DNA of 64,000 nt from Fimbriosthenelais zetlandica (GCA_977030845.1 OZ365110.1:29512001-29576000); one strand, 5' to 3'. Counted from the stretch's first letter, positions 1 to 64,000 are shown. Program-made: numbers and translations. The notes: generated by a model not told the origin, from the sequence alone.

Positions 1-3000
1 ATACGCTATCCCTGTGTAGTTATACTCGTACCGTATAGTATAATAACCGTAAAAGATTCAGATATGATATGACATAATATCATTCAGATGATATCTGTAC
101 CATAAAAATATACCGTATTACTTTTAGATGGAATATCTGCACCGTAGGAAATATACTGTTAAATTTCAGACAGGATATCTGTGCCGTAGAGAGAAAAAAT
201 ACCATTAAACAAATTTATTTTGATGGTCCCTTGTCTGGAGACCATAGAGCAGACGTCTCCTTAGTATGTCAGGTAGATGACCACTGTGTCACCTGTGGAG
301 GGAGGAGTTGCCAGTGTGTGGCTATCACTGGTATCCATTTGTAACGGGACAGTTTACCCCTCTAGCTGTATTTCAGCTCATATATTGCGTTATTTAGACA
401 AATTAATGTGAGGTCTCGCTCCTCCTCGTAACATCTAGAGACACTGGAGATAATATTCTCCGTAATTTGCCAATGACTCCGTGATTTGACCGATTCATGG
501 AAGGGTCACCGTAGTCCTGTTCAAGAGATGGCTCCATATATTTTTAATTACTTAATATCACCGTAAAAAGATAAACCGTAAGTTATTTAGGAAAAGTCCA
601 AACCATTGGCACTCTTCAGAGACTATCATGTAGTCTCTGTATAAAGTGAAATATCCGAATGACTCTCGAGAATTTCACTCGCTCTCCATTTTAATCTAGG
701 GGAGATGCAAGAAATAGCCCTTTTTAACACTTGCTATGTCCACCTGACCAACGTTTCTCTGGAGGAGAGAGTTCTCTGATCAAGCCACCAAACCCATCTA
801 TACATGGTTTTTCTAGAACTTCTGATAACTTAGTGATCCTTTGGATCAAAACTTGATCTGTAGCACTTACTCTTTGTAATGTGCTTATTGCAATGGAAGC
901 CACATACTACTACCCTTTTCTGCAGCAACCAATGTCCGTTCCGCACTCTAACGGCGGTATTGTCATTGAGGTCCCTCTAGCAATCTGGTTCCCGTCTTCA
1001 GACTAGGACTCTGCATAAGCAGGTGCACAAAACCTCTCTATCCATACCGAAAGAATGCGCCTTGCAAGGGCAAACGACCGACATTCACCAATGCGAAGGT
1101 TGAATTGTACTTCTCGTTGTGTATTCCGTACCTGGGATATTTATCTGAGCCGAGAAATCTCTGTATCAGTCTGCAGCTATTGTTGCCCTTTCCCCATGGC
1201 TCCTTACAGAGAGCAAAGAAACCATGGGGCGAGGGGCCCTTCTTTTCTTATGCTTCAGACATTCAGCTTGAAACATAACCCTCAGATTCCTTATGTTATG
1301 CCAGTCTACTTCGCCATAAGAACTTAGGCTTAGCCTGCCTCATGCCCATTTGTATCCCGTTTTCTCCAAGAGTAGTCTTGTCATGGAGATACATCTCCTT
1401 CTTGCAAGAGACTAAACCTGGAGGGCTGCAGTTGAGATTTCGTATAAACCGTATAAAAGTCTGTATGTCGACTTCATAGGTGATCCACGTACCATCTCAC
1501 CTAGCCTTTTGGTGTTTACTGTAAAGGTCCTTATAATGAACCTCAGAGGGGCCATCCCACTGCAGACCATATTCTTCCTTAGCCTTTAGTGGAAACTACC
1601 GATACATTAGCTCACCAAGTTTGAACTTGCGCTTTCATGCGTTCCTGTCAAACTCTCTTCAGGTGAGTAGCCAAATCTCTGAGTTCCTTGACCTATTCCT
1701 TCAGAAACTAAATGAAGGTGACCTGACTGGGGAAATCAAATCCATCCTTCCAGGATATTGAATGAATACCGCTATTCAGTTTTGGGACCATTTGGATAAA
1801 TTTTACCCTTTTAATCTACCCACTTCACTGTGGTAGATAGCCAATTTTCCATTATTTTTAGCCCACAGAATTCTTTTTGAATGCTTGAGGTGCTTTTTGC
1901 CCTGCGATCTGCCGAAACAGAGGAGGGTGGATCAAACCTCAAAAAAAGAAAACATAGGCCGCCATTTTCCATTTTTAAATATTTCAATTAGCGTATATAT
2001 CATGAAATCTTTTGGGCCTTAATAGTCTCTAAACATGCTGAGAATGTGCAGCAGTCTTTGAACTTGGCAAGCCCAAAAGGTTCCATGCCGTTAAAATATA
2101 CCGTATAATTAAGCATTAATGCTTTAAATTATTCCAACTTTGTGCTTAGCCCTTACAGGTCTGGAGGCAGGTACTGTAATGTCCTAATCCACAGCTGGGC
2201 CTGAAACAACCTCTCTGATTGATCGCTCAATATTAGTTCAGCCACAGCAGTGGAGGGTGACTTCTGCACCAAATAAGCAGGGCAATAACTTGCACAAGAC
2301 TATCGCATGCTGCTTGACAAAGCAGTGGTCAAACCAATTGACACTGGGTTTGCTATTAGCTGCCAAGCAAACAGATCATGCATCTCCGTTTTATATAAAT
2401 CCTTTAATTTTAAAGCAAGCCTAAGATTGGTATGAAGACCGTCATAGGCTAGCTTCCTCACATTATCCGTACAGCTACCTGTAGCTGTCTTTCTCTGGAA
2501 CTGTATTCAGCCCAGAAATAAATGGGTCCAAACGTTTTACCATATGAGGGGAAGCCCATGGGCTATTTTTGGGCTCAATTATCCCCTTTTATACCGTTAC
2601 CGACATTCCTGCTTCTACCTATTATCGACAGTGCATTGGCATCCGTCAATAGGTCTCTCCAATAGGTGTGGTATATATCCTGTTTTAATCTCCATAAACA
2701 AGATGGGTTGCTGCCATCCTGTATATGGCCTGTCAGGGTTGATGTCCGTTGGTAACATCAGAGCCATGTCAGAGATTCAAGTTTCTCTTAAACCTCAGAG
2801 AGGCATGTCCTGACTCATCCATATAGGCTTTCCCATAGGATCATAAAGGGACCATCACCATAGCCATTAATTGTGACACTCACATGGCTAGAATTCCGAC
2901 AATCATCTTAAGCAATCCGCGCTATTGGAGCTTAAATAGCCACCAGTCACCTGTGCAGGTCCTCACATCGATCAGGCATAGCTTTATCTTATAGGGGTTC

Positions 3001-5169
3001 ACCTATATAAGCTTCCCCTGTCGTGCTCTTACCTTGCAACTCATCAGGACTGAATCATCTCTGAGGGAAGATGGGCTACTCCAACTAAAGGTACATTTAT
3101 GTCCAGACACAAACCGTTACCATCCCCGGCCAGCCCGGAGACTACCGGTCTCAAATAAAAATGTACCCCGCGACTTTAATCGGGAACATATAACATTTAT
3201 ATAAACACCTTCAGTCCGTATCGCATCTCCACTGGCAACTGTCACCTTCAACAATGTCGGTCATAGTAAAGGTGCAGTGCCAAGGGAGTTGAAATACTTA
3301 TTGTTAATAAGCGGCATAATGACGCAAATGTACCAACAAAATTCTCATCCCTTGGAATTGAATACTGCCCGGATCGTACCATCTCTCTTTGACCAACATT
3401 CTGTGGGTCTGTGAGGCACAAATACCGTTCGTTAAATCAGTGAGTCTCAGTGTCCGGACTACCCATTGACCATCTCGTTCTGTGACAGAGAACACCCTAG
3501 GCCTGTCATTGGACTGACTTCCCTCTTAGGGGCATATGACCTCCCCCAGAGGGGCAACCTGTACCCTGAGATAGGGATCGTCCGACTTGTCGGAGGCGGG
3601 ACACACCCGTCACTCCGTGGCACCAGAGCAGGGACATACCCATCGCTCCGCGGCTTCCACCCTTCTCCTGACGAACCGTTTTGTTGTGTGGCACTCTGAG
3701 GCCCGCCGATCATGTCAGATGCACCCTAAGGGTTTACTGCAGGTGTGAAGGCTTTCTCGCGGTCGGGATTTACCCGACACCACATTCAGGTCCATCCAAC
3801 ATGCCGACTTAGATTACTAATATGCCCACCATTAGCAACCGCTGGCTTTTTCTTTTTAATTTGGTCCATCTCTGCTGGCTCAGAACAGCCAGACTGAGAG
3901 TGGCACTCCATCAGCTAAGAAAGTCCTGTCAAAAACTTAATTTTGTCATTTCCTCCTATCAATTTCCATAACCATGTGTCTGTTGTCACAGCAGGCAAAA
4001 CATTACACCTCTCTTTGCAACCGTTTTCTTTTTCTTCCCTCCCACACCAGTGTCAGACTAACATTGCTATGTAAGTCATTCATCTGACACATCGATAGAT
4101 GTGGAAATTCCTAGGGACAAACCATGCCTTTCAACCTTCCTCCTATAGAAGGCTGATACCAGAGGATCATGTTCCTTTTAAACCGTCTTAAATCTGTGAC
4201 ATATGCAGAAGACCTTCGGCCAATTTATATTCATAAATATCATTAGAAGTTGACATGTATACGAAATGGTTCCGAAGCTCCAGACACAATTTTCCTGGCC
4301 TGGCTTTTATGGCCTTGGAAAGGTTATTTTCTAAATTTCAGGGGAGTAAAAATATGAGCTGCATGGGCTAGCTGCATTTCATTTTACTTTATCCCCAACA
4401 TAAACCATCTAAAGGCTGTGGAAGACTTGCAGCCTTTTACCGTTTTTCATTTTGTTTAATCAAAATCATTATCATTTTCCATCATACAGCTTATATGATG
4501 GCCGTTGTTTAACAAATCATGCAGGCCTACATCTTCTCCAGACCGACGGTTCAGATCCCAGCTGAGAAGAGAAGGGCTCTTCCCCATATTGGACAAAGAG
4601 GTAACTTTCAGGGAGCAATACACTTCATCTCTCTGACCCAGAGCTCCTTCACCAGTGGAAAAAAATCGTTCCGACGTTCCCAGGTCTGGTTCAGCAAATA
4701 AAAGGCCTATACATTCCGTTTATTTTGTCTAATACACCCTCATCACTCCCACACGTTCTATAGTGTAGAATAATGTACTAGGAGAGATGCCAGTGTCCTG
4801 GGACAGGCGTCACTTTTCATGTACTACTGACGCTGACCAACCATATGGGTGGGGCTATTACACCCTCATCCAGCTCTACTCAATGGAGTGTTCCATTTAT
4901 TCCGTTTGGAAGGTCCTAGGCTTTGTCCATATTTTTAATAGAGCAAAGCATCCGATCCATACCTTCCATCTGGTCCAGGTAACTGACCAGCAGAGGAGGC
5001 AGCCAATCCACTCTGCCAGAGGCATTCACTCCAGTCTGAGTGGATTTCCAGCCACCTTCCCTTCTATCTGATTTCTCAGATGTCCGAAAACTCGGGCAAG
5101 CTCCGAGACAATACCGTTCTTTTCCACCAGAATATTCAAGTCTACTACCACAAGTGGGTTCGAGAGAAA

Positions 5170-5187
5170 ATCCTGGTCACGGCACCA
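5170..5187 (-). other. Primer-binding site of the Gypsy element, complementary to the tRNA-His 3' end
   Basis: Minus strand reads ...CTACA-AT-TGGTGCCGTGACCAGGAT: an LTR end (ACA), a 2-nt spacer, then a 16/18 match to the canonical His PBS TGGTGCCGTGACTCGGAT. Confidence 0.75.
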
Positions 5188-5189
5188 AT

Positions 5190-5404
5190 TGTAGTGAGCT
5201 GAGTCCGAGTAGTCGTCCTGTCTTTGACCGTATATAAGAAACCGTTTTATGCCTCCAAAGCTTAAACAAGTTAAGTTGCAAAATAATGAACCAGATTTGG
5301 TTTCCCGTGTTTTACAACCACTTTTATTAGGCTCTCATGGCTGGGTCTATTGAAGACCGATTACAAGTTAGAATGCTCCAGCGGGTAACCCCTCGCTTCA
5401 GACA
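5190..5404 (-). repeat. Putative 5' LTR of the Gypsy element
   Basis: Bounded by TGT...ACA on the minus strand, abuts the PBS, and contains AATAAA (5328-5323). The outer boundary is a guess because no second LTR is visible in the window. Confidence 0.45.
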
Positions 5405-5927
5405 TTAGACTTGGTGAAGTATACAACATGTGATGTTAGGTTAATGACAATACAGAATGACATGACCTGCATGTAACCCTAGACAATACATAGGATAAGT
5501 ATATTTAAAAACATCTACTTCACAAGTAACTTGCAGAAATAAAGAGTGATTTAATTGACATTTTATATATTGAGTTTATGAATAGGTGTGTACTTGAGTA
5601 CAGACACCACCTGGTGATAAATTATACAAAGGTAGCTCCATGTAGTATTACAGTACATACATGGTTCATATTATGGCTACCTGGGGCACCACATATGGAA
5701 AAATCCTTACAGATGAGATTAAATAGCTTTCCATGTCACGAAAAATCTAAATAAATTTAGTCAGAGACTCTGGTTATTACTAGGGCACTTATATACATGT
5801 TCCAGTCTTCCCAGAGTTTGAACGTAGATTTAGCTATTCAAATTTTGGCTCTTTCGCCACAACATAATAATGGTAGTTTTTTTCCATTTCAGCACTGGTG
5901 TGGGGCCATGAAAGACCTCGGTTAATA

Positions 5928-6260
5928 GGGCCCCTCCACTAGGTGCGAACTGCTTGCGAATGTGTGCTATGGTTTTTGCCTGCGAATGCTTGCGAATATC
6001 GCCTGTCCATCGCAAGCATTCGCAGGCCGCTCCTCCACCCTGCGACTACCTGCGAATGGCTGCGATGTCGATATCACGTAGCAACTGATCGCTTCGAATA
6101 TCAAAACTTTTTGATATTTAAAGCGATGTCGCAAGGCATTGCAAGGTCTCGCAAGGCATGAGAGAAGCAGCTCCTCCACTATAGAGAATGGTTGCGATGA
6201 TGCTGGCGGCGATGAACATCGCACACATTCGCAAGCAGTTCGCACCTAGTGGAGGAGCCC
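5928..6260. mobile_element. MITE (non-autonomous DNA transposon) with ~40-bp terminal inverted repeats and TA flanks
   Basis: Left end GGGCCCCTCCACTAGGTGCGAACTGCTTGCGAATGTGTGC and right end GCACACATTCGCAAGCAGTTCGCACCTAGTGGAGGAGCCC are inverted with 1 mismatch. TA lies at 5926-5927 and 6261-6262. The interior is rich in TGCGA/TCGCA subrepeats. Confidence 0.85.
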
Positions 6261-6426
6261 TATAAGCTCTTCATCTTTCATGGTTCAATACCACTGTGAC
6301 CACAGCTGTTCAGGCTGTTTATAAGGCCCCGTATTTGGACCTAAAAATCCTGCCTGGTTTGGAAAATAATGTACATTAATTATGTGTATTGGGTAAAAAA
6401 TATCATCAGGGAAAAGAATCATTCAC

Positions 6427-6615
6427 CTGTTTGGCGATGAGTTTTTGGACTCCTTGCGGGGCTGCTCTAGTAGGAGTGTTGATAGTGTGAGACTCCCCGA
6501 GTACTCTCTTCATGGACTCTTTTTGATTCATGTCAGAAAAGGGGGAGTCTAAATCGCTTGAGTTAAATGGCAGGTTCTCGTTGTTTATGAAGTCTTCACT
6601 CGTATCCAGACTCAT
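6427..6615 (-). CDS. First coding exon (63 codons, phase 0) of a gene continuing off the left edge; probably TACC family (TACC3/Maskin-like N-terminus)
   Basis: Strong acceptor (long T-rich tract, GCAG|tATG at 6617), ATG at 6615, donor CAG|GTGAAT at 6426. Peptide MSLDTSEDFINNENLPF...NTPTR...KQ resembles the TACC3/Maskin start MSL..INDEN...QTPLR. The position head-to-head with NSMCE4 mirrors vertebrate NSMCE4A-TACC2. The TACC domain is not in the window, so the identity is unproven. Confidence 0.55.
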
Positions 6616-7733
6616 ACTGCAAAAAAAGAAAAAAAAATGACAATCAGGTCAAATATGACAATTAGAATCATTGGGAAAAAAAATTGATTTAATTTTACTG
6701 ACGTGAGCCTTATGCCAATCAGATGAGCCCTTGCTTGCCAAGGTAGGGTATGAACTTAATATGAGAAATATCAAATCAATCATGGATTAGATCTCTATAC
6801 TTCAATAAATTAATCAATTGATAGGTCATTGGAATGTCACCAATCTAGGAACTGAGTCAGTGTATTGGTAATTTATGTGTAGAGAAAATTTGAAAATCAA
6901 ATCTAGGCTAGGCTAGAGCCTAGAGGCCATAATTATAGAATGATAAACTGGCCTAGCCATGGTAATACTATAATGATCATTGATGGAGCTCTCTTTTAGT
7001 TACGGTACCCGGTACCTAAACTAAAAGGTCACTCAGTCTCAGTGAATGGGCACAAAATACATGCCTCTTTGTGTCACACTCACACTATCTTTGCTCACAG
7101 TGCCAGTGGGATCAGTCTGATAATTAATGATAAATTAATGTCCCTAAATCAGCAGGCCAATTTGTAGACAGAGTATATATGCATCTCTCATCAAGGCTTG
7201 GCGAGAGATTGAAGGTAAAGTATAGGGCTGGTTATTCTGGCTGGTACGCGGTATGCAATTTGATGATCATGTCAGTTGTCACTTGCCAATGCACTAAACT
7301 TATATCTAAAGACTATGCTACTACATAAATGATCATAAATATACACAGGCCTGACAGGGCTAGCCTGTAGGCTGTAGGCCTACATCATACATGTCATACA
7401 GACGGTCTAAGACTAAGTAACTAATAATTAATACTATAGTATTACTATTCCCAAAGAGATTCATTATTGGAAGCACTTTTGACTGATATGTCTTCTATTT
7501 TTTTTGCAGTTCCATCGTAAACTCATTCACAGTGTTCTTTTTGTCCAAGTTGTAGACACGTAGTCCCCAGGCCTACCTACTATTATAGATTGAGAATGTC
7601 CACTGCACTGGCAGTGGCACAGCCAAATGTCAAATTCAAAACAACGCATTTGACAGTAATGATTCAAATAGAATGAACAGGATTGCATCATAACAATTAG
7701 AATCTTCCTCTCGGAAACTGTTTAAAACATTAC

Positions 7734-7880
7734 CTGAACTGATTTCCGTGTGGTTTACTATTCCAGGGCAAGTATTTGAAGAAAAATGTGCTGTCTGAAC
7801 TATCGAGCACGGTGCTGAATGAGTCCGCTCAAAATTTGAAACTGACCCAGTTCTTGCACTGACCTTGACCCTGTACGCAT
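7734..7880 (-). other. Probable non-coding first exon of the TACC-like gene
   Basis: Consensus donor CAG|GTAATG at 7733, immediately downstream of the ETS-containing promoter. The TSS position is approximate. Confidence 0.45.
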
Positions 7881-7963
7881 GTGCAGACGACACCGGAAGC
7901 AAAATATTTACCACTTCCGGATTTATTTGGCGGTAGCACAGCAATACAAATCAGAGGAAAGAA
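7860..7963. promoter_or_regulatory. Bidirectional promoter of TACC-like and NSMCE4 with an inverted pair of ETS/GABP sites
   Basis: CCGGAAG at 7893-7899 and ACTTCCGG at 7913-7920 in opposite orientations, an NRF1-like CGCATGTGCA at 7876-7885, and the NSMCE4 ATG 44 nt further on. Confidence 0.65.
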
Positions 7964-10900
7964 ATGGGTATGTTTATAGTTTTTCTTGATTAATTTCGCC
8001 TCAGTGTTTAAGAAGCTATCAATAGAATGATTCTTCTTTCTTTGAGTACGGTTTGTTTGACTTCATTAATATTCTTGGTATGTAAAAATGAATTCATGTC
8101 ACCTGGAGGCACGATGCCTGGCCCTGAGGACGAGGTAGCCCAAACTCTTGACTGTCTTCTCGTCAGGGGACAGTCAAGAGTTTCACAAGACTTGTGTCTA
8201 CAGTCCTGGGATGGTCCTTTTGTAGCCTAGCTAGGCCTAGGGCCTACTACTACTAGGCCTCCACGTATCCAGTAGGCCTATTGACAAACAGGCATTGCCA
8301 TTGCCATTGGTTTTAATTTTGGCGCGTGCTAATGATGATCAGATTGAATTGATTGAAAGATGAGGTCAGATTTAATAATATTCAATGTTATGAACTCGCA
8401 TTTGAACTCTAGTCTAGCCATGGCATGGACTAATGTCAAATTGGCAAAATGAAAATTCAACAAAATGTAACTTGTTAATGATAGATCTAACAGTAACAGC
8501 CTCAGGTTATAACATAAGAGGTAAAAGAATGAATTATAAAATTACAGTGGTGCCCGTAAGGATGAACAACAATTAACAAATAAAAAGAAAATAGCGGTGG
8601 CGTTACTGGCGTATCTTAGTGTTCACCAATCACTTGATGTGATTTCCCTCCTATCCGTGGCGTAGCCGTAGGAAGCGGAACATGTCTGAGTCCTGTCTTA
8701 TCTAAGATTTGTATGCCTATCTTTTACAGCAAACTCATGTGGACCCGGCGACGGGTCTCCCTACCAGGACCCGAAAGAAAGGCGAAATATCCGAAGGCAG
8801 TTCAGGGATCTGCTCCATCAAACCAAAGGTACGATATGCCCTCCATATTTGGATCCCCAAGTCTTTGCCAATGGAATTAAAATCCTAACAATTCGCTACA
8901 CAATACAATTATTTTGATTAAAAAAATATATAAAAGTACTGTGTAATAGCCTAATTTAGGCTATTCATTCAAAGGCCCCTAGCCCAAGCATATCAATAGT
9001 TTATTAATCATGTAGTAATGATTCTTTTGTTTTTAGAGAGGAAAGAAGAGCTTCTCTCCCGCGAGCATGGCCCGGCCATGTTGAACAACATGTTGAATAG
9101 AACCAACAATATCTTTTCTAATGGTAAGTTACTTTTGTGTAAATTGATTATTGAAGCACTCCCTCTGCCCTGGTCCCCCACGTTTTTTTCAAAATGAGTA
9201 TAGACCTACCTTTGTGAATATCATCTTTAACTGAAGTTTGTTTTTGTAGTGAAGATGCCTCGAGAAGCTGCACTCGATTCGCAGATTATTGCCACCCTGG
9301 CGCAGATGGGTAAACAACAAGTGCAGGCCTTACAGACAGAATTTGTTACTTTCCAACCTGTGGAATACACAGAAAAACTGGTAAATAAAATGGCCTTTTC
9401 TTTCTAGATGTTTCCCGGTGTATCAAAATTATTTCTTGATACCCGTATTATTGTTCCAGATATTGCTAGAAATTTTAACTAGCTTTGTTGCAAGTAAGCC
9501 TACTTTTCTAGATCAAATTGCCACAATTATTTTAATTTCAGTTGGGGCATTTTGGAGTTCAGCGGATGAATGAAGGTGGAGAGACAGAAGCAGTGACTGG
9601 TGAAATGTGGGAAGAACTAGGCAAAAATGTGTCTCCATGCTTCAGGAAAGCGCCAGTGCTTAACTTCTTGTATGTTTGTCTTTGTTTTTTATCGTCTCTT
9701 CATGTTAATTAGAACACTCTCATCTGTGCATTTCAAGATTAATCATTAATTTGTATAAATTGCAATATTAGATGGAACGTATTTTAAAAGCCTAGCAGGG
9801 TACGAGCTACGGTTTGCATTTGTCGCCAATTAAGAATACAATTATTGATTTGGCGATTATTGCCTTGCAGTTGGTTACAATATTGAAGAGGCACTGGGGT
9901 AGGGGTACAAGTAGGTTGGGGGGGGGGGGGGTTGTTACTGATCGTAGCTTTTGGTGGGTTCGAGGCGTAGGACGGGGCTAAGCTTTCACACCTGCAGTAA
10001 ACGCTCTCGTGCAGAGTAAAAGTGGCCAATAATCCACCGGCAATAGCCCAATAGTCGACTGAAACCACCAAAGCAGTTCATTAAACTATCTTCGAGTAAA
10101 GTAATTATTATTACAAAATTACCCCCCACCACCCACCCGGCTTCTTTCTTTTGCATTTGGCTTATAGAAGCCCAAATTGGAGACAACAATTGGTCTGCTC
10201 TTTGAGGTCTGGCTGGAGCCTTACCGCTATGTCCCTTCAATATATAATATAAGCTATGCCCTTTCAACATATAGGGCTACTGTAGTAATAACTGTCCTCC
10301 TTGCCTTCTAGGTTCGGAGCTTTTGATAGGGGACCACCTAAAGAGAAGGTCCGCGTTGAAAGACGGCAGAAGGTAAAAGACCAAGTGGCAAAGACGGCTG
10401 TCGTACCGAAACAGGTAAAGTGAATATTACACTAAGTTCAGGATCAGACTTCATTTTATGATTTAGAGAAATTTTTGAAATAAATGACTTATCTATGTTA
10501 TATTGATTCAGATAGATATGTCAAGTATAAAATAAATTGCAGGTATTGATATATTATAGGCGACACAATGGTAGGCTATACAATATTGTTTTTATTATTT
10601 TCAGATCCGAGATATCAACGATCAGGAGAAACGAGAGGCCACCACGGAGGAAGTGGAGCATATCCTAGCTTTTCTAAACCTGTATTACGAAAAGTGGGAC
10701 AGTAAGTAGAGTTTGATCATTCATATACCTCTGTAAGATAATATTGAAAATCTTTTCTTATTATACACAACTGGTAATTATTGTTCATTTGGTGTATTTA
10801 ATTTTCAGAGCAACCAATTTGTTACTTTGAGTTCGTGGTTGATCCGATGAGCTTCGGCAGAACTGTCGAGAACATATTCTACACTTCTTTTCTTGTGAGG

Positions 10901-12036
10901 GTAAGTCAGCATTCCTTTATCTAGTTTAAGTTCTTTAATTAAGTGAAGCACTCCTCATTGAAATGAGGTATACAAATTTTGAGGAATTTCAACTGAGCTC
11001 TTTAGCCAGCAGACAAACATACTGACCGACTGAAACATACTGAAGTAATTTTTCTTTTCAATAAAGCTACATTTCCGAAATCAGAAATTGTCGAAAAAAC
11101 TGTTCACCCGCTTCGAACTTTTAGATGGCGCGCATGAAGGATTTAAACATCATTAGGCTATTAATATTTCAATAAGTTAAAGTAGGACTGTTAATTCTAG
11201 GATGGCCACGTGCGTATCTTCCTTGATGACGACAAGCTGCCTGTGATAGGTAAGTTTCAATGCAATTCCTTGATATTCTGTTAGTAGAACCTCTTAGGCG
11301 CATCAGAATTGATTTCTTGTTTCCGGTTACATGGAAATTTCAAAAGAGGGTAGGTAGGTCGGGTTTTAATTTATTTATAAAAAAATTTCTATGGACCTTT
11401 TGACAGGGTAGGTAGGCTTTAAAAAACCGGAAACAAGAAATCAATTCTGATGCGCCTTGTGAAATTTCCCGGTACATCTTTAGTTTTAGTGATATGACTT
11501 TAATTTTAGGATGATACCACATAAAATCTAATTTCTTAAACTTATGAAATTTCCTGGTACTCCTTTAGTGATATAATTCTAGGATGATACCCACATAAAT
11601 GTCCTATCCCAATGGAGTTCAATTGGAGGGCGATACCCTCATAAATGTCCTACCTCAATATTATTAAATGGTGATTACAGTGTTTTCAACTCATTTACTT
11701 CAGAACCAGTACAACCGAATGAGAATGGACCGAGCGGCAGTGATTCAGCAGAGAGAAGTCAAGTGGTGCAGTCTATTACTAAAAGTGAATGGGAGGTGAG
11801 AAGATGCCGGACCTAAATTATATCTATAAATTTATATAATTAAGAAGGTCTGAAATATACCAGCTCAACGGGGCAAGGGTCTAGGGTATCTAAACATATT
11901 GCTTTTAAATTTTCAAATTATTTTATTCTGAATATGTTTTCTTGTTTCTGACATTTGTCTTTTCTAATTTTCACAGGAGATCGTGAGAATTTTTAAAATA
12001 CAGTCTGCCCTCATTCCTCTAAAGAAAAAGGCATAA
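7964..12036 (+). CDS. NSMCE4A: Non-SMC element 4 (Nse4 kleisin of the SMC5/6 complex), 11 coding exons, 313 aa
   Basis: Exons 7964-7967, 8730-8828, 9037-9123, 9250-9380, 9542-9669, 10312-10414, 10605-10701, 10809-10900, 11201-11249, 11704-11795, 11977-12036. All introns are GT-AG, phases are compatible, total 942 nt. Motifs include [22 protein letters not shown] and the Nse4_C signature [28 protein letters not shown]. Confidence 0.93.
11296..11457. mobile_element. MITE in NSMCE4 intron 9 with 33-bp perfect terminal inverted repeats
   Basis: AGGCGCATCAGAATTGATTTCTTGTTTCCGGTT (11296-11328) and its exact reverse complement (11425-11457). GGGTAGGTAGG occurs twice inside. Confidence 0.8.
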
Positions 12037-12610
12037 AATGTAAGCTGAATGAAGTGTATTTCATATTGGTGCTCCTCTCATATACTACACGCATTGCTCT
12101 GTCTTCTAGTCAAGTTGAAGGATGTGAAAGACAGTAAAAGAGATTGTGCCAGATATCCCTCAAGAAAGGAAAAACAGTTTTATATTTATTCAAAGCATTC
12201 CTTGTTATGTAACGTAAAGTCTTCTCAAAATGATGAGCTTTTGGCACAAATATAGGGACCATTTGTATCTAGGAAAGTTTTGCGTATCTGCTAATTCCGG
12301 TATTCACTGTGAATATACATGGTACTGTTAGTACAACACTGTTAATACAGCACTGATTTTAAGGATCGTCAGGCAATGTTCCAAAATGTTCGTTTGAAAA
12401 CTTTCACATGATAATTACACGTCATGGCCGTTTTATCCACTTTAGCCGTCTAACATAAGTTCACGCTGTGAAAATTGAATTTGTGTATTACAGTAAGTTC
12501 TTTTTGCGTTCTCGCCAGTAACTCGATTGTAGAGGAAGAACATGGTGTATATTTAACTCGCTGTCCAGGCTTTGCGTACAGATTTGTAAATTTCAAACAC
12601 TATTTTTATG

Positions 12611-12616
12611 AATAAA
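12611..12616 (+). terminator. Likely NSMCE4 polyadenylation signal
   Basis: AATAAA ~575 nt after the stop, followed by U/GU-rich sequence. Confidence 0.55.
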
Positions 12617-13735
12617 AAATTATTGTTAATTTCCTGTTGAAAGCCTCTTTAAACTAACTTGGGATTATAATTGTCTTGATAACCCTTGTGAGAATTCCCG
12701 TAAGTAATAAGATAAGAGATGCCGGTTTCAAAGTGAACATAGATATTAATGCTAAGACTGACTAATTATAGGCCTATTCGTTATTTGTAGTGCTTGTATA
12801 AAACTGGTGGGGGCGCTTAGGAGCCGTACGCCGCGAGCTACCCTAGTTTTAGTTACGTCCATTGTCATACGATGGCGCCACTGTATTCTGTGGGGCAGGG
12901 GTAAAGTTTGCAAAAAGGCCCTAGGCATTTCATAGCACCCTTCCTCTTACAATTCCCTTATGCGCCCCTGAATAAGTGTCCTGCATAAATGACAAAACCA
13001 AAATTAACTGTTATTCATTGTAGTGAGTCTATAGAAGGCCATTCAAACCAATAATAGACTAGATTAAAAGGAGTTTGGTTTTGTAACATATATGAACTAA
13101 TCCATGAAATCGTCTCCTTTGGGTTTTTGGCCCCTAGCTCTCTTATTTATTAATTTAAGCATTTTAAAGTGAAAGAAATCGTTTCCTCTCGTCAAAATAT
13201 GCATTGCGCACCCCACTTTTATGGGTCTGTGATACAGGCCTGTCGGCAATCAAATCACAAACGTCACGTCAGAACTGTATCAGGTTTTCTATTAGCCTAG
13301 TTAGAAATATTTAGTGACAAGTTCGAAACATTTAGTGACAGACACAAATTAAAAACATTCAGTAGTTATAGGCCTATATAAATATTCTGGTTTTTCGAGA
13401 ATCATTTTCTTAAAAACTTTAAATAACTGTTTCGGAAGTGTGCAAGCCCTCTGGCTCATATCAATTGATTGCCGTATCAGAGTTGCTTAAGATCGCTTTT
13501 ATGTTTATCGAAGCATCCCAAGTGAACGATAAATTAATTAAAAAATAAAAATGATTAAGTGCGTGCTGTAGGTACCCAGTAATGTGATTAATCATTGATG
13601 TAGGCCTACGTGATGTGTATAGATTAAAATATCTCGAATTTTAACCGGGGTGAAGAGAGACCACCCCAAACACATGTTACAGACATTACAAAGTTCATCA
13701 GTGAACATAAAAAACCGTATACATGCCAAATGATA

Positions 13736-13948
13736 CGTGGGAACCAATTAACGATACGGCTCGAGACGCGGGAAAAGGCGTGAGAAAAATGTTCCTTTCC
13801 TCCTGTAACTACGACCTTAGGACACTTTGAGATATGACGGGAAAGTCCCTCCATGTTGATAATATCCACCCGCTAAAACAGGTGGATAATGTTCAACATT
13901 CTTATATGTTTTTCCATCCTGTCGTCCACCTCCAGAGCACCGTGGGAA
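13736..13948 (+). promoter_or_regulatory. Cluster of three Su(H)/RBPJ consensus sites
   Basis: CGTGGGAA 13736-13743, CGTGAGAA 13779-13786 and CGTGGGAA 13941-13948. Confidence 0.4.
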
Positions 13949-14501
13949 TGTCTTAATACAAATCACGATTGGTGGCCGGTATAGGCTACAGCAACGTGGT
14001 AACAAATATCTTTCTAAACGCTGATAGATTTTTGTTAAATATTAGGCTGGCGTACAGGTGGCAGCACAGGTGTCACCAGGTGGTTGGGGTTGTCAATGAA
14101 ACTTGAATTTCTTCACAGAAGTCAAATTACAGATTTATCTTGGTCATATTAAAGAGAGTAAAATATTTTACTCTCGTTGGTCATATTAGACCAACCAGTA
14201 TTACATTCAGTTTCCATCCAATATTTCCATTTCAAGGTTGTATTAACGAGCTAGCTCGGATAGCCCATATATACTCTGTTAGTAAGCCTAGGCCTACTGA
14301 TAGCATTTTAAGTTAATTCTGCTCTCTCTATCTAGCGCCTTTTTGGCCATGACAAAAATGATTCTATCGTTGACCTCACAAATTAATTCGTGTTTGGACA
14401 AAATATTTGTTTTTATTAAAGAAAACACAATGTTTGCTTTTGGTGCCCAGATTTGGGCGCCAAAATTATTAAGGCATCCCGCCCTGGAGATCCAGGTGGT
14501 G

Positions 14502-14515
14502 GTTGCCCTGGCAAC
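14502..14515. promoter_or_regulatory. RFX X-box motif
   Basis: GTTGCCCTGGCAAC is one substitution from the palindromic consensus GTTGCCATGGCAAC. A related GTTGCCAGGCGAC lies at 21804-21816. Confidence 0.4.
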
Positions 14516-17500
14516 GCATCAGTCTGTCCTCTCTCTCTCTCTCTCTCCCTCTTAGAGATGATGTAACGGGGTGGAGGACAGTGGGATCCCCGGCTCGTCC
14601 CAGGGTTACTCATGCCTGGCCATCTGTCCAACACCACCACCAGCACTCAAGTGTGGAGATTTGTTTTATTTTTTATTTTTTATTTTGGGGGTATTTCATT
14701 TGGATTCTTTGGAGTGAGCTTTTTGAGGAAATGTGTGAGGCCTATTTTCTTGATGTTGTGGCAGAAATTCTTGTCTGTAGGACTAGTGTGGGAAATTTGC
14801 ACGCACAAGATAGCCTATATACTACTTTGTGTGGGTATCTTATGTTCCTTATGCTGAGAAAAACATGATTAACAGATCGAGTCGGTCGTTATCATCCCAG
14901 AATGTAAACAACTATAATTTATTTCTGTTGGGCGAGGATTGAGTGATTTCCTTATCGTGATAAAAATAAATAATTGGACTTACCTATAGAATAGTCAGTG
15001 ACATGAACCTCCAGTTTAGCACATGTTAATTACATCTATGCTTTCTTAATGAACTTATCGCATTTGTTGAGCACTTATCCACCCGTGCTTATCTCTCATC
15101 TCACACCTGCATGTGAGTGAGGGGGTGAGTGTGTGAGTGAGTGAGAGGAGGCCAGGGATGGAGGGGACCGGGGGGGGGGGGCACTCGGAATATTTGTCAT
15201 TGTGTTATTCGAGCATATTTCATGTATTTGGCACGAAGTATGTTCTCCTTGATTTGTTTGAAAAAGGGGTGCTTTTGGAGGGGTAAAATCTCCATGTTTT
15301 TTTTTAAAGAAAAAGGGTAGTTTTTTAGGGTAAAATCCTTGAAAAGGGTCGGATTTTGAAAGTAAGGTACGAGCATAGGTACCCACTTTAATTCAGAGTG
15401 CCCCCCCCCCCGGGGGGAGGGGTGTGTGTGTAAGGACCGCATGTGTCATGTTTACAGACGCACGGTCAAACTAGGATTAATGTCAAATTCATGCCCATAC
15501 CTCCACCAGTCCATTCATCCGCCACAAATAACTTCCACATTATCTCTATTATTCCAGTGTCAAGTCGATAAATACCCTCGCCCTAACCTGTCACGGGCAA
15601 GAACATATTCGTGTTTTTTTTTCTTGAGTAATGCAAAAAAAAGTTTCTATGTTTTTCAAACAGAAATAATACATGTTTTTTATGGATATTTTTCGAAATG
15701 GGGAAGGGGGTAATTATGGATGAGTGCTATTATTTTGTGTGTTGTAGAAAATAAAAAAAAGAAGAGGAAGGTAGATGGCGTATATATTAACTATTATACG
15801 TAAGTTCTGAATTAAAATTAAATGAGCGATCAATTTTAAAAGTTTCTTTTTGCCTATACTCGTTGGCGAAACTGGCTATAGGATAAGTAGGTCACGTTGG
15901 GATGGAAGGGAGGGAAAGGGGGGAAGTCCCTATTATGCTCACACCCGCCCACCGCTGGTCAAAACAAGGAGTACATAGACATGTACAGTCCTTCTTGCTG
16001 GACACTACTCAGAAACTTCATAACAAACATGACTATGATGCTCTGATCTTCCAACAGATAGGAAAATTATTAATTATGTACAAAATATTACAAAAGACCT
16101 TAGGTAAGGTATGTGTCTTTGAGAAGTAGGGATAAACATGATGCATTTTATTTCCGAAAAATTATCAGTGAAAAACATTATTGGCAAGTCTAGCAAGGTG
16201 AAGCTGCGCTCATGCTGGTTTCAGCAGTCGGTGCCCACTCACCCGAAACTTTCCCGCCAAAACCAGGGACCGTCTCATAACGTTGGCTGGTACGAAAAAA
16301 AATGTAGCGACATTTTAAGAAATTTCATACTCTCGATTAGATATAGGCTAAATAGAAATATCAGTCCAAAACCTTACTTTTGAAAAACAACGATACATAA
16401 TATAGGCCTATAAATGAAAATTACTTCACATATATTCTAGGTATATCCTGACACACACACACACTAAGACACAATATATTGTGAAATAAGTTTTCATTTT
16501 GACCATTATCTCTTCAAATCCCCGCCTCGGGCTCTGAACCAGTGATTGCGCAAGAGCACAAACAGCACGAAGCGCCCTCCCAGCGTTCTCACCACAAAAG
16601 CTTAAGTGGTATCCATGGAGTTTGGCCTGTTTAAGGAAGGGGTCAGATGGGGTAGACCCCGTTACGTAACAAAACACAAGTCTATAGCAGCAAGTATCTA
16701 AGAGTAGACATAATGGTGCTGACTGGCTTTTTGAAATGCGAGATGACTTAAGGAGATGTGCACAGAGAGGATGTGGAGAGTTTGGTATAAATTAATTAAT
16801 TTTTAGTGAATGTCCAGAATCAAAGCAGGATGTTGAAGTTATTTTCTGTGGTTCCAAATGACCCTAATGTAGAAGGAAGTAGGCTACTTCAGAACATTTT
16901 ACTCTTTTAATGAAACGTGTACCGGTACATTGTAGCCTAAATTTTAGCCAAAGTGCCAATTTTATGAGTATCTCTGACTTCTAAAAATAATTTCAAGTTT
17001 GGATATTCAAGAAAGGCCTCCAGAAAGGGGCATTTTTCCCATGAGGTCAGAGTGTAGCCTATGTAGCCTATCAATGTCATGTTTTGGCCGACCCATGACA
17101 ACCTTCTTCTCATAAAACAAGTAACACCGTCAATGTTCTTCTCTGTGGGACCCTCCACACAGATTACCCTTGTCAAAAAGTGGACTAAACGTACGCTCCC
17201 TATCACTGGCTATATTTTATAATGTTGTGCATTGACATGCCGTTAGAGCAAAACTTGTCTTAAAACACCACTGTTATATTTGTGATTGATATATACTCAA
17301 GATGTAAACGAGTTGGGCATCAAAAGTGTTTGGCTAACTAACACTTACGTCAGTGAAATCATATTTAACCGTATCTCCAAGTGCTAACATATAAAACGAC
17401 TATTTGACAGACTATTTACGCTCTTTGATATGCGTACTTCCATTCTAAGCAGTCCAACACTCCCGTTTCCTAGCCTTTCATCTTCAGATTGTTGGCGATG

Positions 17501-20500
17501 AAGCATTAATTTTATCGCTCACTCTGTTTTACGACCTATAGATGTCGGCACTTGTTTGACATTGCCTTAATTACTGTGAGCCAAAGCCCGGTAATTGGAT
17601 AGCATCCCCAAAACCTTAAATCACTGACCCTCTGTCATACATGCCTCTGAGGTTACCCCCACTGATAAGGGGATTTAAAGTACAGGAGGGTAACAGAGGA
17701 CAGATCGGGCAGTGTGAAATGTCAAGGATGTGGTATGCTTTTGAAGTGGTCACATAGTCATTTTGATGGAGTGAATATGGTGTCCATTTGTGGGAGGATT
17801 GCCCCGTAATGAATTGATTAGGAACCCCTTTCCTTTCTTTCTCAATGCCTGCCTTGACTCCTTAATATGCATCCTTCATTTTAAACCACTTAATGTATTA
17901 CCAAATGGACATAAAACGCTGTATAGGAACTAAGCCGGTAGTTTAACATGTTTGCGTCAAAGATAGACTGGTCAGTTTTACCCCTACAGCCGGATTGCCG
18001 ACCAATTACGCGTGGCTCGAATCATTTTCCAACCTTTGAAGTAAATCTAGGACTCCCCCGCTAAGTCTAATTCTGTCATTATAATGTTCTGAAGAGCTAT
18101 ATAGACAGCTTTGATGTAGATGTTTATATTACTTTGATAACTCATTATTAATTTTTCACTTGGACTCTGGTTCAATAGGCCTTTTGTCCGCTATAACTGA
18201 GCATATGGATTTCTAAAAGTGTTCTTTAAAAAATGCAAAAAAAAGTCATGACAGAAATAAGACAATGTATTATTTGTGTATCCATGAATTTGTGTATATA
18301 CCTATTACCCCATCCTGAAATATTTATCGTCTCCAGATGAAATGCAAATATATGGTGCCTGAATCGTTCATGCATAGGTGCAGTAAAAGACAATCATAAT
18401 GATCCAATGCTATTTTGGTGGGAATCTATTATATAATTTTAATAAATTTTCCCTTGAGATCACAAATGAATCCACACCAGATTAGCCCCGCCATTAACCA
18501 TGGACATGTAATAGTTATAGGAAGACAATTAATGGTGACACGTCCAAATATGGACAATTGACAAGAATGACCAGGCAATCAAGCTTATTAGATTGTGAGT
18601 AATATTATTCATCACAGCAATCAGCGCTGACAAAGCATTGGGGCGGGGTGAGGGGTCGTTGGGGGTTGGGGCAGTGACAATGGACCCCTATCAGACATGA
18701 GCATGTTGTCCGCATCAACTTCTCGCTCTTTATGTCAATCAAACATGCCCACCCATTGTATCCATCCCCATCTCTTTCCTGGGCTGTTGGGACAGAATAT
18801 TGATGATCAGGGGAGTACAAGCTTTGAATTATTTTTATCATAAAAATCAGATGTGATATATTAGTATAGGAAGTGATGTTTTTATTTAGGTCATAATTCA
18901 ACAGAGCACATTCATACTAATTCGGATCAGAAGTCCGCGATGATTAATTTTCAATAAATTATTATTCTTTGATTTTGGATTATATTTCCTCCTAGGTTTC
19001 AAATCCCAAGTGCTGACTCATCCCTGGACGCCACCTTCCGCACCATTTGACACACCCTTGTCCTGCTCACCCACTCACTCTACAGGTCTAATCTCTATTA
19101 AATCTCACCTATTAAGGTTCAGCAACCCGAATCCCCCTCCAACCATCCCCACCCCACCCCCTCCATCACTAACCTTCCCCACTAACCTCAAACCCTCAAA
19201 CTCCCACTCATGACTTGATTAGGCTAATCAGGCCCTAATAAATATAGACAGGACACACTCCTATTCATATTATATCAACGTTCACCAACTTTTATAACGC
19301 GAGCCCCTCAATATGTACGGTCAACACGCATTGGTGGAATAACAATCACTCAAATAATTATTCATGAAAATTGAAGGTTAGGTCCTGTGAATATCTAATT
19401 CCTGCCTTTTGTGATGACAATTTCTTTCAGTTTAAAAAGAGTTTTTTACTGTAGGGTATGGCACGTGGTAGAAAAAAATACCCACTAAATATATTTTCAG
19501 TGTCCATGCACGTGTATAATAAATACTATAGAGGGAAATAAGTATACCTTCTACTTCTGCTTTCTCCTCATACATTTGCATGATATACATCAGCGAGCAT
19601 AACATGCCCGAGGAAAACATTATTTACACGCATCATTACACACGTGAGTTGTCACGTGACTCCGAAAATTACCGATAATTGCGCCATTTTTTCCTCGTGT
19701 AATCTCTGCTCGTACAATCCTATATTTATAAAACGGCAAACAAGAGCACGTCATTGTCAGAGAAGGGAAAACTAAAATATCTCAATAAAATCCCTGCTGA
19801 CTAATAGAATTGAGCGATAGTTTTAAATATTATCAATTAATTTCCACTTAACTTAGTCCAGGCCATGTCAGACATTTTCTTACAAAGTGTCATTGTAACT
19901 TTTAATGGGGGCTCTTTCAAAATTAATCTTAATTCTGGGGAAAATATCCTTGGCGGATAATTCTTTTGTTTTCCTCATTCTGAATTGTCATTTTTTCACA
20001 AAGAAACAAGAATTTCTGTTTCCACGGATTAAGGGCGTAAAAATAGGGGGACAATAGGTGCTTTTGGCAGGTGCCTCGCACGGTGCTTCCTGAGGTTGGT
20101 TTGGGGGTGGGGGTGGGACGGGGTGGGGTGGGTGGCACACAAGGAGCGTGGGGAAGACGCCACCTGTCTGTGTTTCTGTTTTTACCCTCCCGCAGTCAGC
20201 ACCCTGACTAGGGCGGGTTATTGTCATGGTTCACTGACTGTTTCGCCCGACCACAACTATAGCACATGTATCCAAGGCCTGGTGACCAGGCAAATGAAGA
20301 GCGTAATGGTTAATTATTACGTCGGTGAAGGGAGATCCCCCAGCATTATTGGAGGGTAATGATGCGTGGAGGCTGGGCCAGGCATCATCTACAATCACGA
20401 CGAGGTTGACTGAAAATCATGGGCGTGGACAAGGAAAAAATCAGAAACAAAAGCTTCTCGTTTTTGACTTTAGAATATGAGCTCTTATTATATGCATATC

Positions 20501-23500
20501 TTTATTAGGCTTAATGTCCATGCATTTGTACAGGAGATGTTAAATCTCATTTCCAAAATATTTTAAATATAATCAAATTCAAATTCCAGGTGTGTGCCCA
20601 TTGTGAATTTTTATTTCCATGGTAAAATTACCTACTGATAGTAGTGTAGGAAATCGTGACATTGTTTGGGGCAACAGGAAGGAACATATGGCACCTGGCC
20701 GCATATAGGTACGGGCGCTTCCCCACTACAAAGTAAAAACCAAGTCGCTGTATGATAGTATAATCCGCGTCAGTATACATTGACTATTATTCAGCATCAC
20801 AGTACTAGTAACTCGGAGTTCAAGGCATGCTCTCGTTGATTATAGGTTCATTTAGTACCACGGTCATGACACTTTAGCTGCTCACATTCTGAGCTTGGTT
20901 CAGCCATAATGTGTATTCAATAATGTGGTGATATAATCACTTTGTGCATCATTTGTGTTCAACAATCTGGAGGGTGGTAGCAGGCCTAATTATGGTTATT
21001 AAATAGCCTACGTTTCTGCTTTAAGTAGGCCTACTTAAGCAGGCATATTTATCGACTTCCATGCGCATATAGGCCTAAGACTTGTCATGAACATAATGCA
21101 TATGGTACCGGTATTGGCCCTTGGAACCAACTGCATGGCTGGCAGTCTTAAACTTCTGCATGTCAATTCATTTCCTCGATTTTCTCCATTTCATTATGAT
21201 ATGAACGAAAGACTTTCACTTGGCCATATTGCTCATTTGAGACTTCAAAGGAATAGGCCTAGTGTAGATCAGAGAGTGGAAAGGAATGCAAAAGTGTGTA
21301 TTTAAGCCACAAAGCCAGTACTAAATTGGTATAACCTAGCATTTCCATTTTTACCCACGCTGCCAATGGTCAGTATGGTAATTAAATTGCACAATATCCC
21401 GGACCATCTTTTCCGCTAGGGGAGGTCAGGTAAGCCCTTAAATAGACCTATAGAGGGATGGAAGGCCCGAGGGGCAAGAGGGGCGGAGATAAGTATACAT
21501 TAAGCCTGTAGCTTCACCCTCTGAATGTGACCATCATGTTAATAAGGTCCGGCATTTCAAGGGCTTTTGTACACCTGAAGTGGGACGCTCTTCCTAAGCC
21601 CATTATATCGAGGAGAATGACCTGTGGTCATTTTTATGTCCACTCTATTCATTCGTCCATTCCGATACTTATCAAACGGGCTTGAGTACAGAGGCGTCAG
21701 TTGGCTCTATGACATGGGAAGATCAAAGAGTCCTTATGCTTGGCTCACCCTTAACACTGGAGCCAAACAAAGATGTACCCATGCGAGGAGACTCATTTGG
21801 GTGGTTGCCAGGCGACTAGACAATTTGTCTCTTTTAGTGGTGGGGGTTTACTTCGGAGGTTGTTGGGGAGAAAGGGAAGGGCAACCTGGCTATTGTTCCC
21901 CCACCATGGTATGTCCTATACTCTCAGCCCTCCTTCCCCACAACATGCCCACAGGGCTTGTTTCCCACACTGAGCTGCGCACCACGTGATTAGCGCGCAT
22001 GCTCGTTAAGAGATCCGGCGACGCAGGGACTACTTTCTCTGTCGGACTATATTTGTCAAGCGCCTGGGGAACTCAGTTCTTATTGCGCGTAATGGTTTGA
22101 TCATTTTAAATCTGACACGATGCCCTCCAACAGTTCCTTTGTTAACATTAGGGCGGCAGAGGAAGGAGCCTCCCAGCTTGTCAATTCTGTTAAGGGCCAA
22201 TGACAAGTCTACCAACAATGCAATGTCCCCTTCCCCGGCCTTTAATTTACAAGTTCCTTTTGAGCGAAAAAGTAATCAACAATTACAATAGATTCTCTAC
22301 CATTAGGAATGTTAACAATTGAGCCATTGACTGAAGGCCTATTTTCCCCATCATAAAAATAGATCAGCTGAAAAATTGAATTCCAACTTTAGGCCTAATT
22401 CACCGAAAAGGTTATTCCATGTTTATTCCATTCATGAGAAGATATAAGACATTGAGAGCCTGATGGAAATGTGCTTTGAAGCTCTAACTGTTCCTAAGTT
22501 AGAATTTGCCATTTTGATTCAGGGCCTAAATGAAGTATATAATAGCCTTATACTTCCCACACTTCAAGATTTCTAGCAGTATCTTCCGTCCCATCTCCTG
22601 AAACTGCGAGCCACATTTTCCCATATGTCTGTCCTTGGAATCCATGGGGCCCTGGCATGAGGCCGGACTTATGAAAAGAACTAGAGTCATGACACTAATA
22701 ACACTTAATGTATAGTTTAATCTCTGTGAGCAATATTCGGGGAGATAATGAGGAATTTAGTATAAAACTTCTTAGCCTCCAGGCTAGTAGCTTAACACTA
22801 CCTTACAGGGTGATTTCCGGGGTGATTTCCTTAATCAAATTTAATTAGGGAGGGTGTGGACACCCTGCCAGACTATCTGCCGGGGTCCTCACAGATTATG
22901 CAGATCAATTTTCTCTGATTCCCTTGGCATCTGAAGGATGTCACGCAAAACATTGACTGTCCGGGCTGGAGGGGGATTAGGGACAAGGGCGGGCAATGAA
23001 TGGTGGGGGACACATCCGAACCAACTTCAGGCTCAATGCACAATATACCCCAGAACTGTAATAACATACCCACCCAAAATCTGACATGTAATCCCCAATA
23101 AATATGCAGATTTGAGTGTAAAATATTATCAATATTTAAAATGAGCTTAACGATGAGAAAGAGTCTTTAACAGAATCATGATAATAATGAAGGCTGTGGT
23201 AATGGTAACAAGTTGCCCTCCACATGAGGCTTCATGTCAGGGATAAATAATTGTCCGTCACGATGATGAATCGCATGGTGGCGCTGTGTTATGAGAGGAG
23301 GCGGATGACCTGTCAATCACGGTGCGAAAGGCATTGGGGGAGGGGGGGGGGGGGGGGGGGGGTGTTAAGTGTTGCAGGTGTTTTCACCCCGTCTTCTTAA
23401 AAATTAATTACAAAGAATTTCTTCCGTTTTCTACATTCACATTGGCTAGTATAAGATACGATAACTTATATGAGATCACGAATTAAAACGAGAATACCAC

Positions 23501-25119
23501 ACTTGGGATGAAAAAGGGTACTACAGATATCGATAAAATTAAAATAAAACAAACAATTCAATCAAGGAAGAGAACCTGGGGACCAGGGTTCCTATTCCGG
23601 CTCGATTCGGGATCCGACCAGGGGGCTGAAAGTGGGGGTTGTGTGAAGGGGTTGGAAAGTGAACTCCCTTGGAGGGAGCTGGGGAAGGGTGCCTAAAACC
23701 TGAGATCGATTAATTAAGTCGTCTACCCATTCAGCCTCATCAGATCACACAAAAGCCCGAGCAGGCACTTGAAATGATCTTGCAGTCAATATCGGCTCTT
23801 TTAAACATTATTTAAAAGATAAAACATTCAAATGCTAATAGAAAATGGGATGATAGGAATTAATCATACTTAGTGGTTATGTTAAAGCAGGATATTCTTA
23901 TAAGAGCGAATTAATGGAGCGTCTTGTACTCGCTGGAGGATAACTCGTATATAAACAATGATCTAAGTATTAGCCTTAGCATACACCTCTATGGCCTTAG
24001 CCATATTGTATACATCCCTCTAATATCTACATCAAAGTTTTCCTCTCGTTTGTTCTTATGGTCTTCCCTGTTTACCTTCTCCTTTTGTCTGTCGTCTCTA
24101 AAATTAATAATCTTTAACCATTTCCAGGTTTAATACTAATACGTTAGGCCCGGGACGTTAGGTCTACACTTCCTTTCGATTTTATGCGATGTTGCAAGAG
24201 TAACGTTACAAAACAGAATAGTCCAGCTTGCCCTAAAATAATTATACCGAATTTGACAGAATCACTGAATTATAGTATATTTACTCTAAATTAAGATATA
24301 CACTCATTTAGGTTTTTCAAAAAAATACTACACAATCAAAATAGCCCAAGGACCAACACTTGCATGTGTACACAGGTTTAAATCTTGTTGAACAAACTAT
24401 TGAGACGCGTTCATGACAGGGCAGTTTGACGCTTGCAAAAGCTAATCTAGACTTGCGCAAGTCTTTGATTCTTTTATTTTGTTAAAACTAACTAATGATG
24501 AGACCTTTCCCGTCCATGACGCTCCAGGCGAGGAGGGAATTTTCTGTCATAGGGACGAGCGCTCGTCTAAAGCTAGTCATTAATCCCCCAAACTGAGATG
24601 ACGTAAGAGCGCTCCCTCTCTTCCTCTCACAGACACTCCCTCTCCTCCTGTCCCCCTGATAGAGCTACCACCCCCATTAGAGTCAACATATCAATAGAGG
24701 CAGTATAACCGGAGGGGGAGGGGGAGAGGTTATAACTACTTGTGTTGGAACTGGACTTGTTTGTCAAAGGATCTATTTCACTCTAAATATTATATGGCGT
24801 CTTTAAGGCTTCACTATGTTATTACCTGTCATTGTGTTCATTCTTTGACTTCTTTTAATTTGCAGTCATTTCCCCTTTGTCACTTTCAATTTTCTGGCCC
24901 CTACATAACATGTTTCTGTTATGTAGGGGCCAGGGGTTCTGTAGTTAGCTAATCTAGTTTATCCCATTTGAAGCCGCGCAATGCTATCAAAAATAGGCCT
25001 AGTTCTTTGTTTTCCCAGAATCTCTGAAAACTTTAATAACACCGAAGCGCTCTTAACCCCAGGATTCTCGCTCCAAATTTTGAAAACCGATTGGGCGCTC
25101 GCCAACTTATCACTAGTAC

Positions 25120-25143
25120 CTTAGAGTAAAATTTTACTCTAAG
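25120..25143. repeat. Perfect 24-bp palindrome
   Basis: CTTAGAGTAAAATTTTACTCTAAG. Confidence 0.9.
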
Positions 25144-26110
25144 CTAGGACGAACTGGTAACTCTTTGAGATTTTCCTCCCACCACCCCACCCCGTTCTCT
25201 CGCTTCCACACACATTGGCTACTTTCTCGTCTGGGTCAAGGACCCGTCCCGTTTGATTGCGTCATTTTAATACCAGGGGACTCAGGTCTTGTTGAAAATG
25301 ACGTAATCGGGTGGCGCTCCACAATGGCCGATAGATCCTAGCATGTGTGTCTATTTAGGGGCGCGTAGGAAAAGCCCCCGAGGTGGAAGTACTGGGTACA
25401 TCCCCTTGAGCCTTTATCACTTTTCTAAATGCTCTCTATTAAGTCTGAGTGATTATGAGGGATCTCCAGCCTGGAAAGTTGTAATCCTGTATCTACCCAG
25501 AACAACAGGTAGGCAGGACATGGGTGTCTGCTTATGACCCGTGACGCACCTCGTCACAACCCACTACTTATTCACACTTATCCATTGACCGCAATCTTTT
25601 TCTGGTCTGGTTGCATAATATGATACATCAAAGTCAATGCAAAAAAATGCCTTATGTGACAGAATATGTAACTTAGGAATAATCAACAATAATTAAAAGG
25701 GGAGGGGAGAATCTTTTAAAACTACTGAGGTTTTAGCACACCTTAATTCCAGGGGTGGTTTATTTTGATAGGTTTCTGTTATGTAATTTATAAATAGAGA
25801 AATAGGTCATCAATTACATGATATCTGGTTCATGGAACTAGTTATGTCTAAATTAGCAATGACACAGTTCCCTTTGCTGAACCATATCGCCGACTCGCCT
25901 TAATGATGCTTCTGTTTGAATATTAAATCTGATGTTCATAGATTTATTCTTATGTCGGCTTGTCACTGTAACATTATCTCAATTATGTTGATATTTATAT
26001 TCGCCTAGCAAGGTTAAATGACGCTTCCATGGCTAAGAGATAGGATAATTTACTGGATGATTAGTGGGACAAAGTAAATAACAATGACCATGCACACGTC
26101 AGCATTATTA

Positions 26111-26146
26111 CTTCCAGAATGAGAAGTTAACTTCTCGTTCTGGAAG
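26111..26146. repeat. 36-bp near-perfect palindrome
   Basis: CTTCCAGAATGAGAAGTTAACTTCTCGTTCTGGAAG, with a single mismatched pair (T/G). Confidence 0.9.
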
Positions 26147-27519
26147 AACTATAGTCTACCAGATCCCAGGTCTCTCCCTTGCAAGAACCTTGAGACCGCC
26201 TTTTGGCTAGCCTTACCCTAGGTCCCTAGCTTTACAGTCGGTAGGTGTTTGATACCTTTCTCGTTACAAAACAGGCAAAATTCGCAAGGCTTTTGACGGT
26301 TGGTCAGCGAGGGGTGGTCCGTCCAGCCAAATCAGCTCCTTTGCTTCTTGCATTTTTGAGGTGTTTTCTGTAAGCGAGTCTAAAGTCGCACAGGGCCATT
26401 CGATGCTATTGGCCTGAAAGCACTGTGTACAAGCCACTTATATCTCACCTTTACGACTTTAAACTCATTTAATGAAAACGGGTGACATATTGTTGGATGG
26501 AGGCTAGCAAACTTCATCATTGATCACTACATTAGTTTTAGTGCTTGGGCAAGTACAAGCATGTGCTACAATTAAACATATTTCATTTCCATCACTATGT
26601 AAAATTTCTAACAGGGGACTCACCATCTCCATCCTTTTCCTCCTGCTTCCAATCATTCCTATAATAATCTCCTCTTTGAATTCTCTCATGCCCTTCTCTG
26701 AGTTCTCCCAGTCACCCTGTCTTACTTAGCCACTGTCCCATTCACTATACCACCCTCACCCTCCCTTATACCTTCTCCTATACCATCTCTCCCATCCCCC
26801 ATGTTCTCCACTGTCTCTTATATTCTCCCGAGCACACCATTTCCCTTTCCTCCAGCCATCTCTCCCCTCTGTCCCTAACCCTGTGTCTCATCCCCTCCGA
26901 ACCTCATCATCTCCTTTCTAATTGGGGTTTGTTTCATAAAATATTTTCAATAATTTACTAATTTCTCGCATACTCTTATTTGGGGCAATTTTCATAAAAT
27001 ATTTCAGAATATTATCTGTCACCCTTTTGGGGACATTTTAACTACAACTATCACTTGCACCATCACCATATCTCTTTCTGTGTTTGGGGCATGTTTCATA
27101 AAAATATTTCCATACCTACATACCTGCCCCCACCACACACACACTCACCTCAGTAATTTCCAATACCCATCACCCTATTCGTAGCGTTATTAAATATTTC
27201 TACCACTATTTCCCATCTGTCATCTTACACCCTCCAAACAAAATTTAAGTTTAAAATATAAATAATTTTTTTTTTTGGTGAGTTAGTCTTAGTCAACCGG
27301 ATCCATTCACCCTGGCATATCAACCCTGGCAAGGCTACACACTTGATAACCAACTGATCACTGTGGCGAATTGCTCCATGGCCGTACACACATATGATCA
27401 GTGCAAGTGTTCCACCTTTACGGATTGAACGCGGGCCCACGCAAATCAAGCTATGATCAGAACGTGGGAGACTTCACCAGTCTTTCACTTGAAACTTACA
27501 GACGGGACCACTACCATGG

Positions 27520-27600
27520 ATGTTGTGGGGATTCGAACCCACGAGTCTGTTAAAACTTACATCAGACTACCAGCGCCCTTGACCACTGGGCCAACGAGAA
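27520..27600 (-). pseudogene. tRNA-Leu-derived Pol III cassette (pseudo-tRNA or SINE head)
   Basis: Minus strand GTTGGCCCAGTGGTCAAGGGCGCTGG...GACTCGTGGGTTCGAATCCCCAC has an A box and a B box and aligns to tRNA-Leu (TGGCCGAGCGGTCTAAGGCGCTGG...CGTGGGTTCGAATCCCAC). The anticodon and acceptor arms are disrupted. Confidence 0.7.
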
Positions 27601-27804
27601 CAGCCGTTAGAGGTAGTAAACCAAATGGTAATATTTCCAGAACCTCCCCAACCACGGAGGTTGATTATTCTACTGACCAGACACATTCAGCTGATACATT
27701 CGGTAGTTTTTAAAAGTTTTAAATTATGAATTGATATTAAATATATTTTCCTTTTCACCGTCGCTTCTCATGTACCACAATTTGTTGAACACCAACAGAT
27801 CCAA

Positions 27805-27887
27805 GCAGTCAGTGGCCGAATGGTTAAAGAGATGAACTCTCAATACGAGGGGCATGTCAAACTAGCTTCGATTCCTGCCATGTTCCG
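27805..27887 (+). pseudogene. tRNA-Ser-derived pseudo-tRNA
   Basis: GCAGTCAGTGGCCGAATGGTTAAAGAGATGAACT...CTTCGATTCCTGCC aligns along its length with tRNA-Ser (GTAGTCGTGGCCGAGTGGTTAAGGCGATGGACT...GTTCGAATCCTGCC). The stems are broken. Confidence 0.7.
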
Positions 27888-27970
27888 CGTTTTCGCTTTT
27901 TTTCCAACTGCTTATTTATTCTAACTCCCTTACTTGTATAACGTTTATATACACCCGTGTTCTTATAGCA

Positions 27971-28045
27971 GATTTGGTGGCCTAAATGTGTTAAGGTGCC
28001 ATTTAGAGTAGTACAAGAACATGGGTTCGAATTCCACCAAGGTCA
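27971..28045 (+). pseudogene. tRNA-Leu(TAG)-like pseudo-tRNA or SINE head
   Basis: GATTTGGTGGCCTAAATGTGTTAAGGTGCCATTTAGAG...ATGGGTTCGAATTCCACCAAGGTCA shows a degenerate A box, an intact B box, residual acceptor-stem pairing and a TTTAG loop. Confidence 0.6.
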
Positions 28046-28636
28046 TGATTTTTCTCTTTCAAACCAAATCCCCTCTTCGAACTCCCAAGCACGGTTTTTC
28101 ACCTAAAGTGAGCCCCAGACCAACATCTAATTCAGGTAATATATTTCGAGAGAAAAAACCTATGTCCTTACGTTTACTATGTTCATCTAGGTTAAAATCT
28201 CCTATCAACATGATTTTGCTCATTAGTTAATAATTCATCTCCTCCATTAAACTATATATTCATAAGACTATAAAGTTATTCTGGAAGTGTTTGATGGGCC
28301 ATATCAACCGTGTATCATTTCGAGACATCAATTGGAAGATTTCTTTAAATTCCACTACATGTACTTATTTTAAAAGGATGGAACCATTTAAATCTAGGTA
28401 TTTACCAATAATGTTTTTCATATCTATAGCGATTTGGTTTACTATGTTCATATAGGTTAAAATTGCCTATAAACAGGATTCTGCTCATTAGTTAATAATT
28501 CATGTTCTAAATTAAACGATAGATTTATAAGACTATAAATTCATTACTTTTCAAAACCTTAAAAGACGACATGATCATCATGGAAAACAATGACATTAGG
28601 AAACAGATTTGCTTTTCTTTATTGTACAATGACATT

Positions 28637-28950
28637 ATGAAACAGATTTTTAATAACAAAACATTTATTAATCGGAAAAGGCAAGCCCCTATTCTTAAAA
28701 AACTTACTAACTAGAGCAAAGTTTGAGGACACCTGCAAAACTGTTGGTGTAACTAAATGTGGTCAAACAATATGCCTTGCATGTAAATATACCATAGAAG
28801 GCGAATCATTTCCATGAACTTCAACTTCAAACTACCGTCAGCACTTAATTGTAACTCAATCAATGTACGCCAAGGTTGTAAAAAATATTACATTGGTAAG
28901 ACTGCTCTGAGATTTAGACTGAACAAACACAGACCTGACGTAAACAAACC
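28637..28950 (+). mobile_element. Penelope-like retroelement fragment (zinc knuckle plus GIY-YIG endonuclease), frameshifted
   Basis: Across shifts it translates RQAPILKNLLTRAKF...TKCGQTICLACKY...LNCNSINV..GCKKYYIGKTALRFRLNKHRPD. This is the C-terminal layout of Penelope/Neptune-type elements. Confidence 0.8.
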
Positions 28951-29047
28951 ACAAAATACCTATAACTACATTGTAATTATTATTATTTAGAGATCACCCC
29001 CACCCCACACACCCTATCTTATATACACCATACCCTAAATTATATAA

Positions 29048-29473
29048 CAGTCTTTCACGAGTCTTTTAAAACTTACATCAGCCCACTTGACCACTCGGCC
29101 AACGAGGACAGCCGTTAGACATGGTAAACCAAATGGTAATATTTCCAGAATCTCCCCAACCGCGGATGTTTTCGGGATTATTCTACTGATCAGACACATT
29201 AAGCTGATCCATTCGGTGGTTTTTAAAAGTTTTAAATTATGAATTTATATTAAATATATTTTTCACCTAAAGTGGGCCCCACACCAACATCTAACAAAGG
29301 TAATATATTTCGAGAGAAAAAAAAACATATATGTCCTTTCTTTCGTTTACTACGTTCATCTAGGTTAAAATTTCCTATCAACATGATTTTGCTCATTAGT
29401 TAATAATTCATCTCCTCCATTAAACTATATATTCATAAGACTATAAAGTTATTCTGGAAGTGTTTGATGGGCC
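29048..29473 (+). repeat. Direct repeat copy 2 (internally deleted derivative of 27477-28300)
   Basis: Same sequence as copy 1 but lacking ~27489-27542 and ~27751-28098. Both junctions fall at microhomologies (CAC; TTTTCACC). Confidence 0.9.
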
Positions 29474-31441
29474 TCATCATCGGCCTTGTTGTTCTATCGT
29501 GAGCCACAATGCATTCACTCGCTGCCTATATGGGGGGAGGGTGCTAACGCGCTCTTTGTTGTCTTGCACGTGCGTGAATCCTTACTCACCTTGTCGGTTT
29601 CCATGGTAAATGACTCACGGAGAGAGCCTGATGCACACTTTGACTCATCGGCAACTTTAGGACAATGCGGCGTCCCGCGCACGGCGTCAAACGCGAGCCG
29701 AGACGTCACGAGAACAATCAAATGTCGTCTGCAAGTCAGACGACACGCGCGAATTTCTTGAGTTTTTAACATATTCGAAATTGAATTAAATTTGTGAATA
29801 TTTCCATTGTGTTTTGACTCAGTCGAATAACCTTAATTTTATTTTCTACATTTTTACCTGAGATTTTTTCATTAATTAATATTAATCAATATATATTTTA
29901 TTAAGACATGAAATGTATGTGTACCAATTTATCTCAGTGAGCCAGCACTGTTTTTGAGGGTGGCTGAATTTGTCACACCTTTTGAAAGGCGATGGCTTGT
30001 TTCCGCCCCCTCCTGATCCAGATTTTAATTCGAGTCATTATGGCTGTTAATGCGCCATAGGTCAAACAGACAATATGGGGGAGGGGGCGAGGGATGTGTA
30101 GGGGGCAAATAGGCCGACCATCTGTTCATAGTAAAGCCTTCACTGAACCGTCACGGTTGGCTTCCTTACCTGGGTCCAAAATAAAAGGGGGCGCTGTGGT
30201 GAAATCACTGCTGGACATGATGCATCTGATATTATGTCACAGATTCCCAAACTACCTCAATAATCTAGAGTTACAACCGAAATTGTATTCCTAATATACA
30301 ACTAATAAGTAATATTTTGAATTTAAATTTACTGAATATGATAATTATGATACAATATGCTACATTTTTAAATATTTAAATGCTTATATATTTTTCAAAT
30401 GTTGATTAATCTTTCTTTGATAATTGTGTGGTCGCATTCCGTTGTAATCATTGTTGTCCCAATTACTTTCATATTCAATCCATATCAAATTATTAATTTA
30501 ATATCAAAGGTTCTAAGAGAAATGTAGAGATTCCTGAGGAAAAACAATTATAAATCAAAATTGGATCCCCCCGCCCCCTGCTCCCTTACATTGCCCCTCC
30601 TCGCTTCAACTTTTGTCAGTTAATGTGGGTCGCGGGATTTCGTTTTGTCGCTCGTCGCGTGCCGTGTAGAATAGCTACCACTTCAACAACAAACAGGACT
30701 CGGCGTCCCCACAAACTGCCAAGTGATCCGTCAACCCCAGAAATAGGGCGTCACTCATCTCCCCTTAGTGGGTTACCGTGGTACATATAGGCTATATTTT
30801 TCAGAAGACTTGGGTCAGAACAAATTGGCACTGAATATTTTTTGTGTGAGTTGTTCCTATTAATATTTATTCGCTTCCAGTAAAGTGCGCTTATTGAACA
30901 CGAATTAATTCAGGAGATCATATTCACGGAAAATGGTTTCATTTTGTACTTTTGATGGAGAGGGTAACGCGGGTTACTGTTATCAGTGTCACCCACTCCG
31001 GCTCAAGTGTCTTGTCAACAGCGACCGACGCCCTTCATGAATTTAGCGCCTCGTCGCGGATCAGCGGAGAGGAGGCGCGTCAGTAGCGTCCGCCACGTGC
31101 TGACTATTGTCACACAAGTTCATGCTTGACGTGTAAAATCTACACTGCCTTCTCAACGAGAGAGGTTAACCAAAACGTGTACTTGAAGACCCGGAAAATG
31201 ATACCTTATACATCGTTTTCATGGGCTGTGCAGGGGTGTAGTTTTTCTGGGTTGTGCTACTGTAGAAGCCAGTGAAGTCCTATGAGTATGACAATTTTCC
31301 TCGGAAATAATGTGGAGCCCTAATATAATGACCCATTGGTTTGATCTCTAACATTTCTTGCATGAAACAATATATATTTAACTAATAAGTTTAAACATTG
31401 CAATTGTTAAAAACTATTATAGAACTACTAGTGTACTGTAC

Positions 31442-31477
31442 CAACGAGTATAGAAAGACTTCTTTCTATACTCGTTG
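31442..31477. repeat. 17-bp-stem hairpin, member of a dispersed CAACGAGTATAG family
   Basis: CAACGAGTATAGAAAGA-CT-TCTTTCTATACTCGTTG. A degenerate copy lies at 34501-34530 and a half-site CTATACTCGTTGG at 15854-15866. Confidence 0.85.
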
Positions 31478-34400
31478 ACTGTACTAAAAAGTACTAAACT
31501 CCCGGTGGAATTTATTACCTCGCTTAAGGAATTATGTGGTTAAGGTCATAAAGATGTGTAACCTATATCAATCTCTGTGGCTGGAGGGAGAGTCTTTTTC
31601 AGCGTCAATGGGGATAGTGTCCATAATTTTAAATACGAGTTGTCAATGGGCAACATTTGAATAACCCATTTAGACCAAGATTAATTTCTTTACGATCAAG
31701 TCCATTGTGATCAAGCTATTTGTCGGATCAAAATCCAAATAAGTTAAGTACCGGTTTGTCAAGTCTATAAATTTAAGTTGGTTAACGCTGTTAGTTGAGT
31801 ATTGTTTGAGTAACTAGTTCTCGATTTTCTGATCCGAGCTGGGTATATCATCTTGACAGAGTCAGAAATCACAGGTGGTTTTTTTAACTCGTAAATGACA
31901 CTTTCCATCCCCGGACCTCCCTGATGCAACTTACCGTCACTCCACATCCACCTACCCACCTACCCACACAACCCACAAACCATAGTACCCACCATCTGCT
32001 TTCAGTTATGAATACAGATGTAAAACCTGCGTCTACCCCCCCCCCCCCCCCCATTTCTTACGGAAAAATACCTGAATGAATGTTATGGGTAAATGGCTTC
32101 AGTCATTTTGATAATCTCTTTAATTTATAAAGGAATATTTGATATAGCATTAGGTCTATGATAAAGTCACCCTTCTATGAGGCATGCAGGTTTTTATGTC
32201 AGCCAGGGCAGCCTCACTTCACCCCACATGGTCGTGAAAGGGAATTTATTGTATGGATGAGAGGAGCACGTGGTACAGAGACAGGTGTAAGCCAGATAAT
32301 GGTAGTTAACATGTACTGGGTGTTGCATGTAAATGTCTTATCATCACGCCTTCTCACAAAGTGTAGAGGACAATCGCTGAAATTGTCAGAAGTGTTAAAC
32401 TTTCGAGTGTGAAACTTTAATAATTCTTTTCATGACATCCGGATTCCATATTATGTTTCTGAGTAGGCCTATAGTAGAATCACCATCCAGGGCTTTACTA
32501 TCCCCACCTCCACACCCACTTCACACATTAATTGGAAGCATTGGTAAATTTGACCACTTAACTCCATTAAGGGCAATCAATGCATAGTTTCCACGTATAA
32601 AACCAGCAATGGACAACATCCCGGTCTAATTTACTTGACCACCTCTTTCATCTTCCGCCCCCTCCCCCTCACCACAACCTCACCCTCTCCCATCTTTATA
32701 CCTTTATTCAGAACTGGCCCATACCCGCCCTATACACCGCGGCCTTTCAAACTTCATAGATGATTCTGACACCATGGATGCTATTTGTGTCACACCACAT
32801 GCCCCCACCCTGAAATTCAGCCAAATTTAACATTTAAAATTTTGACATCTGCACTCACTTGTACAGAGGTTGTAAAGCCCGAAAAATGTGGAATGTCACG
32901 GCTAACTCCTCTGATCTTCTATAGGTAGCTCTACTGAAATTGTCCAGTGAACCCCCAATGAAAATCAATCACGGTTGTGTTGAATTTGGAAAGTAATTTA
33001 TCTTCGAAAAGTGGTAAAGAATTGTTACAGGTTTTTCATGCCGAGAGGATGTAGAGACAGGCGATAAGAATGCCAAATCGCAGATAATTTTCTGGTCCCG
33101 TGCGCGCGAATGAGCCTCGACCTTCTTCCTCCTTGCATGGTGGTCGCCCAGACGTAGACTTGCACTTCCCTGCCTAAATTTAGTCCAATATGGATCTACA
33201 TTTTTTGTAATTGTGATTATTTTATCATTCGAATATGTTTATGCACATTTCTGCGCAGTTTGATAAATAAAAACCAAAATCACTTTTCATCTAATTTTAA
33301 ACTCCATTTCTTATTCATTATAAATAATAAAAATTCTAAATAAATTCAAAAGCGGAGGAAGATAAAAAAATATATATATTATCCGTATCGGTACTTGACC
33401 ACGTGCAAATTAAGACTTGGGATTTCTTGGAGTGATTCTCCAATGGTCTTGGGCAAGTCTATGATTATCCTACCACCTGTTGTCCTGTTTCTCCTCCTTT
33501 GATTCACCCTCTCCCCATTCTTGCCTCCCGCACCCTCCACCCCATGTCCCTCATCACCTGTCCGCGGGTGATGTATTTGTGGCGTGTCTCAATAAAGGTT
33601 TCCTCACTACTAATGGGGAGAAAGAGGGGGCAGTGTAAGCCGAGAAGAGAGAGTATAAGGAGGCAGAAGTGGTTGTATAAAGGTCGGGGTCGGGTGGAGG
33701 GATCATGTCGGGGCAACACGATCCATTCACAGAAAACCCGCGCTTTTTCCTTTAGTGTTCTCCTCCACGTGCATTGAGGGAAACGCGGCACGGGCGTCCT
33801 ACAGATGGTTATCATCCATCCCACAGATGACATAGGGGATCTCCCTCATTCTTCCCTATCTCCTATTTCTTTTTCCCTATCCCCAATGTTCCCTGTGTCC
33901 CATATAGAGAAGCTAGTGATATGAATGAACTTATTAATTTATAATTTATTCCATTATACTCTATACCGGTAGGCCTAAATACATTCTATGCCATCGCGCA
34001 TCCTTTATTCCCACATTTCGTCATTCCCCGTCCTTCCAGCCATCCACGTTATCCCAGGCTCCCATTATGCTATACTTATTTCCCACTTCCTTCCCTGAAT
34101 CTCAAATATTAATCGTTTCATCTGTTTCAGTAGTACACATTTAAACATTGTCTAAAATCTTACATAATAAAATAGGGTGTGGGCAGACCCAGCTTTATGT
34201 GGAGGCATGCTTTGTAAACTTTAAAAGTATATTTATAGAACCTGTTGGATTTGGGTTTCATTAACATGCCAATTTATGCGCGCATCTTTTGTTCAACGGG
34301 GAAGGCGCAAACAAGTTAGCTGCGTCAACATAGCTGTCTTCAGTTTCCAACTTCAAGGAAATAGGTTGGGAGGCTGAGAGGGGGAGAGAGAATTAAAGAT

Positions 34401-37400
34401 GAAGGGGTCTAAAGCTATCAGTTCACCGCAGTGGTAAGGGCCTGATAAGGTAGAGTATCAATTAAGCCCTTCTCCTTTCCATTTTCTTATACTTTTTTCA
34501 CCAACGAGTACAGAATTCTATACTCCTTGGAATTCTGCATGGGTACAACCAGCAGATCATTATGTTCTGTATGATTAAGAAAACATATTTGGCGTTCGCA
34601 ATAATAATTATTATAATGTGTGAACAGAGGAAATAGCAAACCAAAAGGACAAGGATACATGTGCAAGTCTAAAGAGGACACCACATGGTATAAAATGTCG
34701 CTGGAGAAAACATGATAAGTTGATATCAATTACGATAAGGATTATCAAAAAGCGATTAGCTAATGACCCAACGCAACATTACGCCAGACAGGCGTGATAA
34801 AAAGATTCCAGCCAGTCGAGCCCCTTTGAGACTTTTTAAATACTTGTTTGCGACCAGGGATGACCGTTGAGAAAATCACCCGTGCCTGGAAACAGCTGAG
34901 GAATTAATAAAAAAAAATGATTCAGGGTGAGCAATAAAATGGGGGAGGACAATTATTTGACATTAATGTACCAGAGACTGAGAGAGAGTCAAGAGGGATG
35001 AAAGGGAATAAAATAGAAAGGAGGGAAATAGTTTTAATACTACATGTATAATACTATATACATACTATAGCATAATATTGAATGTTTTTACTAATTCAGT
35101 ATCCCTTTAATATCCCATTTAGATTCACCCGAGAACGCAGCCTCCTTTTAAGCAGGTGATGAATTCCACGTTTTCATGCACACCTAAAAAAACTTACATG
35201 CAAAGGGCAATGGGCCTGCACAGCATAATAAGAATGGCTAGTGGAATATTTCAGATAAGAGTGTGGCTTGGTCAGAGCTGCCAAATAATAGCTCCCTTAT
35301 CATGGTCCCTTCCCAGTCCCTGGTATAGCAGGTGTATTAGAACCAGTGCAATGGACCCTGGGGAAAAAATTACCCCACCCTCACCCAATCCTTAGGATCA
35401 GGTGCATTCCAATAACATGTTAGCTAAATATCAAATGTAAAAGTGCAATTTGATAATATCAATTTGTTTGATAACCTAAAACGAGATAATTTTTACTTCT
35501 ATGTGATTTTTCAAGGCAGGATATTGCTTAACTATGACACGCCAGGGGTTGGGGCATAATTAGAGTAGTCTTTGTATCCCATCTGTCGAGCGATCTCTGT
35601 GGTAAGGGTAGGAGTTGTTGCTGTTGTTGCAAGTGGGGACCTGCATGGGAGTAGCGCGGTGGGGGTCCGTCTGTAAAAGGTCACTTCTGACCACTGGTCA
35701 GTTCTCGTCGCTTGTTGCACTCAGTGGCTCTATTACCTCTCCTTCAGCATACATTGTACACCGTATCATCCATCAATGATAATATCATATCTCAGACTAA
35801 GTGTGGGTTTTCCACGACTAATTGGTCGTCTAAGGAACAATAGGTCATCAATTTCTATTTCATATATGTTAAAAACACGCAATCTCAGGTTTCCTGTTTT
35901 TCAAACCGAAATGCGAAAAATAAAAACACTGTGGGAAAAATCCAAAATGTTGACACTATTAAAATTCAAAATCCAAAATGTAGGCACAAAATAATTTCTT
36001 ATGGACACATGAAAATATTATGGGCTATGATTTGCCATGCGTAGATTTGGTTAAGAATAATTGCCCGTGCATTATTAATGCAAGATTTTGAAAAACAAAA
36101 TTATAACCCACGGACTGTTCCTGTCCTGGGGGAAGGGGCCGTTCAACCCCGCCCACCCATCTTGAAGCTTCTCCCTATCAACCAACCCAACCCCCACCCC
36201 AATACGTCCCCCCGACCCCCACACACCCCAGCTTTGACCACTCGCCTACCAACCCCTCCTCCTGCTGCCGGTCCACTGCACTGACCCAAATCGCACTTCC
36301 CTTAAACCAGAAAACAAGACCGTGATTTAATCACGGCCAGAGGGCCTGATTTGCATTGCATTTTAGTGGTGAGCAAAGGGATGAAAGCACCCTTCACTTA
36401 CAGGGCACATAGGGCTTTACTTAGGTGTAAATTTAAGTGGTTAATACTTGTTGACCCTGATGTAATGTCTTTCACTAATATATTCCTTTCATCCATAATA
36501 CTTTGATTCATATTTAACGATTGATACACTTCCAGGATTCAAGATTAGTTTGAATTTAGCTTAATTTTGCAAATACTCGGAATACGGAAGTGAACAATAG
36601 TTATCTGGGAAGTTGTGCTTTCTAGAAGGGAAGACAATGGGCACATGAAGAATTCAATACATGTCTATATACTTCCCTTATATATACTGTACATATTTTG
36701 AGTTTAAACGTATATATTCAATTTTGCACCGATTGCCCTGCCAATCGAACGGGATGGGGTCAAAGTTTATCAACCCCTCAATTCTCAGGTGGGGGAAACC
36801 CTCACCAACACCCACCCACCCACCCTTGGCGAGTTGGACGATATTTAGCATGGCCTAAAGGGAAGAATTCAAAGTGTGTCACCATATGCTTTATCTCTCC
36901 ACTGTTTCGTTTTTATAAATTTTAGTTTCCTGCGTTTTTTCCCACTAATCTTTGAAGAATTAGGCCTATCCTGCACATATAGGTGGCTGGGAACACACAC
37001 GAGGTAAATACACTCGGGTTTCATGGGGACTGTGAGGGAGGTTTTCATAGGAGAGGTGGGGAGGATATGGGGTAGTGCCTTATCTCCCTAGCTAAGCGTC
37101 ACTCTGAATTTATGATTGGTGATTGATGAGGATACATGTAGGAACCATTCAAAGATTTCCACAACATTTCTAGCGAATATCTGCAACTTAAACTCGGGCT
37201 GATTGACAGACGACCGTGGGAAAACTTACACCCCTATTTAATGGGTGACTTTTACCACAGTTAATAGGCGACTTAAGGACACTTAAAGTTAAACTATCTC
37301 CGATATTTGATACTAAGGGCCATTGGTTGTAGCACCTTTACTATCATACTTGTCGATAAAAGCTCAATATGATCAAAGCTTTTTACGAACCATGATATGT

Positions 37401-38710
37401 AAATCAAAAGGCTCAACATTAAAATTCTATTGACACGATTTAAGACTCCAAACAATGTCCTTGTCTGTCTTAGAGCAATATCTCATCCTAGGCCACAGTA
37501 ATAATGAAGCCTAAATGCAGATTTGGATATTAAGGAATGAGGTGAATATGAATTGTTATTATGGATATAATTGACCATACTGGTATATTTTCCTTGGTCT
37601 TCAAGTTAGAGTTGGGAGGGGGCTGAGCCATGGGGGTGGGGGTGGGGGGGGGGGGTGAGTAGGTGAGGGCGACAGTAAGGGAAGATAAGGAGACTTGTCA
37701 CTAGCCCACAGGCTTGATCCTTTCAAGTGTTAAAATGACAGACAGCAACCACAGGCTTGGTCTATACAAGGAAAGTTAGATAACCACAGTGCTTTTCCCA
37801 CTAAACTTGCCCAGGTCTAACTTTCTTTCCCCAAACTTGTAAGGTATGCCAGGCAGTACCAGAAACAAACACTAATTTCTTAAATTATCGGCGTTCAGGA
37901 TATATTAAAGTTATTTTTTACGTGGCAGTTATCAGATGTGCGATGTTAAAAAATTATTTTGTTAACTATATTTGCCTTATTTTTTGTTTGACTACATTTA
38001 TTCTTTTAAGTTCATTACAAGGGACTGGTGTCAAGTCTTTTCTAAGTATGTCTGTGGTGTGATGTGTGCCTCTTGTTGCTTACGGTGGCGGCGGCGGTGG
38101 CCGGCCCACGTGGTCGGGGTCAGGCAGGTGTTGTGGATGGAAGCATAATACGACCAGGTGTGCAATGTGTATGGAAGGGAACAAGGGAGACAAGATCTCC
38201 CCTACTTCACTCTTACAATCACTTTCCCACGATCCTATATATATACATCATATCCACCACGTGCTCCTCTTAATACAATTAAATAATGTCTCGTTTATGA
38301 ACTTGACATGAATCCTTGCTTCAGTGACATATTATATCCGTATCATGCTCAAGTTCAGCCGAAACCCCAGATTTAACTTTCATGAACATTTACCACATTT
38401 AAATTATATATTGATCTCTGGTTATCCCCTGTTGATCGACATTCAAGGATCATCTAATGAAATATGTTATTTTTGCTGAGGGTCCTTTTGTTTTGCCATC
38501 TAAGTAATTTAATGGGTATAAAATGTACAGGGTTCATTTACAGCTTTCATAATTCAATCTCGGTTCTCGAGTTACCATTTATTGATCAATTTATTTACAT
38601 ATTCTTATAATTATGTTATCTTTTCTTCCTTAAATATAGTCAGAGGTTTTCTGATTGAACGTGTAATGCGTAAAAAGCGAGACAAGAGAAAGTTTCATTA
38701 AAACAAACCG

Positions 38711-38716
38711 TTTATT
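38711..38716 (-). terminator. Likely nanos polyadenylation signal
   Basis: AATAAA on the minus strand followed by T/GT-rich sequence, at the end of a ~1.9-kb AU-rich tract. Confidence 0.55.
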
Positions 38717-40624
38717 AAATATTTATCTAAACCATAATACAAAAGTAACATTTTTTTACCCCAAAACAATGGGCGAAGCTAATTTGTTTTAGTTTCAACA
38801 GTTTTTTGTGTATACATGTATACAAACAGTGCGAACAAGAAGCAAAATTTCACACTAGAAAAATATTATGATGATAACCACTAACGCTAGACTACTAGTA
38901 GCAGAAATATATCATCTCCATCATATCCAGTCACAATCTGTCTGCACTGCAGACGTCTCCTTTGGCTTTTCTTACAAAAATATTGAAGGGCATTTCCCAA
39001 CATTGTCCATATACAATTAAACATTCTAGCCGCTAGTGTTTGGGATATATAAAACATATGTACACGAGCATAGCGAAGTTCACTTCAAGTGAATGCTCTA
39101 CATCAAAAAATTACATTCCCAAGAGGAACGTACAAAAATAGTAAATTTGAAGGCGGTTATATATATAAAACCAACTATTACTAACATATGGAATAAAATA
39201 CTGTCAATCTAGACGGAAGAACATTCCACCAAACTCTTAGAAAATGTCAAGTTTCAAACGTCAGATAGGCACTCAATACATGTATTGTGATTCAGAACAC
39301 AAATTGAACACATCACTATTCTTAGCAAAATTTCGGAATTTAAATAATTTGTTTCCAATTAAATAAATGCATTAAAATTTACAATTTTCCAATTTCTTAA
39401 AATCAAGGATAATCACAGAACAATTGTGATCCAATGAGATTTTTTTTTGTAAAAACCAAGACATTAACCGAAAGATGTATACTTAACGGATTATTGCTAA
39501 GTTTGCAGAGTACCAACGATGTGGCGATACTTTTTCATTCAATACAAAAAATCTGCAAACCTTCTAAACATCACAAATTTCTACTCAGCCCCGGCATATA
39601 CTGATACTAGGGACAAAATCACATAATATTAGGTTAGAAACCTACTCTCTCATAGCCTTGTACTAAAGAGGCGATAAGAGGCAATTCACATCAACTGGTT
39701 GCGACCTATCAATTTCATGTTGGTCAAAACCATCAAGTTTGTGCATGAGATTAAATAGATAGATCTTAATGTTGGATAATCTGTATTAATCCACATTCTA
39801 TTTTAACACGTGCCACCTAAAGTGGAATAGCAACATTTTGGTACGGTACGCGAATATATTATGACAGTATTAATCTGGAAATGACCAAATATTCTATCAA
39901 TAATAGTCCTCCTATATTGCTGGCATCTTTGTACATCTGACAATACAGAGATCCTTCTATATTGCTAGCATATTTGTACACTGAGATTCTATTTAACATT
40001 GAGAATTTAGATTCCTGGCAAAAAAGGCATTCGACTAGAAAATGTATGAAAGATATTAATCAGGTTCTATTTCCTCTGGTAGCCCTATTAACAGCAAATA
40101 ACATAAGAATATTAACATATAAGCACATCATCTTTCCCACTGGGACAATCAGAATTAAATAATGAAAACTTGTGACTAAACTAAACAAGCTTATTTTCTC
40201 ACTAGTGAGATACGAGGCCCCTTATCCACAGGGTGCATATTGACCTGCCAGACAAACGCACCTTTGTCCACTTCCTGTCATTTAAATCCCTCAGGAAGCA
40301 AGTAGGGGCCCTTTGACCAATAGCACCTTGGGCCATTCAGTATGCAGTTTTCTCCTCTTTCTATTAACTACTAACTAGATGGTTAAATACAAACATATGA
40401 TACAAAAATAGTGATAAAACAGCATACCGGGTACTGGCAACTTAAAATATTTATATAAAAAAACCAGTGTGAATGCTTTTCAGTGTAAGTACTGCTTGGT
40501 TCCGCTTCAGTGAGTCTCCCAGCTGTCGCCCTGGCCAGCTGCCGTGTTAGGGTCTTTGTAAAATATTGTTCCCAGCCTACATCTTAGTATATAACTCGAC
40601 ATAGTTGGTATAACTTAACTTCAC

Positions 40625-41208
40625 CTGAAAAATAAAATAAAAAGTATGATTAGGACAATTAATTCGCTGCACCATAAATGTGACGTATCAATAACTATCC
40701 ACATTAGCCTATACTATAGCCAATAGAAATCACTTCCATACAATTGGCTATAGTAGGCCTATACTATAGGCTGTTATAATAATGTAATGTTGGTGCTGGT
40801 TTTAGTGTCCTGATATTTTGCCCTGGAAAAGTCACAATGACAGTTATCACTCACTTACAACCAGCAAATTGAACCCGATGAATTTAAACTTTTAATAATA
40901 AATCTTTCAGATAGGCTAGGCCCATCTTTCTCTGCTCGGGCCGTTCCTACTGGAAATAAATTCTAAAATTTACGCATAGGCCCAGGTCTAGATCAGTAGG
41001 CTTATAACAGTATGCTTACTACAACATTGCCAATAATATTAGGCCTAAAGGAATACCCTATACCTAATTAGGCTAAATTCCTGAGAAGTTTTGTGATATG
41101 AGACAGAAGGACTAGGCCTATAAGGCGTACATCCTTAGCTGACATTGTCATATATCCTAAAAGGAATTGGGGGAAAGCCTATACTATTCATAGAGAAAAT
41201 TTTACTTA
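40625..41208 (-). other. Intron in the nanos 3'UTR
   Basis: Consensus donor AAA|GTAAGTAA 7 nt after the TAA stop, and a strong acceptor TTTTATTTTATTTTTCAG|GTG at 40625. Confidence 0.7.
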
Positions 41209-41215
41209 CTTTAGG

Positions 41216-42217
41216 TTAGATGGCAGCATAATGGGCACCGGTCATCAAGGGGCGGGTAATTTTCCTCTTTGCACGATCCGCCTTGATCACCACAGACACC
41301 GGTTGAATACCGCCTGCAGCCATCTGAATGGCAACCGGACAATATGTTTTCGTATGAGCTGTATCTCCGGACGCTCCACAGTAAGGACATTTATATGCCC
41401 TCAGTATTGGGCATGTTACACGTCCAGTGCTGTCTTTGAGGACATGGCCGGTGTATCTTGACACTGGTTCTCCGTTATTCCGGCAGAAGACGCACACACT
41501 TTGACCACCAGAGTTGTGACGGCTCCGTCCACCTCCACTACCAGTACCGTTAGCCGCCTTCTTCATGGGTGGGGAAGGTGGAGCAGGAGAGGGGATCCCA
41601 TGGTTCCTCAACTGTCCATGACCGTGGATAAGCTGGCGATATGTGGCCACTTGCGCTTCCAGCTGCTCCCTAATCTGCCGTTCCCGATATAATTCATAGA
41701 TGGCAACATTCAGGCCCAGAGTGGATGTGGTTGGCGTGTTAGATGATAGGCCTATTGGTGATGAGACAGGGGGAGAGGAGGAGGCTGGAGAGATGCTACT
41801 ACTCGGGGTCGGGGGGGATCCACTTGGGGACGTCTGTCCCTGCCATCTCATCCGGTAAACGACCCGATCGAAATCATCCATCTCGGTCTCAATCCCATTC
41901 CTATGAAAATCGTCCGAGTCCGTTACGGTAGTGGTCATCCTTCGGCCAGAAGTGCCAGTTGGGATAGGATCCGACACTGCCAGGTTATTTATCATATTGG
42001 ATAGTCCAAAATAATCATTATACGGCTGGTACTGGTAGGGCGCCTTGGTCTTGGACTGGGTTGGTGTAGTAAGGAGCCTGCTGTCTGATGTGGAGAACAC
42101 GTGGTTGGAGTTGTTATCCCGGACTCGCGTTCTATCATTCTCCATGGCTGTGTCCTTTAGAGACGGTGGAGGGAAGTTCATCCAAGATTTAAGGTACAAG
42201 TCCATGTTACGATCCAT
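41216..42217 (-). CDS. nanos: Nanos (333 aa from the first ATG), single coding exon
   Basis: (CCHC)2 finger CVFCRNNGE...[37 protein letters not shown], and an N-terminal NOT1-interacting motif [14 protein letters not shown] (~42031-41990) resembling vertebrate FSSWNDYLGLATLI. The track start at 42271 is a GTG; the first ATG is at 42217. Confidence 0.97.
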
Positions 42218-42329
42218 AGTTATTGTTGAGGGTATGCCTATATGAGAAGAAGTATAAAAGGGACCTGACACTATGCACTCTGCCGTCTGACTACCAAATG
42301 AACAGGTGGTATCTGGTCTTATAGACGCT

Positions 42330-42502
42330 CGGTAAACATCTAGTGGGCGGGGCTTAACTCCAAATTAGGAAGCCTTGTCCCCGCGACCTACGACTGTCTG
42401 TACGGGGCGCCCCTCGCGCCATCTATAGACAGTAGGCGGGAACCAAGCTAAATTAGGTAGGACACCTGCTGCTGGGCGGGGCTTAATAGGAATGATTGAC
42501 AG
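42330..42502. promoter_or_regulatory. nanos proximal promoter candidate
   Basis: Two identical GGGCGGGGCTTAA GC boxes (near 42345 and 42474), an E2F-like GGCGGGAA near 42435, a forkhead GTAAACA at 42332 and a PBX-MEIS/PREP decamer TGATTGACAG at 42493-42502. Confidence 0.55.
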
Positions 42503-43932
42503 GCTGATTTGTTTTGTTGTGGAGAGGCTGAAAAGAGCAGGCCAGAGTGGGAAGGTGGGTAATGGAGGGTGGGGGTTTGGAGGGGGTGCGAATTATAAAG
42601 TCGGGGATATTTTTAGCGTGTCCACTGTCCGTCTTCTTGTAGGCGCCAGATGTTTCCATGCTCGACCAACAACCACGTGGGTGATTCCATGACATGCCTA
42701 ACTTTCGGGTCGAGATGGAGTGAAAATAGGGACCTACTGAAAGTTTAAAAAGTTGTTAAAGTTATGTCTATAATAGGCCTAGGGCCTAATTTCGAAATAG
42801 TTTTTAAAAATTAAAAATGTTAAATTCTCTCAAAAAACAAAACGGAAAGATGAATGGACTTTGATCGAAGGCATGTAAGCCTATGGTAGGCCTATTTTTT
42901 TCACAAAAATGAATTATAGGCTAGATAGGTGTCTAGACAATTATTTTATTTTACATCGTGAATGTAGGGAGCACTACAAGACCAAATTCATTTCCATACT
43001 TTACTTAGGACACATTTGCAAGCAAAAGTTCCATAGGAGTATGCCTAGTAGCCTACCTAGACTACACCCCAAAAAAGATACCGGTACCGTAAAATACATT
43101 TCAGTAAAAAGATAATCATCAAGCTATACCTGCATATTAGCACCCACCGAGGGTAGAACTGCATGCGCATAACTTTGCTTTCCATTGACACATTTTGCTT
43201 TCTTTTTACTTTTCATCTATGCATGTAGGCCATACATCTAGGCTAGTGTTTAGTTCTCAATTAAGGATGTTTTTAATTAAGAAATCCAAAGACCTATCGG
43301 AATCGGAAGTGATATCTATAAGCACTACTGAAGATCGTTTACACGCTCGCATCCGCACTCAAAGATTAGTTATGACTTTGGTAGTGTTTAAGTGACCACG
43401 CATGAAAATAATGGCATCTTTAATGATCATTTTACTAGTTATAGGCACGTGGCTCCTCATCATTATATCAGGAATATTTTATGATTGAAATCTTAATGCT
43501 CTACTCCACTCTATTCCCAGTGACATCTCTGCAGGGATCAAAATAATAAGCCTAAGAAATTACTAGAGAAACTATTAGGCCTATTGAACATTTATTCTAG
43601 AAGTTATCTATTTTTAAGACCTCTAATGTTATAGGCAATGATAAACTTTAGGCCTATCTAGGCTAGGCCTAGGATGTGCAGGACCCCCACCCGCGGCCCA
43701 CTCATCCATTGTTAGGCCTACAGTAGGCCTATTAATGATCTCTTCTTTTATGTTGTAAGTTATAGGCTAATAGCCGTAGGCTATAATATTATGATCAACT
43801 AGTGAAAATTGCCATGAAAGAACATCAACATAACGTTTTTTAGGTTACCCTGATTTTCCCAGGATCAGCCTATTATAGTAGCCTAGCCAGACTGCCTAGG
43901 CTTAGGCCCTATGTCTAGCCCTATGTCTATGC

Positions 43933-44835
43933 CGAGGGAGTTCGTGGGGTGGGGATGTGGAGACCTTCAAGTCTTATGGCTCAGTCTGTTGCGAAATTGA
44001 AGTCTTCATTGAGTCAGAGGGAGCTATTTTCCCACGGTAGCCGTTCTATGGTTAGAGCAAGCGTAACATTGTGTCTATAAATTTTTTTATAGCTGGGGCG
44101 CGGGAGCGACAGTACTACAGTGAATGGGACGCCTCCTCGTGGGAAAAAGGCAAACTCACGTCATCGGTCTATAGGCCTACCAAAGTGTTGATTCCGTTGC
44201 ATTATAGACGGCATTATAGCGTTCCCCAGAGCTCCTGTTCAGGAATCCCCTGCCGCATAAGGATAGGCCTGTTAGGCTATCATCTAGGCCCTAGTCCTAA
44301 CAAATATCCAAATGTAGGCCTAACCCTTTAGGCCTAGGCCTATGTAGATCTATTATTTGTTTCGAAGAATCCGATCTAAAAACTAAGTTCCGCCATCTTT
44401 GTTAAACAAGGATGAACACTAGGCCTATAGCCTAGGCCTACCGTAGGCCTACATAATTAATTTAATTTAAATAGGAACGGATCCTTTGGAAGTAGGCCTA
44501 GGCTGTCTACCTTTTTTTTTAAATTCCAGACATTGTTTACCACACAAACCACTAGGTGGCGGGTAGGTGTACATGATGAGTACGGAAGTCTACACAGCAG
44601 CCGGGATCCCTCTCCTCCTCTTCCCGTCAACATGGCTTCCACCACCCCCGGCCAAGATCTCGGCTGGAAAAACAAGTACGACAAGACAGAGAAAAGTTTA
44701 TCTACTCTCAAACAGTTAGCACACAAAGGTATGTATGCTGTCCAAGCCTAGGACTACCATGATACAGTTTTGAGGTATTTTCGAGGGAGTTTGTGGGGTG
44801 GGAATGTGGAGATATTCAAGTCTTATGACTCAGTC
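43933..44835 (+). repeat. Pair of 54-bp direct repeats (43933-43986 and 44782-44835) bracketing SHTN1 exon 1
   Basis: CGAGGGAGTTCGTGGGGTGGGGATGTGGAGACCTTCAAGTCTTATGGCTCAGTC versus CGAGGGAGTTTGTGGGGTGGGAATGTGGAGATATTCAAGTCTTATGACTCAGTC, 5 mismatches. Confidence 0.9.
44138..44631. promoter_or_regulatory. SHTN1 promoter and 5'UTR region with CTCF, YY1, CRE-like and Su(H) motifs
   Basis: CCACTAGGTGGCGG (CTCF core) 44549-44562, CCGCCATCTT (YY1, minus-oriented) 44390-44399, TCACGTCA 44156-44163 and CGTGGGAA 44138-44145. Confidence 0.5.
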
Positions 44836-47800
44836 ACTCAGTCTCCGAGACCTTGCGACAACTTGAAGCCTTGCGGTAGGCTAGCATGGTAATGCCCCCA
44901 CAAACTGGTATGACTGGGTCACAAGAGGGTTTCCCACTGTGACTTCCATCATCATATATATATATGAATTTTCCTCTAAAAATGCTTGTTTGTGTTTGTA
45001 CCGGTATCATCTGAGTTCTTTGCACAGTAATTGCCGTGAAACTTTTCTGACCTAGACCTAGTCAATACCGGTAGGCTACTGGTACTAGGGCTAGGCCTAG
45101 GCCTAACTCTAATAGACCTATAACATTAATAGATTAGTCCTATACTATAGTATATTATAGGAGAGAGTAGGAACCGAGTGAAATGTTATACCGGTACTAG
45201 TATTAGAATCCCCCAGAGGAGACTAGCACCCCTAGACATGCACCTATAAAATAAAATACAAAATACCAGTAGGCCTAGGCCTATGCCTATGGTACCTATA
45301 TAGCCTTATAGGCCTAACTTGTGGGTTTTAGCCTTTAGTTTAGGCCTATAAGGGAAATAATGATAGACCTACCGCTATCAATTAAAGCATGAACAATTAA
45401 TTCCTGAACAGATGGTTATGAATATAACCTAGTAGGCCTAGGGTAGGGTAGGCCTAATATTATAGGCCTAGCCAACCAGTACCGGTTACATTTTTAGGCC
45501 TAATTCATTCTAATAACCAAATATCGCATTCGATAAAACCGAGAAGGAAGTTATGTCACTCGGTAAGAAGATATATAGATTATCAGTGGAATTAAAGGCG
45601 TGAATTTCCAGGATTTTATGGTATAGGGCCTACCATCATGATAATGTAGGACTGGGGCTGTTCCAACATCCTGGATTTATGTTGGAAGTTGTATATATTC
45701 TATCTATATTCAGTATGACCTGATGCCCTTAGCGTATTGTTTACTTGGAGCACATCATTTGGCACTATACCCCGTGTCTTGTGTATTCAGCATAAAACTC
45801 CATTGACTCAGTATTGGTGTCACTTGATGTGTCTGTTCCCCTGAACTGACATGGCATAGTGTATAGTTTGGGTCTGTGGTAACACAAGATTATATACATT
45901 TATGGATACATGATATTTGTCCTTTTGTATGTGACACTGACAATGTGTTAATTCACTCCATAACTTCCTTCTCGGTTTTATGGAATGCGATATTTGGTTA
46001 TTAGAATGAATTAGGCCTAAAATGTGCCTGGAAAAAATAACCAAAAAGCAAAAGAGAACAAACTGAAACCCCCCACCCCCCAAAAAAACACAAAAAGAAA
46101 CAAAAAGTCAGTACCTGGTACTCCATAAAGTTGTTCATATTCAGTTATTGAATATGGTATTGCCATTTTTTTTTTTAGAGAAATATAATTATATTATAAG
46201 TCTATGATCAGTAGGCCTACTGGTCTATAAAGACTATACCGGTACATGTACTTGTATCGGTATTTGGTATAGCCTTCACCTACCCGGCCTGCCCATTATG
46301 ACTGGATATGTACAAGAAATCCCATTTGTATAAACATGTAGCTTATTTATGTGAAAAAATTGAAATGGTCTCAGTCTGAAAACAATAATTTTGACTTCCT
46401 GCAATGATGTCAGACCACTCTTCATGGTTCTATAGTAAACACTTAAACTGGAAAATGAACAGATAAGACACCCACTGCTATTTCCCCAGTCTTATCAGTA
46501 AGCGTCCATCGATGTTTTATCTTATAAAGTAACTTAGTTTGGACCTACCTGTATCCATGAGGAAGTAGACATGTAGGTACATATACAGGGAAGTAGACCT
46601 ACTAATTGGGAAATTTTTCAATGTGGGCAGTCAGGTACCAGTGGTACAATCCTTGCCCCCCCCCCCCCCCGACCCTCTCCCGAAAAAATGTATTGTGAAA
46701 TGAGCTTTCATTAAATTCAGTGAATAAGGGACAAAATGTTTATCTATGATGATGTTGAAACAAAGATGGATGCGATGGAGGTCATGATTTGCTATGGAGA
46801 CAGACAATGAGTCACTGCCTTCTGAACTTAAAAAAACCTATGATTCAACCCCAGATGACTATTTTCCAGTATAACTGGTACGGTATAGAAAATGAATATT
46901 AGGAAGTTGCTTCACTTTGAATATAACCCAGACTTAGGCCTACTCCTCGAAAAATTGTTTACTACAATTTGTATTTAATTTCCTCATTTTCTGAATAATG
47001 AAATGATATTAGAAATAAATCTTCGAATCCAAGATTATGAATGACTGGCGTGGGGTAGGATTATTTATATTTTCAACATAGTCACGCATCAGTTGTACCT
47101 GTGGTTTGATATGAGAAGTAGTTGAACTTGTCAAGGCCTGGGATTCCCCATGATCGAAATCTTGACTGATCCACGTTTCTCTTATTTCCTAACGTCCCAT
47201 GCTCACTCAGGATTCCCAATTCAACAGGAAAGTCTATTTTCCTATTAGGGGCAGATGGAATTTTATTAAAATGTATGGAAAGTGGGAACTTAATTGGTCC
47301 TATTTATTAAAGAGGAACTTAATTAAAGAGCCTTATATTTAGTCTTATGTTCCAGAGTGAGAATTAAAATACAACAGAGAATCGTGTATTCTTGAATTAT
47401 GAGGCCCTGCTCTCCGTTATGTGACTATACATAAACTCTTCACCAAGACCCTTATATTGTTATAAGGTATTAGGCAATTTGGTTGTATAGATATATCCAC
47501 ATTGGTAAATGGTAACACTCAGTCCTTACATAATATTACAGCTTTTACCATGGGTATCCAACCTCGACATTGATGGTACCCTGTCTGACCTCTATATTGT
47601 ATATTATACAGGAGATCCATCTCTTATTTAGGTCAATTTAGCGGCAAAATATTCAATAACCATCTACTCATTAACTCACCAGACAAGGAAGGTGGCTGAT
47701 CTCAGCTAACCAGAATCCACTTCTGTAATATGAGTTGTGGATATTACACTGAATTTATCATGCCAACGAAACGGTAGCACCTCAATAATTCGGTGTAAAA

Positions 47801-50800
47801 AATTCATAATCATTCCCAAATGGGAAGGGCCGCGGAAAAGAATTGTTAATATAATTCGATCACATCTTGGGGAAATAATAATAAAAGTCCAAAGGGGAAT
47901 TCATATCCATAATCAGTCATCACCCCTTCCCCCTCCCTCTCTACACCTCACCCTGATTAGATAGAGTCCCTGTATCAGTCCGGATCTCTGATGATCGCTA
48001 CCAGACCAGGCTAGCGTCCCTTATTTAAGATGCACCACTCTGAGAAGTGTTAGTACAGTTGGTCTAGGATCTTCAGTAGCGTAGGACGTGCTGGAGAAAT
48101 CTGCATACCCTAGTGGAACTAGTGTCATCAAATGTTCATCAGTTACAGGGTGAAATGACGACCATGCCATCAGAGAATTCGCCTGAAAATCAGTTCTATA
48201 GTATGTGGTATTTATATCTAAAATTATTTTTGTTATGTTAATATTTTCTCCTTTTTTTTCTAATTGCACAGTTTTCTTTTTCTTTTTTTCCGTTTAATAT
48301 ATTATAGTTTTGACATCAATCTTAAATTATCGTTTGGCTCTTTTATGAAAGGAATCATAAACTATTACCCGTGTCCGATAGACTGCGCCTGAATTCCTAC
48401 ATTAGCAGTAATTAGTAACGATCACAGAAAAAATTCTTGAATATTTATTCATACTTTATTGATTGACACATTTTTCACTGAATTGCTTTGTGAAATGAAC
48501 TAATTGAATTTCCTGTCATATTCCTGTACCTAATTTGTGCCGATTTAGACCTACCATTTTCGAGGGAAGGTAAAATATTTATATACAATCGTCCTCCAGC
48601 ATTGTAATCTGATCACTATTGGACTCAGTCGATCTGATTAACTAAACATCCTGCTTTACGTATGCTTAATGAACTGTTGAATTGAAAATGATAAATGGTT
48701 TCTTTTAAATCTACTGGTTATAGAATCAGAATTAAATTGAGGGGAATTTGATTTTGATATAAGGTTAAGAAATGCACCTATTGGTGCCTTAAATAGTCCC
48801 TTTAGTAATTTGTCCTGACTACAGTACATTTATGTAGCAGCTATAAATGGACATTTTATTGATGAAAATAGAGCTCTCTTTTCGGCTGTTTGTCCTTCGG
48901 TCAGCCTGCCGCTAGAACAGTTAACAGTGACCTCACCTCCTACCTGAGGTATGAATGAAATTAAGAGTCACCGAAACTGATTGAAGCAGGAGGGTTTTCC
49001 CAGCAGTATCGAAGCCAAAAAAGTCTTAATTAATTGAAATGTGTATTTTTTACCAAGAAAATATTACAGTAATATCCAAAGCAAGAAAATATCGTTCAGC
49101 GTCATGGCCTCTTATCGAAAAGTAACAGGTGAGAGGGATGTGATGTTACAGTAGATAATATTTATCTTTCCCCCTCTTCCTTTTGTAGATATTGTCTTAA
49201 GGAAATGTGTGTTAAGAGACCTTTAGGTCAATATTTGCACATCGTTTTATCTAGAGATATGATTGGGAATTCTTCAAGTTTTCACTTCTTTCTGAGAATG
49301 ATCTGTTTTTTCTTTATATATACCAAATGGCCATTGCAGTAGACTTCATATTTTTTGTCCACCTACTACTTGATATCATATATCGCTCTGATATCAAGAT
49401 CCATTGTATAAAGGAAGTTTGGGCTAATTTTTGGTGAATAACAATAATTAATTTTATTATTTTTTGGGTGTAAATTACAGGTGTTGCTGACTATGAAGAA
49501 CTTCTCAGGAAATATGATCAGAATCAAAAACAGGTGAGTGGTTGGAACATTTCTCTGAATGATTTAAATTGGCATTTAAGGCAGGACTCCACTGTTGCGA
49601 TTTTGCTTGCGACACTGCTGCGACAAAGGTGATACTTGTGTTGCAATGAAAAATGCACCAGTGGAGGATAACCTTAAGGCCTTGTCCACAATTTATAAAT
49701 GACATTGCGACATGAGCATCACCTTTGTCGCAGTAGTTTCGCAAGCAAAATCGCAACAGTGGAGCACCACTTTAAGCTTTATCAAATTCATACTTATTTC
49801 AACATTTCCATTTTCATCCTGGATCTGCTTTAGGCCCTTCGTCACGACGCTGGTGACAAGATTACAATAACATTCGTGATACCTTTACCTTGGATTCCCT
49901 TATTTTTGTTCAGCAGCAATAGAGATACTGTGCTTCAATCCAACCGTGGCCATGTCCATTAGGACTTGTTACCTAAGTAGCACAATATCAGAAAGTTTAG
50001 CTGTTTTTACACCATGTCCAGAGAAGACATCACACGGGTCTTTGCAAAATCCTGCCCATTATTCTTCACTTATTTGTTTAGATCTGCATTTGATATATCA
50101 TAAGCAGACAACATTAAAAAAATAATGATACAGTATATTTGACCTGGTTTTTGAGGGGTCCAAGCCGCTGGATCACAATCCTTGTTCTGTTTCTATTACA
50201 AGAGGCAAACTGCCAAGTATGACCGAGCCAGCCATGTGTAACTTGAGGAAGCTAGCAACTATAGACTTTCTCATAAGCTGGATAATATAATAAAACTGGA
50301 AAATGGGCCAAATAACTGAAAATTGACAAAAGGCTCATACTTAGTATATAGACTAAATTTTGTAACTCGTTTTATGTGACCAATAATTACTTCCCATAAT
50401 CCCATAATGATACTAAATGTTGAAAATTAGAATTGTAAGAAGTCAATTAATTAATTAAGTGTTTAAAAAAAATCTATTTCGTTGCAGTATGAAGATTTAC
50501 GACAGCGGTTGATCGAGACAGAATCGCAACTCGCCGATCTTCAGAAATGTGAGCATCAGTTGACTTTCTATATTAGCCTGCCTGTATGTTCATTTCGTGT
50601 ACAAAAAATATACAAAAAACATTGGATGTAAATGTATACTCTCCTAATCACCACTTGTTGCTAATCAATATTTTCAATTTCTCACAAATAATACGCCTTC
50701 CGTTTTATCATAGATTCATAACACAATATATCTATCTTCTTTTTGAGTGTATTTCCCCATCAATTGGATTTCCCTATAATATTCATGTACATAAATCTTG

Positions 50801-53800
50801 ACCTATTGATATAGACTATACGGGATCAGCCTATGGACGTTTTGTCTATATCAATGGAGATCTGTGTGATATCTGAACCTTTAATGAAGAATCTAATTTC
50901 TCCTTGTTAGATTTTACTGCCATATACTGACATCCTGGAATGTGATATTTCTCCCTTCCCTGTTAAATAAATATTACGTTGATAATATTTATTTTCAGTA
51001 ATGGAACCTGTGGTTGATGAATATAGTAATCTAGATCACAGGTATAACTTAGAAAAAGCATGTCGCAACCAGGCCGAGCAGTTCGCTACAAAGGTGAGCT
51101 ACCCTTTCTAACATTATATTTCGGGGCTATTGTTTTATTTCTAATTTGTTGGGAGCTACGTTACTTGGATTTGAAGTACTGTATGTACTTCCCTGGTAGC
51201 GATTACCATTCATCCCTTTATCCACCCATTCAGCCAGCCATCCAGATCTCTCACTGTGACCTCACATTTCCGTATATTAGACACGTCCATTTGTTTCAGT
51301 TCACCTCTGCCTTTTACCTTTGTCATGTATCATAAAATCTATCTCCTCAGCTGAGTAATACATTGTTTATTTGTCCCTCATTAAACATACTAAGCACCCT
51401 ACTTCTCTATCTACTCTACTTATACTGTTCTAGGTCAGGCCTATTTGCTATGGTCAGTTGGCCAAAATTCGACTTCACCTAAGCTTGAGGAAGTGGTCTA
51501 AGGGGCAATAATTGAAGATCTCTATATTAAACTTAAGGTCTACTCGCTGTCTGCGATTAGAACGCAGGACTTGGCCCAATGATGACTCCCAGTCATAATA
51601 GACCAATATCCCTATTGGCCTATTGTTCATTTGGTCACGCTTATGTTGCATACAGTGTTTCCCTTGGGGGAAGGAAGGGTGGGTTTTTTTTAGCAAAAGA
51701 ACCATGTATAACTGATGATTTGGAAGCTTAGGGAAGAACTGACGAGAAATGAAAAAGGAAGGAAAATGCAGTTGGGTGGGAAGAAATACGAGTACAATAT
51801 ATGAAGCGAGAGTAAATGGATGAAAGAGTGTCATGCACATTTCTCTATCAATACATGTGTATCATCATATATCTATATATAGTTCTATGGTATCGTATTC
51901 TCTACATCCAGAACTGGTGTATTTCATTTTTTTTTATCATTTCTATGGAGTCCCCCGCGCTTGCATCACTTAACACATTTAAGATGATTTTATATAAGTT
52001 TTATTTTGTAAGCCGGGATAAAAATTTGATACACTTCTTACTACAATACCGATGAATTGATTCCATAGTACTTTTTGTAGTATAGTATTATCTGACCCCC
52101 CTCTCTACTATCTGATAGCCCCCACCATCACCCCCCCCCCCCCTCCGGCCACTAACACCCCACCCCCCCCCCCCCCCCGACTCACAATTTAGATCCACTA
52201 TCCATGCTCTAAAATATAGCCCGACAGTATTACTCATGATAGTCATCGCTGGAAGTTCTTGGTTTAGGTAGGTGTCATATCACACGTCTATATGTCAAAA
52301 CGATTCACCGGGTCATTGTTTATAATATTTGCCATGGATTGCATATTTTCACACCAGTATTTACATTTCAGTCTCGATTTCACTTTTCTGCTTAAATAAC
52401 AGTTTGTTTGGTTGATATCTGGCTATCATGACATGTTCATGATCTCATTTGTAAAATGACGCGATGCTATACATGTATACATTTCTATATTATAATTCAT
52501 CTAATGGTGTTCACTAATGGTGTAAATTAGTAGCCTACTAGCCAGCTCTATTGTGTTTACACCACCCTCCTCTGGTTCAGCGAAATGCTCAATAGTTTGT
52601 CACACTGTGGGTGTAATAATTCTGGGTCGATTCTATCAAAGTTGATTTGTTTTCTGGTATAGATGGTTCAAGAAAACAAGAAACTGAAGCGCCAATCTCA
52701 GATGTTGGTGCAGACATTGAGTTCAGTAGAGCTGGACATCACTCAGTTACCCATGGAGGAAGAGGTCACGGAACCCCAGACCAATGGCAGCAGTAGCGAG
52801 GACCAAGTCAAGCACTTCAACGCAATGATAGAAGGTAGGAAATCCCAATATTTTAATTATTTTAGAGGATCATGTTTTAGGTGCAATAACTGTTATGTTA
52901 TGACAGATAATATGAGGTGACATGTCAATATTTTTACGACATCTAATAATTTATTTGCTCATTTGTTTCATGTAGACCTTCAAGAACAGCTTGTCAAGGC
53001 TAGGTACGAAATCCAGAAGTTAAGAGAGGAGCGAGATGAGGCAGTCTCTTCCAAGAACCTCATTGAGAAAAAGGTAGAAAATCTTAAATTGAGAATCCCA
53101 ACTTAATTCAGCTACATCAGTGATGGCTTTAAGTATGTTTAGTCCCTGTATATTCTCTTTTTAGCTTATATTCTACCACAGCTCTAAATTCGAAGTGTAG
53201 TGTATTCTTTATTTTTTTCCCTGTCCTTGCAGTATGAAGGCGAATTGCAGATGTCGGCCATGCTGCGATCATCCATAGACCACCATGAAGGCTCACTCAA
53301 ACAGTTCAAACGTGTCTCAGTCAAAGCGCAGAAAGAGTATGAGGATGTGGTCGGCAAGTACATCACAGAGAGAAAACTCAAAGAGGAGGCCGAGCGATAT
53401 GCCAGCAAGGTAGCTATTTCATTCAGGGCAAACTTTCATGAAATATGTTTTTAGGTCTAGTGCCTATCCTCACCCCCACCCCGCCCCCCAATTCAATTGA
53501 TAAATCCAGAAAACAGAAATATGGATGTTGTATTGTGGAGCTAAAATGGTACCTGCTTTCATGTGTCTATGCAAATTACTACAAATAGACTAAATTTCAT
53601 ATAATAATATTTATGCTAATATGTAGAATTATTCTTTCAACTTCATTAACAGGTATTGTCGGAGAGAGACGCCATGGCCAGGGAAAGTTCAGTGCTGATT
53701 GGTTCTGCCAACTCAGACGAGAGGCTGAGGAATGCCCTAATGGAAATAGAAGATTTGAACAAGTTGTTGGAAACTGAAAGAACTGACCACAAGCAAACGG

Positions 53801-56800
53801 TTAGGATATAAGCTTAGTGTTTCTGCAACTGTAGTCAAAATTAAGAATTGTCCAGATTATCAATTTTTCCCTTTGTTTCTACCTTTTGATTAATTGGTAT
53901 AACTAAATACCTGTTCATTTATGTCCAAAGGTGAGGGACTTGGAAGAGGAACTTAAAACTGCAGTAGAAGCCAAAGAAGTGAAAGATTTAGAAACACAGC
54001 TGATGGAAGCTAATGAACAAATTGAAGAACTGAAGAAACAGATTTCTGATGTCAACCAATGGAATGACACGCTCAACAAGAAGAGTAAGTAGAGAGATTA
54101 TTACGTGCTCTCAACTATTGGATCATAGTGACTCTACTAGTGCCTAGTTCTTACATACATGTAGTTGCATTTAGATTGTGGATCTCTTTCAAATTCAATG
54201 ACACATGCTGCATTGTTTCGGTATGGTGTTTTATGAATTAATACATCTCTGGGTTAACACCATTCATCTTTTATATTAGGGATGATAATTTATTTTTAGG
54301 ATGAATTAATTGTTAATATGAAGTAGAAATAAGAACTTTAAGATGACAAATTTAAAGTATTGTGCTATTGTGCTAGCTTTGGATAAACTCAAATACTGTG
54401 TCATAGCGTCATGTTCTGTCTGCATGTATGTACATAAACACCCGTATCTTGACTAGTTAGAAAAATTGAAGGATTAAATTTGTGACCAGAATTTCTAGTT
54501 GAATATGTATTTGAAAAATCCTTGCAGATGCGGACGTAGTTTATGATGATATTAACATTTATGAAAACTTGAAAGGTATTTAGAAACAAATAGGAAAAGA
54601 TTGGTATTTGTAAAATTGCCCCAGAATAGAGTTATTAGTGGTAGTATTCCCCATTACATGTAATCAGTATTTTTTGGGAAAGATGCGTTATTTTATTCTC
54701 TGAAGTTTTGGAATGGGAATGATCGGCAAAAGTAACGATGGCTACTGAAATCAGATAGGGTTAAATGTACAGACAAGAGTGTTTCTAAAATAGTTGCAAA
54801 TTAGAAAAATGATCAGCAGCCTATCCCTCTCCCTCTAGATCATTAGTGCATCTGCCCATCCCTCTGTTGTCTCCTCATAAATTCCCCATTTCAATCTTTC
54901 GAGCCACAGCCTATGAGTAGTTCTTATTGTTAGGGTTGGATATAAGCGTCAATGATGTTACACAGTTCTTATTTTGGGTCAAAAATGCCTTTTCTTAGAT
55001 TCGAAATGACTATTCTGGGGCACTACATTTATATAAAAAAATTTAGGTTATAGTGTAAGTTCTGCCTGTGAGGCTTTTGTGATGAGTGGTCAATCCTCAG
55101 GCTTCCCCCTTTTTAGCTTTAACGCATTTATGCATGTATTATATAGAGCTTTTGGGTACGTTCACGGTACTTAAGGTCAATACCTGATTATCTCTTCATA
55201 TAAATACACTTTTTATGCTAAAAACCTTTTACAAGTTAAAACCTGAGAATAAGAATTTATTAGTGAAATGTAAATTATTATTGTTGATATATATTGAAAA
55301 CTAATAATTATTGATTTCAACAATATTAATAAGCGCTTTTATTAGTTTTATATCGATTCATTAGTTTCGTACATCTGTTCTTTAAGATAATGAACTGGAG
55401 AACCGACTGGATGTTGCGTCTCAAAAGCTGGATATAGCTGAACAGAAGTTACGGCCCCCTCCACCCCCACCTCCACCTCCACTTCCACCCGCAGGACTGT
55501 TCTCGTATGTGTCTGTTAAACTCTTTAACTATTTTCTACTTATTTCCCACCACCTGACTCACTCCTGTATGACAACTTCACTTTCTCAAAAATAATCTCT
55601 TCTGTTTTAGACCTCTAAAAAAGCTGATCAAGCAGTCAAAACCAGGACCTAAATCTTCAGGCAAACCACCAGGTAGGATAAAATAAGTCTATAAGATTAT
55701 ATCTGAATTATATGTTACTGTCTCCTTTGTAGCATAAATTCCTCATTTTACATCTGACTGTTTATTTTGAACTTCTTCTCAGATCCGAGTCAACAGAAGT
55801 ATGAGGATGCTCTGAAGGAAATGATGAATAGAATCAAGACAGGGAACACACTACGTCCTGCGGCTCAAAGACGGGTAGGTGTTTCCTAAAAAAACAGAAC
55901 ACAATGTAGTTTCAATCTAGTATGCAAGGTAGTAACAGATAAGGGAGGGATGGAGAAGGAAAAGGTTAGATCAGTTTTCGTCTGGTCATCGCGTTAACGA
56001 CACAGATTTAGCTAATTTAGCGGGGGGGGGGGGGGGGGTGGGAGGGAGTATTTTACCTTTTGCTGTTGTTTTTAGCCAGCCCTCGCATACTAAATCCTGC
56101 CTCCTTAATGCATCAGGTTTTTGCTTGGTGCCAAGGAAATAGCTTATGAATTTTAGTCCTTGGTCTAACGTATTTTGTCGAATTTTCCTGCTATTGCTTC
56201 ACTGGAAGGCTGAAGAAGAGGTTGGGCTTAACTTTTTTTTATTGCACAAGATTCCCCTTTGTAATGAATTAGTCTATCTTTATTGTATGTACAATTTATA
56301 CTATTTTATAAGTATGCACAGGGAAGTTTCGAGGCCTGTTGGTTTTATTCATTGCTTGCATGTACCGTTACATTTTGAATATTTAACTGGATTGAATTTC
56401 GGTGGATCCTTTTTAATGCATGGAGAGGTTTTGAGAAATATTCCTTACTAGTCATGATGTTTTCAGACTTTTCCTTTCCCTCCCATGAATGTGTATGAAT
56501 TTGCTGATTTTGTGGATACAAATTTGCAACTATCCTCTATCCAGAATGTAGCTTATAGAGGGAGGAAACCAGTAAGTAAAACAGATAGAACCGTGCATAA
56601 TAACTCCCCCTCAGTCTGCATTGCTTTATAGCAACCTGTATCATCGCATCTGCCCTGGAGTAGAGATGTGAATTCAACGGACTAAATGTTGATAATGTGT
56701 GTTTGCATTAGTTGCTCCAAAATGTACAGCCATTTATAGATTGATCAGACCTGCACTCTTGATTAGTGTAGTCCCTAAATCTAATAGTAGTCCTAACAAA

Positions 56801-59684
56801 GTCAGCTTTCATTTTCAAGAGGTGTACTCTCTTGGAAAAATCATCATCGTCTTGTCTGTCTTGTATTTTTTTAATTTTATTTACATTGCTTCACTTCATC
56901 TTGTCCCACCAATTTGTGAATTGGCAATTGTATTTTATAGAGACCTGGTATTCCGGCTGATTTCAAATTGAGACGAAATGTAAGGTCATTAAATTAAGGA
57001 CATAATATATGAATTATATCATTTCTAAAGCTGATGACACACCTTTGAAATACTGGGTTTATATGAATAAGTTAACCAAGCAAAACTTATTAAACATAAG
57101 CCTTTCATTTCTGACCCTAAAATTGTTTTCCTAAGATGGTGTTTAACCTGTTTTGCCAAGTGTCATTACATGTTAGAATAGCATGTTCACACTAATCCAA
57201 CATGCTTCAGGTGTCTGTGTCTCCATTTACTGCTTGAGTCTCCTCTTCACAAGGATTTGACAGAAAAGTGTCGGGCCTACTGATTTTTATTTCTTCATAA
57301 ATTTAGCCCATTAATTCTTTTTTCCGTTGTTACTTGATATTTTATGCATGGTTCATTGGATTGTTTTCTTTCGTGTTCACCAAAGATTGAAATGTGTTGT
57401 ATATCATGGAATAGCTTTTGTTCAAAATAAGCATCCTAGAAATTTTGTTTTGTTTAAAATTCAATTTTGACATAGCGGCTAGTTTTAATGATGTCATGCC
57501 TTTTAATTGCAAGTTAATAATTACACCTTAAATGGAAGCTTTTAATATGGTAGTTCAACTTCAACACCTCATCCTAAGTCCACCATTTCAGCTTCATTCC
57601 CATTGTTGACTTCTGATTAGAATGAATGACATCAACTTTGATCAAAATGGGATATTCTTCATTACTATAACCTATATCGTACTTTGAAGAATATACTATA
57701 AATAAGCATAGATAATGCGTTGTATGCTATGATCAGATGTAGTTGGAATACTAAAAGCTGTGTTATCCTTTTAACCTATAATATTAACGCAATCCAACTT
57801 GATGCAGTTATTAATGCACTACAATTTGCTGAACATTTGACAGCACTGTTGAGTCAATATGTACCTAGACTATTAAGCGTACACGAAATACCCCTATTAA
57901 TGTAATTAACATCTGCATTTTGTACCCTTTGAGTGCACTTTACACCTGAATGTACCTGTATATCGGATTGGTTACACTGTGGAACGTGACCATGACTCAT
58001 TTGTTTGGTCGTCAATGAAATATAGTCTGATTATTATAAATTTATTTTCAATGTGCAGTTAAAGTAACTTTGTCACAGAATTTTAAAAAATCGATAAAAT
58101 TGGTTTAGAGTACTGAGACCTGAGAGTGTCTAATGACAATGAATCGTGCTGTATTAAAGTTTTCATACCCGATACTTTCAGCCGTCACTTCCTGATTTGA
58201 ACCCTAAAGATAGCTCAGGAAACTCAGCAATGGGGGAGCTCAATTCTATATTGGTATGTAAATTGTAATCACTTCTCTCTGTTGTTACTTAGGTCCTTCC
58301 ATTCGCATTTCGTTCTCTCAATTTCTCAGATTTCCTTAAGTGTTACAAATGCACAAATTATGATTTTATGAGTAAAAAATCTTTTTTCACAGACTCACAT
58401 TAAAGCAAACCGGTCTATGTCTACGGGCAACCTCTTCGAAGACAAGAATTCGTCAGGAGAGATTAGTGAGCTCCATGCTGCCTATCTCCGCATTCAAGGC
58501 AACAAAAAGAATGCCAATCTTGACCAACAACAGTGGCATGCAGGCGATCCACCCAACCGTAACCTCTCACTAATTGAGGAGGAGGAAGAGAAGGAGAGTT
58601 TGAGGTAGGCAGTTGAAATTCTTAGTATGACCTCTATTCTCTTTTAAGTTATAAATTAGTTTGATTTAAGGAAAAAAATCTCTGAGAAATGTGGCTGCCT
58701 ACATGCCTAAATCAGGTCTGTCCCAAAATGTACAAGAGGTATCGCTTTTCGATTAGTTGCAAATTTAAAAGTGATGGGCTTGAACATAGACCTCCTAAAC
58801 AGATTGCTATGAAAGAGTTGGATGATTGTAATTTACTTCTGTGTTAACTTCTGTTGCTTCTGATGGAAACCACTGTTTCACCTACAGCCCTCGACCAAGC
58901 CCAAGCATTCAGTAATGATATAGAATGGTGAACATCATCGTACTTTATCTCTTAAAGCAATTTACTATAGACTTCTTACACTCTCACAGTATCTACCACT
59001 GCTTTTCATTTTCTAACTATAATGCACTATCTTGCACTGACTTGAGTCCTACACCGATATATCTGGGGTTCAGGAGGTAGCTTGGTATCTACTTTCCAAA
59101 TTAGACCCTCCTTTATCCATGTACCAATAAATTTTATCAGGGAAAAGGGAGTTTGTGCCTCCTAGCACTAGTCTTTATGCCATAAAACTGCACTTCTGGA
59201 CCCACCCTGGTGTGGCCAGTGACAGTTTCACAACCATAACTTAGATGCTTACCTACTTAACTCAACTCCGGTAAACTTTGCATTGGTTGGTGATCATGGT
59301 CTTGGGTATTTCTGCCATTTTTCTTTCCTTGATATTGACAAATGCGGTGCTCAATATAACCTTATAATTCGAATATTCTTATCCTGAATTAGTTTATAGT
59401 TATGTAAGGAGATTCGACAATTTATAAATGTCTTATTTATGAATTTTATTGCAAATGTAATATAGCTCTACTTGTATACAAATACATACTACTACATGTA
59501 TCCCTATTAGCATTTATTAGTTTTTCTAGTAAATTCGCCGTAGTGAATATTTATTTTTTGTGAATTTTTCAATTTCAGTTCACAGTCTAGTAGAGAAAAG
59601 ATTGATAGTCGACGTAAAATTTCGCCCGTTTCAGAGGAGGGAATGAATGAGCAGCCCAGGCGGTTGGAATCAAGCTATCTCTGA
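44632..59684 (+). CDS. SHTN1: Shootin-1 (coiled coil, polyproline and WH2-like segment), 14 core coding exons, 547 aa
   Basis: Exons 44632-44728, 49481-49533, 50488-50548, 50999-51093, 52663-52834, 52976-53073, 53233-53409, 53653-53799, 53931-54084, 55387-55504, 55611-55672, 55783-55874, 58393-58604, 59579-59684. All introns are GT-AG and in frame, total 1644 nt. Motifs match human shootin-1: LEKACRNQAEQFATK~IEKTCRESAEALATK, ENKKLKRQS, PPPPPPPPPLPP and ALKEMMNRIKTGNTLRP~AVEEMMDRIKKGVHLRP. Confidence 0.9.
49580..49771. mobile_element. MITE in SHTN1 intron 2, ~50-bp terminal inverted repeats, TTAA flanks
   Basis: CTCCACTGTTGCGATTTTGCTTGCGACACTGCTGCGACAAAGGTGAT and the inverted ATCACCTTTGTCGCAGTAGTTTCGCAAGCAAAATCGCAACAGTGGAG. 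TTAA at 49576-49579 and 49772-49775. Confidence 0.8.
56545..56571 (+). CDS. Candidate 27-nt symmetric microexon of SHTN1 (NVAYRGRKP)
   Basis: CCTCTATCCAG|AAT...CCA|GTAAGT. Phase 0-0 matches the flanking introns, there is no stop, and a TGC lies ~18 nt upstream of the acceptor. Confidence 0.55.
58888..58911 (+). CDS. Candidate 24-nt symmetric microexon of SHTN1 (SPRPSPSI), or a stop-containing alternative exon
   Basis: TTTCACCTACAG|C CCT...ATT CA|GTAATG. Phase 2-2 matches the flanking exons. Read-through past the donor gives CAG TAA. Confidence 0.5.
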
Positions 59685-60740
59685 GCAATTCCAAGTTGAT
59701 TTTCTTCGCTTCTTTCTCGAACATGAGCTTTAATCGGAGATCCCATGCGCAATTGCATTTTTAAAAGGTTTCTGACGTTCTAATATCTTTAGTACATTCT
59801 AGGTTCATTATACAACCAGTAAGCATAAAGTTCGTACCATATTCAAAATGCCAAATAAGACATGATTATTGCTGGCACAAATGTCATGTATGCAAAAAAT
59901 GTCCTGTAGCTATAGATTTCTGCAAATATTACATTGTTTACTCTTTACTTGTGATACGAATGAAGTGCCCAATAACCTAAAGAGAATGTCTTGGATCAGG
60001 AGTAGGTAGCAATGATGGTATGGGTATTTGCCAGATCGTGAATGTAAATAGTTTATGTGGCGATATTATTTCTGAATGCAATAACCAATCTATTTTTTTG
60101 AAAAGCTATTTTGTATATTATTGATTTGTAAATTTTTAGGCATATACTGCATATACTTTTCCGATTTAGTTTAGAATCTTGTGATTAAGTTCAGTATAGT
60201 ATGTTTGTGAAATGTAAATAATACTATAGAATTTTGCGATATTATATTGTAGTGTTATATATTCCTCGCTGAATACTTGTCTTTTTTTTCAAATTTCGAA
60301 TAGTATATATGTTGGAGTTCATATTGAGACCCAATAATTTGCCCTATCCTTATAGGAAATCCAGGATTTTAAAATTATGGCCTAAATGTGACAACTTTTT
60401 GTGTGGGAGAAATTTTACATATTCAACATTTAGTCATAAAAATATACTTCATAATTACTGGTGAGCCGTGCCCTGTTCTTGCTGATTTGTAATGAATATA
60501 CTAATGATTAAGACCTATGTACGTCGTCGATAAACCACATTCAGAACTATTTTATTACGGGTCCTCAGTCACAGTGAAGTTAACCATAATATTACAGATC
60601 TTTTCCAATCGAAAGTTAATTTTCTAATTAAGAAAACCCACGGCGTTCAAAAGCACAAACGTTAGAAATGAAACTTGTTCATGTGTATTATTTTTGAGTC
60701 TGTGGTTTAATGTCAAAGTATAATTTCTAAACTTGCCTGA

Positions 60741-60746
60741 AATAAA
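60741..60746 (+). terminator. Likely SHTN1 polyadenylation signal
   Basis: AATAAA ~1.05 kb after the stop. A second AATAAA lies near 60930. Confidence 0.5.
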
Positions 60747-60959
60747 GAGCCTTTGCATAAGATTGTATATGAAGTCTATAAGAATAGTTTCTATTATTCA
60801 TATTCCACAGGCAATAATACTGCCTTGTATGTGGAGGAATATCCAGCATAAGATTTGTTATTCATTCATTGATGTTTTCCTGAAATCCATCTAAATGAAA
60901 AGTTTTGCTTCCATAAAATGTCTAGCCAAAATAAACAACAAGATTGAAATAGGCTCAGT

Positions 60960-60965
60960 TTTATT
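60960..60965 (-). terminator. Likely ENO4 polyadenylation signal
   Basis: AATAAA on the minus strand ~180 nt after the ENO4 stop. Confidence 0.55.
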
Positions 60966-61142
60966 AACTGAAAACGAGTTAATCTTATATTATAGTTCAT
61001 CTTATATTATATAATTTAAAAATATCACAGGCCATCAAATTGACAATGAGGCTAACGTGGTCTCTACTCGAGTTTCAGTCCAAGATGGGAGAGAATTTCA
61101 ATGAATCATGATGGATCAATGAGTGATGAATGATCTCTGTGT

Positions 61143-63902
61143 TTATTTTTTCTTGGCTGGTGATTCATCCTTCTCTGCACCTTCACCTTCCTCCTCGGGT
61201 GGTGGGGGTGGGGGCTCTATGTGGGGGAAGGCGTGGGCTTGTTGAGATCCAAGCAGACCTTCAGATTCGAGCTCGGCTTCTATTTGGATCAGGCGATTCA
61301 TTTTCATGACTCGTTCGCCCCTACAGGGTGCACCTAGCTTAACAAACTTGGCACCAGCCCCCACAGCCTGTAAAGGGAAAACAATAAATTCACTTTGAGA
61401 AACATAATACGAGATGGTTAAGTTTTGAGGGAAGCCAATACCAACGCATATATCTTGGTAGAAATTCCACATTGACATCAAAATATAGTAACTTTGGAGA
61501 CAAGTACGTTTCTTGAAAATTATTTTGCCTCTGTGATGAAATGAGATTTACCAGTTCCACCAGGAAGGTATCTGGGCTTTCCCCGACACTTGTGGTCATC
61601 ATTATGGTGTTATCTGCTTCTATAAATCAAAGAATAAGTTTACATTAATTTCACTTACTTTTTATCCCAAGTGTCAAGTTTATCTAAAAGCCTAATTTAT
61701 ATTTCAAAATGACCTAATGACCTCGGAATTATGTCACAACTAAGGAAATTGACCTTATTTACCTTCCATCTTCTTTGAAGCCTCCAGTATGTCTGATATA
61801 GAGTTGATCATCTCTATTTTAAACACTGTTCCACTGGTTTTAAAGTCCTCGGCTATTTCCTCGTTTTTCAGCAGTCCGGGTCTGTGGTAGACGACGTCCC
61901 CGATCACCAAACATTGATCGGAGATTTTTTCACAAAGCTTCATCCACGATTCTTTGTCCTAATAAATCACGATCAGAATACAACCATAACATTATGTTTT
62001 CCACAATTCAAATTTGAAATATCTCAATTACAACCCATTCAGTTAATCATTCCTAGCTGATTTCTATCGGGTTAGAATTCGGCTGTTACCTGTTTCCTCA
62101 TGGGGTCGATTAAACCAATGATTGCAGGGTATCGTGTTTTAAGGTCTGCCCAATACTCGATCAGGTCCTCCCCACTTTTCAGCACACCAGTCATTACTTC
62201 ATACTTCCCTTTCTCCTGCAAAAGAATTGCACTGGTTAATGAGATTATTCTCCGGTACGAACATTGAAAAGTCTTGAAAACTTCAATAAACTGAGGTTTT
62301 CATAAAATAGGTACCCAATACTCACAAAATCAAAACATTCCTGTAGTCCACAGTTGAGTATAAAGTGTACATCCTCTCCAGGTGTTAACTCCAGGGCAGT
62401 GAGGGCCTCCTGGATGAGGTCCAGTGCCATCTCTGGCTTCTCCAGAGCTGGACAGAGGGCACCACAGTCTGAGACCAGGCGGGCTGAAACCTGAAATATG
62501 TCGAGAGAGACCAACTTAAATATTTGAGATGATCTGTAGCAACCCTGAAGTAAATCCCTCAAATTAAAGTACCAAATGGCAACGTAAATATTATACATGT
62601 AGTGCCATTCAAATAACCAACATGCAAACCTGCATTGTGCTCCCTACAGATCTAGGTAAATCGTTTCTATGTGTACTAAATTAGATTAACTACGAAGAGC
62701 CCTTCTATAGTTAAATATGTGAAGGCGCTAGAATCAGAAATGAATATTAGATCTATTTCTATCAGCTTCAGGTTCAATTCAGATATAAAGGCAAAGAATT
62801 TAGAAGCCAATTTTGTCAGGTAAAGCCTATTATTTCCAAGCCTTTTCTGCACACATGTTAACAAATTTTAATTGTATAAAGAATGGTTGAGCTAACTAAG
62901 ATGGATGGGTGCTATGTATTGGTATAATGGAATCATATCGACTTACTTTTCCCTGTTGGTTTGAAAATGGAAATGCTCATGAGTTGAGAGTGCCATAGGC
63001 AAACAGAGTATAATGTTTAAATATAATTTCATAATGTTAGATTATAAGGAATGAATAGAAAACATTTCTTTTGATGACAGGGGAAATAACAGTAGTCAGT
63101 CATAAAAAAATGTCCACTTACCCCAGCTTTAGAAGTGAGTGACCTTGTCACACTGGTGTAGATGTTGTTCATCATCTTCATACTCTGAAAATGTTGCCAA
63201 AATATATGAGATGCAAGTCAAGCCTTCAAATAATACATCTTTAGAGAAACTGTCCTGTTTTAATGAACATGAAGGTTTGAATGCACGGAGGCTTGAATTT
63301 TACTAGAAGTGAATAGTTTACCTCTTTTAATGCCATGCCTGGTTTGGGAACTAGCATGTATTCCTTCACACAGTTACATTTGCCGGGGTAGGCGCGTCCA
63401 CCCGAGATAATGGTCACTACTGGAAGGGGCATTACAAAGCTGCCTGGATCCTGGTAAGACAGACAAATGGAGTCTTCTGTCAATATCATAAACAATACTT
63501 TTGCATTGTGCGGGAAGAAATGGCACCTTTGTATTGAAATCTATAAGGTGCAGATATTAATATTGTTTATCGGAGATTTGGATGGAGAACATTTCTTTGT
63601 CTTGTATGTGTAATTTTAGTGTGGTCAATGAAAAACATCAAGATTAACATTCAGCTGAAATTTCGATTGTTCTAAGAGTAACTTAAGCAAATAGAAATGT
63701 GTTAATAATTTAATGAAATCTGTTACTCACACTGCCATGTTTCAGTGCAGCTATGTGTTTGTAGACGGGTTTGCTAGCCACCACTGCCCCGGCCTCACAC
63801 ACTGCCTTGGATAAAGCACTGATGGCATCAGATCCTGGGAACAACTTCTCCCGGGGCTCATCAGGGATGACCACAACGGCGGCTCCCCCTTTACCCTTAC
63901 CT
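61143..63902 (-). CDS. ENO4: Enolase 4 (divergent, sperm/cilia-type enolase), last seven coding exons; 5' end outside the window
   Basis: Exons 63902-63731, 63450-63322, 63184-63122, 62490-62326, 62215-62090, 61958-61763, 61619-61552 and 61367-61143 (eight segments counting the terminal one), all GT-AG and in frame. Enolase-fold motifs with ENO4-type divergence: KPVYKHIAALKH~KPLYLNIALLKH, MPLPVVTIISGG and DTFLVELAVGAGAKFVKLGAPCRGERVMKMNRLIQIEAEL. Confidence 0.95.
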
Positions 63903-64000
63903 CTACATAAACAAATGCATGTACATGTATATCCTGGTTTAGAAGACATGATGGGTTAGACATCAATTATAGAGGCCGGTGAAGAGGTGGAGGGAAAGAT

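What the first reader, a model, noticed from the sequence alone, without database searches (positions are those of the whole stretch)
6427..63902. Five-gene block with the same order and orientation as human chr10q25-26, compressed into 64 kb
Read from right to left the window is ENO4> <SHTN1 nanos> <NSMCE4 TACC-like>. From memory, human chr10 reads ENO4(+) SHTN1(-) ... NANOS1(+) ... NSMCE4A(-) TACC2(+). That is the same order and strand pattern, including the tail-to-tail ENO4/SHTN1 pair and the head-to-head NSMCE4A/TACC2 pair. In human the genes are spread over megabases with VAX1, EMX2, FGFR2 and others in between. If correct, this is a compact ancestral-type deuterostome microsynteny block linking a germline regulator to cilia/sperm, axon-growth, SMC5/6 and spindle genes, and it would argue that this nanos is the NANOS1-locus ortholog.
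Basis: partly seen in the sequence, partly recalled or inferred. Interest (0 to 1): 0.8.

Follow-up and report, generated by a model that had tools for sequence, protein, structure and literature searches.

The report
Ancient gene neighbourhood shared with human 10q
Five unrelated genes (TACC, NSMCE4, nanos, a shootin-like gene and an enolase-4-like gene) lie side by side in what is a protostome, probably annelid, genome, in the order and relative orientation of their counterparts on human chromosome 10q25-26; this is best read as an old bilaterian gene neighbourhood, not a deuterostome one.

Summary
The gene row is real. Tools confirm nanos (41216-42217, -), NSMCE4 (about 8.7-11.8 kb, +) and a divergent enolase that is the only one in the genome (61146 to beyond the right edge, -). 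A TACC domain lies on the minus strand, 22-23 kb left of the window. The fifth gene (44632-58605, +) has the shootin build: coiled coils, a polyproline tract and a C-terminal motif. No tool could name it.

The human order SHTN1...NANOS1...NSMCE4A-TACC2 is confirmed from a published gene list. ENO4's position and all five human strands rest on memory.

Three corrections:
- The block spans about 90 kb, not 64.
- An orphan open frame of 3,640 codons sits between the putative TACC first exon and the TACC domain, so the TACC gene model is unresolved.
- The genome is a protostome, with mir-2 clusters and annelids as the closest named Kir channel matches, so "deuterostome block" is wrong.

New support: nanos sits head-to-head with the shootin-like first exon in two hemichordates and in a distant relative of this genome. 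MCMBP and BCCIP lie on the same chromosome but 19-20 Mb away, so the tight colinear block stands out from scrambled macrosynteny.

It is a new instance of a known phenomenon and moderately interesting. The scan had not reported it on other DNA.

The parts
6427..6648 (-). The rest of the gene lies left of the window.
   Evidence: Open frame 6409-6648 on the - strand with an ATG; no Pfam hit. TACC_C domain on the same strand at window -23153..-22287. Between them lie a repeat-bearing 569-codon frame at -20228..-18522 and a 3,640-codon frame at -16255..-5336. The link from this exon to the TACC domain is inferred, not shown.
6649..8689 (.). Divergent (head-to-head) spacer of about 2 kb between the putative TACC first exon and the first recognised NSMCE4 exon.
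   Evidence: Coordinates of the flanking exons. Promoter function is inferred only.
8690..11813 (+). NSMCE4 (Nse4 kleisin of the SMC5/6 complex), multi-exon. The start codon was not located and may lie a little upstream.
   Evidence: Nse4-Nse3_bdg E 1.4e-4 (9231-9404) and Nse4_C E 2.8e-13 (10802-10921); only Nse4_C match in the genome; PDB matches human EID3 E 1.9e-10 and yeast Nse4 E 5.8e-7; exon frames.
26100..29490 (.). Recently active interspersed repeat in the NSMCE4-nanos spacer. It is not part of the conserved block.
   Evidence: At least 39 copies genome-wide at 97-100% identity over 2.2 kb, one over 3.3 kb. It overlaps the composite repeat noted in s1-183040.
41216..42217 (-). nanos, single coding exon (first ATG at 42217; end coordinate includes the stop).
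   Evidence: zf-nanos E 2.9e-24 at residues 260-312 of the frame; 102 homologs, all carrying PF05741; zebrafish and Drosophila Nanos structures; start position agrees with the relative's gene.
42218..44631 (.). Divergent spacer of about 2.4 kb between the nanos ATG and the ATG of the shootin-like gene.
   Evidence: Coordinates. The same head-to-head arrangement occurs in Glandiceps (2.3 kb), Ptychodera (about 6 kb) and relative A (8.8 kb).
44632..58605 (+). Shootin-like gene. Conserved first coding exon at 44632-44730. Coiled-coil exons start near 50467, 50986, 52663, 52921, 53188, 53650 and 53907. Polyproline exon at 55386, then a C-terminal motif exon at 55758. Probable last coding exon at 58372-58605.
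   Evidence: Exon frames. Exon 1 aligns across four genomes (A1). The exon at 53188 has 88% and 47% identical exon fragments in other assemblies. No Pfam family. The resemblance to human SHTN1 is recalled from memory only.
61146..64000 (-). ENO4-like divergent enolase, 3' two-thirds. It is tail-to-tail with the shootin-like gene (about 2.5 kb apart). The 5' exons continue to about 66995, outside the window.
   Evidence: Enolase_C E 3.7e-6 and weak Enolase_C and Enolase_N matches on further exons; PDB enolases at E 7e-7 or weaker; Atlas gives Enolase_C in all 100 hits; canonical enolases are elsewhere; 5' exons.

Best explanation
This is a retained ancestral bilaterian gene neighbourhood. In a protostome (probably annelid) chromosome, five functionally unrelated genes lie in a row of about 90 kb: TACC(-), NSMCE4(+), nanos(-), a shootin-like gene(+) and an ENO4-like enolase(-).

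Read from the other strand, this is the order and relative orientation of ENO4, SHTN1, NANOS1, NSMCE4A and TACC2 on human 10q25.3-q26.13. There the same genes are spread over about 5.4 Mb with some forty other genes between them.

The row is built from three tight junctions:
- two head-to-head pairs with spacers of 2-2.4 kb (TACC/NSMCE4 and nanos/shootin-like);
- one tail-to-tail pair 2.5 kb apart (shootin-like/ENO4-like).

Inferred mechanism: such junctions (shared divergent promoter regions, closely abutting 3' ends) are hard to break without damaging a gene. The pairs therefore persisted, and the loose nanos-NSMCE4 link of 29 kb simply was not broken in either lineage. In the vertebrate line other genes and much non-coding DNA were inserted between the pairs without inversion.

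Shown: gene identities for four of the five, their order and strands here, the human order, and conservation of the nanos/shootin-like junction in hemichordates.

Inferred: shootin orthology, the human strands, the unity of the TACC gene model, and any regulatory constraint.
For: Gene identities:
- nanos.
- NSMCE4.
- TACC_C on the expected strand in the left flank.
- A single divergent enolase against two canonical copies elsewhere.
- The shootin-like architecture is read directly from the exon frames.

Human order from PMC10340279.

Cross-phylum test: the first coding exon of the shootin-like gene is conserved and lies head-to-head with nanos in Ptychodera flava, Glandiceps talaboti and relative A (alignment A1, nine invariant columns). 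In relative B the nanos homolog and a homolog of a shootin-like exon are on one 402.6 kb contig. In relative A a Kir channel gene lies upstream of nanos on the same strand, as here (282 kb against 68 kb).

Background: the single-copy 10q26 markers MCMBP and BCCIP are on the same contig C10 but 19-20 Mb away, and ATE1 is on another contig. Chromosome-scale linkage is scrambled while the five genes stay adjacent and colinear. Given co-location, one of 60 orders and one of 16 orientation patterns would match by chance.

No Pfam domain was found in the ten longest open frames of the spacers.
Against: - Shootin identity could not be tested with any library and rests on motifs recalled from human SHTN1.
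- ENO4 subfamily membership, as opposed to 'divergent enolase', also rests on exclusion and memory.
- Human strands and ENO4's position are from memory.
- The putative TACC first exon is linked to the TACC domain only by strand and position. The 3,640-codon frame between them has no homolog and no domain and could be a separate gene. That would break the strict NSMCE4/TACC head-to-head pairing.
- Only one of the four junctions was tested outside this lineage.
- nanos loci of Patella, Nematostella and Trichoplax show no Nse4, enolase or TACC neighbour within 10 kb.
- The spacers were checked only through long open frames, so short-exon genes could have been missed.
- The genome holds a second nanos and a second TACC_C locus, and no gene trees were possible.
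Confidence: 0.65

Rival explanations
1. Only the tight gene pairs are ancestral: nanos/shootin-like, perhaps NSMCE4/TACC and shootin/ENO4. The whole-block colinearity with human is a coincidence among genes that merely share an ancestral linkage group.
For: Macrosynteny exists independently of the block: MCMBP and BCCIP are on the same contig. The nanos-NSMCE4 link is a loose 29 kb spacer holding a young transposon family. Only the nanos/shootin-like junction is shown in another phylum.
Against: With three pairs on one chromosome, matching both the order and all orientations of the human arrangement still has a chance of a few percent at most. The three pairs also lie within 90 kb of a 57 Mb contig, far closer than MCMBP and BCCIP (19-20 Mb).
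Confidence: 0.2
2. The block is partly a misreading. Either the coiled-coil gene is not a shootin ortholog, or the giant open frame is an independent gene between NSMCE4 and TACC. In either case the match to human is a four-gene or interrupted match.
For: No tool named the coiled-coil gene. Toriyama et al. 2006 reported that no invertebrate shootin homologs were found (PMC2064506). The giant frame begins with its own ATG, has no homologs and no domains.
Against: The exon frames show two copies of a coiled-coil unit, a polyproline tract and a C-terminal basic motif in the order I recall for SHTN1. The gene sits tail-to-tail with the ENO4-like gene, as SHTN1 does in human (memory). The giant frame is on the TACC strand, has a possible acceptor just before its ATG and several good donors near its end, and recalls the very large exon of the long human TACC2 isoform (memory).
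Confidence: 0.12
3. Pure coincidence or convergent assembly: five adjacent genes happen to have human counterparts in the same order.
For: The comparison was made after the fact by a reader looking for a pattern. Human strands are from memory.
Against: All five human counterparts fall within about 5.4 Mb of one chromosome arm in colinear order (for four of them) with matching relative orientation. One junction is demonstrably older than the protostome-deuterostome split.
Confidence: 0.03

Closest known systems
Human 10q25.3-q26.13 interval (ENO4, SHTN1 ... NANOS1 ... NSMCE4A, TACC2)
   Same: Same five gene families, same order (for four of them) and, from memory, the same relative orientation, including the tail-to-tail ENO4/SHTN1 and head-to-head NSMCE4A/TACC2 pairs.
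   Different: About 90 kb here against about 5.4 Mb in human. None of the intervening human genes was seen in the block, and ATE1 is on another contig here. MCMBP and BCCIP are on the same contig but 19-20 Mb away.
Conserved ancient microsynteny blocks of metazoans (Irimia et al. 2012, PMC3514665)
   Same: Adjacent, functionally unrelated genes kept together across phyla, often as tight head-to-head pairs.
   Different: I could not check whether any of these pairs is in that survey, because its supplementary tables are not held. None of the five is a classic developmental transcription factor with a bystander gene, so the regulatory-block explanation is not evident here.
FGFR-TACC paralogous regions of vertebrates (human 10q26, 4p16, 8p11; from memory)
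   Same: TACC genes mark an old, duplicated chromosomal neighbourhood, and TACC2 belongs to the 10q26 copy.
   Different: No FGFR-type gene was looked for or seen in the 264 kb examined. The block described here extends in the other direction, through NSMCE4 to nanos, shootin and ENO4.

Membership tests
Nanos | C-terminal tandem CCHC zinc-finger domain (Pfam zf-nanos) | tested here: met
   PF05741 E 2.9e-24, 85.5 bits against a cut-off of 27, profile 1-53 of 54; zebrafish Nanos 3ALR E 2.6e-20.
Nanos | Orthology to vertebrate NANOS1 rather than NANOS2 or NANOS3, or to the genome's second nanos | not tested
   No vertebrate sequences were retrieved and no tree was built. A second zf-nanos locus exists on C13. 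The best named full-length matches are hemichordate nanos and cnidarian Nanos2.
NSMCE4 / Nse4 (SMC5/6 kleisin) | Nse3-binding helix region and Nse4 C-terminal winged-helix domain | tested here: met
   PF15412 E 1.4e-4 (22.3 bits on a single exon, just under the 23-bit whole-protein cut-off) and PF08743 E 2.8e-13 (50.3 bits against a cut-off of 26); PDB EID3 and yeast Nse4; single match in the genome.
TACC | C-terminal TACC coiled-coil domain (Pfam TACC_C) | tested here: met
   PF05010, 56.2 bits, E 8.1e-13, plus two further exon matches, at window -23153..-22287 on the - strand, outside the window.
TACC | The exon at 6427-6648 belongs to the same transcript as the TACC domain | not testable with these tools
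   No sequencing run was listed. The giant intervening frame has no homologs. Splice signals are compatible but not decisive.
ENO4 (enolase 4) | Enolase fold (Enolase_N and Enolase_C) | tested here: met
   Enolase_C E 3.7e-6 over the cut-off on the last exon; weak Enolase_C and Enolase_N on three other exons; PDB enolases; Atlas Enolase_C in 100 of 100 hits.
ENO4 (enolase 4) | Membership of the divergent ENO4 clade, with an extra N-terminal region, rather than the glycolytic enolases | tested here: inconclusive
   It is far more divergent than the two canonical copies (exon scores of 13-27 bits against 50-133 bits). An extra 5' coding exon at 66804-66995 has no Pfam hit. No ENO4 reference sequence could be obtained; the resemblance to human ENO4 is from memory.
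Shootin (SHTN1) | Three coiled-coil regions followed by one proline-rich region (PMC2064506) | tested here: met
   Exon frames show coiled-coil exons from 50.4 to 54.1 kb and a run of nine prolines at 55386-55592. The architecture is described. This feature is not specific to the family.
Shootin (SHTN1) | Significant sequence similarity to vertebrate shootins | tested here: inconclusive
   A whole-library HMMER search with the 53188 exon found only unnamed exon fragments and no vertebrate protein at E <= 0.001. No Pfam model exists. Only single exons could be searched.
Conserved microsynteny block | Same adjacency and orientation in at least two distant phyla besides vertebrates | tested here: inconclusive
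   Met for the nanos/shootin-like junction: this protostome and two hemichordates. Not testable for NSMCE4/TACC, shootin/ENO4 and nanos-NSMCE4, because no orthologs from other species could be fetched. Negative within 10 kb of nanos in Patella, Nematostella and Trichoplax.

The most novel reading that the evidence does not exclude
[quoted passage not shown] Its core would be a nanos/shootin divergent gene pair. That would also show that shootin is an old bilaterian gene, not the late vertebrate addition proposed when it was discovered.
Probability: 0.5. Interest if true: 0.55.

Novelty: new member of a known kind. Interest (0 to 1): 0.45.

Why it matters
Blocks of unrelated genes that keep both order and orientation across the protostome-deuterostome split are uncommon outside clusters such as Hox.

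- They give positional evidence for orthology where sequence is weak. Here that applies to the fast-evolving nanos N-terminus, the shootin family (reported in 2006 to lack invertebrate homologs) and the sperm- and cilia-associated ENO4.
- The block gives a concrete, compact locus for asking whether divergent promoters (nanos/shootin, NSMCE4/TACC) or abutting 3' ends constrain gene order.
- It supplies an anchor for reconstructing the ancestral state of the human 10q25-26 region and its paralogous regions.

It does not reveal a new kind of system.

Tried and rejected
- **Naming the shootin-like gene.** Pfam on twelve exon frames gave nothing specific. The single whole-library HMMER job, on exon 53188-53451, gave two exon fragments and one junk repeat protein. 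The ESM Atlas gave generic coiled-coil clusters. The PDB gave chance hits to designed armadillo repeats and nothing else. A full-text search for recalled SHTN1 peptides found nothing.
- **Full-length orthologs.** Multi-exon genes could not be retrieved, because the protein search accepts only candidates of similar length to the query and spliced proteins have no reference.
- **Giant 3,332-residue frame.** No homolog and no Pfam domain, so it neither confirmed nor refuted membership in TACC.
- **TACC-domain exon against the PDB.** Only spectrin-repeat noise.
- **Sequencing runs.** None was listed, so there is no transcript evidence.
- **Relative B.** No DNA was served.
- **Walking along relative A's contig.** Blocked because the leftmost called gene starts with GTG, so a reference does not reproduce its product.
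- **Literature.** No paper describes this block. Irimia 2012's supplements are not held.
- **Rejected idea.** That the near-identical copy of window 1-3000 on C39 signals a duplicated block. Nse4 has a single match, neither nanos locus is on C39, and that stretch has many partial copies elsewhere, so it is a repeat.
Full report
**Where the window lies.** The window is contig C10, bases 29,512,001-29,576,000, of a 447 Mb assembly in 79 contigs. It has no gaps. I added 100 kb of flank on each side and worked in window coordinates, with negative numbers to the left.

**The five genes**

- **nanos.** A single open frame on the minus strand. The first ATG is at 42217 and the stop at 41216. It carries the Nanos zinc-finger domain (E 2.9e-24). 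It matches 102 proteins that all carry that domain, and it matches the zebrafish and fly Nanos structures.
- **NSMCE4.** Small plus-strand exons between about 8.7 and 11.8 kb. One exon matches the Nse3-binding region (E 1.4e-4) and another the Nse4 C-terminal domain (E 2.8e-13). The best solved relative is human EID3, followed by yeast Nse4. It is the only such match in the genome.
- **The enolase.** Minus-strand exons from 61146 to 63955, continuing to about 66995 beyond the right edge. Their matches to Enolase_C and Enolase_N are real but weak. The same holds against solved enolases and Atlas clusters. The only other Enolase_C matches are two canonical tandem copies on contig C25, with exon scores of 50-133 bits. 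This is therefore the one divergent enolase, with an extra 5' coding exon that has no Pfam match. That is what ENO4 looks like, but I could bring no ENO4 reference into the session. The subfamily call rests on exclusion and on my memory of the human protein.
- **TACC.** Nothing inside the window is recognisably TACC. The TACC domain is found on the same strand at -23153..-22287, at 56 bits, over the cut-off. Upstream of it lie a motif typical of TACC proteins as I recall them and a 569-codon frame full of short acidic repeats.
  - A complication: a 3,640-codon open frame lies on the same strand between the putative first exon and the repeat exon, at -16255..-5336.
  - It has no Pfam domain and no homolog among 8,000 scored candidates.
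  - It has its own ATG, preceded by a possible splice acceptor, and several good donors near its end.
  - It may be a giant TACC exon, as in the long human TACC2 isoform (memory), or a separate orphan gene. No sequencing run was listed, so this stays open.
- **The shootin-like gene.** Plus-strand exons run from 44632 to about 58605. They comprise a short first coding exon, seven coiled-coil exons containing two copies of a recognisable unit, an exon with nine consecutive prolines, and an exon with a basic motif that I recall from the C-terminal part of SHTN1.
  - Published shootin architecture is three coiled coils plus one proline-rich region (PMC2064506).
  - No tool could name the gene. Pfam has no family for it. 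The Atlas and the PDB gave only generic coiled-coil or chance matches.
  - I rate shootin identity at about 75%, by inference.

**The human side.** A published table of genes deleted in a 10q25.3-q26.2 patient lists them in chromosomal order: HSPA12A, KIAA1598 (SHTN1), VAX1, KCNK18, SLC18A2, PDZD8, EMX2, RAB11FIP2, CASC2, PRLHR, NANOS1, EIF3A ... WDR11, FGFR2, ATE1, NSMCE4A, TACC2, PLEKHA1 (PMC10340279). That confirms the order for four genes. I found no paper stating the strands.

**What kind of animal this is.** A note from another agent of this scan suggested an annelid, so I tested the point.

- The genome has tandem clusters of mir-2 hairpins above Rfam's gathering score on contig C19. 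mir-2 arose on the protostome stem and is absent from deuterostomes (PMC3384581).
- A single-exon Kir channel gene in the right flank has as its closest named relatives Helobdella and Capitella (62% identity) and Paralvinella (59%). Molluscs and nemerteans follow. No invertebrate deuterostome is among the best 120; the only vertebrate entry, a carp protein, is at 43% identity.
- The animal is a protostome, most likely an annelid. "Deuterostome microsynteny" is therefore wrong, and a match to human implies an arrangement at least as old as the bilaterian ancestor.

**Is any of it conserved elsewhere?** I could only start from nanos, the one gene searchable at full length.

- In Ptychodera flava the gene just upstream of nanos, on the opposite strand, encodes 905 residues with no Pfam family.
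- In Glandiceps talaboti a 633-residue gene with no Pfam family overlaps the nanos locus on the opposite strand.
- In both, a short ATG-initiated frame lies head-to-head with nanos and aligns with the first coding exon of the window's shootin-like gene. The same is true in a contig of a distant relative (relative A, nanos 39% identical). Alignment A1 has nine invariant columns over about 33 residues.
- The spacing is 2.4 kb here, 2.3 kb in Glandiceps, about 6 kb in Ptychodera and 8.8 kb in relative A.
- A second Ptychodera exon resembles the window's second exon only weakly.
- In relative B the nanos homolog and a homolog of the 53188 exon are on one 402.6 kb contig.
- In relative A the Kir gene lies upstream of nanos on the same strand, as here, at 282 kb instead of 68 kb.
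- The nanos/shootin-like junction therefore predates the protostome-deuterostome split.
- nanos loci of Patella, Nematostella and Trichoplax show no Nse4, enolase or TACC neighbour within 10 kb. The Nematostella upstream neighbour is an unannotated coiled-coil gene whose relation to shootin I could not judge.
- The NSMCE4/TACC and shootin/ENO4 junctions could not be tested in other species.

**Background linkage.** Three single-copy human 10q26 genes were located in this genome. MCMBP lies at C10:48.70 Mb and BCCIP at C10:9.00 Mb, on the same 57 Mb contig but 19-20 Mb from the block. ATE1, the immediate human neighbour of NSMCE4A, is on contig C27. The chromosome thus shows the usual picture of retained linkage with scrambled order. 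Against that, five adjacent colinear genes stand out. Given co-location, one of 60 orders and one of 16 orientation patterns would match by chance.

**The spacers.** The ten longest open frames between NSMCE4 and nanos have no family match. Part of that spacer (26.1-29.5 kb) is a repeat with at least 39 copies at 97-100% identity. Short-exon genes could have been missed.

**Verdict.**
- The statement that this nanos is the NANOS1-locus ortholog is a positional argument only. There is a second nanos on C13, and no tree was possible.
- Conserved microsynteny is a known phenomenon (PMC3514665). I found no report of this block, so I class it as a new member of a known kind, of moderate interest.

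Noticed in passing
left flank, window -16255..-5336 (- strand); L028:3-9998:- covers most of it: An uninterrupted open frame of 3,640 codons starting with its own ATG. It has no Pfam domain and no homolog in the 5.8-billion-protein collection. It is either a giant TACC exon or an orphan gene for a very long, probably disordered protein.
   Followed up: partly
left flank, window -20228..-18522 (- strand); L030:3772-5478:-: A 569-codon frame with about 15 tandem copies of a unit of roughly 30 residues built around a D-P-F-K-T motif, just upstream of the TACC domain. It may be a repeat region for binding an adaptor or clathrin-type partner.
   Followed up: no
window 26100-29490: An interspersed repeat of 2.2 kb (one copy 3.3 kb) with at least 39 copies at 97-100% identity on many contigs, so a very recently active mobile element. 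It overlaps the composite tRNA-derived/Penelope repeat of note s1-183040.
   Followed up: partly
left flank, window about -51000..-36000: About 15 kb of tandem or low-complexity satellite that reads open in several frames on both strands, between the TACC 3' end and a clarin-like gene.
   Followed up: no
left flank, window -64585..-64175 (- strand), L009:5415-5825:-: A clarin-like gene (PF25807, E 2.7e-7) beyond TACC. From memory, human CLRN3 lies distal to TACC2 on 10q26.2 and CLRN2 lies on 4p with TACC3, so this could be a sixth colinear member of the old neighbourhood.
   Followed up: no
G000:C10:4228026-4228749 (+), loci L003 and L004: A second TACC_C-bearing locus 25 Mb away on the same contig (three exon matches, summed score over the cut-off), so this genome has two TACC genes.
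   Followed up: no
G000:C13:19960549-19960710 (+): A second nanos zinc-finger locus (88.9 bits) in an open frame of only 115 codons. Its neighbours could not be fetched.
   Followed up: no
G000:C25:4123166-4131860 (+): Two canonical enolase genes in tandem, about 7 kb apart.
   Followed up: no
G000:C19:26618391-26619505 and C19:19186297-19191356: Two mir-2 clusters: one of about four hairpins and one of about eleven evenly spaced hairpins, roughly 160 bases apart. The second is a large tandem expansion.
   Followed up: no
right flank, window 109449-111008 and 138231-140579 (- strand): Two single-exon inward-rectifier potassium channel genes 29 kb apart. The second has an N-terminal extension of about 400 residues with no domain match.
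   Followed up: partly
window 573-3000: This stretch, inside the putative first TACC intron, has a 99% copy on C39 and 73-93% partial copies on C37, C11, C1 and C10, so it is a repeat family rather than unique sequence.
   Followed up: no
left flank, window -85208..-83726 (+ strand): A CDC25-type phosphatase gene (M-inducer_phosp E 1.1e-20, Rhodanese E 1.1e-12).
   Followed up: no
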